Shown here: positions 1-64,000 of the stretch, one piece after another
Numbering within the stretch: the first letter of the stretch is position 1
Layout: each line of letters begins with the position of its first letter
From: an uncultured bacterium
Lineage (GTDB): Bacteria > Desulfobacterota_D > UBA1144 > Nemesobacterales > UBA2774
Direction of reading: 5' to 3'
Assembly (NCBI GenBank): GCA_963825135.1
Contig: CAWGRW010000009.1
Location: forward strand, 1,856,001-1,920,000
DNA: 64,000 nucleotides
Translations under genes and position numbers: made by a program
Notes under the pieces: generated by a model
Database searches by the model: none
Told to the model about the DNA's origin: nothing
Seen by the model: only the letters and a program-made list of their open reading frames with translations

Positions 1-2
1 AG

Positions 3-392
3 AAAAAGAGAGTAGGCAGGGGTACGGGGAGCACTGGAAAGACGAGCGGAAAAGGGCACAAAGGTCAGAAGGCGAGGTCCGGAGGCAAGGTTTCTCCCTG
101 GTTCGAGGGCGGACAAACCCCACTTAAGTCAAGGTCTCCCAAAAGGGGGTTTACAAGCCGGAAAACCCTGAAATTCGACATTATCAACGTGTCTGATCTG
201 AACAGGTTCGGTGCTGGTGATGTCGTTACGCTCGAACAATTTGTGGGCGCCGGTCTGGTTAGGGGTAAAAACCCCGTAAAGGTGCTCGGGAACGGTGATC
301 TGGACAGGGCACTCACTGTAAAAGCGGATGCTTTCAGCAAGAGCGCAGTTTCGAAAATTGAGGAAAAGGGCGGAAAGGCAGATATTATATGA
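3..392 (+). CDS. rplO: 50S ribosomal protein L15 (5' end outside the window)
   Basis: Frame from nt 3 reads KKRVGRGTGSTGKTSGKGHKGQKARSGG...FEGGQTPL...PKRGF...VKVLGNG...FSKSAVSKIE; lies directly upstream of secY. Confidence 0.97.
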   Translation, partial: KKRVGRGTGSTGKTSGKGHKGQKARSGGKVSPWFEGGQTPLKSRSPKRGFTSRKTLKFDIINVSDLNRFGAGDVVTLEQFVGAGLVRGKNPVKVLGNGDLDRALTVKADAFSKSAVSKIEEKGGKADII

Positions 393-1708
393 ATAGAAAT
401 ATAGGCGCTATTCCTAGAATACCTGAGCTCAATAAACGTCTTCTTTTTACCGCTCTTATGCTTGTTGTGTACAGGCTTGGTGTATTCGTGCCGATACCGG
501 GTATTGACCCTGATCAGATACTCAAGCTTTTCGAACAGACTAAAGGAACGATCTTTGACATCTTGAATATGTTTTCAGGCGGAGCGCTCCAGAGGGCTTC
601 CGTATTCGCTCTCGGGGTGATGCCCTATATTACTTCCTCGATTATTATGTCGCTTCTGGTAAAGGCTTTCCCCACGCTGGAAGCCATGCAGAAAGAGGGT
701 GAAGCCGGTAGAAGGAAAATCAATCAGTATTCCCGTTACGGAACTGTCCTCATATGTCTCGTCCAGGGCTTTATGCTTGCGATTACGCTCGAGGGCGGTA
801 TAGGATCGGGCGCGACTGTTGTAAAAGAGGCGGGATGGACGTTTCGAATCATGACCGTGCTCACACTCACGGCCGGTTCACTTTTCGTGATGTGGATTGG
901 AGAGCAGATAACCGAAAGGGGTATAGGTAACGGAATATCCCTCATCATTGCGGCCTCAATCGTAGTCGGTCTCCCCGGAGGTATTTGGAATATAGTAAGA
1001 CTGATCGGCACGGGCGAAATGACGGTATTCGGCGTTGTGCTGATTTTAATCCTGCTTATACTAATAGTGGGCTTTATAGTTTTTGTAGAGAGGTCTTACC
1101 GAAAGATTCCGGTTCAGTACCCGAGAAGGGTCGTGGGAAGGAAGGTGTTTGGCGGACAGTCTTCGCACCTCCCGCTCAAAACGAATACCGCGGGAGTCAT
1201 ACCCCCTATTTTCGCATCCTCGCTCTTGATATTTCCGGCGACCATACTCACGTTTATCAACGTTCCGTTCCTGAGAGACATGTCGGATTTATTATTTCAT
1301 AATGCAGTTGTGTATAATATAATATTCGCTGCATTAATTATATTTTTCGCATATTTTTATACGGCAATCATATACAACCCGGATGATTTGGCTGACAATC
1401 TGAGGAAAAACGGGGGGTTTGTTCCCGGGATCAGACCAGGCAAGAAAACGTCCGAATACATCGACCGCATCCTGGGGAGAATTACTTTTATAGGAGCTGT
1501 TTACGTAGCCTTTATTTGTATTATTCCCTCGTTCCTCCAGAGAGAGCCTTTTAATTTGCCTTTCCGTTTCGGCGGCACGTCTCTCCTGATCGTGGTGGGA
1601 GTGACTCTCGACTTCGTACAGCAGGTCGAGTCTTTCCTTATCACCCACAGTTATGAGGGGTTTGTGAGGAAGAAGGGTATGAAGGGGCCGAGGAGATACA
1701 ACGTTTGA
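389..1708 (+). CDS. secY: Preprotein translocase subunit SecY
   Basis: Multi-TM 439 aa; FALGVMPYITSSII, GIGNGISLII, GVIPPIFASS, PGIRPG and GGTSLLI motifs; spc operon position. Confidence 0.99.
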   Translation: MNRNIGAIPRIPELNKRLLFTALMLVVYRLGVFVPIPGIDPDQILKLFEQTKGTIFDILNMFSGGALQRASVFALGVMPYITSSIIMSLLVKAFPTLEAMQKEGEAGRRKINQYSRYGTVLICLVQGFMLAITLEGGIGSGATVVKEAGWTFRIMTVLTLTAGSLFVMWIGEQITERGIGNGISLIIAASIVVGLPGGIWNIVRLIGTGEMTVFGVVLILILLILIVGFIVFVERSYRKIPVQYPRRVVGRKVFGGQSSHLPLKTNTAGVIPPIFASSLLIFPATILTFINVPFLRDMSDLLFHNAVVYNIIFAALIIFFAYFYTAIIYNPDDLADNLRKNGGFVPGIRPGKKTSEYIDRILGRITFIGAVYVAFICIIPSFLQREPFNLPFRFGGTSLLIVVGVTLDFVQQVESFLITHSYEGFVRKKGMKGPRRYNV

Positions 1709-1723
1709 AGCCGGAGTCATTAA

Positions 1724-2296
1724 ATGCGATTGATTTTATTTGGCCCGCCCGGTGCCGGAAAGGGCACGCAGGCGAAGAAGATAACGGATAAATACATGAC
1801 TGCTCACATCTCGACGGGTGATATGCTGAGGGCCGCCGTGAAAAACGGTACGGAGTTGGGCGCTTTGGCGAAGTCCTACATGGACAAGGGTGAGCTCGTG
1901 CCCGACGGTGTTGTTATAGGCATCATTAAAGACAGAATTGCGGAAAGAGACACACAAAACGGATTCATGCTGGACGGCTTCCCTCGCACCGTTCCGCAGG
2001 CGGAGGCTCTCTCCGAAATGCTGAATTCGGAGGGACAGACCATCGATGCGGTTATATCGATAGAGGTTGTCGATGAGGAAATCGTAAAAAGGATCCTCGA
2101 GCGTCAGAAGATAGAAGGGAGACGGGACGATTCGGAGGAAGTGGTAAGGAATAGACTCAGGGTCTATCGTAACCAGACGGAGCCGCTGAAATCCTATTAC
2201 GCTGAAGAAGGCGTTTTGTTTGAAGTTGACGGGATAGGGTCTGTAGACGATGTGTTTGGGAGGATTGACAGGGTATTAGCGGGCTTGAATGTATGA
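1724..2296 (+). CDS. adk: Adenylate kinase (short-LID type)
   Basis: GPPGAGKGTQA P-loop, ISTGDMLR, LDGFPRT, RxDD; no long LID insert. Confidence 0.98.
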   Translation: MRLILFGPPGAGKGTQAKKITDKYMTAHISTGDMLRAAVKNGTELGALAKSYMDKGELVPDGVVIGIIKDRIAERDTQNGFMLDGFPRTVPQAEALSEMLNSEGQTIDAVISIEVVDEEIVKRILERQKIEGRRDDSEEVVRNRLRVYRNQTEPLKSYYAEEGVLFEVDGIGSVDDVFGRIDRVLAGLNV

Positions 2297-3051
2297 TTTA
2301 TTTAAAAAGCAAAGAAGAGATAGATAAGATGCGGAGCGCCGCACAGGTGGTCGTAGAGGCACTCATTAGGCTTAAAGAGAGCGTCCTTCCCGGAGTTTCC
2401 ACATGGGACCTCGACCGCATGGCGGAGGAGATCGCATTAAAAAACGGAGCGAAGCCCGCATTCAAGGGTTATTCGAATTACCCTGCATCGGTTTGTTTTG
2501 CGGTAAACGACGAAGTGGTGCACGGAATTCCGTCTAAGAAAAAGATACTCAACGAAGGCGACATAGTGGGCCTCGATTTCGGGGTCAGCCTCGAGGGTTA
2601 TTACGGCGATTCCGCGATTACGGTCCCGGTGGGAGAAGTGTCGGCGACGGCGCTGAAGCTCATTAGGGTCACCGAAGAGTCTCTCAAGCGAGGGATTGGC
2701 GAAGCCCGTGCGGGCAACAGGCTTTTCGATATATCGGGGGCGATACAAACTTACGTTGAAGAGGAAGGGTTTTCGATAGTGAGGTCTTTTGTCGGACACG
2801 GGATAGGGAAGAAACTTCATGAGGACCCTCAGGTCCCGAATTTCGTTCCCGAAAACGGGAGTCACGGAAAAGGCGTAAGGTTAAAGCCCGGCATGGTGAT
2901 CGCTATCGAACCTATGGTAAATATAGGGAGACCCGACGTGAAGATACTGAGCGACGGTTGGACCGCGGTGACTGTTGACGGCACTTTGTCGGCGCATTTC
3001 GAGCATACCGTAGCGGTTACGGACGAAGGGCCGGTTGTACTGACACAATAA
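2293..3051 (+). CDS. map: Methionine aminopeptidase type I
   Basis: VNDEVVHGIP, YYGDSA, GHGIG..LHEDP, AIEPMV and SAHFEHT motifs. Confidence 0.98.
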   Translation: MIYLKSKEEIDKMRSAAQVVVEALIRLKESVLPGVSTWDLDRMAEEIALKNGAKPAFKGYSNYPASVCFAVNDEVVHGIPSKKKILNEGDIVGLDFGVSLEGYYGDSAITVPVGEVSATALKLIRVTEESLKRGIGEARAGNRLFDISGAIQTYVEEEGFSIVRSFVGHGIGKKLHEDPQVPNFVPENGSHGKGVRLKPGMVIAIEPMVNIGRPDVKILSDGWTAVTVDGTLSAHFEHTVAVTDEGPVVLTQ

Positions 3052-3060
3052 AAAAAATAT

Positions 3061-3282
3061 ATGGTAAAAGAAGAAAGAATAGAGTTTGAGGGTACTGTGA
3101 TTGAGGCGTTGCCTAATGCAATGTTCAGAGTGGAGATAGAAGGCGGGCATGAGGTGCTCGCATATGTTTCCGGAAAAATGAGGACTCGGTTTATCCGTAT
3201 TCTCACGGGGGATAAGGTAAAGCTTGAGCTTTCGCCTTATGATCTTACGAAGGGAAGAATAACGTACAGGCTAAAAAAATGA
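3061..3282 (+). CDS. infA: Translation initiation factor IF-1
   Basis: [15 protein letters not shown]...[29 protein letters not shown]. Confidence 0.99.
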
Positions 3283-3301
3283 TTCTAGCGGGGTGACTGT
3301 T

Positions 3302-3415
3302 GTGAAGGTCAGAGCGTCTGTTAAAAAGATATGCGAGAAGTGCAGAATTATTAAGAGAAAGGGCGTAGTAAGAATAATATGCTCGAATAAGAGACATAAA
3401 CAAAAGCAAGGGTAG
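3302..3415 (+). CDS. rpmJ: 50S ribosomal protein L36 (below the ORF-track size cutoff)
   Basis: GTG at 3302; translated by hand as [37 protein letters not shown]; zinc-ribbon (C+) form. Confidence 0.98.
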
Positions 3416-3427
3416 GAGGGAAGCAGC

Positions 3428-3808
3428 ATGCCCAGGATCGCAGGTGTCGATATACCGCTTAACAAAAGGATCGAAGTAGGCCTGACCTATATTTACGGCA
3501 TTGGAAGGGTTATATCAAGGGAAATACTCAAAGAAGCCCGCGTGGATGTTAACACTCAGGCGAAAGACCTCACGGACCATGAGGTGGCTGCTATCAGGGA
3601 GTTGATCGAGAGCAAATATACGGTCGAAGGCGATCTCAGGAAGGAAGTCCAGTCCAATATCAAAAGGCTGATTGAAATAGGCTGTTACAGGGGAGTAAGG
3701 CACAGACTGGGGCTCCCGGTGCGGGGCCAGAAGACGAAATCGAACGCGCGTACGAGGAAAGGACCCCGCGGGACCGCGATTGCCAAGAAGAAAAAAACGA
3801 CTAAATAA
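3428..3808 (+). CDS. rpsM: 30S ribosomal protein S13
   Basis: [46 protein letters not shown]. Confidence 0.99.
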
Positions 3809-3827
3809 TATTATCCGGAGATAATGG

Positions 3828-4214
3828 ATGGCGATTAAAAAGGGCGGAAAAAAGAAGGCCAGGAAATTCGTAGAACAGGGAATAGTGAATATCCAGGCTA
3901 CGTTCAACAATACGATCATTACCATCAGCGACAACAGCGGAAACGTTATTGCCTGGTCGAGCGGCGGTATGAAGGGGTTCAAGGGTACTCGTAAAGGCAC
4001 GCCTTTCGCGGCCCAGATCGCGGCTGAGGACGCGGCGAAGAAAGCTGCGACTGCGGGCATGAAAAGCGTCTCCGTATATGTCAAAGGGCCGGGTCCCGGC
4101 AGAGAGCCCGCCATCAGGTCTCTTCAAGCTTCGGGCCTCAAAATAACATTTATCAGGGACGTGACTCCTATACCGCACAACGGCTGCAGGCCGCCCGGCA
4201 GGAGAAGAGTTTAG
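3828..4214 (+). CDS. rpsK: 30S ribosomal protein S11
   Basis: [45 protein letters not shown]. Confidence 0.99.
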
Positions 4215-4272
4215 TTTGGCGGATTATTTATACAAAACCACGGTTAAGTATTTCAAGGAGGTTAAGCAGTAA

Positions 4273-4905
4273 ATGGGAAGATATACCGGGCCTACTGACA
4301 GACTCTCGAGAAGAGAAGGCGTGAACCTTTTCCTGAAAGGCGAGCGGAGTTATAACGGTAAAACTGCCGTGGAAAAAAGACCGGACCAGGTTCCGGGCGA
4401 ACACGGCAAATTTCACAGTAAATTCTCCGAATTCGGTCTAAGGTTAAGAGAAAAGCAGAAAGTAAAGAGGATGTACGGGATCAGGGAGAAGCAGTTCAGG
4501 GGATATTTCGAAAAGGCTTCACGGGTAAAGGGCGTTACAGGCACCATTCTTATCTCGATGCTTGAAAGAAGGCTTGATAATGTGGTCTATAGGCTCTGTT
4601 TCGGCAGCTCCCGGAATGACGCCAGACAGCTCGTAAGTCATGCGCACGTAATGGTAAACGGCGGTGTTGTAAACATACCTTCGTATCAGGTGAAGGAAGG
4701 CGATAAGATAGAAATCAGGGAAAAAAGCAAGAAACTTCAAAGAATTAATCAGGCCCTCGAATTCAATTCGAGAAGAGGGGTCCCTGAATGGCTTGAACTG
4801 GACGATGAAAACTACAAAGGATCCGTGCTCAGAGTGCCCATGAGGGACGATGTGACGTTTCCGATTGAGGAACAGCTAATTGTCGAATTTTATTCACGGG
4901 TATAG
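4273..4905 (+). CDS. rpsD: 30S ribosomal protein S4
   Basis: MGRYTGP..RLSRREG, LREKQKV, LERRLDNVVYR, ARQLVSH, IVEFYSR. Confidence 0.99.
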   Translation: MGRYTGPTDRLSRREGVNLFLKGERSYNGKTAVEKRPDQVPGEHGKFHSKFSEFGLRLREKQKVKRMYGIREKQFRGYFEKASRVKGVTGTILISMLERRLDNVVYRLCFGSSRNDARQLVSHAHVMVNGGVVNIPSYQVKEGDKIEIREKSKKLQRINQALEFNSRRGVPEWLELDDENYKGSVLRVPMRDDVTFPIEEQLIVEFYSRV

Positions 4906-4953
4906 CGTTTCAGCTGTAAAATTGTGTTCAGTTCCGAAAACGGAGGGAACAAG

Positions 4954-5985
4954 GTGAAGGATTTTCAAAAAAACTGGCAGGACCTAATTAAACCTAAAAG
5001 GATAGAGAAGGAAGAAAAAAGCGCCACTCCCTTTTACACGAAATTCGTGTGTGAGCCGTTGGAACGCGGATACGGAGTTACGCTCGGAAATGCATTAAGA
5101 AGGGTGCTGTTGTCCTCAATTCAGGGGCCGGCGGTTACGTCTATAAAGATCGACGGTGTTTTACATGAGTTTTCATCCATCCCCGGGGTTAAAGAGGACG
5201 TGACGGAGATTATTCTTAACCTGAAGGGCCTTGAGCTCAAGATGCACACGTACGAGCCCCAAACTATTCGCGTCAGCGGGCAGGGCGAGTGTGATATCAA
5301 GGCGGGGGACATTACCACCGGTCATAATGTAGAGATACTCAACCCTAATCACCACATAGCTACCCTTGCCGAGGGAGCGAAGCTCGAGATGGAAATGAGA
5401 GTCGAGATTGGAAGGGGATACGAGCCTGTCGAGAGACGCGGAGAGCTGCAGAGCAGCATAGGGGTTATTCCCATAGACGCCCTGTTCTCACCGCTAAGAA
5501 AGGTCAATTACGCGGTTACTAACTCCAGGGTAGGCAGGCGGACTGACTACCAGAGGCTCACGCTGGAGATATGGACGAACGGCACGATTTTGCCGGAAGA
5601 CGCCCTGGCCTACGCGTCTAAAATAATAAAGCATCAGCTTTCCGTGTTCATTAATTTTGACGAAGCGGAAGTAGACGAAGTACCGGAAAGCGAAGACAAG
5701 CAGGAGATAAAGGGAACAGAGGAAATTCTGTTCAATACGATAGAAGAAATGGACCTGTCTGCGAGGTCGCTCAATTGTTTGAGGAAAGCGGGTGTCGAAT
5801 ATACCGGAGATTTGATTCAGAAGACCGAGGAAGACCTCCTCAATCTGGAAAATTTCGGCAAGCGTTCTTTATACGAAATAAAGGAGAGGCTCGTCGAAAT
5901 GGGCCTGGGCCTGGGGCTCAAGATCGATCAGGAAGTATTTAACAACGAGAAGGTAAAGCGCAGCGAGAAGATAGTTTCTCAGTAA
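4954..5985 (+). CDS. rpoA: RNA polymerase subunit alpha
   Basis: EPLERGYGVTLGNALRRVLLSS, LHEFSSIPGVKEDV, alpha-CTD LSARSLNCL...NFGKRSL; GTG at 4954 follows GGAGGG, so preferred over the 4924 start. Confidence 0.99.
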   Translation: MKDFQKNWQDLIKPKRIEKEEKSATPFYTKFVCEPLERGYGVTLGNALRRVLLSSIQGPAVTSIKIDGVLHEFSSIPGVKEDVTEIILNLKGLELKMHTYEPQTIRVSGQGECDIKAGDITTGHNVEILNPNHHIATLAEGAKLEMEMRVEIGRGYEPVERRGELQSSIGVIPIDALFSPLRKVNYAVTNSRVGRRTDYQRLTLEIWTNGTILPEDALAYASKIIKHQLSVFINFDEAEVDEVPESEDKQEIKGTEEILFNTIEEMDLSARSLNCLRKAGVEYTGDLIQKTEEDLLNLENFGKRSLYEIKERLVEMGLGLGLKIDQEVFNNEKVKRSEKIVSQ

Positions 5986-6015
5986 AGTTTTGCACGGAGA
6001 ATCGGAGACCGCGTT

Positions 6016-6699
6016 ATGAGACATAAAAGGGTTGGACGTAAGCTCGGAGTTACCACGAAGCATAGGAAAGCCATGTTCCGCAATATGGTTACGGATTTAT
6101 TCCGTTTCGACAGGATAAAAACGACCGATATGAAGGCTAAGGAGCTGAGAAGAATTGCGGAAAAATTAATAACCCTCGCGAAAGAAGGGTCGCTTCACAA
6201 AAGGAGGCAGGCCGCAGCTTACATCCGCGATAACGATGTTTTGAAAAAGCTCTTCGATGTGATAGCCGCCAAATTTAAAGAGCGTCCGGGCGGTTATACA
6301 AGGATTATCAAGCTCGGTTTCAGAAAAGGCGACAACACGCCGGTATCGATAATCGAGCTGGTTGAAGAGGATTATAAGCCGGCCAAGAAAAAGAAGACCA
6401 AGAGCGCGCCCAAAAAGCAGCCGAAGGCTTCGGATACCGCCGCTCAGGAGAAGCCAAAGGCCAGGAGTTCGAAAAAGGAATCGGCTGAGGAGCTGGGACT
6501 TATCGAAGAAGGAAAGACGCCTGCGGACAAGACATCCGCGGAGCCTGGGGCGAAGCAGGAAGAAATCGCTGAGGAGCTCAAGGCATCAGAGGCTCCTGAA
6601 GCCGAACAGGAGATAAAATCTGCGGGATCCGAAGAGGGAGGGGAGAGCAGCACCGAACCCGTCCAGGAACCGGCCGGCGCTGAGAAAAAGGATGAGTAG
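6016..6699 (+). CDS. rplQ: 50S ribosomal protein L17 with a long charged C-terminal extension
   Basis: [11 protein letters not shown]...KTT..KAKELR...[17 protein letters not shown]; about 105 extra low-complexity K/E/A/S residues. Confidence 0.98.
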
Positions 6700-6782
6700 G
6701 GTAATCTCCTGAGCATCACGCTATCACGCTCGAACACCGGAATTGATGAATAGAAAAATCACAGAAAGAGTAAAACTAATGA

Positions 6783-6812
6783 GGGGCGGCCTTGGGGCCG
6801 CCTTTCTATTTT
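6783..6812 (+). terminator. Probable intrinsic terminator of the ribosomal operon
   Basis: Stem GGCGGCC-TTGG-GGCCGCC (6785-6802) followed by TTTCTATTTT. Confidence 0.7.
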
Positions 6813-6829
6813 AAGGCGGTTTCTCTCTC

Positions 6830-7843
6830 ATGAAGCCCGTCGGAATAATTCTGGACGCCGAGAGAATATCCGATATCGCCCCACTCGCGAAAAGGGCCGA
6901 AGAGGCCGGGTTCGATTCCGTATGGGCGACGGAGCTCTACCGGACTTCCTTCCAGCAGCTCGCGGCGGCAGCCCTGAGCACCTCCCGCATTAAGCTCGGA
7001 ACGGCGGTCGCCCTCGCGTTCGTGAGGAGCCCGCTCGTCACTTCGCTTACAGCTCTCGATCTCGACGAAATCTCGAACGGGAGACTGATACTGGGCCTCG
7101 GCACCGGCGCATTGCGGACAAACGAAATGTGGCACGGCATCGCCCACGGTAAACCCGTTACGCGGATCAGGGAATGCATAGAGACCATCAGGCTTCTCGT
7201 CGGGAAGGTACATTCCGGGGCACCGGTCGAATTTCATGGCGAATATTACACAATAGACACAAGAGGTTACAAGAGGCCGTTCAAGCCTGTCAGGGAGGAG
7301 ATACCGATCTACCTCGCCGGGGTGGGGAGCCGGATGTGCCGGACGGCCGGCGAGATAGCGGACGGCTACCTTGGCCACGTCGTATGCTCGCCCAGGTACC
7401 TGAGGGAAGTAGTTGTCAGGAACCTGAAAATAGGTTTGGAAAAGTCCCTGAGAAACCCTGATGTATTCAGGACTGCCTCCATCATTACGTGCGCGATATC
7501 AGACGACAGGAAGCGGGCGATGCACGCGGCAAGAGCCACGATTGCGTTCTACGCCACTGTGCGCACATACGAGCCCCCGTTCAAACTTCACGGTTTCGAG
7601 AATGAGACTAAACGGATAAGGGGTGCGTTTTTCAAAGGAGACGTGAAGTCGATGATAGAATATGTGACGGACGACATGGTCAGCACTTTCGCGGTCGTGG
7701 GGAGCGCGGAGGAGTGCAGGAAGAAGGTAAACGAATACAGGGAATCGGTCGATCTGCCGGTGTTGAGCGCGCCCCATTACTATCTCGACTTCGAAGAAGT
7801 AGGGGAGTACCAGAGCGCCATACTCGATGTTTTCGGGAGCTAG
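6830..7843 (+). CDS. LLM-class (luciferase-like) flavin-dependent oxidoreductase
   Basis: AEEAGFDSVW.TE, TSRIKLGTAV, SNGRLILGLG.G, IPIYLAG.G, AGEIADG. Confidence 0.9.
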   Translation: MKPVGIILDAERISDIAPLAKRAEEAGFDSVWATELYRTSFQQLAAAALSTSRIKLGTAVALAFVRSPLVTSLTALDLDEISNGRLILGLGTGALRTNEMWHGIAHGKPVTRIRECIETIRLLVGKVHSGAPVEFHGEYYTIDTRGYKRPFKPVREEIPIYLAGVGSRMCRTAGEIADGYLGHVVCSPRYLREVVVRNLKIGLEKSLRNPDVFRTASIITCAISDDRKRAMHAARATIAFYATVRTYEPPFKLHGFENETKRIRGAFFKGDVKSMIEYVTDDMVSTFAVVGSAEECRKKVNEYRESVDLPVLSAPHYYLDFEEVGEYQSAILDVFGS

Positions 7844-7896
7844 AGTTTCCTGAAAACCGTGCGGGCATATGCTAACCTAAGGACTACAAACAAGCT

Positions 7897-8784
7897 ATGA
7901 AAATATTGGTCACAGGACCTTCCGGCCTTATAGGCTCCGGGCTAATCCCATTTCTCTCAGGCCGGGGTCATACCATCACCCCGCTTTCGAGGTCCCGGTT
8001 CTCTGCGGATTCCGCGTACTGGAATCCCGAGGGGGGAGAAATAGAATCGGAAAAGCTCGAGGGACACGACGCCGTTGTTCATCTCGCGGGCGAAAGCATT
8101 GCCGGCAGGTGGACCCGGAAAAAAAAGGCCGGGATAGAAGAGAGCCGGGTTAGAGGCACGGGTCTTCTCTCCAGGACACTCGCGGGTCTCGATTCAAAGC
8201 CCGCCGTTATCGCATCGGCCTCGGGTATAGGGTTTTACGGGGACAGAGGAGACGAGATCTTAACGGAGGAGAGCGGGCCCGGAAAGGGTTTCCTGGCCGA
8301 GCTCAGTATTAAATGGGAAAATGCGTTAATACCGGCAAAAGAGGCCGGAATCAGGGTCGTTAATATGCGCCTGGGTATGGTGCTGTCGCCCCGGGGCGGG
8401 GCGCTCGAGAAGATGCTCCCGCCTTTTAGACTAGGGCTTGGGGGCAGGATGGGGAGCGGTGAGCAGTACTGGAGCTGGATCACGATTGACGACGTATTAT
8501 CTGCGATTTATCATTCACTGGTATCGGACTCTCTCCGGGGTCCGGTGAATTTGACGGCGCCCGGACCGGTTACAAACAGGGAGTTTGCAAAGACGCTCGG
8601 GGACGCCTTGGGACGTCCGGCATTTTTTCCCGTGCCTGCGTTCGCTCTTCGTGCCTTGTTCGGGGAAATGGCGGATGAAACGCTGTTATCCGGGGCAAGG
8701 GCCGTGCCCGCCAGGCTCCTCGAAACGGGCTTTAATTTTAGATATCCGGACCTGAAAAGCGCGCTCGATAATTTATTATCTTGA
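7897..8784 (+). CDS. TIGR01777-family NAD-dependent epimerase/oxidoreductase (YfcH-like)
   Basis: ILVTGPSGLIG, VVHLAGESI..RW, SASGIGFYG, GLGGRMGSGEQYWSWITIDD, P.RLLETGFNF.YP. Confidence 0.92.
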   Translation: MKILVTGPSGLIGSGLIPFLSGRGHTITPLSRSRFSADSAYWNPEGGEIESEKLEGHDAVVHLAGESIAGRWTRKKKAGIEESRVRGTGLLSRTLAGLDSKPAVIASASGIGFYGDRGDEILTEESGPGKGFLAELSIKWENALIPAKEAGIRVVNMRLGMVLSPRGGALEKMLPPFRLGLGGRMGSGEQYWSWITIDDVLSAIYHSLVSDSLRGPVNLTAPGPVTNREFAKTLGDALGRPAFFPVPAFALRALFGEMADETLLSGARAVPARLLETGFNFRYPDLKSALDNLLS

Positions 8785-8803
8785 ATAGTCTTCCGCGACA
8801 GGG

Positions 8804-9445
8804 GTGAAATTGGAAAAATCCGAGCCAAAACAATACGGTGCGTTCATGCTTCTTGAGGGAGACCTCGACGCCGACCCTTTCAAGCAATTCGGGTACTGGT
8901 ATGACACCGCAACAGGCGCGGGGTTCGTGCACCCCGAGGCTTTTACGCTTGCGACCGTTTCCCCGGACGGAAGACCGTCTGCGAGGATGCTCCTGCTTAA
9001 GGGCTTCGATGAGAACGGGTTTGTTTTCTTTACGAACACCCGGAGCAGGAAAGGGGAGGAGCTCCGCGGAAACCCCCATTGCGCGATCTGTTTCTGGTGG
9101 GACAAGCTCGAACGCCAGGTGCGTATCGAGGGGCAGGTATATACGGTGTCCGCGGAGGAGGCGGATTTATACTACGCTACGAGGCCGAGGGGAAGCCGGC
9201 TGGGCGCCTGGGCGTCTCAGCAGAGCAGGGTGATTGAGAACAGGGAATACCTCGACAGGCTTTATCATGCGCTCGAGCTCGAATATGCCGACGAGGACAT
9301 ACCCCGCCCGCCTTACTGGAACGGATACAGACTCGTCCCTTCGTCTATTGAATTCTGGCAAGGGAGGCCGAACAGGCTTCACGACCGTCTCCGTTACAGG
9401 AAGCTCGGTAACGGCGGCTGGCTCATTGAGCGGCTCGCCCCCTGA
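8804..9445 (+). CDS. pdxH: Pyridoxamine 5'-phosphate oxidase
   Basis: LATV..DGRPSARMLLLKG, ERQVRIEG, SRLGAWASQQS, EFWQGRPNRLHDR, WLIERLAP; exact start uncertain. Confidence 0.96.
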   Translation: MKLEKSEPKQYGAFMLLEGDLDADPFKQFGYWYDTATGAGFVHPEAFTLATVSPDGRPSARMLLLKGFDENGFVFFTNTRSRKGEELRGNPHCAICFWWDKLERQVRIEGQVYTVSAEEADLYYATRPRGSRLGAWASQQSRVIENREYLDRLYHALELEYADEDIPRPPYWNGYRLVPSSIEFWQGRPNRLHDRLRYRKLGNGGWLIERLAP

Positions 9446-9489
9446 ATATGAAGCTCACGTGATATCTTTCTCCTATCCGGGGAACCACG

Positions 9490-10209
9490 CTATTTGACCC
9501 CGGTATATACGATAGCGATTCCCATCATAAGCTCCATGGATTTCCCGTCCTTGAATCCGGCGTCCTCCATCAGCCTGAGAAAATTTTCACGCTGCGGGAA
9601 CGCTGAAGTGGACTCGGAAAGGTACTTATATTCGCCCCCCGTCCCGAACAGGGATCCGACAAAGGGAAGAAAGTGCCTGAAATAGAAAAGATAAAGCGGC
9701 GAGAAAACCTTATTCCGCGGGATCGCGAACTCGAGGACGCCTGCTTTCCCGCCCGGCTTTAATACCCTCCTCATCTCGGACAGTGACTTGAGAGGGTCTT
9801 CAGTGTTACGTATGCCGAATGCTATGGTCACGGCATCGAACGAGTCGCTTCTGAATGGGAGGTGTTCCGCATCACACCTGGCTAGCCTGATCCTGGCATT
9901 ATTTCCGGTCGATTCGATCTTGCCCCTGGCCACCTTCAGCATCTGGGCGCTCGGGTCGGCGGCTATCACTCTGCACCCTCTCAGGTTCCTGACGGTCTCT
10001 ATGGCCACCTCTCCCGTCCCGGTCGCTACATCGAGTATCGATACAGCGCCGCCTATCTCGTCCGAAAGACGCTTCCTCCACAGGCTGTCCATGCCCAGGC
10101 TGAAAAACGTGTTTAACGAGTCGTAGTGCTTTGCGACTTTATTGAAAAGTTTGACCGTGTCCGGCATTTGTTTATCGGGGTTCCGCCGTTTACCGGTTAT
10201 GTCCGGCAA
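9490..10209 (-). CDS. ubiE: Ubiquinone/menaquinone biosynthesis C-methyltransferase (UbiE/MenG)
   Basis: F..VA..YD.LN..FSLG.D.LWR, LDVATGTG, FDAVTIAFGIRN, EMRRVLKPGG, YKYLSES; start could be a downstream Met. Confidence 0.9.
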   Translation of the reverse strand: MPDITGKRRNPDKQMPDTVKLFNKVAKHYDSLNTFFSLGMDSLWRKRLSDEIGGAVSILDVATGTGEVAIETVRNLRGCRVIAADPSAQMLKVARGKIESTGNNARIRLARCDAEHLPFRSDSFDAVTIAFGIRNTEDPLKSLSEMRRVLKPGGKAGVLEFAIPRNKVFSPLYLFYFRHFLPFVGSLFGTGGEYKYLSESTSAFPQRENFLRLMEDAGFKDGKSMELMMGIAIVYTGVK

Positions 10210-11125
10210 TCTTGTCGCACGTACATTTGTAGCGGTCGACCGGCAGAGCCTCTATGATCTCTTTCATGTGGTCGGATTTATTGAGCACGTAAAAATGAAT
10301 GCCGGGTACGCCGCGCGCGAGGAGATCTTTGGATTGCTCTATGCACTGCGCTATGCCGACTGCACGGGCCCTTTCATCATCATCCTTGCATGCGTCGAGC
10401 CTGTCCTTAAGACCCGCAGGGATTGAGGCGCCGCACATAGATGTGATCCTCTCTATCTGGTTCACGGAGAGTATGGGCATCAGTCCCGGAACTATCGGCG
10501 CGGTGATTCCGTGCGATTTCGCTTTTTCTACAAAGTCGAAATAATAGCGGTTATCGAAAAAGAGCTGTGTTATAACGACGTCTCCTCCGGAATCGATCTT
10601 CCGCTTGAGGTTAATGATGTCGGTGTCGATATCGGGGGCTTCAGTATGCTTCTCGGGGTAACCGCCCACGGCGATTCCGAAGTATCTGCAATTGAGCTTC
10701 CTTTCCTCGAACTGGCGTATATGCCGTACAAGCTCGTAGCCGTATTTATAGCCGTCGGCATGCTGTTCGAACCCCCCCGACGCCGAAGGGGTGTCGCCCC
10801 TGATTGCGACTATGTTTTCGATACCCGCTTCGTATATCCGTTCCAGCATCCGGTCGAGCTCGTCCCTGGAGGCCCCTACGCAAGTTAGGTGACAGGCGGT
10901 TTCCACGCCGAACCGGTTTTTTATTATGGACGCAATTTCAAGGGTCCTCTTCCGGGTTGAACCCATCGCCCCATAGGTCACTGTAATGAAATCCGGGCTT
11001 AGGACGACAAGCTCCTCAAGTACCTTCTCCAAGTTCACCATCCCCTTTTCCGTTTTGGGAGGGAAAATTTCGAAAGAGATTACGGGCTTTTTACCGCCAT
11101 ATTTAAAGTATTCCGGAAGACGCAT
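10190..11125 (-). CDS. metF: Methylenetetrahydrofolate reductase
   Basis: SFEIFPPKT, VTYGAMGS, HLTCVG, AIRGD, GGYPEKH, ITQLFFDN, PIVPGLMP, GIHFYVLN. Confidence 0.96.
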   Translation of the reverse strand: MRLPEYFKYGGKKPVISFEIFPPKTEKGMVNLEKVLEELVVLSPDFITVTYGAMGSTRKRTLEIASIIKNRFGVETACHLTCVGASRDELDRMLERIYEAGIENIVAIRGDTPSASGGFEQHADGYKYGYELVRHIRQFEERKLNCRYFGIAVGGYPEKHTEAPDIDTDIINLKRKIDSGGDVVITQLFFDNRYYFDFVEKAKSHGITAPIVPGLMPILSVNQIERITSMCGASIPAGLKDRLDACKDDDERARAVGIAQCIEQSKDLLARGVPGIHFYVLNKSDHMKEIIEALPVDRYKCTCDKIAGHNR

Positions 11126-11543
11126 GATCGACCTGTTTCCGACTATAAACAGTTAATTCTTTCACCTCCATGCATGTTTGTCAATAAAAGCCGATAGTGG
11201 TTATCAAATAAATTATACTTCTTGGAGCCAAACGCGTTCCGAGCTTTCGTAGACTCTTTTGTTTTGACATTGGTTCTGGTCGCCATGTGACCGTACGGCA
11301 TACGGTCCTCCGGTATTGCTGCCGGCCTCCCTTCGACGATCTCTATCCCGGGTCTTGTCTGTTCCTCCGATGTCCTTTGCTATCGTACTGAGTCGGTCTC
11401 ATAGCGTTTTCAACGGACGGGTCGGATAACAGCCGTCAATTCTACTTTCGTATCTGCAGACTTCAACGGAAGTCGCATTGACAGTTGATTCTTAATTTAT
11501 ACCCTATTAGCAATATGTGTTTAGATGGAGGAAAATATACTAC

Positions 11544-12770
11544 ATGACAATTTGCTATGTGACGCATTCGGCTCCCTGCGGTAAGGGTGAGGCCTTCATT
11601 GTTCAGGAAATAATTGAAATGAAAAAATATTTTCAAGTCGTTATAGTACCGATAAGACCGATAGGTGCGCCACAATACGAAGATGCACAACTCCTGGTGA
11701 AGGATTCGATAATATTGCCGTTGCTCAATATCAAAATCATTGCTTGTTTCATCTTAACAATTCTTACAAACCCTTTTCTAGTCATCAGTAACTTAATTAG
11801 TCTTATATCTGAAAGCAAATCTATGAAAGTATTCCTAAGGAATCTATGCATATTACCGAAAGCATTTTATGTTACGCGAGTATTAAAAGACAAGAAAATA
11901 CGGCACATCCATGCACATTGGTCATCGATCCAGGCTACATTTGGATTGATTGTTGCAAAGAATTTAGGTATTGATTTCAGTTTTACCGCACATAGGTATG
12001 ATATTGAAGAAAACAATATGCTCGGAAAAAAAGTATTAGAATCTTCTTTTGTCAGGACGATTTCAGAAATGGGTAAAAATAAGATTATTCGTCTTGCCAA
12101 TCCGGTGCAAGCGGATAAAAAGATCCATGTGATTCATATGGGGGTCGAAATCCCGCGATTCCACAGCGTGCCGAACAGCGAGAACACCGTTCCGATTATT
12201 GCATGCCCGGCAAACCTGGAAGAAGTTAAGGGCCACAGGTACTTGGTTGAGGCTTGCGCTATATTAAAATCAGCAGGATTAAAATTTCAATGTTTAATTA
12301 TCGGCACCGGCTCTCAACATCGCAGCATACAGAATTTAATTGAGAATAAGGGGCTTGAGAACGAGGTTTCGTTAGTGGGCTATTACCCGCACAGCAAGTT
12401 AATGGAATTGATGAAAAATCATGTTGCGGATATTGTTGTCTTGCCCAGCATCACTACGAAAGACGGTGCTTGTGAAGGAATACCTGTAACTTTGATGGAG
12501 GCAATGAGTTTTGGGATACCGGTCCTGTCGACAAGAACAGGCGGGATACCGGAACTTCTTCGGGAAGGCGGAGGGATCATGGTCGAAGAAAAAGATTCCA
12601 ACGCAATTGCGCAAGGAGTGCTCAAAATTTTAAGTGATGAAAATTTGAGAAGCAAATTAGCGAAATCAGGTTATGAGACAGTCAGTAATCATTTTAATAT
12701 CACTAATACCTGCAAAGAACTTTCATCCTTGATACAAAAGTATTGTACGAATGGAAAGTACCAACATTAG
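11544..12770 (+). CDS. GT4 glycosyltransferase (WcaL-like)
   Basis: HIHAHW, SFTAHRYDI, KGHRYL, EGIPVTLMEAMSFGIPVLST..GGIPE; ATG 11544 follows GGAGG (ORF track starts at 11517). Confidence 0.9.
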   Translation: MTICYVTHSAPCGKGEAFIVQEIIEMKKYFQVVIVPIRPIGAPQYEDAQLLVKDSIILPLLNIKIIACFILTILTNPFLVISNLISLISESKSMKVFLRNLCILPKAFYVTRVLKDKKIRHIHAHWSSIQATFGLIVAKNLGIDFSFTAHRYDIEENNMLGKKVLESSFVRTISEMGKNKIIRLANPVQADKKIHVIHMGVEIPRFHSVPNSENTVPIIACPANLEEVKGHRYLVEACAILKSAGLKFQCLIIGTGSQHRSIQNLIENKGLENEVSLVGYYPHSKLMELMKNHVADIVVLPSITTKDGACEGIPVTLMEAMSFGIPVLSTRTGGIPELLREGGGIMVEEKDSNAIAQGVLKILSDENLRSKLAKSGYETVSNHFNITNTCKELSSLIQKYCTNGKYQH

Positions 12771-12787
12771 AGGCGGCACTGCTGATA

Positions 12788-13426
12788 TTGAGAAGAATAC
12801 GAATTAACAAGATCTTCTACCTGCTTGCCTCGGCAATCGTCATTCTCTTTTTTAGCTGCCAGCAGGTTAAGGAGATTCCCGACAAAATCCCCGACCAGCT
12901 CCCTAACCCCGTGAAGGACTTTACTGAAAAGGATGATTATATTGTCGGGCTCAACTGGTATAAGCAGTTGAACTATCAAATTGCCGCTAAGTTCTGGAAG
13001 CCCCTTGCAAAGGAGGGCGACTGCGACGCCCAGTATGCTCTCGGTTTATTGTATTTCGAAGGCCTGGGAGTCGGTCAAAGCTTTGACAAAGCGATATATC
13101 TATGGACCCGGTCCGCCGACCAGGGCCAGGCTCAGGCCCAGATCAGCCTGGGTATTGTATATTCGAGATTGAGTCTGCCCTATACCTCACTCGATTGTAG
13201 AAGAGGGTGCGGCCAGGAAAAAGACCCTTTAAAAGCATATAGATGGTTCGGTATCGCGGGTGAGATCGGCTCCCCTCACGAAATGCAGGTTGCTCAGGAT
13301 TCGCTAAAGAAAATAGTCGTGGAAATGACACCCGAGCAGATTAAGGAAGGGGATGCGCTGGTTGATTCCTGGAAACCGGACCCGACCCGCTGCGACACCC
13401 GAGGTATCTTCATTGTAGCCCCGTAA
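12788..13426 (+). CDS. Sel1-repeat (TPR-like) putative lipoprotein
   Basis: Hydrophobic stretch ending in FFSC; Sel1 repeats AKEGDCDAQYALGLLYFEGLGV, ADQGQAQAQISLG and AYRWF..A; start uncertain (TTG 12788, ORF track 12743). Confidence 0.75.
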   Translation: MRRIRINKIFYLLASAIVILFFSCQQVKEIPDKIPDQLPNPVKDFTEKDDYIVGLNWYKQLNYQIAAKFWKPLAKEGDCDAQYALGLLYFEGLGVGQSFDKAIYLWTRSADQGQAQAQISLGIVYSRLSLPYTSLDCRRGCGQEKDPLKAYRWFGIAGEIGSPHEMQVAQDSLKKIVVEMTPEQIKEGDALVDSWKPDPTRCDTRGIFIVAP

Positions 13427-13513
13427 TATCTCTTAATCCGTCATTCTTGCGACAGACCCGCCGGTTGAAAACATAAGCCAAATGATCATTTACTCTCGAT
13501 TTCATTTACATAC

Positions 13514-13563
13514 TTGACAACCTGTTTGAGTCTGTTATTATGATATTGAAAATGATAATCAAT
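13514..13563 (+). promoter_or_regulatory. sigma70-type promoter with a Fur-like box
   Basis: TTGACA (13514-13519), 16 nt spacer, TGn-TATTAT (13536-13541); ATTGAAAATGATAATCAAT (13545-13563) matches the 7-1-7 Fur box TGATAAT-N-ATTATCA with 2 mismatches. Confidence 0.7.
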
Positions 13564-13649
13564 ACGTATAAAGCTTCTTCGTGCTGATTAGTCGAGGATG
13601 GGGGTTATTTCTAGATACGCCTTTATTAACAAATGCAGGGAGGTTATCT

Positions 13650-13877
13650 ATGGGTTTCATGTGCGATTCCGATAAACCAATGGTCCTTTCGTCGTCGAAT
13701 ATAGGCAATATATCAAAATGCGGATGCTGTAATTTTTATCATCTCAACATAGGGAACGTTACACTCAGACTGGAGCATAAATATCTACTGACCCTAACGC
13801 AGATGATAATTGATGCTCTCGAGATTAACTCTGGCATACAGCGTGAATTTAGAAGACAACTCCGGAATCAGGCTTGA
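13650..13877 (+). CDS. Small Cys/His-rich protein (CGCC..YHL motif; possibly DUF6686-like)
   Basis: ATG 13650 after GGGAGG; MGFMCD...GNISKCGCCNFYHLNIGNVTLRL; family recalled from memory, not searched. Confidence 0.6.
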   Translation: MGFMCDSDKPMVLSSSNIGNISKCGCCNFYHLNIGNVTLRLEHKYLLTLTQMIIDALEINSGIQREFRRQLRNQA

Positions 13878-13906
13878 ATACATTTGATCCGGTCGGATTA
13901 CTCCCT

Positions 13907-13964
13907 GGAGAAGGGCGGCCCCATGAATTAATGGTCCTATTACCTTAGCTAGCCGCCCTTCTCC
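13907..13964. repeat. Perfect 13-bp inverted repeat (stem-loop)
   Basis: GGAGAAGGGCGGC (13907-13919) pairs with GCCGCCCTTCTCC (13952-13964); 32-nt loop containing an inner CCAT/ATGG pairing. Confidence 0.8.
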
Positions 13965-14011
13965 TTCTAAAATAATATTGAGTCAGGCTGGATGTGGGAT
14001 CGAGCCTAAAG

Positions 14012-14126
14012 TGAGATATGAGCATGAATCCATAAACCTGCGGACTGTCAGGCGAGGCAAAATACTTGCCCGCATCTCTCTGACATCGCCCCAGGTCGAT
14101 TAAGGTTCTGCTCATCCGGATTCTCA
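14012..14126. ncRNA. Candidate structured non-coding RNA (irregular rod hairpin), family unknown
   Basis: Seven nested helices found by hand: TGAGA/TCTCA, ATGAGCA/TGCTCAT, GAATC/GGTTC, ACCTG/CAGGT, TGTCAG/CTGACA, GCG/CGC, GGCAA/TTGCC. Confidence 0.35.
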
Positions 14127-14161
14127 GGGGTCTAAAAATAATGATTATGAAATTCATTGTC

Positions 14162-14210
14162 TTGACAAAATCCGTGTTCTGGGTATGTTGAATTTGATAA
14201 CGATTATCAA
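14162..14210 (+). promoter_or_regulatory. sigma70-type promoter with a Fur box upstream of the porin gene
   Basis: TTGACA (14162-14167), 16 nt spacer, TATGTT (14184-14189); TTGATAACGATTATCAA (14194-14210) is 1 mismatch from the 7-1-7 Fur consensus. Confidence 0.8.
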
Positions 14211-14233
14211 TACTAAACCAGGAGGTGTGAAGG

Positions 14234-15793
14234 ATGGGTGAATTATTCATATGTTTCAGCGTTCGTTCGTTACGTTTGACGTTACTTCCTCTCTTTATTG
14301 TTTTGGTCTTATTGGCGTCGTCCGATGTCTTCTCGGAAGAATCGACTCAAGATCAGCCGGGGACGTCCCAAGGTTCCGACGTTTACCAAAAAATCAGGGC
14401 TCCGAAATCAGAAGCCGGCAATAAAAATACCGTAGTAGCTCAGAACAAGAGCGGTGTTCAGAACCAATCCCAGGATCAGAGGATTCAGGACCTGGAAAAT
14501 AAATTAAAGGGCGTAAGCGACGAGCTCCAGCAGCTTAAAGCCCAGGGGATTCCCGATGACAGGCTAGAGGCTATAGAACAGAAGCTGAGCGTACTCGCTG
14601 AGGAAATCGACAATATCAAGCAGGTATCCGTTGTTCCCGAGCCCACATATGAAAAGATGTTCGGGGCGGGCCCGGCTGCGTCTAAGGTCTATCTCTCGAA
14701 CAAGGGCTTATCCATCGGGGGGTACGGCGAGTTGTTGACGGGTCAGGCCGTTTTCGACGGGGATAATACCGTAGATACGCAGAGGGTCGTGCTTTATTTC
14801 GGTTATAAATTTACCGACAGAATTATTTTCAATTCCGAAGTAGAATTCGAGCACGCCTCCACGGAACTTAACGTCGAAGGATCGGAGGGCTCCGTTTCTG
14901 TCGAATTCGCCCTCCTCGATTTCCTTCTGGCGAAGGAAATAAATCTCCGCGGCGGGCTCCTGCTCGCTCCTTTCGGGATAATCAACGAGGTTCATGAGCC
15001 CACGACATTCTTCGGGGTTTTCAGGCCGGGGACGGAGCTGTTCGTCATTCCCACTACATGGAGAGAGAACGGTTTAGGCATTTTCGGAGACATCGATCTT
15101 AACAAGGCGGGTAATCTCAGCTATAAGGCATATGTAATGAGCAGCTTCGACGCCAAGGGGTTCATAGCTTCAAGCAACAGAGGCATCAGGTTCAATGGGA
15201 CCGAGGCCTCGTTCAACGACGTTGCGTTCGTCAGCAGAGCGGAATATAACCCTGTCCCCTATCTGACGGTGTCGGGTTCCGTATTCCTGGGCAATACCGG
15301 GCAGGGAGCGACTGTGGACAATCCGACGTCCGAGTTTAACGGACAAAAGGTTAAGGGATTCTTCCAGATGTATGAAGGGGACATCCAGTTTCAGTACGCG
15401 GGGTTTGAGGGCAGGGCGCTCGCAGTATTTACAAGGCTCGATGAAGCCGCCCTCATAAACGCGTTAAACGGGTTTGTCGGGGATGAGTCCGTGGGCAGCC
15501 AGCAGTGGGGGTACTATGTTGAAGGAGGATACAACGTCCTCACGCTCGCGAACTTCACGAGTCAGTACTTACAGTACCTGTCTCCGTTCGTCAGATGGGA
15601 TGCCTTCGATACCCAGGCGCATGTTCCTTCCGGGTTCGAGCGCGACCCCGCCAACAACAGGAAAGACCTGACGATAGGAATAAACTATAAACCTATCCCC
15701 CAGGTCGTCGTGAAAGCGGAGTATCAGTGGCTCGACGACAATGCCGGAGAGTCTCAGAACCAAATTAATTTCGGCCTTGGATACGTATTCTAA
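14234..15793 (+). CDS. Outer-membrane beta-barrel porin with an N-terminal coiled coil
   Basis: Signal peptide; coiled coil (IQDLENKLKGVSDELQQLK); barrel motifs IGGYGE, VLYFGYKF, FNSEVEFEH, INEVHEPT; C-terminal GLGYVF BAM-type signal; GGAGGT RBS. Confidence 0.85.
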   Translation: MGELFICFSVRSLRLTLLPLFIVLVLLASSDVFSEESTQDQPGTSQGSDVYQKIRAPKSEAGNKNTVVAQNKSGVQNQSQDQRIQDLENKLKGVSDELQQLKAQGIPDDRLEAIEQKLSVLAEEIDNIKQVSVVPEPTYEKMFGAGPAASKVYLSNKGLSIGGYGELLTGQAVFDGDNTVDTQRVVLYFGYKFTDRIIFNSEVEFEHASTELNVEGSEGSVSVEFALLDFLLAKEINLRGGLLLAPFGIINEVHEPTTFFGVFRPGTELFVIPTTWRENGLGIFGDIDLNKAGNLSYKAYVMSSFDAKGFIASSNRGIRFNGTEASFNDVAFVSRAEYNPVPYLTVSGSVFLGNTGQGATVDNPTSEFNGQKVKGFFQMYEGDIQFQYAGFEGRALAVFTRLDEAALINALNGFVGDESVGSQQWGYYVEGGYNVLTLANFTSQYLQYLSPFVRWDAFDTQAHVPSGFERDPANNRKDLTIGINYKPIPQVVVKAEYQWLDDNAGESQNQINFGLGYVF

Positions 15794-15817
15794 ATCTGGT
15801 TAAATATAGCTTCCGGT

Positions 15818-15848
15818 GGGGGCGCGGCAGCCGGGACTCTGCGCCCTC
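15818..15848 (+). other. Intergenic GC-rich stem-loop without a U-tract (possible mRNA stabiliser)
   Basis: GGGGGCGCGG (15818-15827) pairs with CTGCGCCCTC (15839-15848), two G-U wobbles. Confidence 0.45.
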
Positions 15849-15876
15849 ATTATATTCGGACCCTCATGTCAATGAT

Positions 15877-16434
15877 ATGAAAACCGTATTCATTATTTTT
15901 CTCTGCCTGTTTATTTTTTCCACAGGCGCTCAGTCGAAAGTATTTATGAAAAGGGATGAAGCTCTTAAGGTTGCGTTCCCGGACGCGGACAGGATAGAGA
16001 AAAAGGATATCTTCCTCACCGATAAACAGGCGGAAGAAATTGAGTCGCTTTCGAAATCCAGGCTCAGTACCAGGCTGTATATTGTCTACGAAGGTGTTAA
16101 GGGGGATAAGGTCCTCGGATATGCTATAATTGACACGCACACTTTGAGGACTAAAACGGAAACGGTCATGTTTGTAATTAACACGGACGGCACACTGAGG
16201 CAGGCTGAAATTCTGGCTTTCTTTGAACCCCCCGATTATATGCCCGTTGACAACTGGATTGCTCTATTTTACGGGAAAAGTATCGGGGACTCACTTAAAC
16301 CGGGTAAAGATATACCAAATATGACAGGCGCTACGATAACATCCAACTCGCTGGCCCAGGCAATCCGGCAGATTCTTGCGCTTGCCAGAGTTGCTGTGAT
16401 TGGCGATGGAGCGGGAAACCGTACAGAGGAATAA
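15877..16434 (+). CDS. Exported FMN-binding domain protein (NqrC/RnfG-like flavinylation site)
   Basis: Signal peptide; DIPNMTGATITS contains the [ST]GA[ST] ApbE-target motif; I..DG.L...EILAF.EP and W...FYGK pattern. Confidence 0.85.
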   Translation: MKTVFIIFLCLFIFSTGAQSKVFMKRDEALKVAFPDADRIEKKDIFLTDKQAEEIESLSKSRLSTRLYIVYEGVKGDKVLGYAIIDTHTLRTKTETVMFVINTDGTLRQAEILAFFEPPDYMPVDNWIALFYGKSIGDSLKPGKDIPNMTGATITSNSLAQAIRQILALARVAVIGDGAGNRTEE

Positions 16435-16924
16435 TTTGCGATTCTTTATTTCCCCGGATATAAGAAAAAATTCACTTTTAAGACTCATAGTGGTCTTCAC
16501 AGTTCTTTTCTTCGTTTTGTTATGGGTTACCGATCTCCTCTTGTATCTCCAGATCGGCTTCAGCTACGACTCCGTAGTCGAGTATTACAAGGGCTCGGAA
16601 GCTAATTTCAGGCCCCCGAAAAGCTATCTCGGCATGCTTGAAGAAGCTCATTTCCACTTCTTTTCGATGGCCGTAATACTAGTGACCCTCAATCATTTGA
16701 TGCTATTCACAGCCCTGGGGAATTTCTGGAAGCTCTTGCTAATCGTTTCTTCGTTTTTATCAGCCCTTGGCGATATTGCGGGAGGATGGCTTATTAGATA
16801 CGTGAGCCCGGATTTCGCCTACCTGAAGATCGCATCGGTCTTGGTCCTACAGGCTTCCCTGGCGGCCCTTATGATTATTGTTATCCTGTATCTATACAGT
16901 GCACGCAAGGATTCTAACCCGTAA
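16400..16924 (+). CDS. Four-TM inner-membrane protein with membrane-proximal His residues
   Basis: Four hydrophobic segments; LEEAHFHFFSM...LNHLM; overlaps the 3' end of the FMN-binding gene. Confidence 0.75.
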   Translation: MAMERETVQRNNLRFFISPDIRKNSLLRLIVVFTVLFFVLLWVTDLLLYLQIGFSYDSVVEYYKGSEANFRPPKSYLGMLEEAHFHFFSMAVILVTLNHLMLFTALGNFWKLLLIVSSFLSALGDIAGGWLIRYVSPDFAYLKIASVLVLQASLAALMIIVILYLYSARKDSNP

Positions 16925-17195
16925 TTTATTTTCCCTCACCTTTCCCGTGGGTCATTCTGCATCTTCTCTCTAGCAATAATCAAATAATTAATAAATCATC
17001 GCAGACGCTTAAAATAATATTCATAGTTAGAAAACGCCCTGACTAATCTTGTCACGAATAAGCGATTGGTGACAAAATCTGACAATTTGGGTTCCAGGCT
17101 CGAATAATAGATGACATTTTATGGCATGTGAATGTCTATGTGATATTGGATACTTGTCTTCTAATATTTAAGACCATTATTTAAGTTTCAACCAA

Positions 17196-17212
17196 CTGGT
17201 ATGAAGATTGCA
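17196..17212 (+). promoter_or_regulatory. sigma54 (-24/-12) promoter
   Basis: CTGGTATGAAGATTGCA: GG (17198-17199), exactly 10 nt, then GC (17210-17211) within TTGCA; lies just upstream of the riboswitch. Confidence 0.65.
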
Positions 17213-17254
17213 AGTAAGAGTTATATGTAAAAAGATTTAACTAGGCGAGTCCTA

Positions 17255-17346
17255 AACGATAATGGCAAACCATCCGAAAGGGTGGGACGCAAAGCCTTCG
17301 ACCTAAGTGCTGAGAAATCAGCATATGGTGGCCGGGTTACCGAAAT
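17255..17346 (+). ncRNA. c-di-GMP-I (GEMM) riboswitch
   Basis: GGCAAACCATCCGAAAGGGTGGGACGCAAAGCC...CCTAA...ATGG..GCCGGGTTACCGA: GAAA tetraloop P2, GACGCAAAGC junction, P3 with receptor; G at the Vc2 G20-equivalent position favours c-di-GMP over cGAMP. Confidence 0.92.
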
Positions 17347-17467
17347 AGGAAGATTGGTTCTAACCTGAGTATCTTTCCTATGTTGTTCTAACCTGCCTGC
17401 TGATAGCAGGGTCGAATGGAATGCTTCCCTCGAAAGGGTGGTCAAGCCTGAGAAAGGAGGCATTCAA

Positions 17468-18253
17468 ATGAGAGGTTCGACCAAATCCATCACATTTCAC
17501 GTTTTGCTTGCAGTGACTATTCTGTCCCTTTATAGTCCGATGAACTCCCATGCGTCACTCTTCTCCGGATCCTCCATGTCGTCGGGTGGTTCTTCCACTC
17601 CGTCCGGAAGCTCTAAATTACCTCCCGGCACTAAGTATTATTCGATTCAAGATACCTACGTTGATCAGCGAAAAACGAACCTGAGCTTCGGTTCAAATTC
17701 CACTATTCAGATTAAATCCAGAAGTAGCCAGGTGAAGCAGGGACTCGTTAAATTTAACATTTCCGGAATCCCCGCAGGCGCCAAGATTACAAAGGCGACG
17801 ATATCACTATATGTCGCAAAAAAGAGCGGATCCGGCAATTCGGTGGCTGTTTACGAGGCTCTCGGAAACTGGAACAGATCTACGACCTGGAACCAAAAAC
17901 CTCCGATTGCCTCTTCGAGTGAAGCGAGTATGTCCGTTAGTAAAACCGGAAGTTACTACAATATGAGTGTTACAGGCCTGGTTCAGGATTGGGTAAATGG
18001 AACTGAGGAAAACAATGGAATATATGTTGTTGCAAGAAACGGAGAAATGTACTTTTACAGCGGAGAAAGCAAGAAGAACAAACCGGTTTTGACCGTTGAG
18101 TATACAAAAGGTGGACCGTCCGCGACGCCCGCTCCGACACCGGTCCCGTCGCCCGCTCCGACGCCGGCCCCGACGCCCGCACCGTCCCCCGCTCCGACGC
18201 CCGCTCCAACGCCCGCCCGACGCCCGCTCCAACACCGGCCCCGGACACGATAA
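17468..18253 (+). CDS. Secreted DNRLRE (CBM96-like) domain protein with a Pro/Thr/Ala linker; 5' half of a frameshifted gene
   Basis: ATG 17468 after AAAGGAGG; signal peptide; QDTYV...NLSFGS, LVKFNISGIP.GAKI.KATI.LY, TTWNQKP, VT.LVQDWVNG..NNG, F.S.E....P.LTVEY. Confidence 0.85.
   Translation: MRGSTKSITFHVLLAVTILSLYSPMNSHASLFSGSSMSSGGSSTPSGSSKLPPGTKYYSIQDTYVDQRKTNLSFGSNSTIQIKSRSSQVKQGLVKFNISGIPAGAKITKATISLYVAKKSGSGNSVAVYEALGNWNRSTTWNQKPPIASSSEASMSVSKTGSYYNMSVTGLVQDWVNGTEENNGIYVVARNGEMYFYSGESKKNKPVLTVEYTKGGPSATPAPTPVPSPAPTPAPTPAPSPAPTPAPTPARRPLQHRPRTR
18125..18243 (+). repeat. Ten tandem 12-bp repeats encoding (T/S)PAP; unit 8 is one base short
   Basis: Consensus ACGCCCGCTCCG; unit 18209-18219 is ACGCCCGCCCG (11 nt), which shifts the reading frame. 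Confidence 0.93.
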
Positions 18254-18270
18254 AAGTCGGGGATAAGGTT

Positions 18271-19134
18271 GTGGAACCCGGCCAGTCCATACAATCGGCC
18301 ATCGGCGCTGCGTCAAGCGGACAGACCGTCTGGGTTAAATCCGGTACCTGGACCCTAAACGCACAGCTTGTAATGAAATACGGGGTAAGCGTTAAAGCCT
18401 ATCCGGGAATGGAGGCATACGATTGGGATACCGACACCATTAATCCGTCCCACCCGTACATCATTCCGGGCACCTGTTCGCATTGTGGTATAAGATGGGA
18501 ACGAGGTCAGGGAAACAATGAGTTCTCGGGGTTTGAAGTTGCCGGCGGGTATTCCGGCATAGATATCCATGCCGACAACGTGATCGTGAGCGACAACTGG
18601 ATTCACGATACCGACTATACGAGTATATTCATAGCGAGCTCGAGTAATATTCTGGTCGAGCACAACAAAACGGAGCGTGACGGACAGCATTGTGAAGGAT
18701 GGACGAATCCAAATGACGGCACCCAGATAAGCCCGCGTCACTGCCATTCCGTTTACTTGAGCAACGTCGCCGGTTACTGCGGCATGACGAATGTTACGGT
18801 CAGGGAAAATTACCTGTCGGATTCAGGGGGCAGCGCGGTGAATTTTAACGGTGATGACTGCGCAAAAGCCGGCGATCAACTCATATCGAATACCCTGATC
18901 GAGCTCAATACGATAGTGGATGTGAAGGTAGGACCCGCTCTCTGGCACGGCACCACCGGGACTGTAATAAGGGATAACAGTATCACGATCCAGCATCCGT
19001 ACACACCTCCGGGCGCCACAAATGATTTGCCTAGCGGAATGATGTGCGGGATAGTGGCCTGGGATGAAGCGCCGACTAAGTCGGGTAATACCTTTGACCT
19101 CAGGGCTGATTATCAACAGTTTTGCCAATATTAG
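18271..19134 (+). CDS. Right-handed parallel beta-helix (pectin-lyase-like) domain; 3' half of the frameshifted gene
   Basis: PGQSIQSAI..A..GQTVWVKSGT cap; repeated Asn/Gly beta-helix rungs; no signal peptide of its own; in frame with repeat units 9-10. Confidence 0.8.
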   Translation: MEPGQSIQSAIGAASSGQTVWVKSGTWTLNAQLVMKYGVSVKAYPGMEAYDWDTDTINPSHPYIIPGTCSHCGIRWERGQGNNEFSGFEVAGGYSGIDIHADNVIVSDNWIHDTDYTSIFIASSSNILVEHNKTERDGQHCEGWTNPNDGTQISPRHCHSVYLSNVAGYCGMTNVTVRENYLSDSGGSAVNFNGDDCAKAGDQLISNTLIELNTIVDVKVGPALWHGTTGTVIRDNSITIQHPYTPPGATNDLPSGMMCGIVAWDEAPTKSGNTFDLRADYQQFCQY

Positions 19135-19183
19135 CTGTTGTTCTTAAGGTGTAAGGGTAATGCCGAAAAGTGTGCGAGGATCG

Positions 19184-19220
19184 AGAAAGGCGGCGTATCG
19201 TATGGACCCGCCCCCTTTCT
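19184..19220 (+). terminator. Possible terminator hairpin
   Basis: AGAAAGG/CCTTTCT plus GGCG/CGCC pairing about 50 nt after the stop; weak U-tract. Confidence 0.3.
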
Positions 19221-19646
19221 GATTGATGTGTCCGCTCTCGCGCTAACAACACATGAATGCATTTATGACGGTATTTTAGCCTCACCCGAGCAATCTCGAG
19301 GATTCTCTCCCCGAGATATAACACATCCGTCTCAATTGAGAACGTTGCCGTAGCATCGGCCCGCGGCGGATAAGATTCCAAACTGTTGTGTCATGAAATT
19401 CCTTCCTGCATCTCCGGCATTCCCCTCGGTTCCGGATCGGAATAGAGCCGCTTACTAGCTTGAGCGCAAGATTTTTCCCGTGGATGATCCGACTTCAGTA
19501 GTGTACTATATTCGGCGGATGGGGATTAAACAAAAGCACATCGCCGAACACCGGCACTTTAATGTGGTTCTTCCGTTGTCTGTCTGAGAGGTGCGATCTC
19601 GGTGTTTTGCCATGAAACTGTATTGATTTGACGGGGAGCGTTCACA

Positions 19647-20900
19647 ATGAAAGAGCTGTTCACTGTTTTATCGTTCTTTTTCTTATCTCTTACATTTATC
19701 ACGTGCAGCGGGGGGAGTCAGTCGGAAGACACTGGCACTAATACCCAGAATAACAGGGAATTCATCGTGGCCAAGGACGGCAGCGGCGATTATACGACGA
19801 TCCAGGCCGCGGTGGACAACTCCAGGCCGGGAGACACAATACAGGTAAAGGACGGGGTGTACAACGAAGGCGTGAGTTTCAGAACTAGCGGTACGAGCGA
19901 GCGGCCTATAACTCTTATGAATTATGCGGGTCACTCGCCTGTGATAGATCCGGGCGGCGGCGCATACCCCCCCGACTACTCACACAGGGTGGAATTATGG
20001 GCGGAGTGGATAATTATACAAGGGTTCGAGATTAGACACGACTGGGACGGGGTGAAGATTTTTATGCCTCACAACACGATACGCGGGAACTGGATACACC
20101 ATAACAAATATGATGGGATTCTGATTATTTCGACAAATGATGTGTTAATTGAGGGTAATACCATAGAATACAACGGGACAGACCCCAATACCTGCTTAAA
20201 TGGGGAGGGCGTGTCTGATCCGAAGCATTGCCACGCTGTGTATATAAGCGATTATTCGTGCACGGGAGCGTCGGATATTACGATCAGGGGTAACGTACTC
20301 AGTAATCAGGGCGGGAGCGGAGTGAATTTCAACGGGCATGGTTGCTCCAGCAGAATGAAAAACACGCTCATTGAGAACAATATCATTGAAAATACTCACT
20401 ATGGTGTGGGGATGTGGTATAGCGTTCAAGACAGCGTGGTCGTGAACAATACGTTTGTTGTAAAGCAGGTCCCGATCACGGATGCTTCAACTCATGCCTT
20501 TGTGGCGGTATGGGGCAGTACGGGCAATATATTCAAGAACAACATTTTCTATAGTGACAGGGGAGACGTTCAGGGGATTCAGATAAATGATTCAGAGTCC
20601 GCGCAGAATACGTTTGACTACAATTTGTGGAATGTAAACGATGAGACATGGGTCTGGCGCGATAGCTGGAGGTCGGACTTTAGTTCTAATTACAGGGCCG
20701 AGACGGGCTGGGACGGCAATGGTCTGTGTTGTAATGTGGACCCGGGTTTCTATGATCTGTCTTCCGGGATATACCAGCTGAGTTCGGACTCTCCCGCTCG
20801 CGACCAGGGAATAAAGAACATATGCGCACCGTCGGATTTTGACAACGAGAGCAGGACGGACCCTTTCTGCGACATAGGTATGGATGAATACACGGAGTAA
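19647..20900 (+). CDS. Right-handed beta-helix putative lipoprotein (polysaccharide-lyase-like fold)
   Basis: Signal with ITCSGG; VAKDGSGDYTTIQAAVD..RPGDTIQVKDGVYNE, SGT..RPITL, beta-helix rungs; C-terminal YQL..DSPARD.G...DIG..E. Confidence 0.85.
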   Translation: MKELFTVLSFFFLSLTFITCSGGSQSEDTGTNTQNNREFIVAKDGSGDYTTIQAAVDNSRPGDTIQVKDGVYNEGVSFRTSGTSERPITLMNYAGHSPVIDPGGGAYPPDYSHRVELWAEWIIIQGFEIRHDWDGVKIFMPHNTIRGNWIHHNKYDGILIISTNDVLIEGNTIEYNGTDPNTCLNGEGVSDPKHCHAVYISDYSCTGASDITIRGNVLSNQGGSGVNFNGHGCSSRMKNTLIENNIIENTHYGVGMWYSVQDSVVVNNTFVVKQVPITDASTHAFVAVWGSTGNIFKNNIFYSDRGDVQGIQINDSESAQNTFDYNLWNVNDETWVWRDSWRSDFSSNYRAETGWDGNGLCCNVDPGFYDLSSGIYQLSSDSPARDQGIKNICAPSDFDNESRTDPFCDIGMDEYTE

Positions 20901-21287
20901 CATGGCATATAAGACCACAGTCCGGATAAAAGATCCCGACGAGCTGGCTGACACACCTTCTTCCCGCGGCTTCATACGTTATGCCTGGTTTCGAAAGGGA
21001 ACATAGTTGTTTCTGATTGTCATTCCGGCTGATAGGCATTTCTGTGTACCGCCGGTTAGTACGTTCCCCTGTTTTCTCTACCCTCGGGCGCCTTAGAAGC
21101 AGGGATTGGCACCTCCGGTATTTGCGGTGCCGTTGCATCCGACATTACATCAGGCTGTTGAGACCGGATTCTATTAGCCCGCTCCGCAATCCGCCCATAC
21201 CTTCTGTATCAAGGTCTCTTTAAGAACCGCGACTCCGGATTATAAGTACGTGATTCGGCCTGTCGCCTAGTAAACCGGATAAATAAT

Positions 21288-22310
21288 CTAGATTTTGACT
21301 GTGACATTCGCCGGATTATTCAGCTTCTGAATCACTTTTGCCGCTATCGCGCGCAGTTTATATAGAGGATTCTTTTGATAAAGGGACCATTTACGTGAAA
21401 CCGAGTTAAATGATTCTCTTCCTGTAATAAGGTACAAAGCGTCTAAAAGCGATATATGAAGCGAATGATAGAACGGACTGCTTATTGTTCCTAATTGATC
21501 GTAATAAGTCCAAAAACCCGTATCGTACAAATGAAGATTCTTCTCTAAAGTCGTCGAGCAGTCGAAGAAAAAACGCTTCACATCCTCTCCGCCGGTCACG
21601 AGCATAAAATCATACACTCCGAACAATGCGAATATGTAACCGTTAAGCACTGTGCTCCTTGGATACTCCGGATATTCTTCCAGGTATATTTGTTTATCTA
21701 TATAATATGTGCATCCGCCCTCTCCTACAGGTGATATCAGAAACTGATATGCCTTTTCAGACGATTCCATGAATGATTTGTCCTTGGTTATTCGATATGC
21801 CCTTATGAGGACCGATATTGCCTCACCCTGGGCCATTGCCGAGTAATTCGATAAAGAGGTAGGTCTCAGGAATTCCCAGGGGTTTTTCCAACCCCCGTTT
21901 TCATTAATGTTTTGATTGAGCCAGCCCGCCAGTCTTAGAAACGTCCTTTGTTGCTCTGCGTCACTCTTCTCCAGCCATAAATCGTAGGTTCCAAGAGCCA
22001 TCTGTGCTACATGAATGGGGAAATAAACAGTATGACCGTTGGAGAGTGTAACGGTCGGTACGCCGTCGCCGTCTGATTTTCCCTTCCAGTCGGCTTTCAT
22101 GCGGAGATCATTGTAATATCCGGATATGAGGTTTGGGCTAATATGTTTGCCCACTGTCTGGGGAACGTGATAGTAACTCCGTCCCAATAATATTCTAAAC
22201 GATCGAGATATTAGATTGATAAATTGTTGAGTTATATTACGGATCCCCTGCAGGTTATATGATGATGCAATATTATGGGAGAGAGCGTCCAAATCAGCGT
22301 TGGCTGACAT
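21288..22310 (-). CDS. D-glucuronyl C5-epimerase family protein (C5-epim_C domain)
   Basis: SAMAQGEAISVLIRAY, LEEYP, VLNGYIFALFGVYD, YDTGFWTYYD and YHSLHI, hallmark motifs of the heparan-sulfate C5-epimerase C-terminal domain. Confidence 0.88.
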   Translation of the reverse strand: MSANADLDALSHNIASSYNLQGIRNITQQFINLISRSFRILLGRSYYHVPQTVGKHISPNLISGYYNDLRMKADWKGKSDGDGVPTVTLSNGHTVYFPIHVAQMALGTYDLWLEKSDAEQQRTFLRLAGWLNQNINENGGWKNPWEFLRPTSLSNYSAMAQGEAISVLIRAYRITKDKSFMESSEKAYQFLISPVGEGGCTYYIDKQIYLEEYPEYPRSTVLNGYIFALFGVYDFMLVTGGEDVKRFFFDCSTTLEKNLHLYDTGFWTYYDQLGTISSPFYHSLHISLLDALYLITGRESFNSVSRKWSLYQKNPLYKLRAIAAKVIQKLNNPANVTVKI

Positions 22311-22529
22311 CCCTGTTCTATCATAATAGAGTTCAATGTTAATTAGACCTGACTTATTTTCGCCTGTCGTTTTAGCTTATCATAAAACAAATATATTCTA
22401 TCGCATTTAAATGTCGATTGGAAGTGAAACGTGATATTTCATATGCTATATATCTGTCGTCTATGTTTAAGTATAGGGATTTGTCCAACCGGGGTTCGCT
22501 AAACATTCCACGGTAAATAGGCGCATTGT

Positions 22530-23777
22530 CTATTTCTTGTTTATCAGGCCATCCAGGACCCTAAGGTATTCGGCGGCTTTTGCCGCTCTGGAGAATTCGG
22601 CAGTAACGAATACCCTCCCGTTCTCTCCGAGACTTTTTCTTAACTCCGGATCGGAATACATCCTGTCTATACAATCGATAAGACCCTGAACATTCTCGGG
22701 TTCAAAATCGATACCCGCTTTCGCTTTTTCGATAACCAGGTTCCGGGTTTCTCCTGAAGCCCCTACAATTATTGGCTTCCCGCACGCCATAGGCTCGAAG
22801 ACCTTGGCAAATATGGTTTTTTCGAGGAGCGTTGCTTTGCTGGACAGGACAAGCGAAACGTCGGATGAGTTAATATAATAAGGAATCGTTTCTCTCGGCT
22901 GTTGACCCAGGAATACGACATTGCCGAGCTTTTCATCGCGGCTGATTTTCTCAAGCCTTTCCCTGTCGGAACCGTCCCCTATGAGCAGAAATACGAGATC
23001 CGGAAATCTGCGTTCTATCTCTCTCGCCGCTTCCAAAATAACTTTGACCCCATGCGTATAACCAACGGTCCCGATATATGAAACTATAAACTTATCTTTT
23101 AAACCCTCCATTCCCTTTAATGCGGTATTGACTTCAAAGGGTTTGAAAAAATCTGTATCAACGGCGTTTTCAATGATCTTTATTTTTTCAGACGGAATGT
23201 TTCGTCCCGCGACCAAATGCTGCTTGAATGATTCGGTAACGACCACTATCAAGTCGCTCTTATCGTATAGGATCGATGCCATCTTGTCGAATACCTTGTA
23301 AGATATTGAATTCTCGTCGGCTATGCCGACTGCCGGTATCACCTCGGGCCACAGGTCCCTTACCTCGAAGACGAAGAGCGATCGCTTCAGTCTTGCTGAA
23401 ATGAGACCGGCAAGCCCTACGAAAAGGGAAGGTGAAGTGCCGATAACGACGTCGAATCCTTTTAAAAAGCAGGACGAAATAACGGAAGAGAGAAAAAACG
23501 ATACGTAGCTTATGCTTCTTCTGAAAGCGCTCCTCATGTGTGTGGGAAATCCAATCGTTCTAATTACATTTATTCCATTCAGTTGTTCGCGGAAAATGAG
23601 GTACTTAAGTTTATCCCTGTACTCCGTATAAATAATCCCCTGAGGATAATTCGGGAAGGAGGTCAGAACACTTACGCTATGGCCCATGTTTGCCCAATAT
23701 CGTGAAAGCTCGTAGACCCTTGAAGCGCCAGCGCCCATTTCCGGATAGAAGTTTTGAGAGATATAGAGAATTTTCAT
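22530..23777 (-). CDS. GT4 glycosyltransferase (WbuB-like)
   Basis: ISQNFYPEMGA, V.VLTSFPNYP.G, FEVRDLWPE, Y.GTVG..HG, KVFEPMACGKPI. Confidence 0.92.
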   Translation of the reverse strand: MKILYISQNFYPEMGAGASRVYELSRYWANMGHSVSVLTSFPNYPQGIIYTEYRDKLKYLIFREQLNGINVIRTIGFPTHMRSAFRRSISYVSFFLSSVISSCFLKGFDVVIGTSPSLFVGLAGLISARLKRSLFVFEVRDLWPEVIPAVGIADENSISYKVFDKMASILYDKSDLIVVVTESFKQHLVAGRNIPSEKIKIIENAVDTDFFKPFEVNTALKGMEGLKDKFIVSYIGTVGYTHGVKVILEAAREIERRFPDLVFLLIGDGSDRERLEKISRDEKLGNVVFLGQQPRETIPYYINSSDVSLVLSSKATLLEKTIFAKVFEPMACGKPIIVGASGETRNLVIEKAKAGIDFEPENVQGLIDCIDRMYSDPELRKSLGENGRVFVTAEFSRAAKAAEYLRVLDGLINKK

Positions 23778-24904
23778 TTGTGTGAGTGGTTTAATTCCTG
23801 ATGTATAAGGGTGGCGTATAGATTCTCTATTTTCTCTATCATCGACTCTTGAGTAAAATTCTGTTCGAGTATAGAGAAACCATTTCGACCCATCCGGCTT
23901 CTTAATTTACTATCTTTAAGAAGCGCGGATATTCCTTCCGCCATGGCTCTGTGGTCGCCTGGTTCAACAAGAAAACCGTTGATACCGTCTTTCACGACTT
24001 CGGGAATTCCACCGACATTAGTAGCTACAATGGGTATGGCAAAGGCCATATATTCCAATAGGACTATGCCCAGTCCCTCCTGAGTGGAAGACAAACACCC
24101 TATGTCCAATACCGAAATGACCTTTGAGGCATCTTCGACGAAACCTGTAAATATGATACTGTCCGAGATGCCGAGAGCTTCTGAGAAATCCTCCATCTCT
24201 TTTTTCGTGCTGCCTTCTCCTACCAGTAGAAAAGTCACGTGACTGTCGCTTTTTAATACTTCCCGGGCTGCAAGCAAAAAAGTTCCGTGATCTTTTTCTT
24301 TGCTGAAACGAGCGATCATGCCAACTATCGGTCCGGATTCTCTCATACCGTACCTTTTTCTGAAATCATCGATTGAATCAACCTTCGGCACGTGAATGTT
24401 TATACCATTATGGATTGTTATACATTTATCCGGGAAAGCTCCTATTTTATTCAGGAAAAGAGTACGTTCGTAATCGGACACAAAAATAATTTTATTAGAG
24501 AGCTTGCTGACGATCTTATCCATGAACAGGTGTATCCGGTTGGCATAGATCTGACCGTGTTTATGCGCTATTATAATGGACACACCCGCGATCCAGCCTA
24601 TCAATCCTCCCCAGAAATTTGATCCCAGCTTGTGTGAATGAATGATCTTGATATTATGTTTCTTGATTATTCTGAAGATTCGATAAAATTTGATTATGTC
24701 GTAAAAACGTTTCCTTTTAATCACATAGTACTCAATTCGACGATCTTTCAAGATATCTTCCATGCTTCCGCCGAGCCTGGTTGAACAGAAGATTGGTATG
24801 TATTTCCCGGATCTTTTCAATGAGATCGCTATATCCAACGCAATCTTTTCCGCTCCTCCACCGGGGGATAACGAATCTAAAAGAAATAGAACTTTTTCAG
24901 GCAT
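23774..24904 (-). CDS. GT4 glycosyltransferase
   Basis: GGGAEK, IHNGI, ARF..EKDH, EGLGIVLLEYMA..IPIVATNVGGIPE. Confidence 0.92.
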   Translation of the reverse strand: MPEKVLFLLDSLSPGGGAEKIALDIAISLKRSGKYIPIFCSTRLGGSMEDILKDRRIEYYVIKRKRFYDIIKFYRIFRIIKKHNIKIIHSHKLGSNFWGGLIGWIAGVSIIIAHKHGQIYANRIHLFMDKIVSKLSNKIIFVSDYERTLFLNKIGAFPDKCITIHNGINIHVPKVDSIDDFRKRYGMRESGPIVGMIARFSKEKDHGTFLLAAREVLKSDSHVTFLLVGEGSTKKEMEDFSEALGISDSIIFTGFVEDASKVISVLDIGCLSSTQEGLGIVLLEYMAFAIPIVATNVGGIPEVVKDGINGFLVEPGDHRAMAEGISALLKDSKLRSRMGRNGFSILEQNFTQESMIEKIENLYATLIHQELNHSHK

Positions 24905-25106
24905 GATGAACTAGTCTTGATCAATGATTGTAAATATGGCACTTGGAGGTCGTCCTTGCGTTCATTTCTATAAATATTCCGAGGACGTACAACCCGTCAC
25001 CGCGTCATTGTATGGATATAGTCGATGGTGAAACGCATCATATTGCGGGTCGGGCTTTCTCCGCTATTGTGCTTACAACGTATACAAAAGCCGAATCTCA
25101 TGTCTT

Positions 25107-26549
25107 TTACCTATCGCTGATTAAGAAAGGGTACCCCCTTGACCCGCTTCTCGACGGTATATCGGTTTTCTTTACACTTGGGGTGATCTCACGAATAGCG
25201 GCCAAATTAACCAGTACTGAGGATAACGATATCAAAAGCCAGACGGTTTTGTTTATGTCCAGCGTGTAAAATTGACCCACTACGACATTTGCTATAAATC
25301 CCAACTCGAGTGCGTTTGAATAATATAATAGATACGTTCCATCTTCGTCGGTGTTCGAGATGTTCTGGACTCTTTTTAGATCTCTCCATGTGAGGAAGAT
25401 AATCAGCACAAATGGAATAAGCCCGACTATTCCGGTACCTGTTACGACCTCAAGGAACATATTATGAGAGATCTCTTTGTATGGATTATAAAATATAAAT
25501 CCCCTGAACCCCACTCCGAAAAGAGGGTGAGCTTTGAATATTTCCGGTCCTATTTTGAAATAATACTGGAACCTTTTGTTAAGAGAGCTTTCCGAACGCA
25601 CTGATTGTTCGCTTTTAACTATTCTTAAACTCTCGACTCTTGATAGAATGCTGTCGGCAACGGTTAAATAAATTGCTATGAAAGCTATAATAACGCAGGG
25701 TACTACTATTGCCAATATTTTACCTCTATTTTTTCCTCTGATTAATTTAAACATGGACAGTAATAAAATTACGGAGAACGCGATATAACCCGACCTCGAA
25801 TACGTGAATATAAAACCGACGAATAGAATTGCGCAGCAGACTATGGACGAAATCTTTATGATCTGTTTTTTGGCGGTAAAGATAACAGCTACGCAAATAG
25901 AAATTACAGCTAATAGAAGCGCGGCAAATTCGTTCTGGTCCCCCGAAAGACCTCCGTAGCGTACCAAATTATACGACTTCTCGATGTCCCCGTGTCCAAA
26001 GACGATCGGGCTCAGTACAGATATAACCGATCCAAGAATTATGGCATAAAATGTATAATTCAGGGTCTTAATGTTTCTTATCATCATTACAAGTACAAAA
26101 TATAATATTATCAACAGCCATAGTTTAGTCAGCCATTTAACAACATAAGTTAGGTCTTTGGAGTAAGTAATTGAAAACAAAGAGATTATTCCGAATAAAA
26201 GTATACAAAGCACTTTTTTGTTTCTAAAAACCTCGGATATGTATTTAAGAGAGCCACTGGTTACTGCTAGAAACACTAAGTAAATGCCAATGAGCTTATT
26301 CAATGTTGAAGGGGCGTTGCTGCCGCCAAGCAGGAACAGCTCTTCCATAGGAAGTAGAAAGAAAAATATGGATAATGCTATCCAAGGCCTATTAACGGTT
26401 ATTACAAGAAAAGGGACTCCAAGCGCCAAGACAATCAATTCCTTGGACAATCCGTTCATCCCGACATAAATTCCTAATGCTATTCCCAGGAATATTAAAG
26501 ACAGGAATATTATTTGGAACGTCCGGTCATGTAGTCTGAGACGATTCAT
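25107..26549 (-). CDS. Wzy_C / O-antigen ligase-family membrane protein (probable polymerase)
   Basis: Many TMs; GDQNEFA, TYSRSG, HPLFGVG..GF, SHNMFLE; embedded among GT genes. Confidence 0.85.
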   Translation of the reverse strand: MNRLRLHDRTFQIIFLSLIFLGIALGIYVGMNGLSKELIVLALGVPFLVITVNRPWIALSIFFFLLPMEELFLLGGSNAPSTLNKLIGIYLVFLAVTSGSLKYISEVFRNKKVLCILLFGIISLFSITYSKDLTYVVKWLTKLWLLIILYFVLVMMIRNIKTLNYTFYAIILGSVISVLSPIVFGHGDIEKSYNLVRYGGLSGDQNEFAALLLAVISICVAVIFTAKKQIIKISSIVCCAILFVGFIFTYSRSGYIAFSVILLLSMFKLIRGKNRGKILAIVVPCVIIAFIAIYLTVADSILSRVESLRIVKSEQSVRSESSLNKRFQYYFKIGPEIFKAHPLFGVGFRGFIFYNPYKEISHNMFLEVVTGTGIVGLIPFVLIIFLTWRDLKRVQNISNTDEDGTYLLYYSNALELGFIANVVVGQFYTLDINKTVWLLISLSSVLVNLAAIREITPSVKKTDIPSRSGSRGYPFLISDR

Positions 26550-26598
26550 TGTTGCCTATTATTCACTTTCTATAAATTATACTTTATGTTTGATATAA

Positions 26599-27735
26599 TC
26601 ATATCTTACCTGTATCAATGAAATTTTCGTATATTTTTATTTCCTTTAATACCCTGCCGTTCAGATCGAAGTACGTTTCTATCCTTTTTCTCCCTTTGAT
26701 GCCCATCGAACGAGCTCTCTCTTCATTTTCCAGGAGCGAGACAATAGATACGGCTAGGGAATTTGGGTCTCTGGGGGCCGCCAGAAGCCCCGTGACCCCG
26801 TCTTGAAGTATCTCGGGTATCCCATCGACATTCGTTGCCACTACAGCTTTCGTCATTGCCATGGCTTCCAGAACAGCCAAACCAAACGGCTCCGCTAATG
26901 AAGGCAGTACAGATAGGTACGAGCAATTCAATAGGTCGGGAACGTCGTTTCTTATGCCCAAAAAATGAACGTGTCCCCCTACACCTAAGGCATTAGCCAT
27001 ATTAATTAATTCGCCTTCTAACGGTCCCCCCCCGCAGAAGATGAAATGAGTATCCTTATATTTGCTAATTATGCCGGGTATAGCGCGTAGTAAATATTCC
27101 AGGCCCTTTTCGGGACGAGCCGACGCCACTGTGATTATTATTTTGGCGCTTTCACTAAGCCCGATTTCTTTATGGAGTGAAAAATCGTTCTCCTTAGTAT
27201 TATATCTCTCCAGACTTACCCCGTTATGAAGTACCAGAATCTTGTTGGGGGACGTATGTAAATTGGACGTTAAATCTTTCATCACTGCATATGAAACAGC
27301 GAATACCTTTTGCGATAAAATAGAGCTGATATTGGCTTTCACCATGCTAAGTAGCCCTACCGGTCGGCTGTTCTGAGACGAAGTCGAGTGAATGGTAATA
27401 AATGCAGGTGTACGCGTCAGGAAACCGACGAGGGTTGCGTAATGTGATTGGGGATGGAATTGGCCCTGAATAATATCTGGTCTGTATTTGTGAACTAGTT
27501 GTATGAGAAAATAAAGAGAGCGGAGGAAAGCATAGATCCCCTTGAGTCGTTCATGGATAAAATATGGACAATCGTATTCGCTTAATTTCATCTTGATGTA
27601 TGGGTGCGGTTCTCCTTCAAAAACAAATACTGTACGGTGTCCTCGCTCCTTCATCATGTTCGCAAAAGTTAGAATATAATCCTCAAAGCCTCCGAGCTTC
27701 TTGGGATGGATTCCTAATATTTGAAGTACAGTCAT
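26599..27735 (-). CDS. GT4 glycosyltransferase
   Basis: GGFE, VLHNGV, EKGLEYL, FLGIRNDV, EPFGLAVLEAMA. Confidence 0.92.
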   Translation of the reverse strand: MTVLQILGIHPKKLGGFEDYILTFANMMKERGHRTVFVFEGEPHPYIKMKLSEYDCPYFIHERLKGIYAFLRSLYFLIQLVHKYRPDIIQGQFHPQSHYATLVGFLTRTPAFITIHSTSSQNSRPVGLLSMVKANISSILSQKVFAVSYAVMKDLTSNLHTSPNKILVLHNGVSLERYNTKENDFSLHKEIGLSESAKIIITVASARPEKGLEYLLRAIPGIISKYKDTHFIFCGGGPLEGELINMANALGVGGHVHFLGIRNDVPDLLNCSYLSVLPSLAEPFGLAVLEAMAMTKAVVATNVDGIPEILQDGVTGLLAAPRDPNSLAVSIVSLLENEERARSMGIKGRKRIETYFDLNGRVLKEIKIYENFIDTGKI

Positions 27736-27753
27736 TGTCGGAGTTCTTACCCA

Positions 27754-28695
27754 TTAATTCGCTTTTCTATATGTTGAAATGTATTTTTTCGCAGATTGCA
27801 GCATCGACTTTTTGAAAGCGTTGATTTTAGTAAACGCTGAGTGCCCAAACAGCGAAATTATTAAATTATAGTAAATTCTGATATCGAGGGGATTGAGTTT
27901 GAAGGCACTCATTAACGCTTTCCTGCCTTCTTTTACGTTTCCGCTATTACAGTATGTGACCCCGATCTTAAACCAATGATTACTGAGAGTTTTGTTGTCT
28001 GAAGCATATATATCATAGTGTTGTGTCATCAATCTCTCTAATCCTTTTATTAGCCTCATATTATTTCTACTGATGGAATTCTCAGTAATATAATAGTTGA
28101 CGAGAGGTTCCCTTACATAATCGAATTCGAATCTCTGAGCGATTCTTATCCACATATCGTTATCGCTCGCACTTTGATATTCAGCATCGAAAAGCCCGAC
28201 CTCATCAAAACAATGCTTCTTTACAATTACGGACGAAGTAGTAATAAAGTTATTCAGAAGCAATTCCCGCAAGATATTTCCGCTATACCGGGGAATCTTT
28301 GTTTCGACGATGCGACCCAGCTTGTCATCGAGTGAGTTTATACCGGTATAGACGGCACCCAGTTTATCCGGGCTTCCTTCGAGTAACCTTATTTGCTTTT
28401 CAAGCTTTGAAGGTAGCCATTCATCATCATCATCGAGGAACGCGATATACTCTCCTTTCGAGCTCTTTACGGCATTATTCCTCAACACGGCTACACCATT
28501 GTTATTATCACACCGTGTAAATCTTATCCTGTCATCTGAAAAGTCCTCTACAGCCTGGGGGGTATTGTCCGTGGACGCGTCGTCGGATACGAGAATTTCA
28601 AAATCGCTATAGGTTTGATTGAGGACGCTCTTAATCGCTCTTTTCACCAGCTCGGCACGGTTACATGTAGGTATAATCACGCTCACTTTAGGCAT
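27754..28695 (-). CDS. GT2 glycosyltransferase
   Basis: VSVIIPT.NR, DDASTD, GEYIAFLDDDDEWLP.KLEKQ. Confidence 0.93.
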   Translation of the reverse strand: MPKVSVIIPTCNRAELVKRAIKSVLNQTYSDFEILVSDDASTDNTPQAVEDFSDDRIRFTRCDNNNGVAVLRNNAVKSSKGEYIAFLDDDDEWLPSKLEKQIRLLEGSPDKLGAVYTGINSLDDKLGRIVETKIPRYSGNILRELLLNNFITTSSVIVKKHCFDEVGLFDAEYQSASDNDMWIRIAQRFEFDYVREPLVNYYITENSISRNNMRLIKGLERLMTQHYDIYASDNKTLSNHWFKIGVTYCNSGNVKEGRKALMSAFKLNPLDIRIYYNLIISLFGHSAFTKINAFKKSMLQSAKKYISTYRKAN

Positions 28696-28729
28696 CGTAG
28701 TAAATTATATAACCAAACGCGGCAGCTTG

Positions 28730-29968
28730 TCAGAGCTTATCGGACTGCGATATGCCCAAGATATGTCCCCTGATGCTTTTGATAACGCTTTGACGGTCGT
28801 ATATGCTTATTGCTTTCTCCCTGGCCGCCATACCCATTTTATCGCATAAATCAGCGTCACCGAGTAGTCTCACGCATGCTTCCGCAAACGTTTCAGGTTC
28901 GTCTCGTATGAATATCTCCGACCCCTCTGTGAACTCCAGTCCTTCCGCCCCTATCGTAGTGGCTACTGTCGGTTTGCCGTAAGCGGCTGCTTCCACGATT
29001 TTAAAACGGGTCCCTGCCCCCATTAGAATAGGCACGGCCGTAGCCCGCACCTTTCTATAAAGATCTGCCAGGTCATCGACGAAGCCGATCGTTTCAAGGC
29101 CGGGAATCGCGGTTGTATCAAGTCTAAGCTTATCCGCCGCCGTGCCGGCAATAATAAGCTTTGCATGCGGGAGCTTTTTCCTGACGAGAGGCCAGATATC
29201 TTTTAGGAGGTACTCTGCCGCATCGACGTTTGGCGGGTATTCGGAGCCGAGAAACAACAGGTTAGGGGCGGGCATAGAAGGCTCCATCCTCGGTATCTCG
29301 ACTGCATTGGGTATAGTGACAACCCCGGTGAGGCCGTATTTTTTGTTTAGGTAGCGGCGGTCGAAGTCCGAGCAAACCGCTGTCCTGGATGCGAGCCCAA
29401 TAGCATTATATTCTCCTCTCGTAAGCGCCGGGAGCAGAAAATAAAGGAGTTTGGTCTTAACGCTGTTCCGGGTCTGTATGTAGCGTTTCAAAGCTATATG
29501 TTCGATGTCGTCGAGATCGAAAAAGATGGGCGGGAGCGGTTTCTTGGTCAAGAGAAGGGGACACATCGAGGAGAGCCTGTGGGCAAATATAGCATCGGGC
29601 TTCAATTCAAGACAGTCCTCGACCGCGCGTACCTGCGCCTGATCGCTGAATTCGATGCGTCCCTTCTGTTTTGAAAAACTGAAGACGCCCTTCCCGAACG
29701 ATATCCACTTAATCAACTCATTGTCCATATCGAATTCGGACATCGGGTATAGGAAAAGCCTGATCTTGGTCTTCCACAGCTTGGAGATGGACTCTTCCAG
29801 CTCCGATGTCTGCGAAGGAGAATAATCGTAATCAGGGGGGGCGAAAAACAGCACGTCGAGCTCGGCAATGCCCTTCAATGCGTCTATGAACGTCGCAATA
29901 CGTTTATAAGTACCGTGCACCTTCTTTGGGTCGTCCGGAATATATCTCGATATGAATAGTATTTTCAT
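28730..29968 (-). CDS. GT4-type glycosyltransferase
   Basis: IPNAV, LFLGS.YPPN.DA, GFVDDL, VPI..GAGTRFKIVEAAAYGKP.VATTIGAEG. Confidence 0.9.
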   Translation of the reverse strand: MKILFISRYIPDDPKKVHGTYKRIATFIDALKGIAELDVLFFAPPDYDYSPSQTSELEESISKLWKTKIRLFLYPMSEFDMDNELIKWISFGKGVFSFSKQKGRIEFSDQAQVRAVEDCLELKPDAIFAHRLSSMCPLLLTKKPLPPIFFDLDDIEHIALKRYIQTRNSVKTKLLYFLLPALTRGEYNAIGLASRTAVCSDFDRRYLNKKYGLTGVVTIPNAVEIPRMEPSMPAPNLLFLGSEYPPNVDAAEYLLKDIWPLVRKKLPHAKLIIAGTAADKLRLDTTAIPGLETIGFVDDLADLYRKVRATAVPILMGAGTRFKIVEAAAYGKPTVATTIGAEGLEFTEGSEIFIRDEPETFAEACVRLLGDADLCDKMGMAAREKAISIYDRQSVIKSIRGHILGISQSDKL

Positions 29969-30016
29969 GGAGTCTTTTATTTACTGAATGAACGGTTTCT
30001 TTGCCAGATCTATTCT

Positions 30017-31162
30017 CTAGTTTGCCGTGATTCGTTTTCTTTTGATTAATTCACAATAGATGTCGGTCACCCCTTTAACCATTTTTTCCGACGCGAAATT
30101 CTTAATTATAGTCTCTTTCCCCGAGGCCGCGAGTCTGCCGGCAAGCGATTTATCTGACAAAAGGAGTTTGATACTCTCTGCCAGGGCATTCGGATCTGCG
30201 GTCGGGACTAAAATACCGTTCTCTCGATCAGTAATTATTTCCTTGATTCCGTCAATGTCGGTGGCTATGACCGGTCTGGAAGCCGACATTGCTTCCAGTA
30301 CGGATAAAGGGAGGCCTTCTAGGAGCGAGGGCAAGACAAAGATATCGCAGGCATTCAACAGTTCCGGTATGTCGTCCCTCTGTCCAAGGAATACTACTCT
30401 GTCTGCAACCTTAAGGTCTCGGGCTTTCCTCTCCATCGCCGACCTTTCCGGACCGTCGCCGGCTAGCAGGAAGATTGCATCAGGGACCAGCTGAGCCGCT
30501 TCTATTAAATATTTATGCCCTTTAAGCTCGTCTATCCGGGCAACGGTCAATATTACTTTTTTATCTTCGTTATTTTTCAACTCCGATTTCAATAAATTTT
30601 CATCACCCTTGTGGCAGAAATCCTGAACATTCACTGCGTTCTGGACGACCTTCACCTTGTTTCCCGATATTACATTTTTTTTCAGACGCTCTGCCTGTTT
30701 GTATGATACTGCTATGTAATAGTCGACGAACATTGATATTAGCTTCTGGTAGAATATCAACGTGTATATCCGGGAAATTCTACGCGCCCGGATTTCCTGA
30801 TACGAATGCTGAGTGGCCACTATGGCTTTGATACCCGCGAGTTTCGCGCAAATAATGCCGCCTGTGCATTTTAAATTTGATACCAATTGCGCGTGGAATA
30901 TAGCCGGGTGAAGTTCTTTCAGATTCTGTATCATTTTCTTCATACCCCTTAGATCCCACAGCCCGTTTACTATAGACGCAGACAGCGTATTAATGCCCAG
31001 GCCTTCGACTCTCTCGACGAATTCAAGAATGCCCGGATTCTGCTGGTAAACCAAAACCGGTTCCCAAAGATCTCGATCCACTACCCTCAGGAGGTTAAAC
31101 AGCATCTGTTCCGCACCGCCGAAGCCCTTACTTTCTATGTAGTATACAATTCTGTGTTTCAT
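30017..31162 (-). CDS. GT4 glycosyltransferase
   Basis: FGGAEQ, VARI...KGH, FLGQRDDI, FVLPSLLEGLPLSVLEAM. Confidence 0.93.
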   Translation of the reverse strand: MKHRIVYYIESKGFGGAEQMLFNLLRVVDRDLWEPVLVYQQNPGILEFVERVEGLGINTLSASIVNGLWDLRGMKKMIQNLKELHPAIFHAQLVSNLKCTGGIICAKLAGIKAIVATQHSYQEIRARRISRIYTLIFYQKLISMFVDYYIAVSYKQAERLKKNVISGNKVKVVQNAVNVQDFCHKGDENLLKSELKNNEDKKVILTVARIDELKGHKYLIEAAQLVPDAIFLLAGDGPERSAMERKARDLKVADRVVFLGQRDDIPELLNACDIFVLPSLLEGLPLSVLEAMSASRPVIATDIDGIKEIITDRENGILVPTADPNALAESIKLLLSDKSLAGRLAASGKETIIKNFASEKMVKGVTDIYCELIKRKRITAN

Positions 31163-31328
31163 GTGTTTATATTGTCTCTGCCCGGTCTCTGATTAGCTGG
31201 CTTAGGCCTTGTCAAGACGAGTTTTCTTTAAAAGAGCAATGCGAATCTGCTCCTCGAAACATTCCGGATACATTGGAGCGATTATTTGATAGAGCATCTA
31301 TTTGAAGTAATCATGACGTAAACTCCGG

Positions 31329-32141
31329 CTAGATATCCTTCGTGTATTTAGCTCTTACCTTTTTTATCAACCTTCCCACACCCCGCATTTTGCTATGAAC
31401 ATATTGCCACCACCGTAGCGTCGTCTTATATTTGCCTTCGTAATGCAGTATCAATACGAAGTCGACAATATTGTAGGAACCAAGGACATTGATACGAGGC
31501 AGCGCCAGGGGATCGTCCTCACGCCTCGCAAACCTTTCTATAACCGAGCAAACGGTATTGTAGCCTGCCTTGGCAGCCGATGATTTCACCGCATCGTTGA
31601 ATAAACCGTAGGGATAGGCCAGGTGCGCTACTTCATGGCCCAGATGTTCTTCAAGGACTTTTCGTGATTCCGCCAACTCCTTGTAGCAGTCCTCCGGGGT
31701 TAACTCGGTCAGGTCCGGGTGTGTCTTGCTATGGCTGCCGACTTGGAATCCATTCGTTTCGAGAAATTTGACTGTGTCCCAACCAATGACAGGAAATTCG
31801 CATCCTATTTCAGGCATGAGCCAGTGACTTTGACCTCCGACACAATCGGTAGGGACGAAAAACACCGCTTTGAATCCGTTTGATTTGAGGATCGGTATTG
31901 CATAATCGATGGACTCCTGATAACAGTCATCGAATGTTATAAGAACAGTTTTAGGCGGCAGATCGATATTCCCCTTTTTGTAATTCTCCAGTTGATCGAG
32001 GTCTATAGTGTTAAAACCCAGCAGTTTCAGGATTCTCATCTGGAAAGCGAAAGCTCGTGGTGTAATGGAGCACGCCACAAATTCCGGGTGGACATGAGGT
32101 GTGACCTGGTGGTACATCAGTATTGGTATAGCATTGTTCAT
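31329..32141 (-). CDS. Polysaccharide deacetylase (NodB/CE4)
   Basis: PILMYHQV, ITFDD, GSHSKTH, LAYPYG, LPRI; no signal peptide. Confidence 0.9.
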   Translation of the reverse strand: MNNAIPILMYHQVTPHVHPEFVACSITPRAFAFQMRILKLLGFNTIDLDQLENYKKGNIDLPPKTVLITFDDCYQESIDYAIPILKSNGFKAVFFVPTDCVGGQSHWLMPEIGCEFPVIGWDTVKFLETNGFQVGSHSKTHPDLTELTPEDCYKELAESRKVLEEHLGHEVAHLAYPYGLFNDAVKSSAAKAGYNTVCSVIERFARREDDPLALPRINVLGSYNIVDFVLILHYEGKYKTTLRWWQYVHSKMRGVGRLIKKVRAKYTKDI

Positions 32142-32315
32142 AGTTTATCTAGATAATTAACTGTTGTCGATAGCTAAATTCGGATATATCATTCGAAACT
32201 GAGCTAAGTATTATAAATTTCTTCCTAATCTATGTTGTGTGGCCGGATTTGTTATAACCTTTTAACAGAATTATATTACCATTCCACTAAATTGATAATA
32301 CGCTCCTATCCCTAA

Positions 32316-33459
32316 TTAGGATTGTCGAGTCTTCATACCTCTGAATATATTATATATTTTAACGGCCGTATTTTCGATCCGGCGATTCATGTTGTTTCGT
32401 CGGATAACAATGTTTTGCATTTCATTGTAATCAGTCGATAAACTTTTCTTATAAGGATCGTCACCTTCAAGAAAGTCGTAGCAGCTCAGGCCGATCGCCG
32501 CATAGTGTGTTATCGCATAATAGTGGCACACAATTCCGGGACTATAAGCATTGCTCGGGAGAAAATTGAACGCGCATTGATAACCAAGGGCCTTTCCATC
32601 GTATATAAAATTATAAAGACATCCAATGATATGGTTACCGGACGATATTCTCATCAGCTGAATTTCTCCGTTATCGAAACGCGAGGAGATTAATTCTTTA
32701 TGGAATTCAACGAAATATTTATTCGCAAAGACCCCGGTATAACCTCGCGCCGCCCATTCTTTCTGGTGGAGTGCAATCAATTCATCTAGAATGACTGATG
32801 CTTCTTCTGCGTTTCCGGCAACGGTTATACGAATTTCCCCCATTTTCTCGTACTCCTTGATTGTACGACGAATTTGGTATCTTTTTTTCGGGCTGATCAT
32901 GGATAAATAATCGTTATTGTTGCGCCGGACCTTAACCAAATCCACATTATATGATTTTAGATTTTTTACGGTCAAATCGTAGTCGTCACTTAAATCGTCT
33001 TTCATTATTAAATTTGGCTGATAAATCGGGGCGCACTTCGGCAGATAGAGCTCATCCCACTTAATCGGCATTAATTCGAGAAGCGAACCTAACGATATCT
33101 CTACTTCGGGGTCGATCAGTATAGCGTTATACTCGATACTTAATGAATCAATATCTGGAATCAGAGTTATAGTTGAGAGAGAGCCGCCTGATTTTGAAAA
33201 ATTTATGCCGGGTCAAAGTCTTACGGCCTACAAAAAAAGCTATAACTGGCAAGTCATTGCTAAAGCCGGCAATAAGTGTCAAACCGCAGTCTACCGGAAG
33301 GCTTTTTATCCATAGATCCCTCCAGGCCCATGACAGGTAATATGAATGATGGCATCTATTAACTAACGATGCCCAGATCTCTTTTACGCTATCATACTGG
33401 GTAAACGGATTGTATAATTTGAAAACAAGCTTATCTGTTCCGTTAGAATTGTTATTCAT
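32316..33459 (-). pseudogene. GNAT-family N-acyltransferase (CelD/BcsL-like) split by a one-base frameshift near 33168 (possibly an assembly error)
   Basis: ORF 33148-33480 has the family N-terminus (W..L......YYLSWAW...W); ORF 32316-33071 has the rest (LH...W..RG..G.F, SPG.V.H, YDFLEGD..YK.SL); removing one base gives continuous LNYTLIPDIDSLSIEYNAIL, about 380 aa. Confidence 0.75.
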
Positions 33460-33754
33460 TGCAGAGCCAAAATGTAACAAAAGTTAAGAGTTTGAAGAAG
33501 ATGATGAATATTTATTCCTCATTATATTATTGCTACAGTTCAAGGTTTTTTCAAAGATTTATAATAATACACCTTAATTGCGAAAGATAATTCAAGCTTG
33601 AGTTGCTTATGCATTGGTATATTATTGGGTGTAGGGGAGACGGCTTAAAGCATATTATTACAACCACGGCCTTCCGAATACCGGGGGGCGAAATTATACT
33701 TTGGTTTATAGTTTTGAAAATCACAGCATCATCAAAAGGGCTCAGGGCTGAATA

Positions 33755-35377
33755 ATGTTAATGAATTTGTTATATAAGCACAAGTCATCCTTTACTTATC
33801 TTCTGCTAATTTTTGTAACATTTGTAGCTACAATTTCATTTCTTCCGCTTGATGTGAACGACCCAAATCCTGACTCGGGCATATTTCTATATATGGGACA
33901 GCAAATTCTTAAGGGCGGCACTCTATATCGGGACTTGTGGGATAACAAAGGACCAGTTCTTTACTATATCAATGCGTTAGCGCTGTTTATCAGCCCTGGT
34001 TCTATGTGGGGGCTGTATCTATATGAGTTTCTGTCATTGTTTATCGCTGTAACCTTGGGTTATCTGGTAATGAATAAAGCTTTCGGCAGAATCCCCGCTA
34101 TTGTTGCTTCAATAATATGGCCTTTATCCTTGTTTTATCTAAATAGTTTTGGCGGAGGGAATGTAACAGAGGAATACTCGCTGCCCCTGAGCTTTGCCGC
34201 TTTGTATTTCTATTTGCGTTCCAGGAACTCGAAATCCGGTCTCTTCTATATATTTCTTGTGGGGGTAACGTTCTCGCTATCATTTTTCTTAAGGCCTAAT
34301 AACACCGGAATGCAAGTTACCATTGCCTTGTTAATTTTTTTCTCTGGAATTATAACTCGCAGCTTTTACCTGCTTCTCAAGCAAATATTGGCTTATGCTC
34401 TGGGGACAATAGTCATTATTGCGGCAGTTCTGCTGTATTTCCATTGGATGAATGCACTCGGTGATTTTTACGATTCATTTATCAGATATAATTCCGTTTA
34501 TTCTACTACTACATTGGGGGACAGGATATCATCACTTCTTTTTGGATTGAGATTACTTTCACCGTCCGGTCTTCCGCTGATCGCGATAGCAGCATGGTTT
34601 ATAGCGGTCTTTACCGCTATAAACGGAACGAAGCTGGGGGAGAGCCAAAGGGTATTGATACTTGTATCAGTCATAGGGATACCGGTCGAGTTTCTTCTCT
34701 CCAGTATTTCAAGCTTGATGTTTGATCACTATTATATATGCTGGCTTCCGGTATTCGCGATATTAACCAGCTTCTTTCTCTATGGGCTGATCTCCAATTT
34801 CTCAGACTCGAGCATTATTTTCTGTAAGCGGCAAATCAGATTGAGTCATATATGGGTGTTGGGTTTGCTTGTGGCTATGTCCTGCTTGGCGATTGTGAAA
34901 ATCCCGGATCGTGTTGGGAAATTCATATCGACCAGCAGGCAGAGTAATGTGGTTGTCGAGGGGATCAGGGATAATTTGAAAGATGAGCAATATTTATTGA
35001 TGTGGGGCGCCGCGGCTTATTTTAACCTGGCTACCGGGATGAAGTCGCCTACTCGATATTTCCATCAGCTGCCGTTTTATGTCTGCGGTTATCGTACGGA
35101 AGAAATGATAGAAGAATTCCTGGATGATATAAAACAAAAAAAGCCATTAATCGTTGATACATCTTCTACTGATATATCTTTTGCGCCAATTGATAACAAT
35201 GAAAGGAAAAAATGGGAATATCGAAATTTAGCGGGACATAGAGATGAAAGTTGTAAGAATAGCCCAAAAATGGAAGAATTATTCGAATACATCAACTCCA
35301 GATATACTCCGGTATATACGTTTAAAAAAAATAAATGGAAAATCTATCAATTTGACGATAACAAGGGAAAATCCTGA
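33755..35377 (+). CDS. GT-C fold (ArnT/PMT-like) membrane glycosyltransferase, paralog A
   Basis: DSGIFLYMGQQIL.G..LYRDLWDNKGP loop, many TMs, GNVTEEY, HYYICWLP, C-terminal soluble domain. Confidence 0.8.
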   Translation: MLMNLLYKHKSSFTYLLLIFVTFVATISFLPLDVNDPNPDSGIFLYMGQQILKGGTLYRDLWDNKGPVLYYINALALFISPGSMWGLYLYEFLSLFIAVTLGYLVMNKAFGRIPAIVASIIWPLSLFYLNSFGGGNVTEEYSLPLSFAALYFYLRSRNSKSGLFYIFLVGVTFSLSFFLRPNNTGMQVTIALLIFFSGIITRSFYLLLKQILAYALGTIVIIAAVLLYFHWMNALGDFYDSFIRYNSVYSTTTLGDRISSLLFGLRLLSPSGLPLIAIAAWFIAVFTAINGTKLGESQRVLILVSVIGIPVEFLLSSISSLMFDHYYICWLPVFAILTSFFLYGLISNFSDSSIIFCKRQIRLSHIWVLGLLVAMSCLAIVKIPDRVGKFISTSRQSNVVVEGIRDNLKDEQYLLMWGAAAYFNLATGMKSPTRYFHQLPFYVCGYRTEEMIEEFLDDIKQKKPLIVDTSSTDISFAPIDNNERKKWEYRNLAGHRDESCKNSPKMEELFEYINSRYTPVYTFKKNKWKIYQFDDNKGKS

Positions 35378-35494
35378 TTGAGCAATGAAGAAGCTCTTTA
35401 GAAAAGAGATTGCGATTCGACATCTCAATTGAATCCGCAGAAGATAAAAAACGAACATATGGACAATTTAGTGCTTAGACTTACATCAGACTGA

Positions 35495-36838
35495 GTGAGG
35501 TTAATGAGAATATTCAGATCCATTTTATATTCGGATATTACTTTATCAGTATTCTTAATTATCGCGTTACTGGTATATTCACTGCTTATAGAAAAAAAAT
35601 CACCTGGTCTCATTATTCTTTCTGTTATTTCTTTGTTGTTCGTCAATATCATATTCTGTCTTATCTCCATCAAGGGGATACAAAGGGGTCACGGCAAGTT
35701 AATATCGAAAATATGGATATCCATTTTATCACTTTTCATGTTTTATTTCATTCTGGACCTGACTAGCGGTTATTTTTTATTGCCGCGGCTGGATAATACC
35801 GAAGAACAAAAACTCCCTGATAAAGTCCTTCATCATAAGCTTGCTCATGATGCGACAATAAGCATGATTGCCCCCGATTACAACGCCACTATGAAGACTA
35901 ACAGTATGGGCTTCAGAGCAAGGAACACTCCAGAGAAAGATAATTCGGAGTATCGCATAGTAATGCTTGGGGATTCGTTTACGATGGGAGAAGGCGTCAG
36001 CTATGAAGATAGCTTTTCTAATCTGCTCGAGAACTATTTAAATAAGTCTTCTAAGAGAAAATATGACGTAATTGACTGTGGCGTCGAGAGCTATTCTCCC
36101 ATACTCGAATACCTCCAGCTGAAGGAGGATATCGGCATATTGAAACCGGATATGGTAATAATGAATTTCGACATGTCGGATGTGCTGAACGAGTATGTCT
36201 ACAGGAAAGAAGGAGTCCTTGGTAAAGATTCCGAGCCGATGTCCGTCAATGGATTTCAGGATTTCAATAAAGCGAGGGGAAGTGCTGTAACAAGAGCAGA
36301 AAACTGGGTTTACGGGAATCTTTTCATTACGAGTGCAATATCCGGACTTTTGCGCGAGCATATGGAAAAACCGCTGGATATAAAGAATGTCGATCTTGAA
36401 ACTGCGGTTATGAAGTCGAACAGATTGATGCTCTTACATACGCTCAAGGAACCCGAGTTTGAGGAATTCGGACTCATTATGTCAGAAATCGAGGATAGTA
36501 TCTTGAGGACGAAAAAGTTATGCGATGAACACGGCTCCCAGTTCATTTTATCCACCTATCCCTGGGGGCATCAGGTAAACGACCGTGAATGGATCCCCGG
36601 AAGATATGATTACATATCCAAATCGTCTCAGATCTCGGATAGGACTGTAAATGAATTAGAAAGGTTCTGTGTACAGAACAACATACCATTCTTTAACGCG
36701 TTCCCTTATTTCAGGAATTATAAAGGGGAGGAATTGCTCTACTTCCATCATGATATGCACTGGACGCCCGCGGGTCACAAGTTGATGGCCCGTTACCTCT
36801 ACGAAGCCCTGTCGGTTTACTTTCACAATAACGGATAG
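35495..36838 (+). CDS. Membrane-anchored SGNH/GDSL hydrolase-family protein (AlgJ/AlgX-like O-acetyltransferase or esterase)
   Basis: About three N-terminal TMs; NSMGFR, VMLGDSFTMG (block I), GVESYS, DMHWTPAGH (DxH). Confidence 0.82.
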   Translation: MRLMRIFRSILYSDITLSVFLIIALLVYSLLIEKKSPGLIILSVISLLFVNIIFCLISIKGIQRGHGKLISKIWISILSLFMFYFILDLTSGYFLLPRLDNTEEQKLPDKVLHHKLAHDATISMIAPDYNATMKTNSMGFRARNTPEKDNSEYRIVMLGDSFTMGEGVSYEDSFSNLLENYLNKSSKRKYDVIDCGVESYSPILEYLQLKEDIGILKPDMVIMNFDMSDVLNEYVYRKEGVLGKDSEPMSVNGFQDFNKARGSAVTRAENWVYGNLFITSAISGLLREHMEKPLDIKNVDLETAVMKSNRLMLLHTLKEPEFEEFGLIMSEIEDSILRTKKLCDEHGSQFILSTYPWGHQVNDREWIPGRYDYISKSSQISDRTVNELERFCVQNNIPFFNAFPYFRNYKGEELLYFHHDMHWTPAGHKLMARYLYEALSVYFHNNG

Positions 36839-36901
36839 AAAAAAGAGATGTTAGGCGCTGGATATGCATGGAATATGTGGAGATTACTGGTCTCAGCATG
36901 G

Positions 36902-38377
36902 TCAGTCTGTATTTGATCTCCTGTCTGAAAACTTGCATTTAGTTTTCTGAATCTGCCAAAATACATATGCCCCGAAGCATAGATAAACAACGTACAAAGG
37001 GATAAGAATAATCTGACCGTGCAAGTCTTTATCCAGTAAGCCCTTAAATGAGGACAATGAATAATCGAACAGGGAGAATTGGAATCCGTGCCCCTCTATG
37101 AACCGCGGTATAAGATAACTCGTAATGACATTTCCTGAATCAGGTTTTATATTTAACAATGAGACTGATGCATTTGCATGAAACATTGAGACCGACACGG
37201 ACATTAGAGATATTAAGAAGCTCACTAAAAATAAAGCCAGAAGCACTGCCTTGACCTTCATTCCGGATCGAAAAAAGAAGAGAGAAATGGGGAGGCAAAG
37301 GAAGGGTAGCATTGGGATTAAATAACGTGGCCCCGTAGACAAACCCCCGTCCCAGTAAGTAAATGCCGCGTTCCAGAGAAGAAAATAAAGAGATACCATA
37401 ATAATTACAACAGTAATATTTTTCATCCCTGGGGTCTTCCATAGACCATATAGTGCGAGTGGCGTAGACAAAATCAGCGGCGACAGCCAGAATAGACCCA
37501 TATTTTGAGCGAAGAGCAGTTTGAACATGACACCCAAGTTCGGGAATCCAATACCATAAAACCCTTCGCGATGTTTGGGAAAATTCAAGTTGTATTGGTA
37601 CAAGGATTCGAAGACATTACCTAGAATAACATAGTTGTATATTAACAGGGGTGATATGAATATGAATGCTCCGACCAATGCAGCAAGGAACACCCTGGTT
37701 AACCTCTGACGCTTCCATTCTCTCGCATTGTACAAACCGTAAATGCCAATAACAACCGAAGCCGGTGCAGAGGTAAGTTCTATTACCACCGCCCAAGAGA
37801 GAAGAGCCCCCGATATAAACCCTAATAGTGTATCTCGCCATTTATCTTGAGGTGAATCAAGCAAATAGAATATAGCAGTTAAACCCAAAAAGAGGCACCC
37901 CCCTGCTGAAACATGTGAAAAGAAAGCTGTTGCCCAGCCCCATGCCGGAGTAGCCAGACCGTATGAAAGTGCTCCGAACACTGCTCCACTGAGATCTGAT
38001 CCTAGCTTCAATGCCATGAAATAAATAGCGAGAGCTGTTAATATGGTAATCATTCCGGAAGTAGAGACCGTGCCAAAGTGACCGAGAATGCTATACGCAT
38101 CTGTAAGTTCGTCGTGATTTCCTATCCACCGAACGTTGGGAATAGTCGATCTCAAGAGAAATCTGGCAGCGGCGATGGATGGGATGGCCATAAATGTCAA
38201 ACCGGGGGCTTTATCCATATAGTATTTACCGTTATAAAACGCTATATCAACGGTGTAGGTGTGGAATTTATCTATGGTCAGCGCCCCGTTCTCGATTATT
38301 GAGAGGGCAAGGGCTATACGTGGTACGGAATTATCGTTCCTGACGTCCTGTTGGAAATAAAAGTAGGAGAAAAACAA
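36902..38377 (-). CDS. GT-C-like multi-pass membrane protein (putative glycosyltransferase)
   Basis: N..R.AL..SI.E.G.L.ID...DIA...GKYY.DKAPG loop, W.GG...GPRYLIP.LPF; the frame stays open to about 38467, so the true start may be upstream. Confidence 0.7.
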   Translation of the reverse strand: MFFSYFYFQQDVRNDNSVPRIALALSIIENGALTIDKFHTYTVDIAFYNGKYYMDKAPGLTFMAIPSIAAARFLLRSTIPNVRWIGNHDELTDAYSILGHFGTVSTSGMITILTALAIYFMALKLGSDLSGAVFGALSYGLATPAWGWATAFFSHVSAGGCLFLGLTAIFYLLDSPQDKWRDTLLGFISGALLSWAVVIELTSAPASVVIGIYGLYNAREWKRQRLTRVFLAALVGAFIFISPLLIYNYVILGNVFESLYQYNLNFPKHREGFYGIGFPNLGVMFKLLFAQNMGLFWLSPLILSTPLALYGLWKTPGMKNITVVIIMVSLYFLLWNAAFTYWDGGLSTGPRYLIPMLPFLCLPISLFFFRSGMKVKAVLLALFLVSFLISLMSVSVSMFHANASVSLLNIKPDSGNVITSYLIPRFIEGHGFQFSLFDYSLSSFKGLLDKDLHGQIILIPLYVVYLCFGAYVFWQIQKTKCKFSDRRSNTD

Positions 38378-38936
38378 TAATATGACAATCGCTGCCGCTA
38401 TCCTATATTCAGCTCTGTGAACTTTTTTAATCGCCGATCTCCATTGAGGATTATTTGCATAATGTAATCATTTTCTCGCCGACGGTTTCTAGAACGATTA
38501 AATCGCCATTTCCAGAAATCACTATTCTTATATAGTGATCTTGTAAAAATTTTTAGTCAATGATATTAACATTTTTTCCATTCGACCTGTTTCCTATTAT
38601 CGGACTTCCCCCGGTTTAGTAGACATCTACCCACTTCAATGAGAAGCTCTTTCAAATTCATAGGAGCTAGCTGCCCCAGCGAGCTATGACGCATACTTGA
38701 GTTGTAGAAGACCTCGATATAATTAAAGACATCTGACCGGCCTTCATCTTCTTGTTTGGTAGATTCTACGTTTGATACGTTCCGTTTTTAGCTGCTGAAA
38801 AACGACTCCGCGGGTCGTTATAAGCTATACTAATACATAAAATTCATTTCATGTGTAAAGCATCTAAAATACGTAAGATTGACAAATATCTCGTCTCAAT
38901 AGGGGAAAGATTAGTATGGTATTGAGGCAGAGGTGT

Positions 38937-39920
38937 TTAATTTGCTTGAGTATAGTCAAGATCCGCACCTTCGTGAATAGCGAGACCTATCTGTTCCTTT
39001 CTACCGCTACGACCGTTATACCAGAGATACCAGTTTTTATTATTTTGAATAACAAAAGGCTTATAGACCGCATCGTGGTCCCACGATCCATACATGCCAG
39101 GTTTAATAATAGGGTTTGCGGGGTTTCTTTTCCAATTGCTAACCCCATCCGGTGAATATGCAATACCTATCATAGCATGGTCTGTATCCCGAAAACCGAT
39201 ATAGAACATTACATAGTGGTCTTCAAGAAAGAGTACTTGACCTCCTGTAACCTTGTAACTATCCCATCCTGACCCATTCTCGGATGGCCGAAAGACGGGT
39301 TCGTGATTTTTGGTCCAATTAACTCCATCTGGGCTTGTTGCATGGCCAATTGCATCCGGCTCATACTGCTCCCCGCCAGAGTACCACATCATATATAAGT
39401 GCCTGTTTTCATTCCAGATAACGCTAGGACACATAACTGCGTCTTTCTCCCAGGGCAGCTCGGGGGTGACAACCGGTTTCTTGCTAACCCGAGTCCAGTT
39501 AACTCCGTCAGGGCTAGTTGCATAGCCAATAAATGAGTTTTTTTCAGTCTGTCCTGTATACCACATTTGATATTCGTTTGCACGTTTTAATACTACTGGA
39601 CGATTAACGCTCTCCGCCCATCCCGTAGCATGATCAGGTTCGAGTACTACCGTTGGTGAGCTCCAGTTAATGCCATCTTTGCTCTCAGTTAACGCTATAC
39701 TATCCTTCGGACGCCACGAAAACCACATTCGATATACATCACCTTCTTTAATCACAGAAACATCAAATACAGTACCTAATTTGCCTCCGAATACCGGATT
39801 CCTCTCAAATTTTCTCCAACCGCTGTTTTTTTCATGCGAACAAGACTGAATGAGAATAAAAGTAATGAGAATTATCGGGAGCAGAAGATAAACAAGATGT
39901 TTGATTTTAAGAGTCCTCAT
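38937..39920 (-). CDS. Five-bladed beta-propeller glycosidase-like putative lipoprotein (GH32/43/130 clan)
   Basis: Signal ending in IQSC; repeated blades MW(Y/F).G...IG.A.S.DG.NW...P. Confidence 0.75.
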   Translation of the reverse strand: MRTLKIKHLVYLLLPIILITFILIQSCSHEKNSGWRKFERNPVFGGKLGTVFDVSVIKEGDVYRMWFSWRPKDSIALTESKDGINWSSPTVVLEPDHATGWAESVNRPVVLKRANEYQMWYTGQTEKNSFIGYATSPDGVNWTRVSKKPVVTPELPWEKDAVMCPSVIWNENRHLYMMWYSGGEQYEPDAIGHATSPDGVNWTKNHEPVFRPSENGSGWDSYKVTGGQVLFLEDHYVMFYIGFRDTDHAMIGIAYSPDGVSNWKRNPANPIIKPGMYGSWDHDAVYKPFVIQNNKNWYLWYNGRSGRKEQIGLAIHEGADLDYTQAN

Positions 39921-40103
39921 ACTTTAGAAACTCGCTACAATCATGGTGGTGCTTGTATAATTAGTATAGTATTATTCTTCCTGTGCGCTACCTCGACGTC
40001 AAACACGATTTAATAAATTAAAGCCTAAATCATATAACTGTAAATAGAAGATTAAAAATCGCATAGATGATAGCTTTAAATGCTCAATGAGCGTGTTACG
40101 TAA

Positions 40104-41720
40104 GTGATAAAAATAATAACTAATCGATCAATCTATGTATATCTGCTGTTTGCAGTTTTGATATTGATTAATGGAATACTATTTTACCCTAAGTTTGATC
40201 TTGAGCATAAACGAGACTCCGGCGTATTCTTATACATGGGCCAACAAATTCTTAACGGTAATATCCCTTACAGGGACGTTTGGGATCACAAAGGGCCTGT
40301 AATATATTATATCAATGCACTAGGTCTCTTTGTGAGCCAAGGTTCCGAATGGGGTGTAGTTTTTCTCGAGTTTCTTTCGCTGTTCAGTGCTATATCCCTA
40401 GGATATTTAGTTATGGGCAGATCATTCGGAAGAATACCCGCTTTTTTTGCATCCATATTATGGCTCTTTGGTTTGTTTTACTTATTTCGGGATGGAAATT
40501 TAACTGAAGAATATGGACTGCCTCTTAGCTTTGCCACATTGTTTTTTTTCTCACGGTTTATCAATTCTAATTTAAAGCCAATTTATGTTTTTGCTATTGG
40601 TGTTATCTTCTCGATATCATTTTTGTTAAGACCGAATAACATTGGAATGCAGATTGCGGTGATACTACTTATCTTTTTGTCTTATATTTCAGATAGACGA
40701 TTTTATGATTTTATAAAGCTAATTTCTGTTTTTGTTCTCGGTTTTTTTGTTATTACTATACCAGTATTACTCTACTTTCAATGGAATAATGCACTAACCG
40801 AACTTATTGACCAACTTTTTAGATACAATTCTATATATTCCAAGACTACTCTCAGGCATCAAATACACTCTTTTCTCGTCGGAACTACAATACTTTGGCC
40901 TTCGGGGCTTATCATAACTGCCTCGGTCGCATGGATTGTAGGGATTTTAAGTATTGAAAGAAAACTGAATTTGAAAGACATACAACAAGCTTTGACTTAC
41001 GTAGCGCTTATTGGCCTACCGGTTGAATTTATTTTATCTAGCATATCGGGTAGAGTTTATGATCATTACTATATATGTTGGCTACCAATACTGGCGATTT
41101 TAACTTGTTTATTTGCTTTTGGTATTATAAAAAACGTCTCTGACTCAAGAATTAAATTCCTCAAGCTCAATATTAACACTGGCCATATATGGATTTTTGC
41201 ATTTCTAGTCGTATTAACCGCCTATACGATTCCACAATATTATTACCGCTATGAGGAAATCACTCATTTAGATAATCAAGATTGGTCTCACGAAATATCA
41301 ATAATCAGGAAACATCTGAAAGGAGAAAGATATTTACTGATGTGGGGAGCCGAGACATCATTCAACTTTGTTACTCAAATGAAATCACCAACACGTTATA
41401 CATATCAGTTTCCTCTATATACTTGTGGTTATGCTACAAAAAAAATGATAGATGAGTTCCTAAACGATATTTCACAAAAAAAACCGTTAATAGTAGACGC
41501 ATCATCCAACGCTGATAATGGGTCAATTCCACCCATTGATCAGAATGAAAGGATGAAATGGAAATATGTTCCTTTTGCGGGATACAAATATGAGAATCAA
41601 GCTTGCTCGCTATCTCCTGAAATGGAAAAGGTATTTAAATTTATAAACTCGCATTACAAAGTGGTTGATGTAAGTAAGCAAAACGGATGGATTGTTTATA
41701 AATATATTAATGGTGTATAA
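40104..41720 (+). CDS. GT-C fold (ArnT/PMT-like) membrane glycosyltransferase, paralog B
   Basis: DSGVFLYMGQQIL.G..PYRDVWDHKGP, GNLTEEY, LRPNNIGMQ, DHYYICWLP; colinear with 33755-35377. Confidence 0.8.
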   Translation: MIKIITNRSIYVYLLFAVLILINGILFYPKFDLEHKRDSGVFLYMGQQILNGNIPYRDVWDHKGPVIYYINALGLFVSQGSEWGVVFLEFLSLFSAISLGYLVMGRSFGRIPAFFASILWLFGLFYLFRDGNLTEEYGLPLSFATLFFFSRFINSNLKPIYVFAIGVIFSISFLLRPNNIGMQIAVILLIFLSYISDRRFYDFIKLISVFVLGFFVITIPVLLYFQWNNALTELIDQLFRYNSIYSKTTLRHQIHSFLVGTTILWPSGLIITASVAWIVGILSIERKLNLKDIQQALTYVALIGLPVEFILSSISGRVYDHYYICWLPILAILTCLFAFGIIKNVSDSRIKFLKLNINTGHIWIFAFLVVLTAYTIPQYYYRYEEITHLDNQDWSHEISIIRKHLKGERYLLMWGAETSFNFVTQMKSPTRYTYQFPLYTCGYATKKMIDEFLNDISQKKPLIVDASSNADNGSIPPIDQNERMKWKYVPFAGYKYENQACSLSPEMEKVFKFINSHYKVVDVSKQNGWIVYKYINGV

Positions 41721-42110
41721 GCATCCCAGCATGGTACACGATTTATAAGTTGACCTTCCCCCCGTGCTTTATTCAACGGCAGGATGTACTGCTCCCTTCT
41801 TGTCAAGCTCAGTTTAAGTTTGAATCATGTATAATTTAAGATGTCCTGATTCATCCTGACGACTTCGCGCAATGTGGTTCGAGGCCTCCTTTGTGCATTT
41901 ACCTTGTTCTTATTCCGTAAGTCTACAATTGCACAGTTACCTTTCTTTTTCGTAATGCAAGTCACACTATTCCCAAAACACACGCCGCAGCAGTAATTTA
42001 CAAATCATTAGAATGAGTTATAATTTGTATATTCCCTTATCTAATAGCGTTTTAGGTAGCAAAAGTTTATTATACTAGGTATTGATGCACAGACGATTTA
42101 GAAGGATCAT

Positions 42111-42854
42111 ATGATGAATAGTCCCCGCCGAATAAAAACCCCTGTCTCAATTGTAATGCCGGTCTATAATGAGGACGAGATTATACAAAAGACGGTATGT
42201 GACTACCATTCGGAAATTGTTGGACAATTACCCGGATCCGAAATGGTTATAGTCGATGATTGCTCAACTGACAGCACCCCTGAGATTCTCGGGAAACTCG
42301 AAAAGGAGTTAGATGGTATAAAAGTTTTAAAACCTGAGAGAAATGGCGGACACGGTAAAGCGCTGCGTTTGGCATATGAAAATGCGAAACTCGGTCTGAT
42401 ATTTCATACTGACAGCGATTATCAGTTCGATCCTAAAGACTTTTGGAAATTGTATGCAGAAATAGAAGACCACGATCTGGTAATAGGTTATAGAGCTACG
42501 CGACATGATCCTCTCCCACGTCTTGTGATTACCAATATCCTGAGAGCATCCAATATGGCCATATTTGGCTTCAATATAAGGGATGCCAATTCTCCATTCA
42601 GATTAATACGAAAAGAGTGCCTGGAGGAATGTCTCAAGGTCATCGACCCTGAAGCGTTTGCTCCGTCCATAATGCTGGCAATCGCTGCCAAGTCTATGGG
42701 TTACAGGGTGAAAGAGATTCCGGTTACTCACCTTCCCCGTCTGACCGGAGAAGTCTCGATTAAAAAGTGGAAGCTCCTAAAGGCCTGTATGCGATCGCTG
42801 TCACAAAACATTGAATTAAAAAAGCGGTTGCGGGATTACTCTGCACTGACGTAG
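42111..42854 (+). CDS. GT2 polyprenol-phosphate glycosyltransferase (DPM1/GtrB-like)
   Basis: SIVMPVYNE, VDDCSTD.T, NGGHG.AL, TDSDYQFDP, VIGYR..R.D, DANSPFRL, EIPVTH.PR. Confidence 0.88.
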   Translation: MMNSPRRIKTPVSIVMPVYNEDEIIQKTVCDYHSEIVGQLPGSEMVIVDDCSTDSTPEILGKLEKELDGIKVLKPERNGGHGKALRLAYENAKLGLIFHTDSDYQFDPKDFWKLYAEIEDHDLVIGYRATRHDPLPRLVITNILRASNMAIFGFNIRDANSPFRLIRKECLEECLKVIDPEAFAPSIMLAIAAKSMGYRVKEIPVTHLPRLTGEVSIKKWKLLKACMRSLSQNIELKKRLRDYSALT

Positions 42855-43060
42855 GGAACGTAAGACGTTTATCGCTGTTCTTTATTGCCCACACTATTAA
42901 CGAATACCCTTATCTGAAACTTCTTAAATTCTATCATTGCATAAGAATGTAGCCCGTACAAGTCAGGTTTGCATTGTTTAGATGCCTGTTCTTTTTTCTT
43001 ATCTATGGGATGGGTTGAATCTATGGAATCTGTGTAGATATATAAATTCTGCATTTCAGG

Positions 43061-43711
43061 CTAATTTTTGAAAACTAGGAATTTAAAGCCCAGGAAATTC
43101 CAGCTTATCACAATAGCTATGGCTATGGACGCTCCTATATTGGCCCATAGAATTGGAGATATCCCCCCCAGCGGTCCTATGATGTTAACTATGAAGGATG
43201 CAACACCGACATTTACTAAAAAGCCGATAAATGCAACGATGATAAATTTAATAAATTGTCTTCCCATCCCCTTTCTCTCCTTATTTTCAAATGTCCAATA
43301 CTTATTCCACAAATAGCTATTCACTACCGCAAAAATAAATGAGACCCCTTTAAATAAGGAAAACATGTACCCCTTATCCACGCCTGAAGTCAGGATCAGA
43401 AAGTTTAGAATCCCGAAATCTATAGCGGTATTTGATGCCCCGATCGGTATGAACTTGCCGATTTGAAAGAGCACATTCGATCTGTTGCCGAGATGAAAAA
43501 ACACATACACCCATAACACGACAAACAGAGGGGCAAGTATAAAAACGAGAAGTAAAATTAAATTATATGGAAGATGACGTAAAAGAATTCTGTCCTTGAG
43601 AGCCCCTAAGACCGCTACAGCAAAGAAAGAAACTATAAAACCCAGTATCAATGAGATAATTAGATCAGATCTTTTCATTTCCACATCCGGGCTTTCTATG
43701 AGCGATTTCAA
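43061..43711 (-). CDS. GtrA-family flippase with two extra N-terminal TMs
   Basis: [38 protein letters not shown]; alternative ATG at 43678. Confidence 0.88.
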
Positions 43712-43931
43712 TAGTTATGTTAGTAGAATTTCGCATTGTGAGAATTATAACCCCGTTATCCACAAAATTTCTTTGCCAATATTATTCTTTATAGAATGAT
43801 CTTATACTATGTTAGTATGTTCGTACAAAATCGACCAGCACACGGCTTTCTAGGCTGAGATTGCAGAATACGAAAAGGCAGAGTATTGTGCTCAATTGGA
43901 TAGTTTGGAGAATAGATAAAGTGGCAGATCG

Positions 43932-44699
43932 ATGACTGAGCCCTTGGCGAAAAAGATAGTTCATGATGCATACGGTAATCCAAAAGTAGTAGCTGGCTAT
44001 CAGGGCAATATAGGGCTATGGAGATCCGAGGAGATACTGATCCGGCGCTTTTTCCCTCGAGAAGGAACATTGCTGGATCTCGGCTGCGGGGCCGGGCGGA
44101 CATCCATCCCACTGGCACAGATGGGTTACGAGGTAGTGGGGATTGATATAAGTGCCGCTATGTTGAGCGCGGCGATACTGGAATCGCAAAGGCTCCACAT
44201 AAAGATTGATTTTCAAGAAATGGATGCCAGGGTCCTGACCTTTGCCGATCAATCATTCGATTGCGCCATTTATTCATTTAACGGACTCGATCACATACCT
44301 GGTTATGCCGGGAAACTCGAGGTGTTGCGGGAAGTCTTCCGTGTGCTGAAGCCCGGAGCCCCCTTTATTTTTTCGGCTCATCGCATATGGAGCCCATTCC
44401 ATCTGAGGAAATTGATTTTGAGCGGTATCAGAATGAGCCTCGGCAGGATTATGCGTTTTAGTATGTTGGAAAAAGAATGGGGTGAGCTCTATGATTTGAA
44501 TGCGGCGGATCCGGAGGAGCGTTACAGCAGCTTCCTGTCTTCCAGAAGATGGAAGCGGGCGCTCCACGCTGCTGGATTTGATCTCGTCTTTTGTCAATCC
44601 CGGTACCGACTGGAGTCACAAAGACTCAGTGGATGGATTAGCAAGAGCCTCAGTAGTGGAAATTTTATGTTCTTCGTAGCTCGCAAGCCCTGCCCATGA
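43932..44699 (+). CDS. Class I SAM-dependent methyltransferase
   Basis: LLDLGCGAGR, GIDIS..ML, F.DQSFD, EVFRVLKPG. Confidence 0.9.
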   Translation: MTEPLAKKIVHDAYGNPKVVAGYQGNIGLWRSEEILIRRFFPREGTLLDLGCGAGRTSIPLAQMGYEVVGIDISAAMLSAAILESQRLHIKIDFQEMDARVLTFADQSFDCAIYSFNGLDHIPGYAGKLEVLREVFRVLKPGAPFIFSAHRIWSPFHLRKLILSGIRMSLGRIMRFSMLEKEWGELYDLNAADPEERYSSFLSSRRWKRALHAAGFDLVFCQSRYRLESQRLSGWISKSLSSGNFMFFVARKPCP

Positions 44700-44778
44700 G
44701 GTTTCCAGCTCAATCATGATATTTTATCAATGATCGATGCCCGACTTAAATTTACTCCGGATGATAGGGTGGTACGGA

Positions 44779-45720
44779 TCAAGGTAATCTCAGGTGGGCC
44801 ATTGACTCGACAATCTTTTTTGCTCTTCTCGTGAATTTTTGTTTGTAACTTGAGAGTTTGAATAAGGTTGGGTGCTTGTATTTCCATATCCTGAAACGAA
44901 GTGCCTTAAGTAAATCAGCATCTTTAATTCCGTTCCTTGCTAAATATTTTTCAAGCCAGTCGAGATAAAATAGTTCCGCTGAGAGCCATTGGCCTTTTTG
45001 TACAGCGACACTGTAACACGATTCTGGGTGCACTCTGTATAAATCCCAACATGATTCGGACACATATACCGGTGAATTTAGAAATAACTTTGCTTTAAAA
45101 GCCTGATCTTCATGCATACCCGTAAATATTTCTTCAAACCCTCCTATCTCTTCTATAACTCTTTTACGAAACATAGCGTTTGACATTGAAGCCCCTAATA
45201 CATAACCGTATAAATTTAAAATCAGCAGGGTAGGGGGATGGATTACGGTGTTCAGTATTATTGAATTTTTCCGTATCCCGTCGTGCCCGTAGTTATCAAG
45301 CTCCTTATCTTTGTCGTTCCCGGTCCAGCTATACCAGGCTTTAGTATTTCCGTAGACCATGCCTATTTCCGGATGAGATTCCATTATAGAAACTTGTTCT
45401 CGAAGCTTATTCGGCAGCCAGATGTCGTCGGCATCGAGAGTTGCTATGTATTCCCCCCTTGAATTTCGAATTCCCAGATTTCTAGCGGCGCTCAATCCTC
45501 TGTTCGCATGTCCTTCATGCTCGAAGTAAAAAACTTTGTCGGGGTGTCGTTCCTGATAATCAAGCGCAATCTTCGTGCTGCTATCCGTCGAGCCGTCGTC
45601 AACGAGCAGAAGCTCCCAATCGTCATACGTTTGGGCGAATACGCTTTCTAAAGTCTCGGTAATAAACTTTTCTGCGTTGAAAAAACAAATAACGATCGAT
45701 ATAGCGGGTTTCTTAGTCAT
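44779..45720 (-). CDS. GT2 glycosyltransferase
   Basis: SIVICFFN.E, LLLVDDGSTD, N.GLSAARNLG, GEYIATLDADDIW, HED. Confidence 0.93.
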   Translation of the reverse strand: MTKKPAISIVICFFNAEKFITETLESVFAQTYDDWELLLVDDGSTDSSTKIALDYQERHPDKVFYFEHEGHANRGLSAARNLGIRNSRGEYIATLDADDIWLPNKLREQVSIMESHPEIGMVYGNTKAWYSWTGNDKDKELDNYGHDGIRKNSIILNTVIHPPTLLILNLYGYVLGASMSNAMFRKRVIEEIGGFEEIFTGMHEDQAFKAKLFLNSPVYVSESCWDLYRVHPESCYSVAVQKGQWLSAELFYLDWLEKYLARNGIKDADLLKALRFRIWKYKHPTLFKLSSYKQKFTRRAKKIVESMAHLRLP

Positions 45721-45726
45721 TTTATT

Positions 45727-47055
45727 TCATTCTTCGATTGACCATTTGTGTTCCAATACAAAAAAACATTCGCTCCGGGGAATATTCTCAATACCATAAA
45801 TGATCTCTTCTTCGACCGTGAAATATTCCGCATTAGAAAGATGATAAACCTTTTGTGTTCCGATTAAGAATGTCACATCAACTGCGCATCTGCCGGAAGT
45901 AATTGATACTTTATTAGTTATGCAAGTAATAGTACCTTCATTCGGGAGTGTCTCGGGTATGCCTCCCGAATTATCGCTATCGAGGATTGTGAGGGTTTGG
46001 CCGGTATTAGCATCTTTAATAAAAATGAATACAATCAAATTCCTCACAGGTTTTTCACTTCGGTAACCCACCTTTATTCTTATTCGACTGCTAGGTCGTA
46101 TAGGTTTCCCCGATTCCATGTTATCAATTTGAATAAAAGTGGCCTTAACGCTTCCGTCGCAATTCTTGTCTAGATCACCCCGTTCTTCAAGGGGGATGTA
46201 CTCTCCTCCGCTGACAGATTGTAGGTACTGGTCTACAACTTCTTTCGTGTCTCCGATAGCTTTTAGGCGTCCGTCTTCCAATAAGACCACCCTCTTGCAG
46301 AGCGACAGTATCGCTGCCATGTCATGGGTTACAAAAATAACCGTCCTTCCCTCGGATGAGGCCACCTCGTCCAGCTTCCCGAGGCATTTTTGCTGGAATC
46401 TGGCGTCTCCCACGGCAAGTACCTCGTCAAGTAACAGTATCTCCGGGTCCAGATGAGCAGCTACCGAAAACCCGAGGCGCACGCGCATACCGCTCGAATA
46501 AAATTTAATGGGCGTGTCGATAAAATCTTCGACTCCGGAAAAATCCACAATTTCATTATATTTACGCTCAATTTCACGCTTTTTCATTCCCAGTATTGCG
46601 CCGTTGAGTAATATATTTTCTCTTCCGGTAAGCTCGGGATGAAAGCCTGTCCCTACTTCCAGGAGCGACCCAATACGGCCGTGTATATCAATTCTGCCTT
46701 CAGTCGGTTCGGTTATTCCGGATATTAACTTGAGGAGAGTGCTTTTTCCGGCGCCGTTGCTTCCGATTATCCCGATAATTTCTCCTCTGTTGACGTCGAA
46801 AGTAACATCCTTGAGGGACCATATATAATTGGGTTTGCTGTGGCCGCTTATGCCGGGAAGGCTTCTTTTACTCGGAGGATTCAGTCCGAGGTCCGAACCC
46901 TGTGAACCGTCTTCCCTGTGTTTGCCTCTTTTGAGCCCGGATATGAACCTGGATGCCAGGCTGGTAATGCTTTCCCGCAGCGTATTGTACTTAATTCTTT
47001 CGCCTATCTTGTACTCTTTGCCGATCTTTATGACTTTTATCGCATATTCACTCAT
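45727..47055 (-). CDS. wzt: Polysaccharide ABC transporter ATP-binding protein with a C-terminal Wzt_C-like domain
   Basis: GSNGAGKSTLLK, SLLEVGTGFHPELTGREN, YSSGMRVRLGF, LLLDEVLAVGD..FQ.KC. Confidence 0.93.
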   Translation of the reverse strand: MSEYAIKVIKIGKEYKIGERIKYNTLRESITSLASRFISGLKRGKHREDGSQGSDLGLNPPSKRSLPGISGHSKPNYIWSLKDVTFDVNRGEIIGIIGSNGAGKSTLLKLISGITEPTEGRIDIHGRIGSLLEVGTGFHPELTGRENILLNGAILGMKKREIERKYNEIVDFSGVEDFIDTPIKFYSSGMRVRLGFSVAAHLDPEILLLDEVLAVGDARFQQKCLGKLDEVASSEGRTVIFVTHDMAAILSLCKRVVLLEDGRLKAIGDTKEVVDQYLQSVSGGEYIPLEERGDLDKNCDGSVKATFIQIDNMESGKPIRPSSRIRIKVGYRSEKPVRNLIVFIFIKDANTGQTLTILDSDNSGGIPETLPNEGTITCITNKVSITSGRCAVDVTFLIGTQKVYHLSNAEYFTVEEEIIYGIENIPRSECFFVLEHKWSIEE

Positions 47056-47056
47056 A

Positions 47057-47965
47057 TTAGATTATGTCCGCGAATGTTCTTTCCATGCGTCTGAAATAAA
47101 TTAATCCTCCGACCAGCAGTACTATGACAATGATTATGGAAGCGGCTATGAGATACCAGTCCGGGTTCGACTTTCCGAGCAGTGCCCACCTGAACCCTTC
47201 GACGACTCCCGTCATCGGGTTTAACCCGTAAACAAAGCGCCATTTCTCAGGTACCAGACTGCTCGGGTATGCGATAGGCGTAAGGAATAACCAGATTTGC
47301 GTAAGGAAAGGCACAGTATAACGCACATCCCTGTATTTTACGTTAATTGCCGACAACCAGAGGCTAACTGAAAATGTAGCCGCAGTAGCAAGAATTAGAA
47401 AGAACGGTAATGTAACAATAGCCAACGTGGGCGTTATCCTGTAGTAGAACATCATGCCTATCAATACCAGAAAAGCCACACAGAAATCGACCAGCCCGCC
47501 TGATATCGAAGATAAAGGCATAATCAGCCGAGGGAAGTATATTTTTGTTATCAGATTGCTGTTGTTGACGAGACTGTTGCTTGAGTTGGTCACACCATTG
47601 GCAAAGAGCTGCCAAGGCAAAAGTGCTGCATACGAAAATATTGGATACGGTACTCCGTCCGACGGTATCTTTGCAAGGTTCCCGAAGAAAATTGTAAATA
47701 CAACCATTGTCAAAAGGGGTTGCAGAACGGCCCAGACTACCCCCAGAGCGGTTTGTTTGTAACGTACTTTGAGATCCCGCCACGTAAGGAAGTAGATGAG
47801 CTCATGGTATTCCAAGAGCTCGTTCAGTCTCAGAGAAAGTCCTTTGCTGGGTTCACGTACGGCAAAGAGTTTTCCGTGTTTTGAATCTGCCCTATCCTCG
47901 GAATTGTCGGCCGAGACTACTTCGTTTTGATTATTTATCTTTGACGTAACAGTTGTTTTCTCCAT
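47057..47965 (-). CDS. wzm: Polysaccharide ABC transporter permease
   Basis: RDLKVRYKQT.LG..WAVLQP, LITKIYFPR, YRDV, TPIAYP, LNPMTG..EGFR, FADII. Confidence 0.93.
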   Translation of the reverse strand: MEKTTVTSKINNQNEVVSADNSEDRADSKHGKLFAVREPSKGLSLRLNELLEYHELIYFLTWRDLKVRYKQTALGVVWAVLQPLLTMVVFTIFFGNLAKIPSDGVPYPIFSYAALLPWQLFANGVTNSSNSLVNNSNLITKIYFPRLIMPLSSISGGLVDFCVAFLVLIGMMFYYRITPTLAIVTLPFFLILATAATFSVSLWLSAINVKYRDVRYTVPFLTQIWLFLTPIAYPSSLVPEKWRFVYGLNPMTGVVEGFRWALLGKSNPDWYLIAASIIIVIVLLVGGLIYFRRMERTFADII

Positions 47966-48650
47966 TGATTTGTCGATATTGAGAAATCTGAAATTGTGCT
48001 CGAAAATCCGGTATCGATAGTATTATAATGCTAAAATTCTCCATAAAATGCTAATTCCATTGATGCTTCCTAATTAGCTGATATTATTAGATATTGTTTC
48101 CGAGTGCAAAATTGTCTCAATTAATCGAGAGGGCAACCGACCACTTATCACGGCAACTCCTACACTCTAATGGATATCTTGTATATGAATGTTATTAGTA
48201 TACAATATACTTGTATTTATGTGCCGAGAAAAGCTTGTAGAACATAATCGTATGAATCTCGAACTTCATATTTCAATTAATTTAGACGAAATTTTCATCT
48301 TGAGTGGTTAACTTAAACGCAATTCGAATATATTATTTTTCCGATTTATTATTGATAGCATCCGGATACATTAGAACCCCTTAATGAAGAAAAGTTGAGA
48401 TGTATAGAAATTCGTCGATAACATGACGATCTAATTCTTATCGGAGCTCCCATTTTTATGAGCCCTGCGATACTTCATTGTAGAACGTCGGTTAGGTGTA
48501 TTTTTCTACCAGCTATTACCGAGACCGACCTACGATTCATTTTGAACAACGCAGTCTTAACTTTGACTAATAGGGTAATGAATGCGGGGATATTATCTTA
48601 AAAGTATCGGATGGTTATTGAGACGAGTGTATGAATTCTAAGGTCATAGT

Positions 48651-50153
48651 GTGATATCCGGGATGTACGAATCCGCAATTTCATACGGCGCGGCAGCTAT
48701 ACTTCTTGTCCTTCTGGTTATTCCGCTGTTGCGGCGGCTGGCGTTCTTAATAGGCTATGTCGACCGTCCGGCTGGCCGGAAACGGCATGAGGAAGCGGTG
48801 CCTCCAATCGGCGGGTTGGCGATTTTCCCTATATTTATACTCTTGTTATTTCTCTCAGGGACTGAACCACCAAGCATTTGGATAATTACGGCTCTGGGCA
48901 TAATACTCGCGGTCGGCGCAATAGACGATGGTTTCTCTTTACCAGCTTGGGTTAAATTGATTGTACAGATCGGTGTGGCTCTTTTAATAGTCGTACCCGG
49001 GCACATACGCGTTTATGGACTCGGCGATCTCTTCGGGTTTGGCGATATGGGGATGAGCTGGATGGGAATACCATTCACTGTTATAGCTGTAGTGCTCGTG
49101 ATAAACGCCATCAATCTGATAGACGGCCTTGACGGTCTGGCAGGCGGTTTGGGCCTGATAATTGTATTTTGGTTAGTGGTCAGCAGTATCGTAGCGGGTG
49201 ATTCGAATAACCTTATGGTGACATCTATATTTGCGGGTGCGCTGATTGGTTTTCTAAATTACAACCTCAGGCATAGGTTTCGGGAAAAAGCGAGTGTTTT
49301 TCTTGGTAATTCCGGCAGTCAGGCGTTGGGTTTGACATTGGCCTGGCTTACGATTGAATCCTCTCAAGGGGGAACCGCTATAATCCGGCCGATCTCAGTT
49401 GCTTGGCTCCTGGCTTTGCCGATTTACGATATTTGCGGACAGTTTGCACGTCGCGTGTACCTGGGACGGCATCCATTCGATCCGGACAGGCACCATTTCC
49501 ACCACCACTTTTTGTACGCCGGTTTGTCCGATGGCCAGGCAACCGCAATCATTCTTGCCCTGTCTTTTTTTGCCGGAATAGTGGGAGTGGGCGGACTGTG
49601 GATAGGTATTCCGGAGAGTGTCCTCACTTATGTGTGGATCGTATTCCTCTTCATTCATATCTACATGTCCATGCTTCCTCTCCGCTACCTGGAATTGCTG
49701 CTGCCATTGCGTGGCAAGAGCATCGATAATATCATAGGCCAGTTGATCCTGGAGTCAGGAGCGATAAGCGAAGATCAGCTTCTCGATGCGCTCGAATATC
49801 AGGGGAAATCAGGAGGGAAGATTGGCGAAATTCTGGTTGAGAAGGGATATATCTCGGACTCAAAACTAATTTACTTTTTGAACCTGCAAGTTGTTAGAAA
49901 TGCCAATGCTAATATCGTAAATGTGAATAAGAAAAAAGATTTCCTGCTGGGAGAAATAATGTTGACTTCAAAGATGATAACAAAGAAACAATTAGAAGAA
50001 GGGTTGAACTACCAAAGGACAAAGGGCGGATGGATCGGGCAGGTGTTGTTGAGTATGGGGTATATTTCGGAATCTGAATTGAGAGATTGTTTGGAAAAGC
50101 AGATACAATACAGGTCTGCGGGCCTGGCTTCGGATGTTGACATCGAATTATAA
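48651..50153 (+). CDS. wecA: MraY/WecA-family undecaprenyl-phosphate sugar-1-phosphate transferase with C-terminal tandem MshEN-like modules
   Basis: VD.P..RK.H...P.IGG, GAIDD, INAINLIDGLDGLA, FLGNSGS, DRHHFHH; C-terminal tail of four xxGxxLxxxGxIxxxxLxxxLxxQ-like repeats. Confidence 0.85.
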   Translation: MISGMYESAISYGAAAILLVLLVIPLLRRLAFLIGYVDRPAGRKRHEEAVPPIGGLAIFPIFILLLFLSGTEPPSIWIITALGIILAVGAIDDGFSLPAWVKLIVQIGVALLIVVPGHIRVYGLGDLFGFGDMGMSWMGIPFTVIAVVLVINAINLIDGLDGLAGGLGLIIVFWLVVSSIVAGDSNNLMVTSIFAGALIGFLNYNLRHRFREKASVFLGNSGSQALGLTLAWLTIESSQGGTAIIRPISVAWLLALPIYDICGQFARRVYLGRHPFDPDRHHFHHHFLYAGLSDGQATAIILALSFFAGIVGVGGLWIGIPESVLTYVWIVFLFIHIYMSMLPLRYLELLLPLRGKSIDNIIGQLILESGAISEDQLLDALEYQGKSGGKIGEILVEKGYISDSKLIYFLNLQVVRNANANIVNVNKKKDFLLGEIMLTSKMITKKQLEEGLNYQRTKGGWIGQVLLSMGYISESELRDCLEKQIQYRSAGLASDVDIEL

Positions 50154-50165
50154 CCGAGGAGCGGT

Positions 50166-51542
50166 CTATTCGTTTTCTCGCTCTGACAACTGGTATTGCA
50201 AACTGTTTGCCAAACCGAGAAGAAAGATAAAGTAGTAGACGTTAGCGGGGATCTGGAAATTGAATTCTGTAACTGCATGAACGAATAGGCCGAACATTCC
50301 GCTCAAGCATCCCAATAGAATGTAATATCGCAGCGGGTCTTTTCGCGGAGAAATCTTTCTTATCTTCCAGATTGCACGTTTATAAAATGATATCAATGCA
50401 AAGAGAACTAAAAAGAAGCCGATGAGGCCGGTTTCGGCCGCAAGCTCCAGATAGTCGTTATGCGCGTGGTCGTACACGTAAGGCCAATACGCATCTTTTT
50501 TATAGAGTGTATATGCTAAACTGAAGGTTCCTAAACCTGTTCCGAACGCAGGAAAATCTTCAATTAGTTTTATTGTGTCTTTCCATATATACGTACGAAG
50601 CGGAAGGGACTCCTCCGTCTCCGAGAATTTTTCTATTACGGGATCCAGTCCGATCCAGAATGAGTAGAGGATAATTATCACAAAAAATACGCCTAGTAAC
50701 CATTTTACCGTACTACTCTTCTTATTCAGGGAAATAAGAAAATATAAGAAAAGTATTGCGGCCGCGAATGAAAATATTGCACCTCGTGATTGAGAGAGTA
50801 TGAGGCTTATGGCGATGAGGGCGGTCACGAACAGCAGGAGTAGATTGCTTGGGGACTGCGTTTTTATGGCTTGTTTCCAGTTGTTTAATTGAAAGTGTTC
50901 TTTAGTGCTGAGATGGATCAAATAGCCCAAAAACACCGGAGTTACCAGGAGCAATAATCCGGCGAAGTGGTTGGGATTGATATAGCTACCGGATGCGGGG
51001 ACGCTTGTTCCGCTAGCGATGTATTGCAGAAGGCCGATGAGTGATTCAATCATTGCCACCGTAAAGACGATCCAGAAGAATCTCTTTATCTGTTTGCTTG
51101 TCCGTATGTAATCTGTCGTAACCAGAAAAAACGCTGCATATGACAAATAAAGAAGCAGTTTTTGATTGGTTACAAAAGGATAAAGACTTATTGTATTAGG
51201 GAGTTTGATTTGACCGCCGAATATATGGTTGAGAGCCTCACTCTTACTCTGCCAAAGCATGAAAGAATGAGGTGACAGTATGCTGAGTATCGAGTCGGGG
51301 AGTCGGATTGACTGAAAGATAATTAGGAAGAAAAACAGCCCCATCGGTACATATAAAGGAGATTGCGGCAGCCGAATTCTTCTCTTGATGATTTTACCCG
51401 TGAGCCAGAATCCGAACGTAAAGAACGCAATGATTTCAAAAAGAGCGACGGACCATGTCTCAACATTGCCAAAAGGTAATGGTGAGAGCAATATTAATAC
51501 TATTCCGCAGCTAATAATAAATGTAATTAGTCTTTCAAGCAT
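50166..51542 (-). CDS. O-antigen ligase / Wzy_C family membrane protein
   Basis: SPLPFG.VE.W, GSYINPNHFAG, SQSRGA, FGTGLGTF, HAHNDYLE, H...EFNFQIPAN. Confidence 0.88.
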   Translation of the reverse strand: MLERLITFIISCGIVLILLSPLPFGNVETWSVALFEIIAFFTFGFWLTGKIIKRRIRLPQSPLYVPMGLFFFLIIFQSIRLPDSILSILSPHSFMLWQSKSEALNHIFGGQIKLPNTISLYPFVTNQKLLLYLSYAAFFLVTTDYIRTSKQIKRFFWIVFTVAMIESLIGLLQYIASGTSVPASGSYINPNHFAGLLLLVTPVFLGYLIHLSTKEHFQLNNWKQAIKTQSPSNLLLLFVTALIAISLILSQSRGAIFSFAAAILFLYFLISLNKKSSTVKWLLGVFFVIIILYSFWIGLDPVIEKFSETEESLPLRTYIWKDTIKLIEDFPAFGTGLGTFSLAYTLYKKDAYWPYVYDHAHNDYLELAAETGLIGFFLVLFALISFYKRAIWKIRKISPRKDPLRYYILLGCLSGMFGLFVHAVTEFNFQIPANVYYFIFLLGLANSLQYQLSERENE

Positions 51543-51564
51543 ATTTTAGATAATGTAAGCATGT

Positions 51565-52815
51565 TTATTTTTCTTTCTCCAGAGCGACGTTATCGACCCA
51601 CACAATTCCCGAAATGTTATTGCTAAATTTGTCGGTTTTGTGACGTCTTAATTTCAAAACTATGGTGCTGCAGTCCTTAGGAGTTGTAAATGAGAATGTC
51701 ACAAGATGCCAATCCGTTGTACCGCGAACCTGCTCGGACTCAGCGTGAAGATTATTGTTGTTTACGCATTCTGCTTCCCATAGGAGTCCGTTCTTCGTAG
51801 AAATATCTTTACTTTTCATGAGTGATGACAATTTATAATTCGTCTCATCGTCTACAGGTATAAATTGATATAAATGATAAAAATCGACATTTTGCTTTCC
51901 ATCGAATTCGATTTTGATTGAACGGCCGTTATCGGTGTGGTCAATGTTTTCTGAAATTTTTGCTCCTTCCACATTGCCCAGTCTCCAATCAAATCCTGCA
52001 TTTCTAATCTTCTGATTGAAGTCCCCGTTCCATACGCCTTCCCATTTGCCTAATCGGTCGGCCCAGACATTTTTCGCGGTGGGTAGTTCTCTTTCGTTAA
52101 TTAAAAATACGACATATCTGAGAAATATGTCTTCCGGTATTTCACCTATACCCATACTGGATAATTTTTCCCAAGTGACCTTCGCTTCGGAGACCCTGTG
52201 TGTACTAATAAGGAAGTGCAGGTACGCTGGGAGGGCGTTATCAGAAACTGCCTCCCGGACTTTATCCCCGTTTCTGAGTGACTGCCATAAGATTGGAAAT
52301 GCTTTATAACGCCTGTGCCGGTCATAGGCAATTACGGCTCGTAAATTATTGATTAGGACTTCTTCGTCTCCGAGCCTCGATGCGAGCATGCCGGCTGCCC
52401 ACCTGAGGGATACTACACCGGGAGCGAGCTCGGTTGCCTTGTTGAGCGTATATACTGCAAGATCCCTCTTGCGATCCTGCAAAAGGAATTCGGCCAGATA
52501 ATACCAGTAGTTGTAGTCTAAGGGGTTAAGTTCAAGGGCTTTTTTGTAAAGATCGTAGACCCGGCCACGCGGGGCGGACAAATCGTAATTTGCGTAATAT
52601 TCTCCAAGCATGAAATAGAACTGGGAATTTCCGCTCTCGATTCTTATGGCTTCGTTGAAGCCGTTAGGGGGAGGATCCGTCGCGTAAACGTAAGACAGCC
52701 AGTTCTTGGCTGCGCTCCAGGAAAGAAATAGTGTGATGGATATCGTGAGGAGGATATATGTATAAAGGGAAAACCTGGAACCTATTGTAAATTTCATATA
52801 CCCGGAGTTACACAA
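51565..52815 (-). CDS. Membrane-anchored TPR protein with a C-terminal carbohydrate-binding-like (CBM4/9-type) domain
   Basis: N-terminal TM; TPR-like YKKALELNP, KATELAP; WNGDF......GFDW, GTTDW....F.TP.DC, G.VWVDNV.L. Confidence 0.7.
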   Translation of the reverse strand: MCNSGYMKFTIGSRFSLYTYILLTISITLFLSWSAAKNWLSYVYATDPPPNGFNEAIRIESGNSQFYFMLGEYYANYDLSAPRGRVYDLYKKALELNPLDYNYWYYLAEFLLQDRKRDLAVYTLNKATELAPGVVSLRWAAGMLASRLGDEEVLINNLRAVIAYDRHRRYKAFPILWQSLRNGDKVREAVSDNALPAYLHFLISTHRVSEAKVTWEKLSSMGIGEIPEDIFLRYVVFLINERELPTAKNVWADRLGKWEGVWNGDFNQKIRNAGFDWRLGNVEGAKISENIDHTDNGRSIKIEFDGKQNVDFYHLYQFIPVDDETNYKLSSLMKSKDISTKNGLLWEAECVNNNNLHAESEQVRGTTDWHLVTFSFTTPKDCSTIVLKLRRHKTDKFSNNISGIVWVDNVALEKEK

Positions 52816-52896
52816 TGATGCAGATTTACAGATAAGTCAATTTATCGCAACGAGAATTTGCTATCAACCGGGAAATATCAGTGAGTATCTAATGCG

Positions 52897-55266
52897 CTAA
52901 ACAGATTTACCCAAATCGTCCCGTTTGGTTTTCTCAACGGATTTCGCGGCTGCGAGCTTTTTCTTTTCATCGTCTTCGCCGTAATAGTAGTTGTACGATT
53001 TATAGTAATAACTGTTTTGATTGAGCTCTATGCCGTTGACTATCACTCCCAGGAAATTTGCCTTCAAGCTCCACAGCCTGTCTATCAGCTCCCTTATAGA
53101 GTTCTTGGGTGTTTTGCCTGCCCTTACAACTACCGCGACTCCGTCGACAAGGCTCGAAATGATATGGGAGTCGACAAACCCCAGTGCCGGAGGACCGTCA
53201 ACTATTATATAATCATAGTCGTCCGTTAGAGTTTGAATTAACTCTCTCATACGGTTAGAACCCAAGAGTTCGGCCGGGTTGACGGGTATCGGACCTACGG
53301 GAAGTACATACAAGTTGGGTATCTCCCCCTGTGAAATAACGTCGCTCAAATTCGAATTTCCGGTCAGGAAGCTGCTGAGTCCGTTACCGTTATTGCCGAG
53401 GATAGTTCCGATTCTCGGACGCCTGAGGTCGGCCTCCAGAAGGAGAACTTTGCTTCCTGCCTGAGCGAAAGAAGACGCGAGGTTAATCGACACGGTTGTT
53501 TTTCCTTCTGCCGGGAAGCAGCTCGTGATTAGAATCGAACGGGGCGGCTTGCCGGGAGTGGAAAGGAGAAGAGAAGTCCTGATGGTTCTGAATGATTCGG
53601 CAATATGAGATCTAGGATCAAGTAGAAATAATTTCTCAACAGGTGAATCCAAACTGTCCGTTTGATTGGATTCAAACACTCCTCCGAGGACCGGCAGTTT
53701 GAGCTTGTCCCTCACTTCTTCAGACGTTTTGACCGTATTGTCGAAATACTCCAGGAAAAAGGCCAGGAAAATGCCGCCGCCTATTCCGAGGATACACGCT
53801 ATAAGCAGGTTCAAAGTCACATTGGGTTTAAACGGTATTATCGGAATTTGCGCGTAGTCAACAACTTGTATATTGCTAGCTGTTATGGCCGATGACACTT
53901 CGGTTTCTTTTAGTCTTTGCAAAAGGCTGTTATAAATAGTTTCATTCGATTCAACCCCTCTTTTGAGTATGTTGTATTGAATCGATTTGTCATTTAGTGC
54001 GGAAGCAAGAGTCTTTTGCTTCTGATAACTTTCCCTGAGAGTTTCTTCTTTTTTAAGCGAGGCGTCGTAATCTGATTTGACGGATGAGGCTATGCTGTTT
54101 TGAGCTTCTTCGATTTTTGCTTGCAATTCGGCTACCCTCGCCCCAAGCTCTTTCACCTTCGGATATCCTGATTTAAAAGTCGAGCTCAGCTGGCTGTACT
54201 CCGACTGTGCCCGAGCATGCTCTGCTTTCAGGTTCTGGATATAGGGGTCGTTCATTACCATTGACAATGAGTCTATGTTGCCGTCTAACGCATGCTTATA
54301 AAGTGATTCCTTCTCCAGTCTCGAGGTTTCTGCCTTTGCGAGCGCGTCGTTGAGTTCCGAGAACGTGTGGTAAGTTATGTTCATCTTTTCGTCGAGGGAA
54401 ACAATGTCGTTGCTCTTGGCGAACCCGTTCAATTTCTCTTCGGATAGTTCAAGGTTAGACTGTGCCTGTTCAATCTGTTTTTTAAGGAAATCCCTGCCCT
54501 GTTTTGTAGCGTCCAGTTTCCTGTTCAGGAGCCAGTTGATGAACGTATCGCTTAAAGCATTGACCGCTTCTGCCGCGAGTTTTCGGTCATGTGATACGAA
54601 ACTTACATCGACAAGGCGCGAGTTGCCTACGGGGGTTATCAGGAGCCTGCTGGTAAAAGCATTGATCAAATCGTCTTCTTGACCCGCCTGGGCGATCTCT
54701 TCATCAGCGCCGGATGTCTGCGTCTCCTGCGGTCTCGTGGTTATCTTTTTTATTCCGTTGAGAATGTTATCTATCAGACCGTTAACACTCGACATTGCCC
54801 TGGAAATCAGACTCTGCTTCTTTTTTTCGGGGTTGAAATCCGGGTTCTCCGCCAGATTAAGTTTTTCGACTACTTGTTTTGCCAAAGAGTTGCTTTTTAA
54901 GAGAAGGTACTGAGTTTCATAGAACTCTTCGGATTTGGTCTCGAGTTCGACCACCTGGTCGAAATTCACGACTTTAGGGTTTTCCAGAGAAATTTCGAGC
55001 TTCGCTGTGGCCTTGTATTCGGGCTCCGTCAAGAAAGTCGATATCAGAGTCGATATCAGTACGATGACGAAAAATACAATGATTACTTTCTTTCTCCTGA
55101 GTACCACCTCGATGTAGCGGTGGATAGCGCTTTCTTCATCTACCGGATAAGCCCTCAATATGTCCGGCGTATTAGGATAAGCGCGAAGGGACCTCTCTTC
55201 GTTTTCAGGTACGAGGTTCCGGCCTTTGCCGTCACCGATCATTTTATCTCTATCGTTATTTTCCAT
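52897..55266 (-). CDS. wzc: Polysaccharide co-polymerase / tyrosine autokinase (Wzc/GumC family)
   Basis: Two TMs around a coiled-coil periplasmic region; ESFRTIRT, Walker A PAEGKT, EADLRRP, IIVDGPP; Tyr cluster SYYYKSYNYYY. Confidence 0.93.
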   Translation of the reverse strand: MENNDRDKMIGDGKGRNLVPENEERSLRAYPNTPDILRAYPVDEESAIHRYIEVVLRRKKVIIVFFVIVLISTLISTFLTEPEYKATAKLEISLENPKVVNFDQVVELETKSEEFYETQYLLLKSNSLAKQVVEKLNLAENPDFNPEKKKQSLISRAMSSVNGLIDNILNGIKKITTRPQETQTSGADEEIAQAGQEDDLINAFTSRLLITPVGNSRLVDVSFVSHDRKLAAEAVNALSDTFINWLLNRKLDATKQGRDFLKKQIEQAQSNLELSEEKLNGFAKSNDIVSLDEKMNITYHTFSELNDALAKAETSRLEKESLYKHALDGNIDSLSMVMNDPYIQNLKAEHARAQSEYSQLSSTFKSGYPKVKELGARVAELQAKIEEAQNSIASSVKSDYDASLKKEETLRESYQKQKTLASALNDKSIQYNILKRGVESNETIYNSLLQRLKETEVSSAITASNIQVVDYAQIPIIPFKPNVTLNLLIACILGIGGGIFLAFFLEYFDNTVKTSEEVRDKLKLPVLGGVFESNQTDSLDSPVEKLFLLDPRSHIAESFRTIRTSLLLSTPGKPPRSILITSCFPAEGKTTVSINLASSFAQAGSKVLLLEADLRRPRIGTILGNNGNGLSSFLTGNSNLSDVISQGEIPNLYVLPVGPIPVNPAELLGSNRMRELIQTLTDDYDYIIVDGPPALGFVDSHIISSLVDGVAVVVRAGKTPKNSIRELIDRLWSLKANFLGVIVNGIELNQNSYYYKSYNYYYGEDDEKKKLAAAKSVEKTKRDDLGKSV

Positions 55267-55298
55267 TTGTATACTTCTCTTTTAAGATGAATTTAGCT

Positions 55299-56315
55299 TT
55301 ACTGTACGCCTACGCTAAACGGCGGGAAAAACAATCCGAGCCTAATAGCGTCGAAGAAGCTCTTGATGGCATTTTTGCCTACGACTATTGCGTCCTGGTC
55401 CTTCAAAACTATATCCGCAGAATTGCCCTCTTTAATGCCGTCCAGGTCTACGGCCGTAACCTGCACCTGACCATTTTCTTTCCTCATCAGACTGACATCG
55501 GACGCCTCCGCTGTTTTGGCGAGTCCTCCTGCCGCTGTGATCGCCTGACTGACGGTCATATTGGTTTCCAATGGGATGGTGCCGGGTTTAATTACGGCTC
55601 CGTCAACATATACTACACCTGCTTCCGGTATGTATACAACATCGCCCATATGAATAGGAATATTCAGATCCGATTTGCCCTCGTCAAGCAATTCTCCGAG
55701 ATCAATTTCAACCGCTTTCTTCTGACCTTCCTTGCCCTTTCGCGTAACGTATGCCATTTCGCTTGCATCCGCGTTTAGTCCGCCGGCCATTGCAATAGCG
55801 TCCAGCAGGTTCCCCTTACCCAGCAGTTCATACGTCCCCGGACTCTTTACGCTGCCAATTACAGCTACCCTCTGACTTTTGAATTCTTTAATGGACACGA
55901 CAACATGTGGGTCGTTCATGTATTTTTCCGTCAATTGTTCCTTTATCCTTTCTTCCGCTTCCAAAGCAGTAAGACCGCCGACCTCCACCGTCCCGAGCAG
56001 GGGGAATGAAATCATATTCTTTGAGTTTACCCTCGCCTCCGTATCCAGATCCGGGGCCTCTACGACTTTAATTTCCAGGAGGTCTCCGGGCCCGAGAAGG
56101 TAATCATCGGATGCTGACGAACTAAAGGTTTCCTGAATTAATTTACGGTTTAATTCCTGATTCTCGGTGTTAACCTCCCTTTGTGCCTGTGGAAGGGTAC
56201 GCGTACCCCCTGCGGTCGAGCCGCCGCCGCAGGCGGTGCAAAAGACACCCGCGAGTAAGAGTAAAGCTATCCCTGTTTTGATATAGCGATTCAATTTACA
56301 CCAATACCCCACCAT
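55299..56315 (-). CDS. wza: Polysaccharide export lipoprotein (Wza-like; Poly_export plus SLBB domains)
   Basis: Lipobox TAC; DYLLGPGDLLEI, ISFPLLG.V.VGGLT, V.G.VKSPG, AIAMAGGL, V.GAV..PG. Confidence 0.9.
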   Translation of the reverse strand: MVGYWCKLNRYIKTGIALLLLAGVFCTACGGGSTAGGTRTLPQAQREVNTENQELNRKLIQETFSSSASDDYLLGPGDLLEIKVVEAPDLDTEARVNSKNMISFPLLGTVEVGGLTALEAEERIKEQLTEKYMNDPHVVVSIKEFKSQRVAVIGSVKSPGTYELLGKGNLLDAIAMAGGLNADASEMAYVTRKGKEGQKKAVEIDLGELLDEGKSDLNIPIHMGDVVYIPEAGVVYVDGAVIKPGTIPLETNMTVSQAITAAGGLAKTAEASDVSLMRKENGQVQVTAVDLDGIKEGNSADIVLKDQDAIVVGKNAIKSFFDAIRLGLFFPPFSVGVQ

Positions 56316-56400
56316 AAATCAATTATACATCCTCTCAAGTCGGGAAGTATAATCTTTATAGTAAATCTACGTAATTTCGTATTGCTGTGGATTAAATACC

Positions 56401-57156
56401 CTACTCGGTTCTGAGAACGTTGCTGGCGTTATGATCTCCGCCGCCGCCGCAAAGGGCCCCGCATACAGCACCGGTAACCGCAGCCGCACCGACAGCCGCC
56501 GGAATCAATAACGGAGCCGCTGCTGGTGAACAACACCCCGATTTATTTTCAAATGAATCATAGGGGTTTTGTTTATCAGGACTCGAAGCGGCATCTCCCG
56601 GTTCGAGAGTTTGAGTGTTCATATTGGTCTTGAAATTTGCGTATCCGTCGAATTGAATTGCTGAAGTAACGTTCTCTTTTACGTTGGTTCTGCCGTCGAC
56701 ATACTCAGGCGACCCCGCTTTAACTGCGCTCTCGTCCGGAGGAATTGTATCGGCCGCGGGAGTATCAACCAGGAAACCGCTTTTCGGATTGAAGCAATAG
56801 CAGACCTCTCCCTGGTCGCCCTGAGTCAGTAACAGCCCGGTAAATCCATCCCCTATGGACTGTACTTTGAATACAGATTTCGGCTCAATCACGTATTTGC
56901 CGCCGTTGACGATCAGTGTCGCTTTGCCGTTATCCAATGTATCAATGATCATGTCAGGGTAGATAGGATAGCTCTCGTCCTTTAATGTGACCTCGCTCCC
57001 GTCTATAAGTGTAACCTTTACTTCGTCTGAGACTTTCATGGTTCCGAGAGAAACCTGAGCGTCAAGTGAAGTCTGTGCAAAGACAACAGCGACCGGCTGA
57101 AGAAATAAAAAGCCCGCCACAAAAAACGACAACGTCATCTTCAATGTTCTGGTCAT
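56401..57156 (-). CDS. Exported protein of unknown function with a C-terminal hydrophobic segment
   Basis: ATG 57156 after AGGAGAGGAGG; signal peptide ending in VFA; beta-rich body; C-terminus GCCSPAAAPLLIPAAVGAAAVTGAVCGALCGGGGD. Confidence 0.75.
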   Translation of the reverse strand: MTRTLKMTLSFFVAGFLFLQPVAVVFAQTSLDAQVSLGTMKVSDEVKVTLIDGSEVTLKDESYPIYPDMIIDTLDNGKATLIVNGGKYVIEPKSVFKVQSIGDGFTGLLLTQGDQGEVCYCFNPKSGFLVDTPAADTIPPDESAVKAGSPEYVDGRTNVKENVTSAIQFDGYANFKTNMNTQTLEPGDAASSPDKQNPYDSFENKSGCCSPAAAPLLIPAAVGAAAVTGAVCGALCGGGGDHNASNVLRTE

Positions 57157-57503
57157 GTTTGTAAACCCTCCTCTCCTGAATCTATTATATAGTATAGAAA
57201 TGGGGTTAGATAGAGTCAACGAGACTTAAGTAGGTCTTTTATGATAAATAAAGTATGTAGGGCGGCAAAATGCTTCATACTTTAGTATTATTGCAGGCAC
57301 ATACTTGCTATTACAACATACTCCTAACATTACATTATATTTGATTCCCGTTGCCGGCTGGCGTTTAATATGCATACCAATATCCCGGCTCTCGACCGGT
57401 CTCGATCTGATGGCGAATTTATTCCTCTGATTCCGGCCGGGGCGGAATTTAATGAAATTTGTTTCTTTCTTTACTGTTTGAGAGGACACCATATACGACC
57501 CGT

Positions 57504-58790
57504 TTATTTCAGTTTCAGTTCCTGTCTAATCTTTTTAATGTCGTAGTAAGGTTCTCCGCGCTCCCTGGCGAGTTTATAAATATTTTCGAGCTCGATCAAT
57601 ACCAGATTGAGCTTTTTCCTGCCATCGGTTGTTACGGTAGCTTCTCTGGGCGTCAAGCCACTCAGCACGGCTAGCGGCATGTCCACCCATTCGGCGTAGT
57701 ATTCGTCTAATTTCTTGTCCAGCTCCTTTTTACTTTTTACTCCCGGGGGCAGTCTGTGCAGTTTGCCGGCTTCTTTTTTCGTTTTGTCCGCGTATGATTC
57801 GATTCCCTTTATATTGTCTTCAAGGTGTTCTATAAAACCTCTGAGCTCTCTCTCGATCGTCGATTTTGCGGTATTCAGCATTTCAACGGAATAGGAAACT
57901 ATTTTTAACGTATTGTCGTCGAGCTCTAAAGAACCTGCTATATAATTTCCTCCCCCGTTCTCCAGACTGAATACCCTGATCTCTTCGTTAGTCCCGCTTA
58001 TCTGTTTGAATAGCTGTATTCCCTCGAGTTTTTCAAGCGTTTTATTCCTGTCCTTTACTTTGTATGTCGCCGACGCCAGGACTAACTCCTCGCCTTCGGG
58101 CGTAATCAGCCGAAGATTATTTGCAAGATAATCGGCATAGCCGGAGATCTTATAGCCCAGGTCTCTCAGGAATGTCTCTTTATTGCCGCCTTCGTCAAGG
58201 GATTTTGCGTAGAGATCGAATTCTCTGTCGAAATAATCGAGGATGATATTTTTAAACGCTGCCGGATATGCGGATACGATCCCCGAGAAATATGTGTCTG
58301 TCCCCGCCTTGAGGGGCCTTGCCCCTATGATATCCGAGGTCTTAAGCTGCTTAGATGCTGAAGAGTCGCGGATCCTGTATTCTTTGTTAAAGAACAGGTC
58401 CCTTATATCGCAGTATCCGCCCGGCGCTATTTCTATGATTTCGAAAAAACTGTATAGGCTCGCGAGCCACCCCTTTATTATGGATTCTTCCGGATGGGTG
58501 AGAGTTTCTCGCTCCTCATTATAGAATCGCTCTATTACCCTCTCGCCCGTATCGAGCAATCTGAAGTCGTGAAGGAACCAGTCGAAGAACTTCTCGAAAG
58601 TGATATCCCCGATCCGCTCGTCTATGACGTCATCCGCAATAAAGTCGGGGTCGTCCTTCCATATGTAAAAGGCTTCCCCCAGCTGGGACTGTATCTCCGG
58701 GCGCTCGGAATACTCGACCAGCTTCGCGCGGAGATCGCTCCCCGCCTGATCGAATTTGTATTGTGTGATATCGATTACTTTATCTTTCAT
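57504..58790 (-). CDS. Hypothetical protein (resembles SEC-C-associated proteins; C-terminal MbcA/ParS-like W...P...L.G.TP.EA motif)
   Basis: 428-aa ORF; F.DWF..D, S.FEI; C-terminal WVDMPLAVLSGLTPREA; no SEC-C Cys motif. Confidence 0.65.
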   Translation of the reverse strand: MKDKVIDITQYKFDQAGSDLRAKLVEYSERPEIQSQLGEAFYIWKDDPDFIADDVIDERIGDITFEKFFDWFLHDFRLLDTGERVIERFYNEERETLTHPEESIIKGWLASLYSFFEIIEIAPGGYCDIRDLFFNKEYRIRDSSASKQLKTSDIIGARPLKAGTDTYFSGIVSAYPAAFKNIILDYFDREFDLYAKSLDEGGNKETFLRDLGYKISGYADYLANNLRLITPEGEELVLASATYKVKDRNKTLEKLEGIQLFKQISGTNEEIRVFSLENGGGNYIAGSLELDDNTLKIVSYSVEMLNTAKSTIERELRGFIEHLEDNIKGIESYADKTKKEAGKLHRLPPGVKSKKELDKKLDEYYAEWVDMPLAVLSGLTPREATVTTDGRKKLNLVLIELENIYKLARERGEPYYDIKKIRQELKLK

Positions 58791-58930
58791 ATTGAAATTA
58801 TATTTTCGCTCCGCCAGCTGTCAATTGACAAAGGGCCTCCCGGGTCTCAATGAAGGGTCCGAACTATCGTCGGGGGACGCTTTTGGGGCGGTCATTCCCG
58901 GGCCTCGGCAGCATGGTCGCTGTTAACCTT

Positions 58931-59395
58931 TCACTCGGCCTTTCCGAATTCACTTTCCAGGTACCCTCGTCTGAAATCGAATATCTCTCTCAGCTGTCTC
59001 TTCACTAAGAGTTCATGGGCGATATCCCCCACCAGACCGAGGGGCAGGGCGTAATGCACCAGGTCCCGGACCTCGACGCCCCCGCTGATTTCTCTGAAGT
59101 GATGCTCGTGGTGCCAGAACTCGTAAGGGCCCAGGCGCTGGTCGTCCACGAAATATTCGGGCTCTTCCACATGGGTTATCTCCGTAACCCACCTCACGGG
59201 CAGCCCAAAAAACGGTGTAACTGTATATATCAGGATGAGTCCGGGGTATATCCTCCCGGGCGCCTCCGACGTGATCTTAAACCCGAGCCGGGGAGGGGTG
59301 ATTTTCGTCAGGTTAGCCGGATTCGAAAAGAAATCCCAGGCCTCATTTAGAGTTATGGGGATATCAAGAGTTCTCTCTAATACGTGTAATTTCAT
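58931..59395 (-). CDS. SRPBCC family protein
   Basis: AWDFFSNP.NL.KITP, W.TEITHV....YFVD.Q..GPY.FWHHEH.F, IF.FR; ATG 59395 preferred over 59419. Confidence 0.88.
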   Translation of the reverse strand: MKLHVLERTLDIPITLNEAWDFFSNPANLTKITPPRLGFKITSEAPGRIYPGLILIYTVTPFFGLPVRWVTEITHVEEPEYFVDDQRLGPYEFWHHEHHFREISGGVEVRDLVHYALPLGLVGDIAHELLVKRQLREIFDFRRGYLESEFGKAE

Positions 59396-59609
59396 ATGGT
59401 TACATGGTCCGTGTCTCAAGGAGAGGGCTCGCCCCGCCCGAGTGCGCCGGATATTCGGTCTCCAATGTCATGGTTACAACGAGTTAGTTTACCGGATGGG
59501 GCAAATTCTGTTTCCGCGATTCTCCCGGAGCGCCTCGTGAGAAAAGTTTATGCCGCTGGATGTAGCTGCTTTTGATAACCGACTTTCCTATGTATAATCC
59601 TCTCTCACT

Positions 59610-60920
59610 GTGAAAATTATCAAAATCAACAGGGGCAATCTGGCGAAGGAAGTAGAGGGTTTACGGAGGGGCTCATCCGTTTCCGACCCCTCGCTCGAAG
59701 CCTCGACCAGGAAAATAGTGGAGGACGTCAGGAAAAACGGGGACAGGGCGCTGTTCAAGTACACTAAGAGGTTCGACAGAGTGGCGCTTACGGGTAAAAC
59801 CGTCAGGGTATCCAAAAAAGAGTTCCGGGATGCCCGCTCGGCCGTCCCGAAAAGACTGATGGAAGACCTTCATAAGGCTGCAAAGCGCATCAGGGATTTT
59901 CACAGGCTCAAACTCCCTTCGGAAAACACGTTCAGGGACACTCTCGGAAACGAGCTCGGCTGGGTGATAAGGCCTATAGAGAGGGCGGGACTGTATGTCC
60001 CCGGAGGGAAGGCTGCATACCCTTCGACGGTGCTAATGACGGCGATACCGGCAAAGGTGGCGGGCGTGAAAGAACTTATGCTTGTCACTCCCTGTCCTGA
60101 CGGTGAAATAAATCCCGCTGTTCTCGCCGCAGCAGAGATTGCGGGCGTCGACTCCGTCTACAAGGTCGGCGGCGCCCAGGCCGTGGCGGCGCTCGCTTAC
60201 GGAACCGGGTCGGTTCCAAGGGTGGATAAGATAGTAGGCCCGGGAAACATTTACGTCGCTATTGCGAAGAAGCTCGTCTTCGGAGTCGTGGATATCGATA
60301 TGATAGCCGGGCCGAGCGAGGTGCTCATCATCGCCGACGGCAGCGCACCCGCCGAATGGGTCGCGGCCGACCTCCTGGCCCAGGCCGAGCACGATGAAAT
60401 GGCCGTTCCCATGGTCGTCACCGATTCACCAGGCTACGCGAAGGAAATAGACAGAGAGGTCTCCCGGCAGCTCCCCAAACTCGAGAGGAGGGCGATTGCC
60501 GGGGTATCCGTGAGGAAGCAGGGAAGGATATTCGTCACCGGCAACCTGGAACAGGCGATAGGTCTTGCGAACATGCTCGCGCCCGAGCACCTCGAGCTTT
60601 GCGTGAAGAAACCGAAATCGATCCTTAAAAAGATAAACCATGCGGGGGCTATATTCCTCGGCTCTATGTCGACCGAGGCTTTCGGAGACTACATAGCGGG
60701 GCCGAGCCACGTTCTGCCCACGGGCGGCGCCGCCAGGTTCTCATCCCCGCTCAGCGTCTACGATTTCCTCCGGATGCCGAGCGTAATCTCCATTTCCAGG
60801 AACGGTTTCGATTCGCTTTCGGATTCCGTCATGAACCTCGCCTACAGTGAAAAGCTCGAGGCCCATGCCCTCTCGGTAGCCGTGAGACTCGACGCCGCCC
60901 GGCGCTCCGGATTATCCTGA
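59610..60920 (+). CDS. hisD: Histidinol dehydrogenase
   Basis: GLYVPGG.AAYPSTVLM, GGAQAVAALAYGT, GPGNIYV, IDMIAGPSE, QAEHD, APEHLEL, GDYIAGPSHVLPT. Confidence 0.98.
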   Translation: MKIIKINRGNLAKEVEGLRRGSSVSDPSLEASTRKIVEDVRKNGDRALFKYTKRFDRVALTGKTVRVSKKEFRDARSAVPKRLMEDLHKAAKRIRDFHRLKLPSENTFRDTLGNELGWVIRPIERAGLYVPGGKAAYPSTVLMTAIPAKVAGVKELMLVTPCPDGEINPAVLAAAEIAGVDSVYKVGGAQAVAALAYGTGSVPRVDKIVGPGNIYVAIAKKLVFGVVDIDMIAGPSEVLIIADGSAPAEWVAADLLAQAEHDEMAVPMVVTDSPGYAKEIDREVSRQLPKLERRAIAGVSVRKQGRIFVTGNLEQAIGLANMLAPEHLELCVKKPKSILKKINHAGAIFLGSMSTEAFGDYIAGPSHVLPTGGAARFSSPLSVYDFLRMPSVISISRNGFDSLSDSVMNLAYSEKLEAHALSVAVRLDAARRSGLS

Positions 60921-60959
60921 TCATAAAAGAATGAGAGAATAGTTCTCCCGCTGCTCAAT

Positions 60960-62063
60960 ATGCCGGAAAAAGCAAAGGAAAAGGGAAAATCGAAAGGTAA
61001 GGGCCTTCCGGAATCGAGGGTAAGGGGGGAAATTAGACGCCTTTCGGCTTATTCCGTCCCTAACATTGAGACCCGTATCAAGCTTGACGGCAATGAAAGC
61101 CCGTTTCCGCTCCCCCCCGAAGTCGCCGACAAGGTTTTCGACAGGCTGCGCTCCGTCGATGTCAACAGGTATCCGGACCCCGAAGCAGCGGAACTGCGTA
61201 GACTGATCTCGGGGATAAATGGTTTCCCTCAGGGCGGGATACTCCTGGGTAACGGCTCTGACGAGCTCATCGGCATGCTCATCACCGCGTTTTCAGGCGG
61301 TACCGGAAGAATACTCTATCCCGCTCCCACGTTCTCAATGTACGGCATAAGCGGGCGCGCGCTCGGCACGGAGGTGCTCGAGGCGGAGCTCGACGGTAAT
61401 TTCGATCTCGACATGGACAGGACCGCGGGCCTGATCGATAAAAAAGACCCGGACCTCATTTTCCTCGCCTCCCCGAACAACCCCACGGGCAATGTGTATT
61501 CGGCCGATAAAATACGGAAGATAATAGGTCTTTCGAAGGGCATAGTCGTCATTGACGAGGCGTATTCGGATTTCAGCGGCTACACCTTTTTACCGTTAGT
61601 TAAAAAGCACGAAAACCTTATAATACTCCGCACACTTTCCAAGGTCGGGTTCGCGGGCCTGAGGCTCGGCATACTCTACGGCCGGGAAGACCTCGTTCAC
61701 GAGATAAACAAGGTCAGGTACCCCTACAACATTAACTCGCTCACACAGGGGGCTGCTGAAGTAGTCCTCAGGAACCACGAATTCGTATCCGAGAACATAC
61801 AGCTGATAGTGAGGGAGAGGGACAGGGTGTATAAAATACTTTCCGGGCTGACGGGCGTGGAGCCCTATCCGAGCGACGCCAACTTTATACTCTTCAAGGT
61901 CGGGGACGCCGACTCCGTTTTCAATGCCCTCATAGAGCGGGACGTGCTAATAAGGAATTTCAACAGACCCGGAAGGCTCGAGAACTGCATGCGCGTAACG
62001 ATCGGGACGCCATATGAAAACGACTCTTTTCTGAACGCCCTACGGGATATTCTTTCGCCTTAG
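60960..62063 (+). CDS. hisC: Histidinol-phosphate aminotransferase
   Basis: KLDGNESP, NRYPD, GNGSDELI, SPNNPTG, DEAY, RTLSK.G.AGLRLG, R.TIGT. Confidence 0.96.
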   Translation: MPEKAKEKGKSKGKGLPESRVRGEIRRLSAYSVPNIETRIKLDGNESPFPLPPEVADKVFDRLRSVDVNRYPDPEAAELRRLISGINGFPQGGILLGNGSDELIGMLITAFSGGTGRILYPAPTFSMYGISGRALGTEVLEAELDGNFDLDMDRTAGLIDKKDPDLIFLASPNNPTGNVYSADKIRKIIGLSKGIVVIDEAYSDFSGYTFLPLVKKHENLIILRTLSKVGFAGLRLGILYGREDLVHEINKVRYPYNINSLTQGAAEVVLRNHEFVSENIQLIVRERDRVYKILSGLTGVEPYPSDANFILFKVGDADSVFNALIERDVLIRNFNRPGRLENCMRVTIGTPYENDSFLNALRDILSP

Positions 62064-63602
62064 CCTCACAACCGCCGCGAACCCCGCCCAGAACAGCAGG
62101 CATGCCGCGGGAAAGACATCGCCGACTCTCGTGTACAGCGTGAGCCCCCCGTTCATGAGCCCGACCTCGCTTTCGAGGTTAGTTCTGACGAAAATAGGGG
62201 TCTTCGCGACCACTCTTCCAACGGGGTCGATAACTGCGCTTATCCCCGTGTTGGTAGATCTCAGGAGGTACCTCCTGGTCTCGACCGTCCTCGGAATGGA
62301 AATGAACATGTGCTGATAAGGGGCTACCGTCCTTCCGAACCACGCGTCGTTCGTGATGTTGACTATCAGGTTCGCTCCCTTCTCGACAAACCTCCTGCTG
62401 AATGACGGGATTATGTCCTCGTAGCAGATTATGGGCGCGATCCTCGCCCCCTTGTCCTCGATCTCGAACAGGTTGAGCTCTCTGCCGGGGGTGAAGTCCC
62501 CCGAGGCGGGGCTTATATTCTTGAGCGCCGGTATCAGGTTCGTGAACGGCAGATATTCGCCGAATAAAAGGAGCTTGATTTTATGATACCTTCCCATGAT
62601 CACGCCGTCTGAATTGGTGAGGAAAGCTGTGTTGTACATTGTGAGGTTTTCATTCGTCAATACCTCGACATCAGGGTCCTTCGGGGTGAATGACATTCCG
62701 CCCACTATGAAGTATTTCCCGTCCATTCGGGGAACGCCCATTTTGTCTCCGACCAGCAGGTAGGCGGAATCGGTCGGGAACCACGCCTGGATCGCGGTCT
62801 CGGGCCATATGATGAGGTCTGCGGACTTGAGGTCAAGAGACATCTCCTTATGCCTGTCCGTCACCACCTCTTCCTGGCTCTCCGATTTCTCGAGGAAGTC
62901 AAAATTCGCCTGCACCATGCCTATCTTGAGCTTGGGCGCCTCGGCGATCTCCCTGTCGACCACGTCTATCCTCATGTACCCGTAAACGAGAGTCAGCACG
63001 ACGAGCGCGAGCGCGAGCGCTATCTCTCCGGTCGGCAATGGTGATTGCCCGATCGCCCTTTTCAGCACCCTCATGAGCGCGACGTTGACGACGACTATTA
63101 TAAAGCTCAGCGCATAGACGCCGAACAGGTCGAATATCTGGATGACCGGTATATAATCCGCCTGCGAATTTGCGATTCCGTAAGGGAAAAGGAACGGGAA
63201 CAGGTATTCGATCGATGTCCAGACGGCCGCGACGAGGAGGACCGATACGACGCCCGGCTTCCCGAGGAACCCGAGTCTTGTGACTATGTATGAAAATATT
63301 GCGTAAGAGAGACCCGAGAACGCGCTCAGCGCTATTATAAACAGGACGCTCACCGCGATCGGAAACCCCCCGAACCTGCTGAGGGTTCCTATGAGCCAGT
63401 ATGTGCCCGCGAAATTGGATATGAGCCCGGCGAGAAGCCCGAGCTTGAACGCGTCTGACCCCGACTTATTATCTATCGCCCAAAAAAGAGGGATGAGGAG
63501 CACCCAGGCGAGTATCCCCGTGTAGGGGATCATGAACGTGAGCGGGTACAGCACGCCCGTAAGGGCCGCTAAGACGAGGTCGTTCCTGCTTATCCTGTTC
63601 AT
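62040..63602 (-). CDS. lnt: Apolipoprotein N-acyltransferase
   Basis: N-terminal TMs; QAN, IIWPETA, YN, K..LLLFGEY.P, ICYE, NITNDAWFG, RSTNTGISA; start at MNRISR (63602) avoids overlapping lgt. Confidence 0.95.
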   Translation of the reverse strand: MNRISRNDLVLAALTGVLYPLTFMIPYTGILAWVLLIPLFWAIDNKSGSDAFKLGLLAGLISNFAGTYWLIGTLSRFGGFPIAVSVLFIIALSAFSGLSYAIFSYIVTRLGFLGKPGVVSVLLVAAVWTSIEYLFPFLFPYGIANSQADYIPVIQIFDLFGVYALSFIIVVVNVALMRVLKRAIGQSPLPTGEIALALALVVLTLVYGYMRIDVVDREIAEAPKLKIGMVQANFDFLEKSESQEEVVTDRHKEMSLDLKSADLIIWPETAIQAWFPTDSAYLLVGDKMGVPRMDGKYFIVGGMSFTPKDPDVEVLTNENLTMYNTAFLTNSDGVIMGRYHKIKLLLFGEYLPFTNLIPALKNISPASGDFTPGRELNLFEIEDKGARIAPIICYEDIIPSFSRRFVEKGANLIVNITNDAWFGRTVAPYQHMFISIPRTVETRRYLLRSTNTGISAVIDPVGRVVAKTPIFVRTNLESEVGLMNGGLTLYTRVGDVFPAACLLFWAGFAAVVRLRRKNIP

Positions 63603-63682
63603 GGGGGATAAAAGATACCCAACGCGCATACAATGGAAAGGAAGGTATGGTTCGAGTTTAACTACCTGAGCCGTTTGTTGAA

Positions 63683-64000
63683 TTACGCCTTTTTCTTCTT
63701 CCCGGGCTTTTTGGGGCTTGCGGTCTCTGCCGCCGTTTCGCCTGCTGTATTCAGGGCGTAGAGCTTGTATGCGCCTATAACTATCAGCAGAACCGCCATC
63801 AGCTGAGCTACGGAGAGGCCGGGCACGGGGCTCGGCGTCGTGCTCCTCAGGAACTCTATCAGGAATCTTTCGAGTCCGGCTATGATGAGGTATATGGAAA
63901 AAAGCCACCCGGCGGGCTTTTCCTTTTTTCTTATCTTCCATATGAATACGAACACGACCGACATTATTATTATTTCATATATCTGGGTCGGGTGGACCGG
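63683..64000 (-). CDS. lgt: Prolipoprotein diacylglyceryl transferase, C-terminal part (5' end outside the window)
   Basis: From 64000: PVHPTQIYE...G.LF..YL...GLERFLIEFLR...SVAQ; adjacent to lnt. Confidence 0.9.
   Translation of the reverse strand, partial: PVHPTQIYEIIIMSVVFVFIWKIRKKEKPAGWLFSIYLIIAGLERFLIEFLRSTTPSPVPGLSVAQLMAVLLIVIGAYKLYALNTAGETAAETASPKKPGKKKKA

Follow-up and report, generated by a model that had tools for sequence, protein, structure and literature searches.

Allosteric control by c-di-GMP is established for synthase pathways of polysaccharide production and not for initiating enzymes, as set out in the introduction of PMC12802240, and the premise of the original prediction for the locus described here agrees with that text. 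A c-di-GMP-activated glycosyltransferase is known in NfrB of Escherichia coli, the GT2 synthase of the NfrA/NfrB N4-glycan-receptor system, and the motif glycines of its receptor are essential (PMC8669472, in the sections available). The MshEN (GSPII) domains of the type IV pilus/T2SS ATPases MshE, PilB and PilF are N-terminal on these enzymes. At the RNA level, c-di-GMP-I riboswitches precede genes for secreted adhesins or enzymes in Vibrio, Clostridioides difficile and Bacillus.

The window, i.e. the whole stretch of 64,000 nucleotides that was analysed, contains an exopolysaccharide (EPS) island of approximately 41 kb as one discrete unit, which extends from a riboswitch (17254) to about 58790 and is bordered by a small flank gene (16400-16924) on one side and by hisD on the other; the range proposed earlier, 17196..57156, was roughly correct. 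The features of the island are given below by position in the window and strand (GT, glycosyltransferase; SD, Shine-Dalgarno; PGT, phosphoglycosyl transferase).

17254..17344, plus strand: c-di-GMP-I (GEMM-I) riboswitch aptamer (RF01051)
17345..17467, plus strand: expression platform (hairpin, anti-SD and SD pairings)
17468..19134, plus strand: riboswitch cargo (signal peptide, CBM96/DNRLRE, Pro/Thr/Ala linker, right-handed beta-helix)
19647..20900, plus strand: second secreted beta-helix protein, 417 aa (NosD-, chondroitinase B-, Pel9A-like)
21288..22310, minus strand: glucuronyl C5-epimerase-like gene, accessory (PF06662, 155 bits)
22530..33071, minus strand: conserved glycosyltransferase block (Pfam, NCBIfam) with five GT4, GT2, Wzy_C protein 1 (25107-26549), polysaccharide deacetylase and Acetyltransf_6
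33755..44699, no strand assigned: variable middle (Pfam, NCBIfam) with two PMT_2 (GT-C), GDSL/AlgX-like, LA_3751-family GT, GH130-like, ArnC-like GT2, GtrA and methyltransferase
44779..47965, minus strand: GT2, Wzt (ABC ATPase, weak Wzt_C) and Wzm (ABC-2 permease) (Pfam, NCBIfam)
48651..50153, plus strand: initiating PGT of the WecA/PNPT type with a C-terminal tandem MshEN_N tail (49719-50150)
50166..58790, minus strand: Wzy_C protein 2, TPR+CBM_4_9, Wzc (PCP-2a and tyrosine kinase), Wza (OPX) and two proteins of no known family (56401-57219, 57504-58790)

The aptamer matches RF01051 with 77.8 bits (gathering score 35; E 1.4e-13) over the full length of the model (1-87 of 87), and lies as a same-strand 5' leader 124 nt upstream of the start ATG (17468) of the cargo, for which the SD sequence is AAAGGAGG. 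The platform overlaps the closing helix P1 of the aptamer, since the first arm (17345-17354) of the platform hairpin, which pairs with a second arm at 17371-17381, doubles as the 3' strand of P1, where it pairs with 17251-17255; further downstream, an anti-SD (17419-17428) pairs with the SD region (17456-17465). In 14 genomes of the family, an orthologue of this aptamer is located inside the island, at a distance of 309-371 nt from that same flank gene. All 14 orthologous leaders form a P1 of 4-7 bp (with a double compensatory change in G011), keep the hairpin that uses the P1 3' strand as its 5' arm, and form the anti-SD:SD duplex (-11.5 to -16.7 kcal/mol, matched by 0-10% of shuffles). No terminator-like site was found at the leader. 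In folding models the SD remained sequestered with and without the aptamer forced, and its accessibility was unchanged (8/8 leaders), so that these models do not account for the switch. Judged from sequence, the platform appears to be translational, via the anti-SD helix.

The cargo has a signal-peptide-like N-terminus, and its domains scored 97.6 bits (CBM96), 112 bits (NF033679) and 33 bits (Beta_helix). In this assembly it is split in the Pro/Thr linker into two ORFs (17468-18253 and 18271-19134), which represent one gene: a single base is missing after about 18216, an additional base follows 18216 in two contigs of run X1, the frame read through codes for about 555 aa, and the cargo of relatives is a single protein of 558-754 aa. 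The catalytic part differs by genome (287-aa-type beta-helix, GHL15-like, or 417-aa-type beta-helix) with the riboswitch constant, and the cargo probably acts on a specific polymer as a lyase, hydrolase or modifying enzyme. The second beta-helix protein (Beta_helix, 58.8 bits; NosD, 39 bits), for which the nearest clusters in the ESM Atlas are DUF1565/Pel9A-like (score 0.95-0.98), is 69% identical to riboswitch-led proteins of 577-587 aa in G020 and G023, these orthologues being the direct cargo of the riboswitch there.

The initiating transferase (start by the gene caller, ATG 48663) is a member of the PNPT superfamily (PF00953, 118 bits; cut-off 27) and the sole PGT (PF00953 or PF02397) among the 54 ORFs scanned in the window; an assignment as WecA equivalog was rejected (TIGR02380, 209.3 bits, under the cut-off of 326). 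Its tail matches NF053729 ('c-di-GMP-binding domain, MshE-related') with 105.9 bits (cut-off 38) in two stretches, and the two tail copies scored 63.0 and 57.6 bits when this model was run on the genome. PF05157 (T2SSE_N/full MshEN) matched neither the PGT nor its tail, even at E<=10; a full MshEN domain was rejected, and only the N-subdomain (MshEN_N) is predicted. A sequence search of the PDB matched PilF (1.5e-11) and MshE (5htl, 7.4e-07), with 5e-18 and 1.1e-09 when the tail profile was used, and residues 4-60 of TIGR03029 align to the tail as well. An AF2 model of the tail comprises 2 x 4 helices (pLDDT 75), and the top 12 Foldseek matches in the PDB are MshE or PilF-GSPII (rmsd 0.7-3.6 Å over 51-58 residues, at weak E of 0.026-1.1). 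Two hydrophobic segments come after the HHFHHH loop of the PGT, which puts the tail on the same side as this loop; we take this side to be cytoplasmic, by WecA topology. The original prediction of two c-di-GMP-type sensors in one locus is hence borne out, with each above the cut-off of its family model: the riboswitch does precede a secreted carbohydrate-binding/beta-helix gene, and the MshEN tail claimed for the initiating transferase is present, in tandem and not as a single domain.

Both tail domains consist of two 24-residue motifs, with 5-residue spacers (GKSGG and RTKGG). Positions 3 (Gly), 17, 21 (Leu) and 24 (Gln) are invariant in 4/4 motifs of 10/10 tails from both types of enzyme discussed below, in tails that are only 50-70% identical overall; the ligand-contact residues are kept in all four motifs, and all 40 motifs of the 10 tails fit Wang's relaxed motif with 0-2 misses. 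Position 1 is R by the strict criterion, R/K/P/N by the relaxed one (Wang 2016), and R/K/L according to Neissner 2024. The four motifs of the window tail have I, K, L and W at this position, of which K and L fit the extended consensus and I is a like-for-like hydrophobic residue. The first motif of each domain starts with I, V, L or F, and the fourth motif of the WecA-type tails with W, for which no precedent in an MshEN motif was found in the literature searched. Position 10 of motif 3 is K, N, D or E, and the usual Gly is missing in 9/10 tails. GSPII-B of PilF has K and L at position 1, yet binds at 6 nM, and its authors widened the consensus to (R/K/L)LG (PMC11731258, as far as its text was available); the missing position-1 Arg need not disqualify the tail.

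The same PGT slot is occupied in other strains by an enzyme of unrelated fold, a Bac_transf of the PglC/WbaP type, whose tandem tail is homologous to the one described above. All of the six proteins that had appeared as 'tail-only' are composed of Bac_transf (211-219 bits) and NF053729 (84-127 bits), and the Bac_transf-tail proteins adjoin the same Wzy_C gene as the WecA-type PGT. A search with the window tail alone yielded 20 PF00953 and 2 PF02397 proteins (150 bits), after which the scores fall to 54 bits. By its sequence matches, the tandem tail is a portable module on two PGT folds.

The flank genes are approximately 37-43 kb apart in island-bearing genomes (36.9 kb in G014, 42.7 kb in G000), and 1.8-2.0 kb apart in 4/4 island-free genomes; in these four, a Wzc orthologue is absent, and riboswitch and cargo are missing along with everything else. 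Riboswitch, cargo, PGT and the rest are gained or lost as a single island. Conserved linkage of the PGT fusion, the epimerase, the riboswitch and the beta-helix genes had been expected, and this was confirmed in part. The riboswitch, the CBM/beta-helix cargo and the PGT-MshEN fusion are linked in all seven family genomes that were testable (G000, G004, G020, G023, G007, G011 and G013); in each of them the riboswitch precedes the PGT by 18-31 kb, and the two share a strand. The C5-epimerase is present as predicted (PF06662) and is not part of the conserved core, with 0/5 fusion genomes positive by protein search and one orthologue (50% identity, 158 bits) in the island of G011 as the sole other occurrence seen. 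G014 has retained both island and riboswitch, but its PGT lacks the tail; the island as such can thus do without one. Outside the family, linkage was found in only one of four fusion-carrying genomes, and in family f7 no riboswitch is located on the contig of the fusion in 2/4 fusion genomes (G047 and G048). In G036, a genome of another family, Bac_transf carries a single MshEN_N (58.3 bits), and its gene converges on that of a riboswitch-led protein with CBM6/35, PKD and beta-helix domains. Synteny shared by kin genomes may reflect inheritance, not selection.

The genes for polysaccharide synthesis show a conserved frame with variable content. Orthologues of the 22530..33071 block are found in the same order in G003, G004, G011, G014, G020 and G023, as is the gene order of 50166..58790, and the GT2/Wzt/Wzm genes stand beside the PGT slot in all loci examined; the variable middle differs in content between relatives, with three Acetyltransf_6 and APH-like kinases in G020, G023 and G004. 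Wzm and Wzt (45727-47965; ABC_tran 86.6 bits, ABC2_membrane 71.5 bits, NF050108 193.6 bits) adjoin the WecA-type initiator, as in an ABC-transporter-dependent pathway. No match to a Wzx-type flippase (Polysacc_synt/MOP) was obtained among the 54 ORFs, and a Wzx/Wzy-dependent pathway was rejected for want of a Wzx, with two Wzy_C proteins, Wzc and Wza present. The hybrid export predicted from the sequence was found in this combination of a Wzm/Wzt ABC transporter with Wzc, Wza and two Wzy_C proteins. Likewise, the statement that the window lacks a cyclase or phosphodiesterase holds, with no Pfam match to GGDEF, EAL or HD-GYP among the 54 ORFs; the genome encodes five GGDEF proteins, the closest about 84 kb past the window end, and 10 c-di-GMP-I riboswitches in all.

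The best explanation for these observations, at a probability of roughly 0.7, is that c-di-GMP acts on one EPS island twice, through the tail of the PGT and through the riboswitch of the cargo. The tandem MshEN_N tail would bind c-di-GMP and gate the first, lipid-carrier-consuming step, and by analogy to NfrB and BcsA it would most likely activate the PGT at high c-di-GMP; the PGT would be the only enzyme of the island able to start a polymer on undecaprenyl phosphate (Und-P). The riboswitch at the left edge of the island would control the secreted CBM96/beta-helix protein by a switch between P1 and the alternative hairpin, coupled to the SD-sequestering helix. What we infer in this proposal is that the tail binds c-di-GMP, how this affects catalysis, and what the cargo acts on. 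More specifically, and more tentatively, at a little under even odds, c-di-GMP may directly gate the committed, Und-P-consuming initiation of a non-synthase EPS pathway through a portable tail, which has been attached in the same island slot to both polytopic WecA and monotopic PglC/WbaP PGTs, and may set the level of a polymer-specific beta-helix enzyme by riboswitch. If this latter reading is true, a single signal would switch the cell back and forth between matrix building and matrix trimming or release, and an initiating PGT under allosteric control by c-di-GMP would be a first; no report of a PGT-MshEN fusion was found in the literature searched.

A rather unlikely alternative is that the 40 kb represent two or more glycan pathways side by side, of which the PGT-MshEN fusion feeds only one, i.e. 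an ABC-exported O-antigen-like or protein-glycosylation pathway (Wzm/Wzt, a WaaL-/PglL-like Wzy_C ligase, PMT_2, GtrA/ArnC) next to a Wzc/Wza capsule or EPS. The two Wzy_C proteins without a Wzx, and the ABC transporter alongside a PCP-2a kinase and an OPX protein, would fit such a split; the GtrA/ArnC-like/PMT_2 module suggests periplasmic decoration, and relatives carry kinase and methyltransferase genes, which we liken to WbdD, as is typical of capped ABC-exported glycans. Against it stand the single PGT among the 54 ORFs, the order of Wzm/Wzt, PGT, Wzy_C, TPR-CBM, Wzc and Wza, which is fixed in all loci examined, and the behaviour of the whole block as one indel. The same indel bears on the idea that the riboswitch-cargo unit is independent of the island polymer, a secreted enzyme or adhesin for foreign or environmental polyuronates at the edge of the locus, with no coordination of synthesis and remodelling: riboswitch and cargo are absent with the rest in 4/4 genomes with adjacent flanks, lie inside the island in 14 family genomes, and recur as a differently arranged pair in G036. 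The variation of the catalytic part under a constant riboswitch may be counted for independence, but the cargo domain varies together with the variable set of GTs and PGTs, which would be expected if the enzyme is matched to a strain-specific polymer. The founding CBM96 reportedly binds alginate (PMC9971899), the cargo genes are convergent and not co-transcribed with the GT operon, the nine other c-di-GMP-I riboswitches of the genome are on unrelated genes, the contigs that carry the fusions of G047 and G048 contain no riboswitch, and the cargo is broken in this assembly; EPS loci, however, often include a gene for a lyase or hydrolase of their own (AlgL, PslG, BcsZ, PelA), and we consider an independent cargo unlikely.

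Finally, the tail might be a degenerate, non-binding MshEN_N scaffold for dimerisation or for docking to Wzc, Wzt or a Wzy_C protein, with the riboswitch as sole c-di-GMP input. Non-binding MshEN-like domains are known in XpsE (PMC5013675) and in GSPII-A of PilF (PMC11731258), according to the parts of both papers available, and the lack of the canonical position-1 Arg in 3/4 motifs, the W at the start of the fourth motif in the WecA type, the loss of the position-10 Gly from motif 3, the lack of a PF05157 match and the tail-less PGT of G014 are consistent with such a scaffold. The changes that abolish binding in XpsE are at positions 3, 11 and 21 of the first motif and at positions 1, 3, 17, 21 and 24 of the second (PMC5013675, same parts), but none of these substitutions is present in the tails, and positions 3, 17, 21 and 24 are invariant throughout. 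Further, a hydrophobic position 1 accompanies nanomolar binding in GSPII-B (in the available text of PMC11731258), and NF053729 is far over its cut-off in both stretches, so that we regard a degenerate scaffold as quite unlikely.

With c-di-GMP acting at both levels as the preferred reading, the locus compares as follows with known systems. The PGT shares with NfrB the combination of a surface-polysaccharide glycosyltransferase with a C-terminal MshEN-type receptor, and the motif glycines that are essential in NfrB are invariant in the tails (PMC8669472, sections available); NF008411 (NfrB) aligns weakly and to the tail only (E 2.8e-08; 32.6 bits, cut-off 1170). In NfrB, polymerisation and export are the work of a processive, BcsA-like GT2 synthase, with no step on a lipid carrier. 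The putative receptor here is tandem, occurs on two unrelated PGT folds, and is part of the polyprenyl-phosphate sugar-1-phosphate transferase that initiates a pathway of the ABC/Wzc-Wza type; an NfrB-type enzyme was rejected, as the PGT has no GT2 synthase domain. The same 53-residue unit of four-helix fold is found in MshE, PilB and PilF, and the lack of Arg at position 1 is shared with GSPII-B, but MshEN_N is present here twice and C-terminally on a membrane enzyme, not N-terminally on an ATPase. In Methylobacillus EpsG (methanolan EPS), MshEN_N is fused to a Wzc/Wza-type EPS component, a PCP tyrosine kinase (PMC5013675, part available), i.e. to the chain-length kinase, whereas here it is on the initiating transferase and Wzc has no MshEN. 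In EpsW~P-EpsZ of Myxococcus xanthus and CapB1-CapM of Staphylococcus aureus, it is also the Und-P-consuming first step of a non-synthase pathway on which regulation is placed, but by a phosphorylated response regulator that is a protein apart from the PGT, or by tyrosine phosphorylation (as described in the available part of PMC12802240), whereas the putative c-di-GMP sensor is here fused in cis. The riboswitch resembles those of Vibrio, C. difficile and Bacillus in that a GEMM-I aptamer leads a secreted, surface- or matrix-related protein, and differs from them in that it marks one edge of an EPS island in which a putative c-di-GMP receptor is present at the protein level too.

The ~41-kb exopolysaccharide island of the window carries two predicted c-di-GMP inputs, one on RNA and one on protein. 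The original prediction of two sensors within one locus was borne out by the model scores: a c-di-GMP-I riboswitch, the one Rfam family to reach its gathering score anywhere in the window, precedes a secreted CBM96/beta-helix protein (the cargo), and a C-terminal tandem MshEN_N tail is fused to the initiating phosphoglycosyl transferase (PGT). The features concerned are as follows.

17254-17344, + strand: c-di-GMP-I riboswitch (Rfam; 77.8 bits, gathering cut-off 35; E 1.4e-13; full model)
17468-18253: CBM96/DNRLRE ORF (97.6 and 112 bits)
18271-19134: right-handed beta-helix ORF (Pfam/NCBIfam scan)
19647-20900: second beta-helix gene
48651-50153, + strand: PGT ORF (PF00953, 118 bits) with tail at residues ~357-500 (NF053729 in two stretches, 105.9 bits, cut-off 38)

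The genome (G000) comprises 3.13 Mb, and the window (G000:C9:1856001-1920000) has a GC content of 46%. It starts with a secY-adk-map-rpsM-rpsK-rpsD-rpoA-rplQ operon and further housekeeping genes, and polysaccharide genes predominate from ~11.5 kb onward. Of the ORFs of at least 100 aa, 54 were scanned against Pfam and 38 of these against NCBIfam. The left flank of the island (14234-16924) comprises three genes: one for a 519-aa protein of no known family whose C-terminus weakly resembles invasins/beta-barrels, one for an RnfG-like protein (FMN_bind) and one for an unknown protein of 174 aa. These genes are kept even where genomes lack the island, and search output places an in-frame stop in several orthologues of the 174-aa gene (G007, G011, G017 and G023, all related genomes).

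The PGT is the sole PF00953/PF02397 protein among the 54 ORFs. Because it matches PF00953 but falls short of the WecA equivalog model TIGR02380 (209 bits, cut-off 326), it is a predicted PNPT-type enzyme of unproven sugar specificity. Its tail consists of two units, in each of which a 5-residue spacer joins two 24-residue motifs, the layout by which MshEN was defined (PMC5013675). Sequence searches matched the tail to solved c-di-GMP-bound domains of PilF (1.5e-11) and MshE (5htl, 7.4e-07), and a profile of ten tails matched the same structures at 5e-18 and 1.1e-09. The AF2 model of the tail shows two sets of four helices (pLDDT 75), and the best 12 PDB matches found with Foldseek were all MshE/PilF-GSPII domains (rmsd 0.7-3.6 A over 51-58 residues, with E-values of only 0.026-1.1). 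Pfam T2SSE_N/MshEN (PF05157) gave nothing on the tail even at E<=10, consistent with the MshEN C-subdomain being missing from it; the identity of the tail is settled by the NCBIfam model and PDB homology, not by Pfam. An HHFHHH loop is followed by two hydrophobic segments, which places the tail on the same side as the loop; from WecA topology, we take this side to be cytoplasmic.

Position 1 of the four motifs in the window's tail is I, K, L and W instead of Arg, and positions 3, 17, 21 and 24 are invariant in all four motifs across ten tails (50-70% identical). In the work of Wang et al., substitution of charged residues shifted affinity by at most fivefold, and that of hydrophobic ones cost more than tenfold. 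PilF GSPII-B binds at 6 nM with K and L at position 1 (PMC11731258), and the same paper, widening the consensus to (R/K/L)LG, suggests that a hydrophobic residue in first place is a mark of tight binding.

The PGT-MshEN gene stands alone on the + strand with minus-strand operons on either side, and a gene-free stretch of 686 nt (47966-48650), with no Rfam family at gathering level, separates it from the divergent wzm operon. Elsewhere in G000, two other MshE-related proteins score above the NF053729 cut-off (G000:C9:608547-608792, 881-aa frame; 1343504-1343656, 483-aa frame), and a PilB/MshE-like ATPase at G000:C9 1631653 also has an MshE-related domain.

The tail is not confined to one initiating fold. 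A survey of G000 and 40 relatives found the full-length WecA-MshEN fusion in G000, G003, G004, G020 and G023, as well as a fragment of one in G009 and strong tail-only matches in frames of 354-385 aa in seven other genomes. All six of these that were domain-scanned (the protein of G021 being left out) are Bac_transf enzymes (PF02397, 211-219 bits), i.e. monotopic PGTs of the PglC/WbaP type, followed by NF053729 (84-127 bits); the tails are tandem in five of the six, and the second copy is frameshifted in G007. The Bac_transf-MshEN genes adjoin the orthologue of the window's Wzy_C gene, and the tails of both types align end to end, inter-domain linker included. Queried alone, the window tail retrieved 24 proteins, 20 with PF00953 and two with PF02397 (149-150 bits), before scores dropped to 54 bits; the closest named homologue was from a Candidatus Dadabacteria MAG. 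Since both fusion types are present within genus g1 and again within genus g4, the PGT appears to behave like a swappable cassette that retains its sensor.

An exhaustive search with the tail profile returned 13,423 representatives at E<=0.001; among the best 101 of the 150 listed, which were scanned, PF00953 was present in one, PF02397 in one and an NfrB-like GT2 in seven. Across a phylum set of 120 genomes, Bac_transf fusions occur in nine genomes of the window's family (f1), and in another family (f7) in three; G036 adds a further one, the tail of which was confirmed separately. A WecA-MshEN fragment (77% identity) and a Bac_transf-MshEN gene are both present in G009 (G009:C16; G009:C17:803107-804117; 7% contamination), perhaps because two strains with different PGT cassettes are mixed in this genome.

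BLASTP synteny placed the island in one common frame in G003, G004, G011, G014, G020 and G023. From the left, the order is flank genes, riboswitch, secreted cargo, a glycosyltransferase block and a variable middle, followed by Wzt/Wzm, PGT, Wzy_C, TPR-CBM, Wzc, Wza, two unknowns, SRPBCC and hisD. In 14 f1 genomes, 309-371 nt separate the riboswitch from the flank gene. In all seven genomes with both ends on one contig (G000, G004, G020 and G023, WecA type; G007, G011 and G013, Bac_transf type), the riboswitch is on the strand of the PGT gene, 18-31 kb upstream of it. The genomes are kin, and their counts are not independent events. Contig breaks took G003 (compatible with linkage), G009, G012, G017, G021, G098 and G100 out of this count.

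PGT-MshEN was found in 11 of the 14 f1 genomes with the riboswitch, but not in G008 and G018 (88% and 82% complete, fragmented) or in G014. The last, on a single contig, has the same island with a riboswitch-led CBM96/beta-helix protein, and its PGT is a 212-aa Bac_transf protein without a tail, with DegT and Polysacc_synt_2 genes on either side; G014 thus serves as a natural control that lacks the tail. The distance from the flank gene to hisD is 1.8-2.0 kb in G010, G015, G022 and G024, as against 42.7 kb in G000 and 36.9 kb in G014; no riboswitch was found at the flank in the first four, and a search for Wzc orthologues gave 0/4. The system is therefore a single insertion/deletion unit, and the riboswitch marks its edge.

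Linkage of the parts across relatives, the check originally proposed, holds for riboswitch, cargo and PGT within f1 and is patchy outside it. In G036, a Bac_transf protein carries a single MshEN_N (58.3 bits), and its gene is convergent with that of a riboswitch-led protein of 1290 aa with CBM6/35, PKD and beta-helix domains; the contigs of the fusions in G047 and G048 are without a riboswitch, and G041 was uninformative on this linkage. The C5-epimerase, which had been counted among the linked parts, drops out as accessory: it was found in 0/5 fusion genomes and otherwise only in G011.

The variable middle of relatives encodes APH-like-kinase proteins of 538-567 aa beside methyltransferase genes (loci L019:5248-6861, L017:457-2157 and L020:11639-13303), which presumably resemble WbdD-type chain terminators of ABC-exported glycans. 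Of these, the window has only the methyltransferase (43932-44699), and its Wzt matches Wzt_C weakly.

The start of the cargo is most likely ATG 17468, with the Shine-Dalgarno (SD) sequence AAAGGAGG and a signal-peptide-like N-terminus. In 14 orthologous leaders, the 5' flank and the first post-aptamer bases pair as P1 (4-7 bp; with a double compensatory change, CCUA:UAGG to CCAA:UUGG, in G011), and in 14/14 the 3' strand of P1 also serves as 5' arm for the hairpin that follows. The SD region is paired by a pyrimidine-rich segment in every one of the 14 (-11.5 to -16.7 kcal/mol); from genus to genus the pairing shifts register and shows compensatory changes, and shuffled sequences match this energy in 0-10%. 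Because the anti-SD:SD helix is present throughout, the leader architecture points to translational control. A transcription-termination model was dropped, as a U-rich tract follows the post-aptamer hairpin in some genomes only; a terminator scan from aptamer to start codon gave no site.

Constrained folding with the aptamer forced left SD accessibility unchanged in 8/8 leaders, and therefore neither ON nor OFF was assigned to the effect of c-di-GMP. If c-di-GMP turns the cargo on, the cargo would be a processing enzyme produced alongside the polymer; if it turns the cargo off, a dispersal enzyme, made as c-di-GMP drops. An 11-nt direct repeat, GTTCTAACCTG, lies in the loop of the post-aptamer hairpin (17357-17367) and just past the hairpin (17387-17397), and CTAACCTG is kept in leaders of genus g1. 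G000 has a total of 10 c-di-GMP-I riboswitches and only five GGDEF proteins; the ten sites, on G000:C9, include 553740, 1674752 and 2471061, and relatives have 0-17 each. Other targets in G000, labelled from N-terminal sequence, are a pilM-like operon, a protein with a PilZ-like N-terminus and large secreted/unknown proteins.

The cargo is a single protein in relatives (558 aa in G009, with 84% identity across the helix part; 754 aa in G014; 614 aa in G011). In the window, the frame shifts within sequence coding for a repetitive Pro/Thr/Ala linker (18190-18260), with a base missing after ~18216; two run X1 contigs of a related population (depth 5.8/5.8) have one base more after 18216, and the two frames, when joined across this point, encode a ~555-aa protein. 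The best DNA read sets are relatives' contigs (<=0.17 of words common) and were used solely for this indel. The split is either a true frameshift or an assembly slip in the repeat. In G020 and G023, the riboswitch directly leads an orthologue (69% identity) of the second beta-helix gene.

The closest ESM Atlas neighbours of the second beta-helix protein (417 aa) were DUF1565/Pel9A-like clusters, which is a lead only. No solved relative emerged from PDB sequence searches: the 417-aa protein had no match under E 0.05, and all that the G009 fusion gave was linker-like (E 1e-05). The founding CBM96 is reportedly alginate-specific, and CBM96 together with the C5-epimerase hints, by analogy, at a uronic-acid polymer. 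Asparagine-synthase-like amidotransferases (~645 aa) are encoded in the islands of G011 (L035:4244-6181) and G014 (L032:12912-14852), and none in the window; they suggest amidated uronic acids in some strain variants.

The whole-system reading, in which c-di-GMP would coordinate polymer synthesis with remodelling, finds partial support, and two results strengthen it: the island acts as one unit, and the sensor tail is common to two unrelated initiating enzymes. Against it are the accessory epimerase, the tail-less G014, the patchy linkage outside the family and the cargo gene broken in the assembly, and the function is predicted from sequence. The field still asks how scarce undecaprenyl phosphate is shared out between the cell wall and surface polymers that are optional, and a predicted in-cis c-di-GMP receptor on two initiating folds, with a natural tail-less variant, makes this question directly testable. 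By pairing predicted RNA-level and protein-level c-di-GMP inputs on one matrix system, the island offers a compact model, found in a little-studied, uncultured lineage.

Allosteric control by c-di-GMP is textbook knowledge only for synthase-type systems (cellulose, alginate, Pel and NfrB). Full-text literature searches gave no description of a PGT-MshEN fusion, and searches for Dadabacteria with c-di-GMP and for riboswitch with polysaccharide lyase gave no earlier description; the NCBI domain model would already label such tails in annotated genomes. Post-translational control is described as incompletely understood for Wzx/Wzy pathways and likewise as poorly understood for ABC-type pathways, and c-di-GMP control as characteristic of synthase pathways (PMC12802240). 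The table of Wang et al., which refers to Pfam for more architectures, has no MshEN on PF00953 or PF02397, and places the domain on T2SSE ATPases, GT2 synthases (NfrB), an EPS tyrosine kinase (EpsG), REC, CheX and others.
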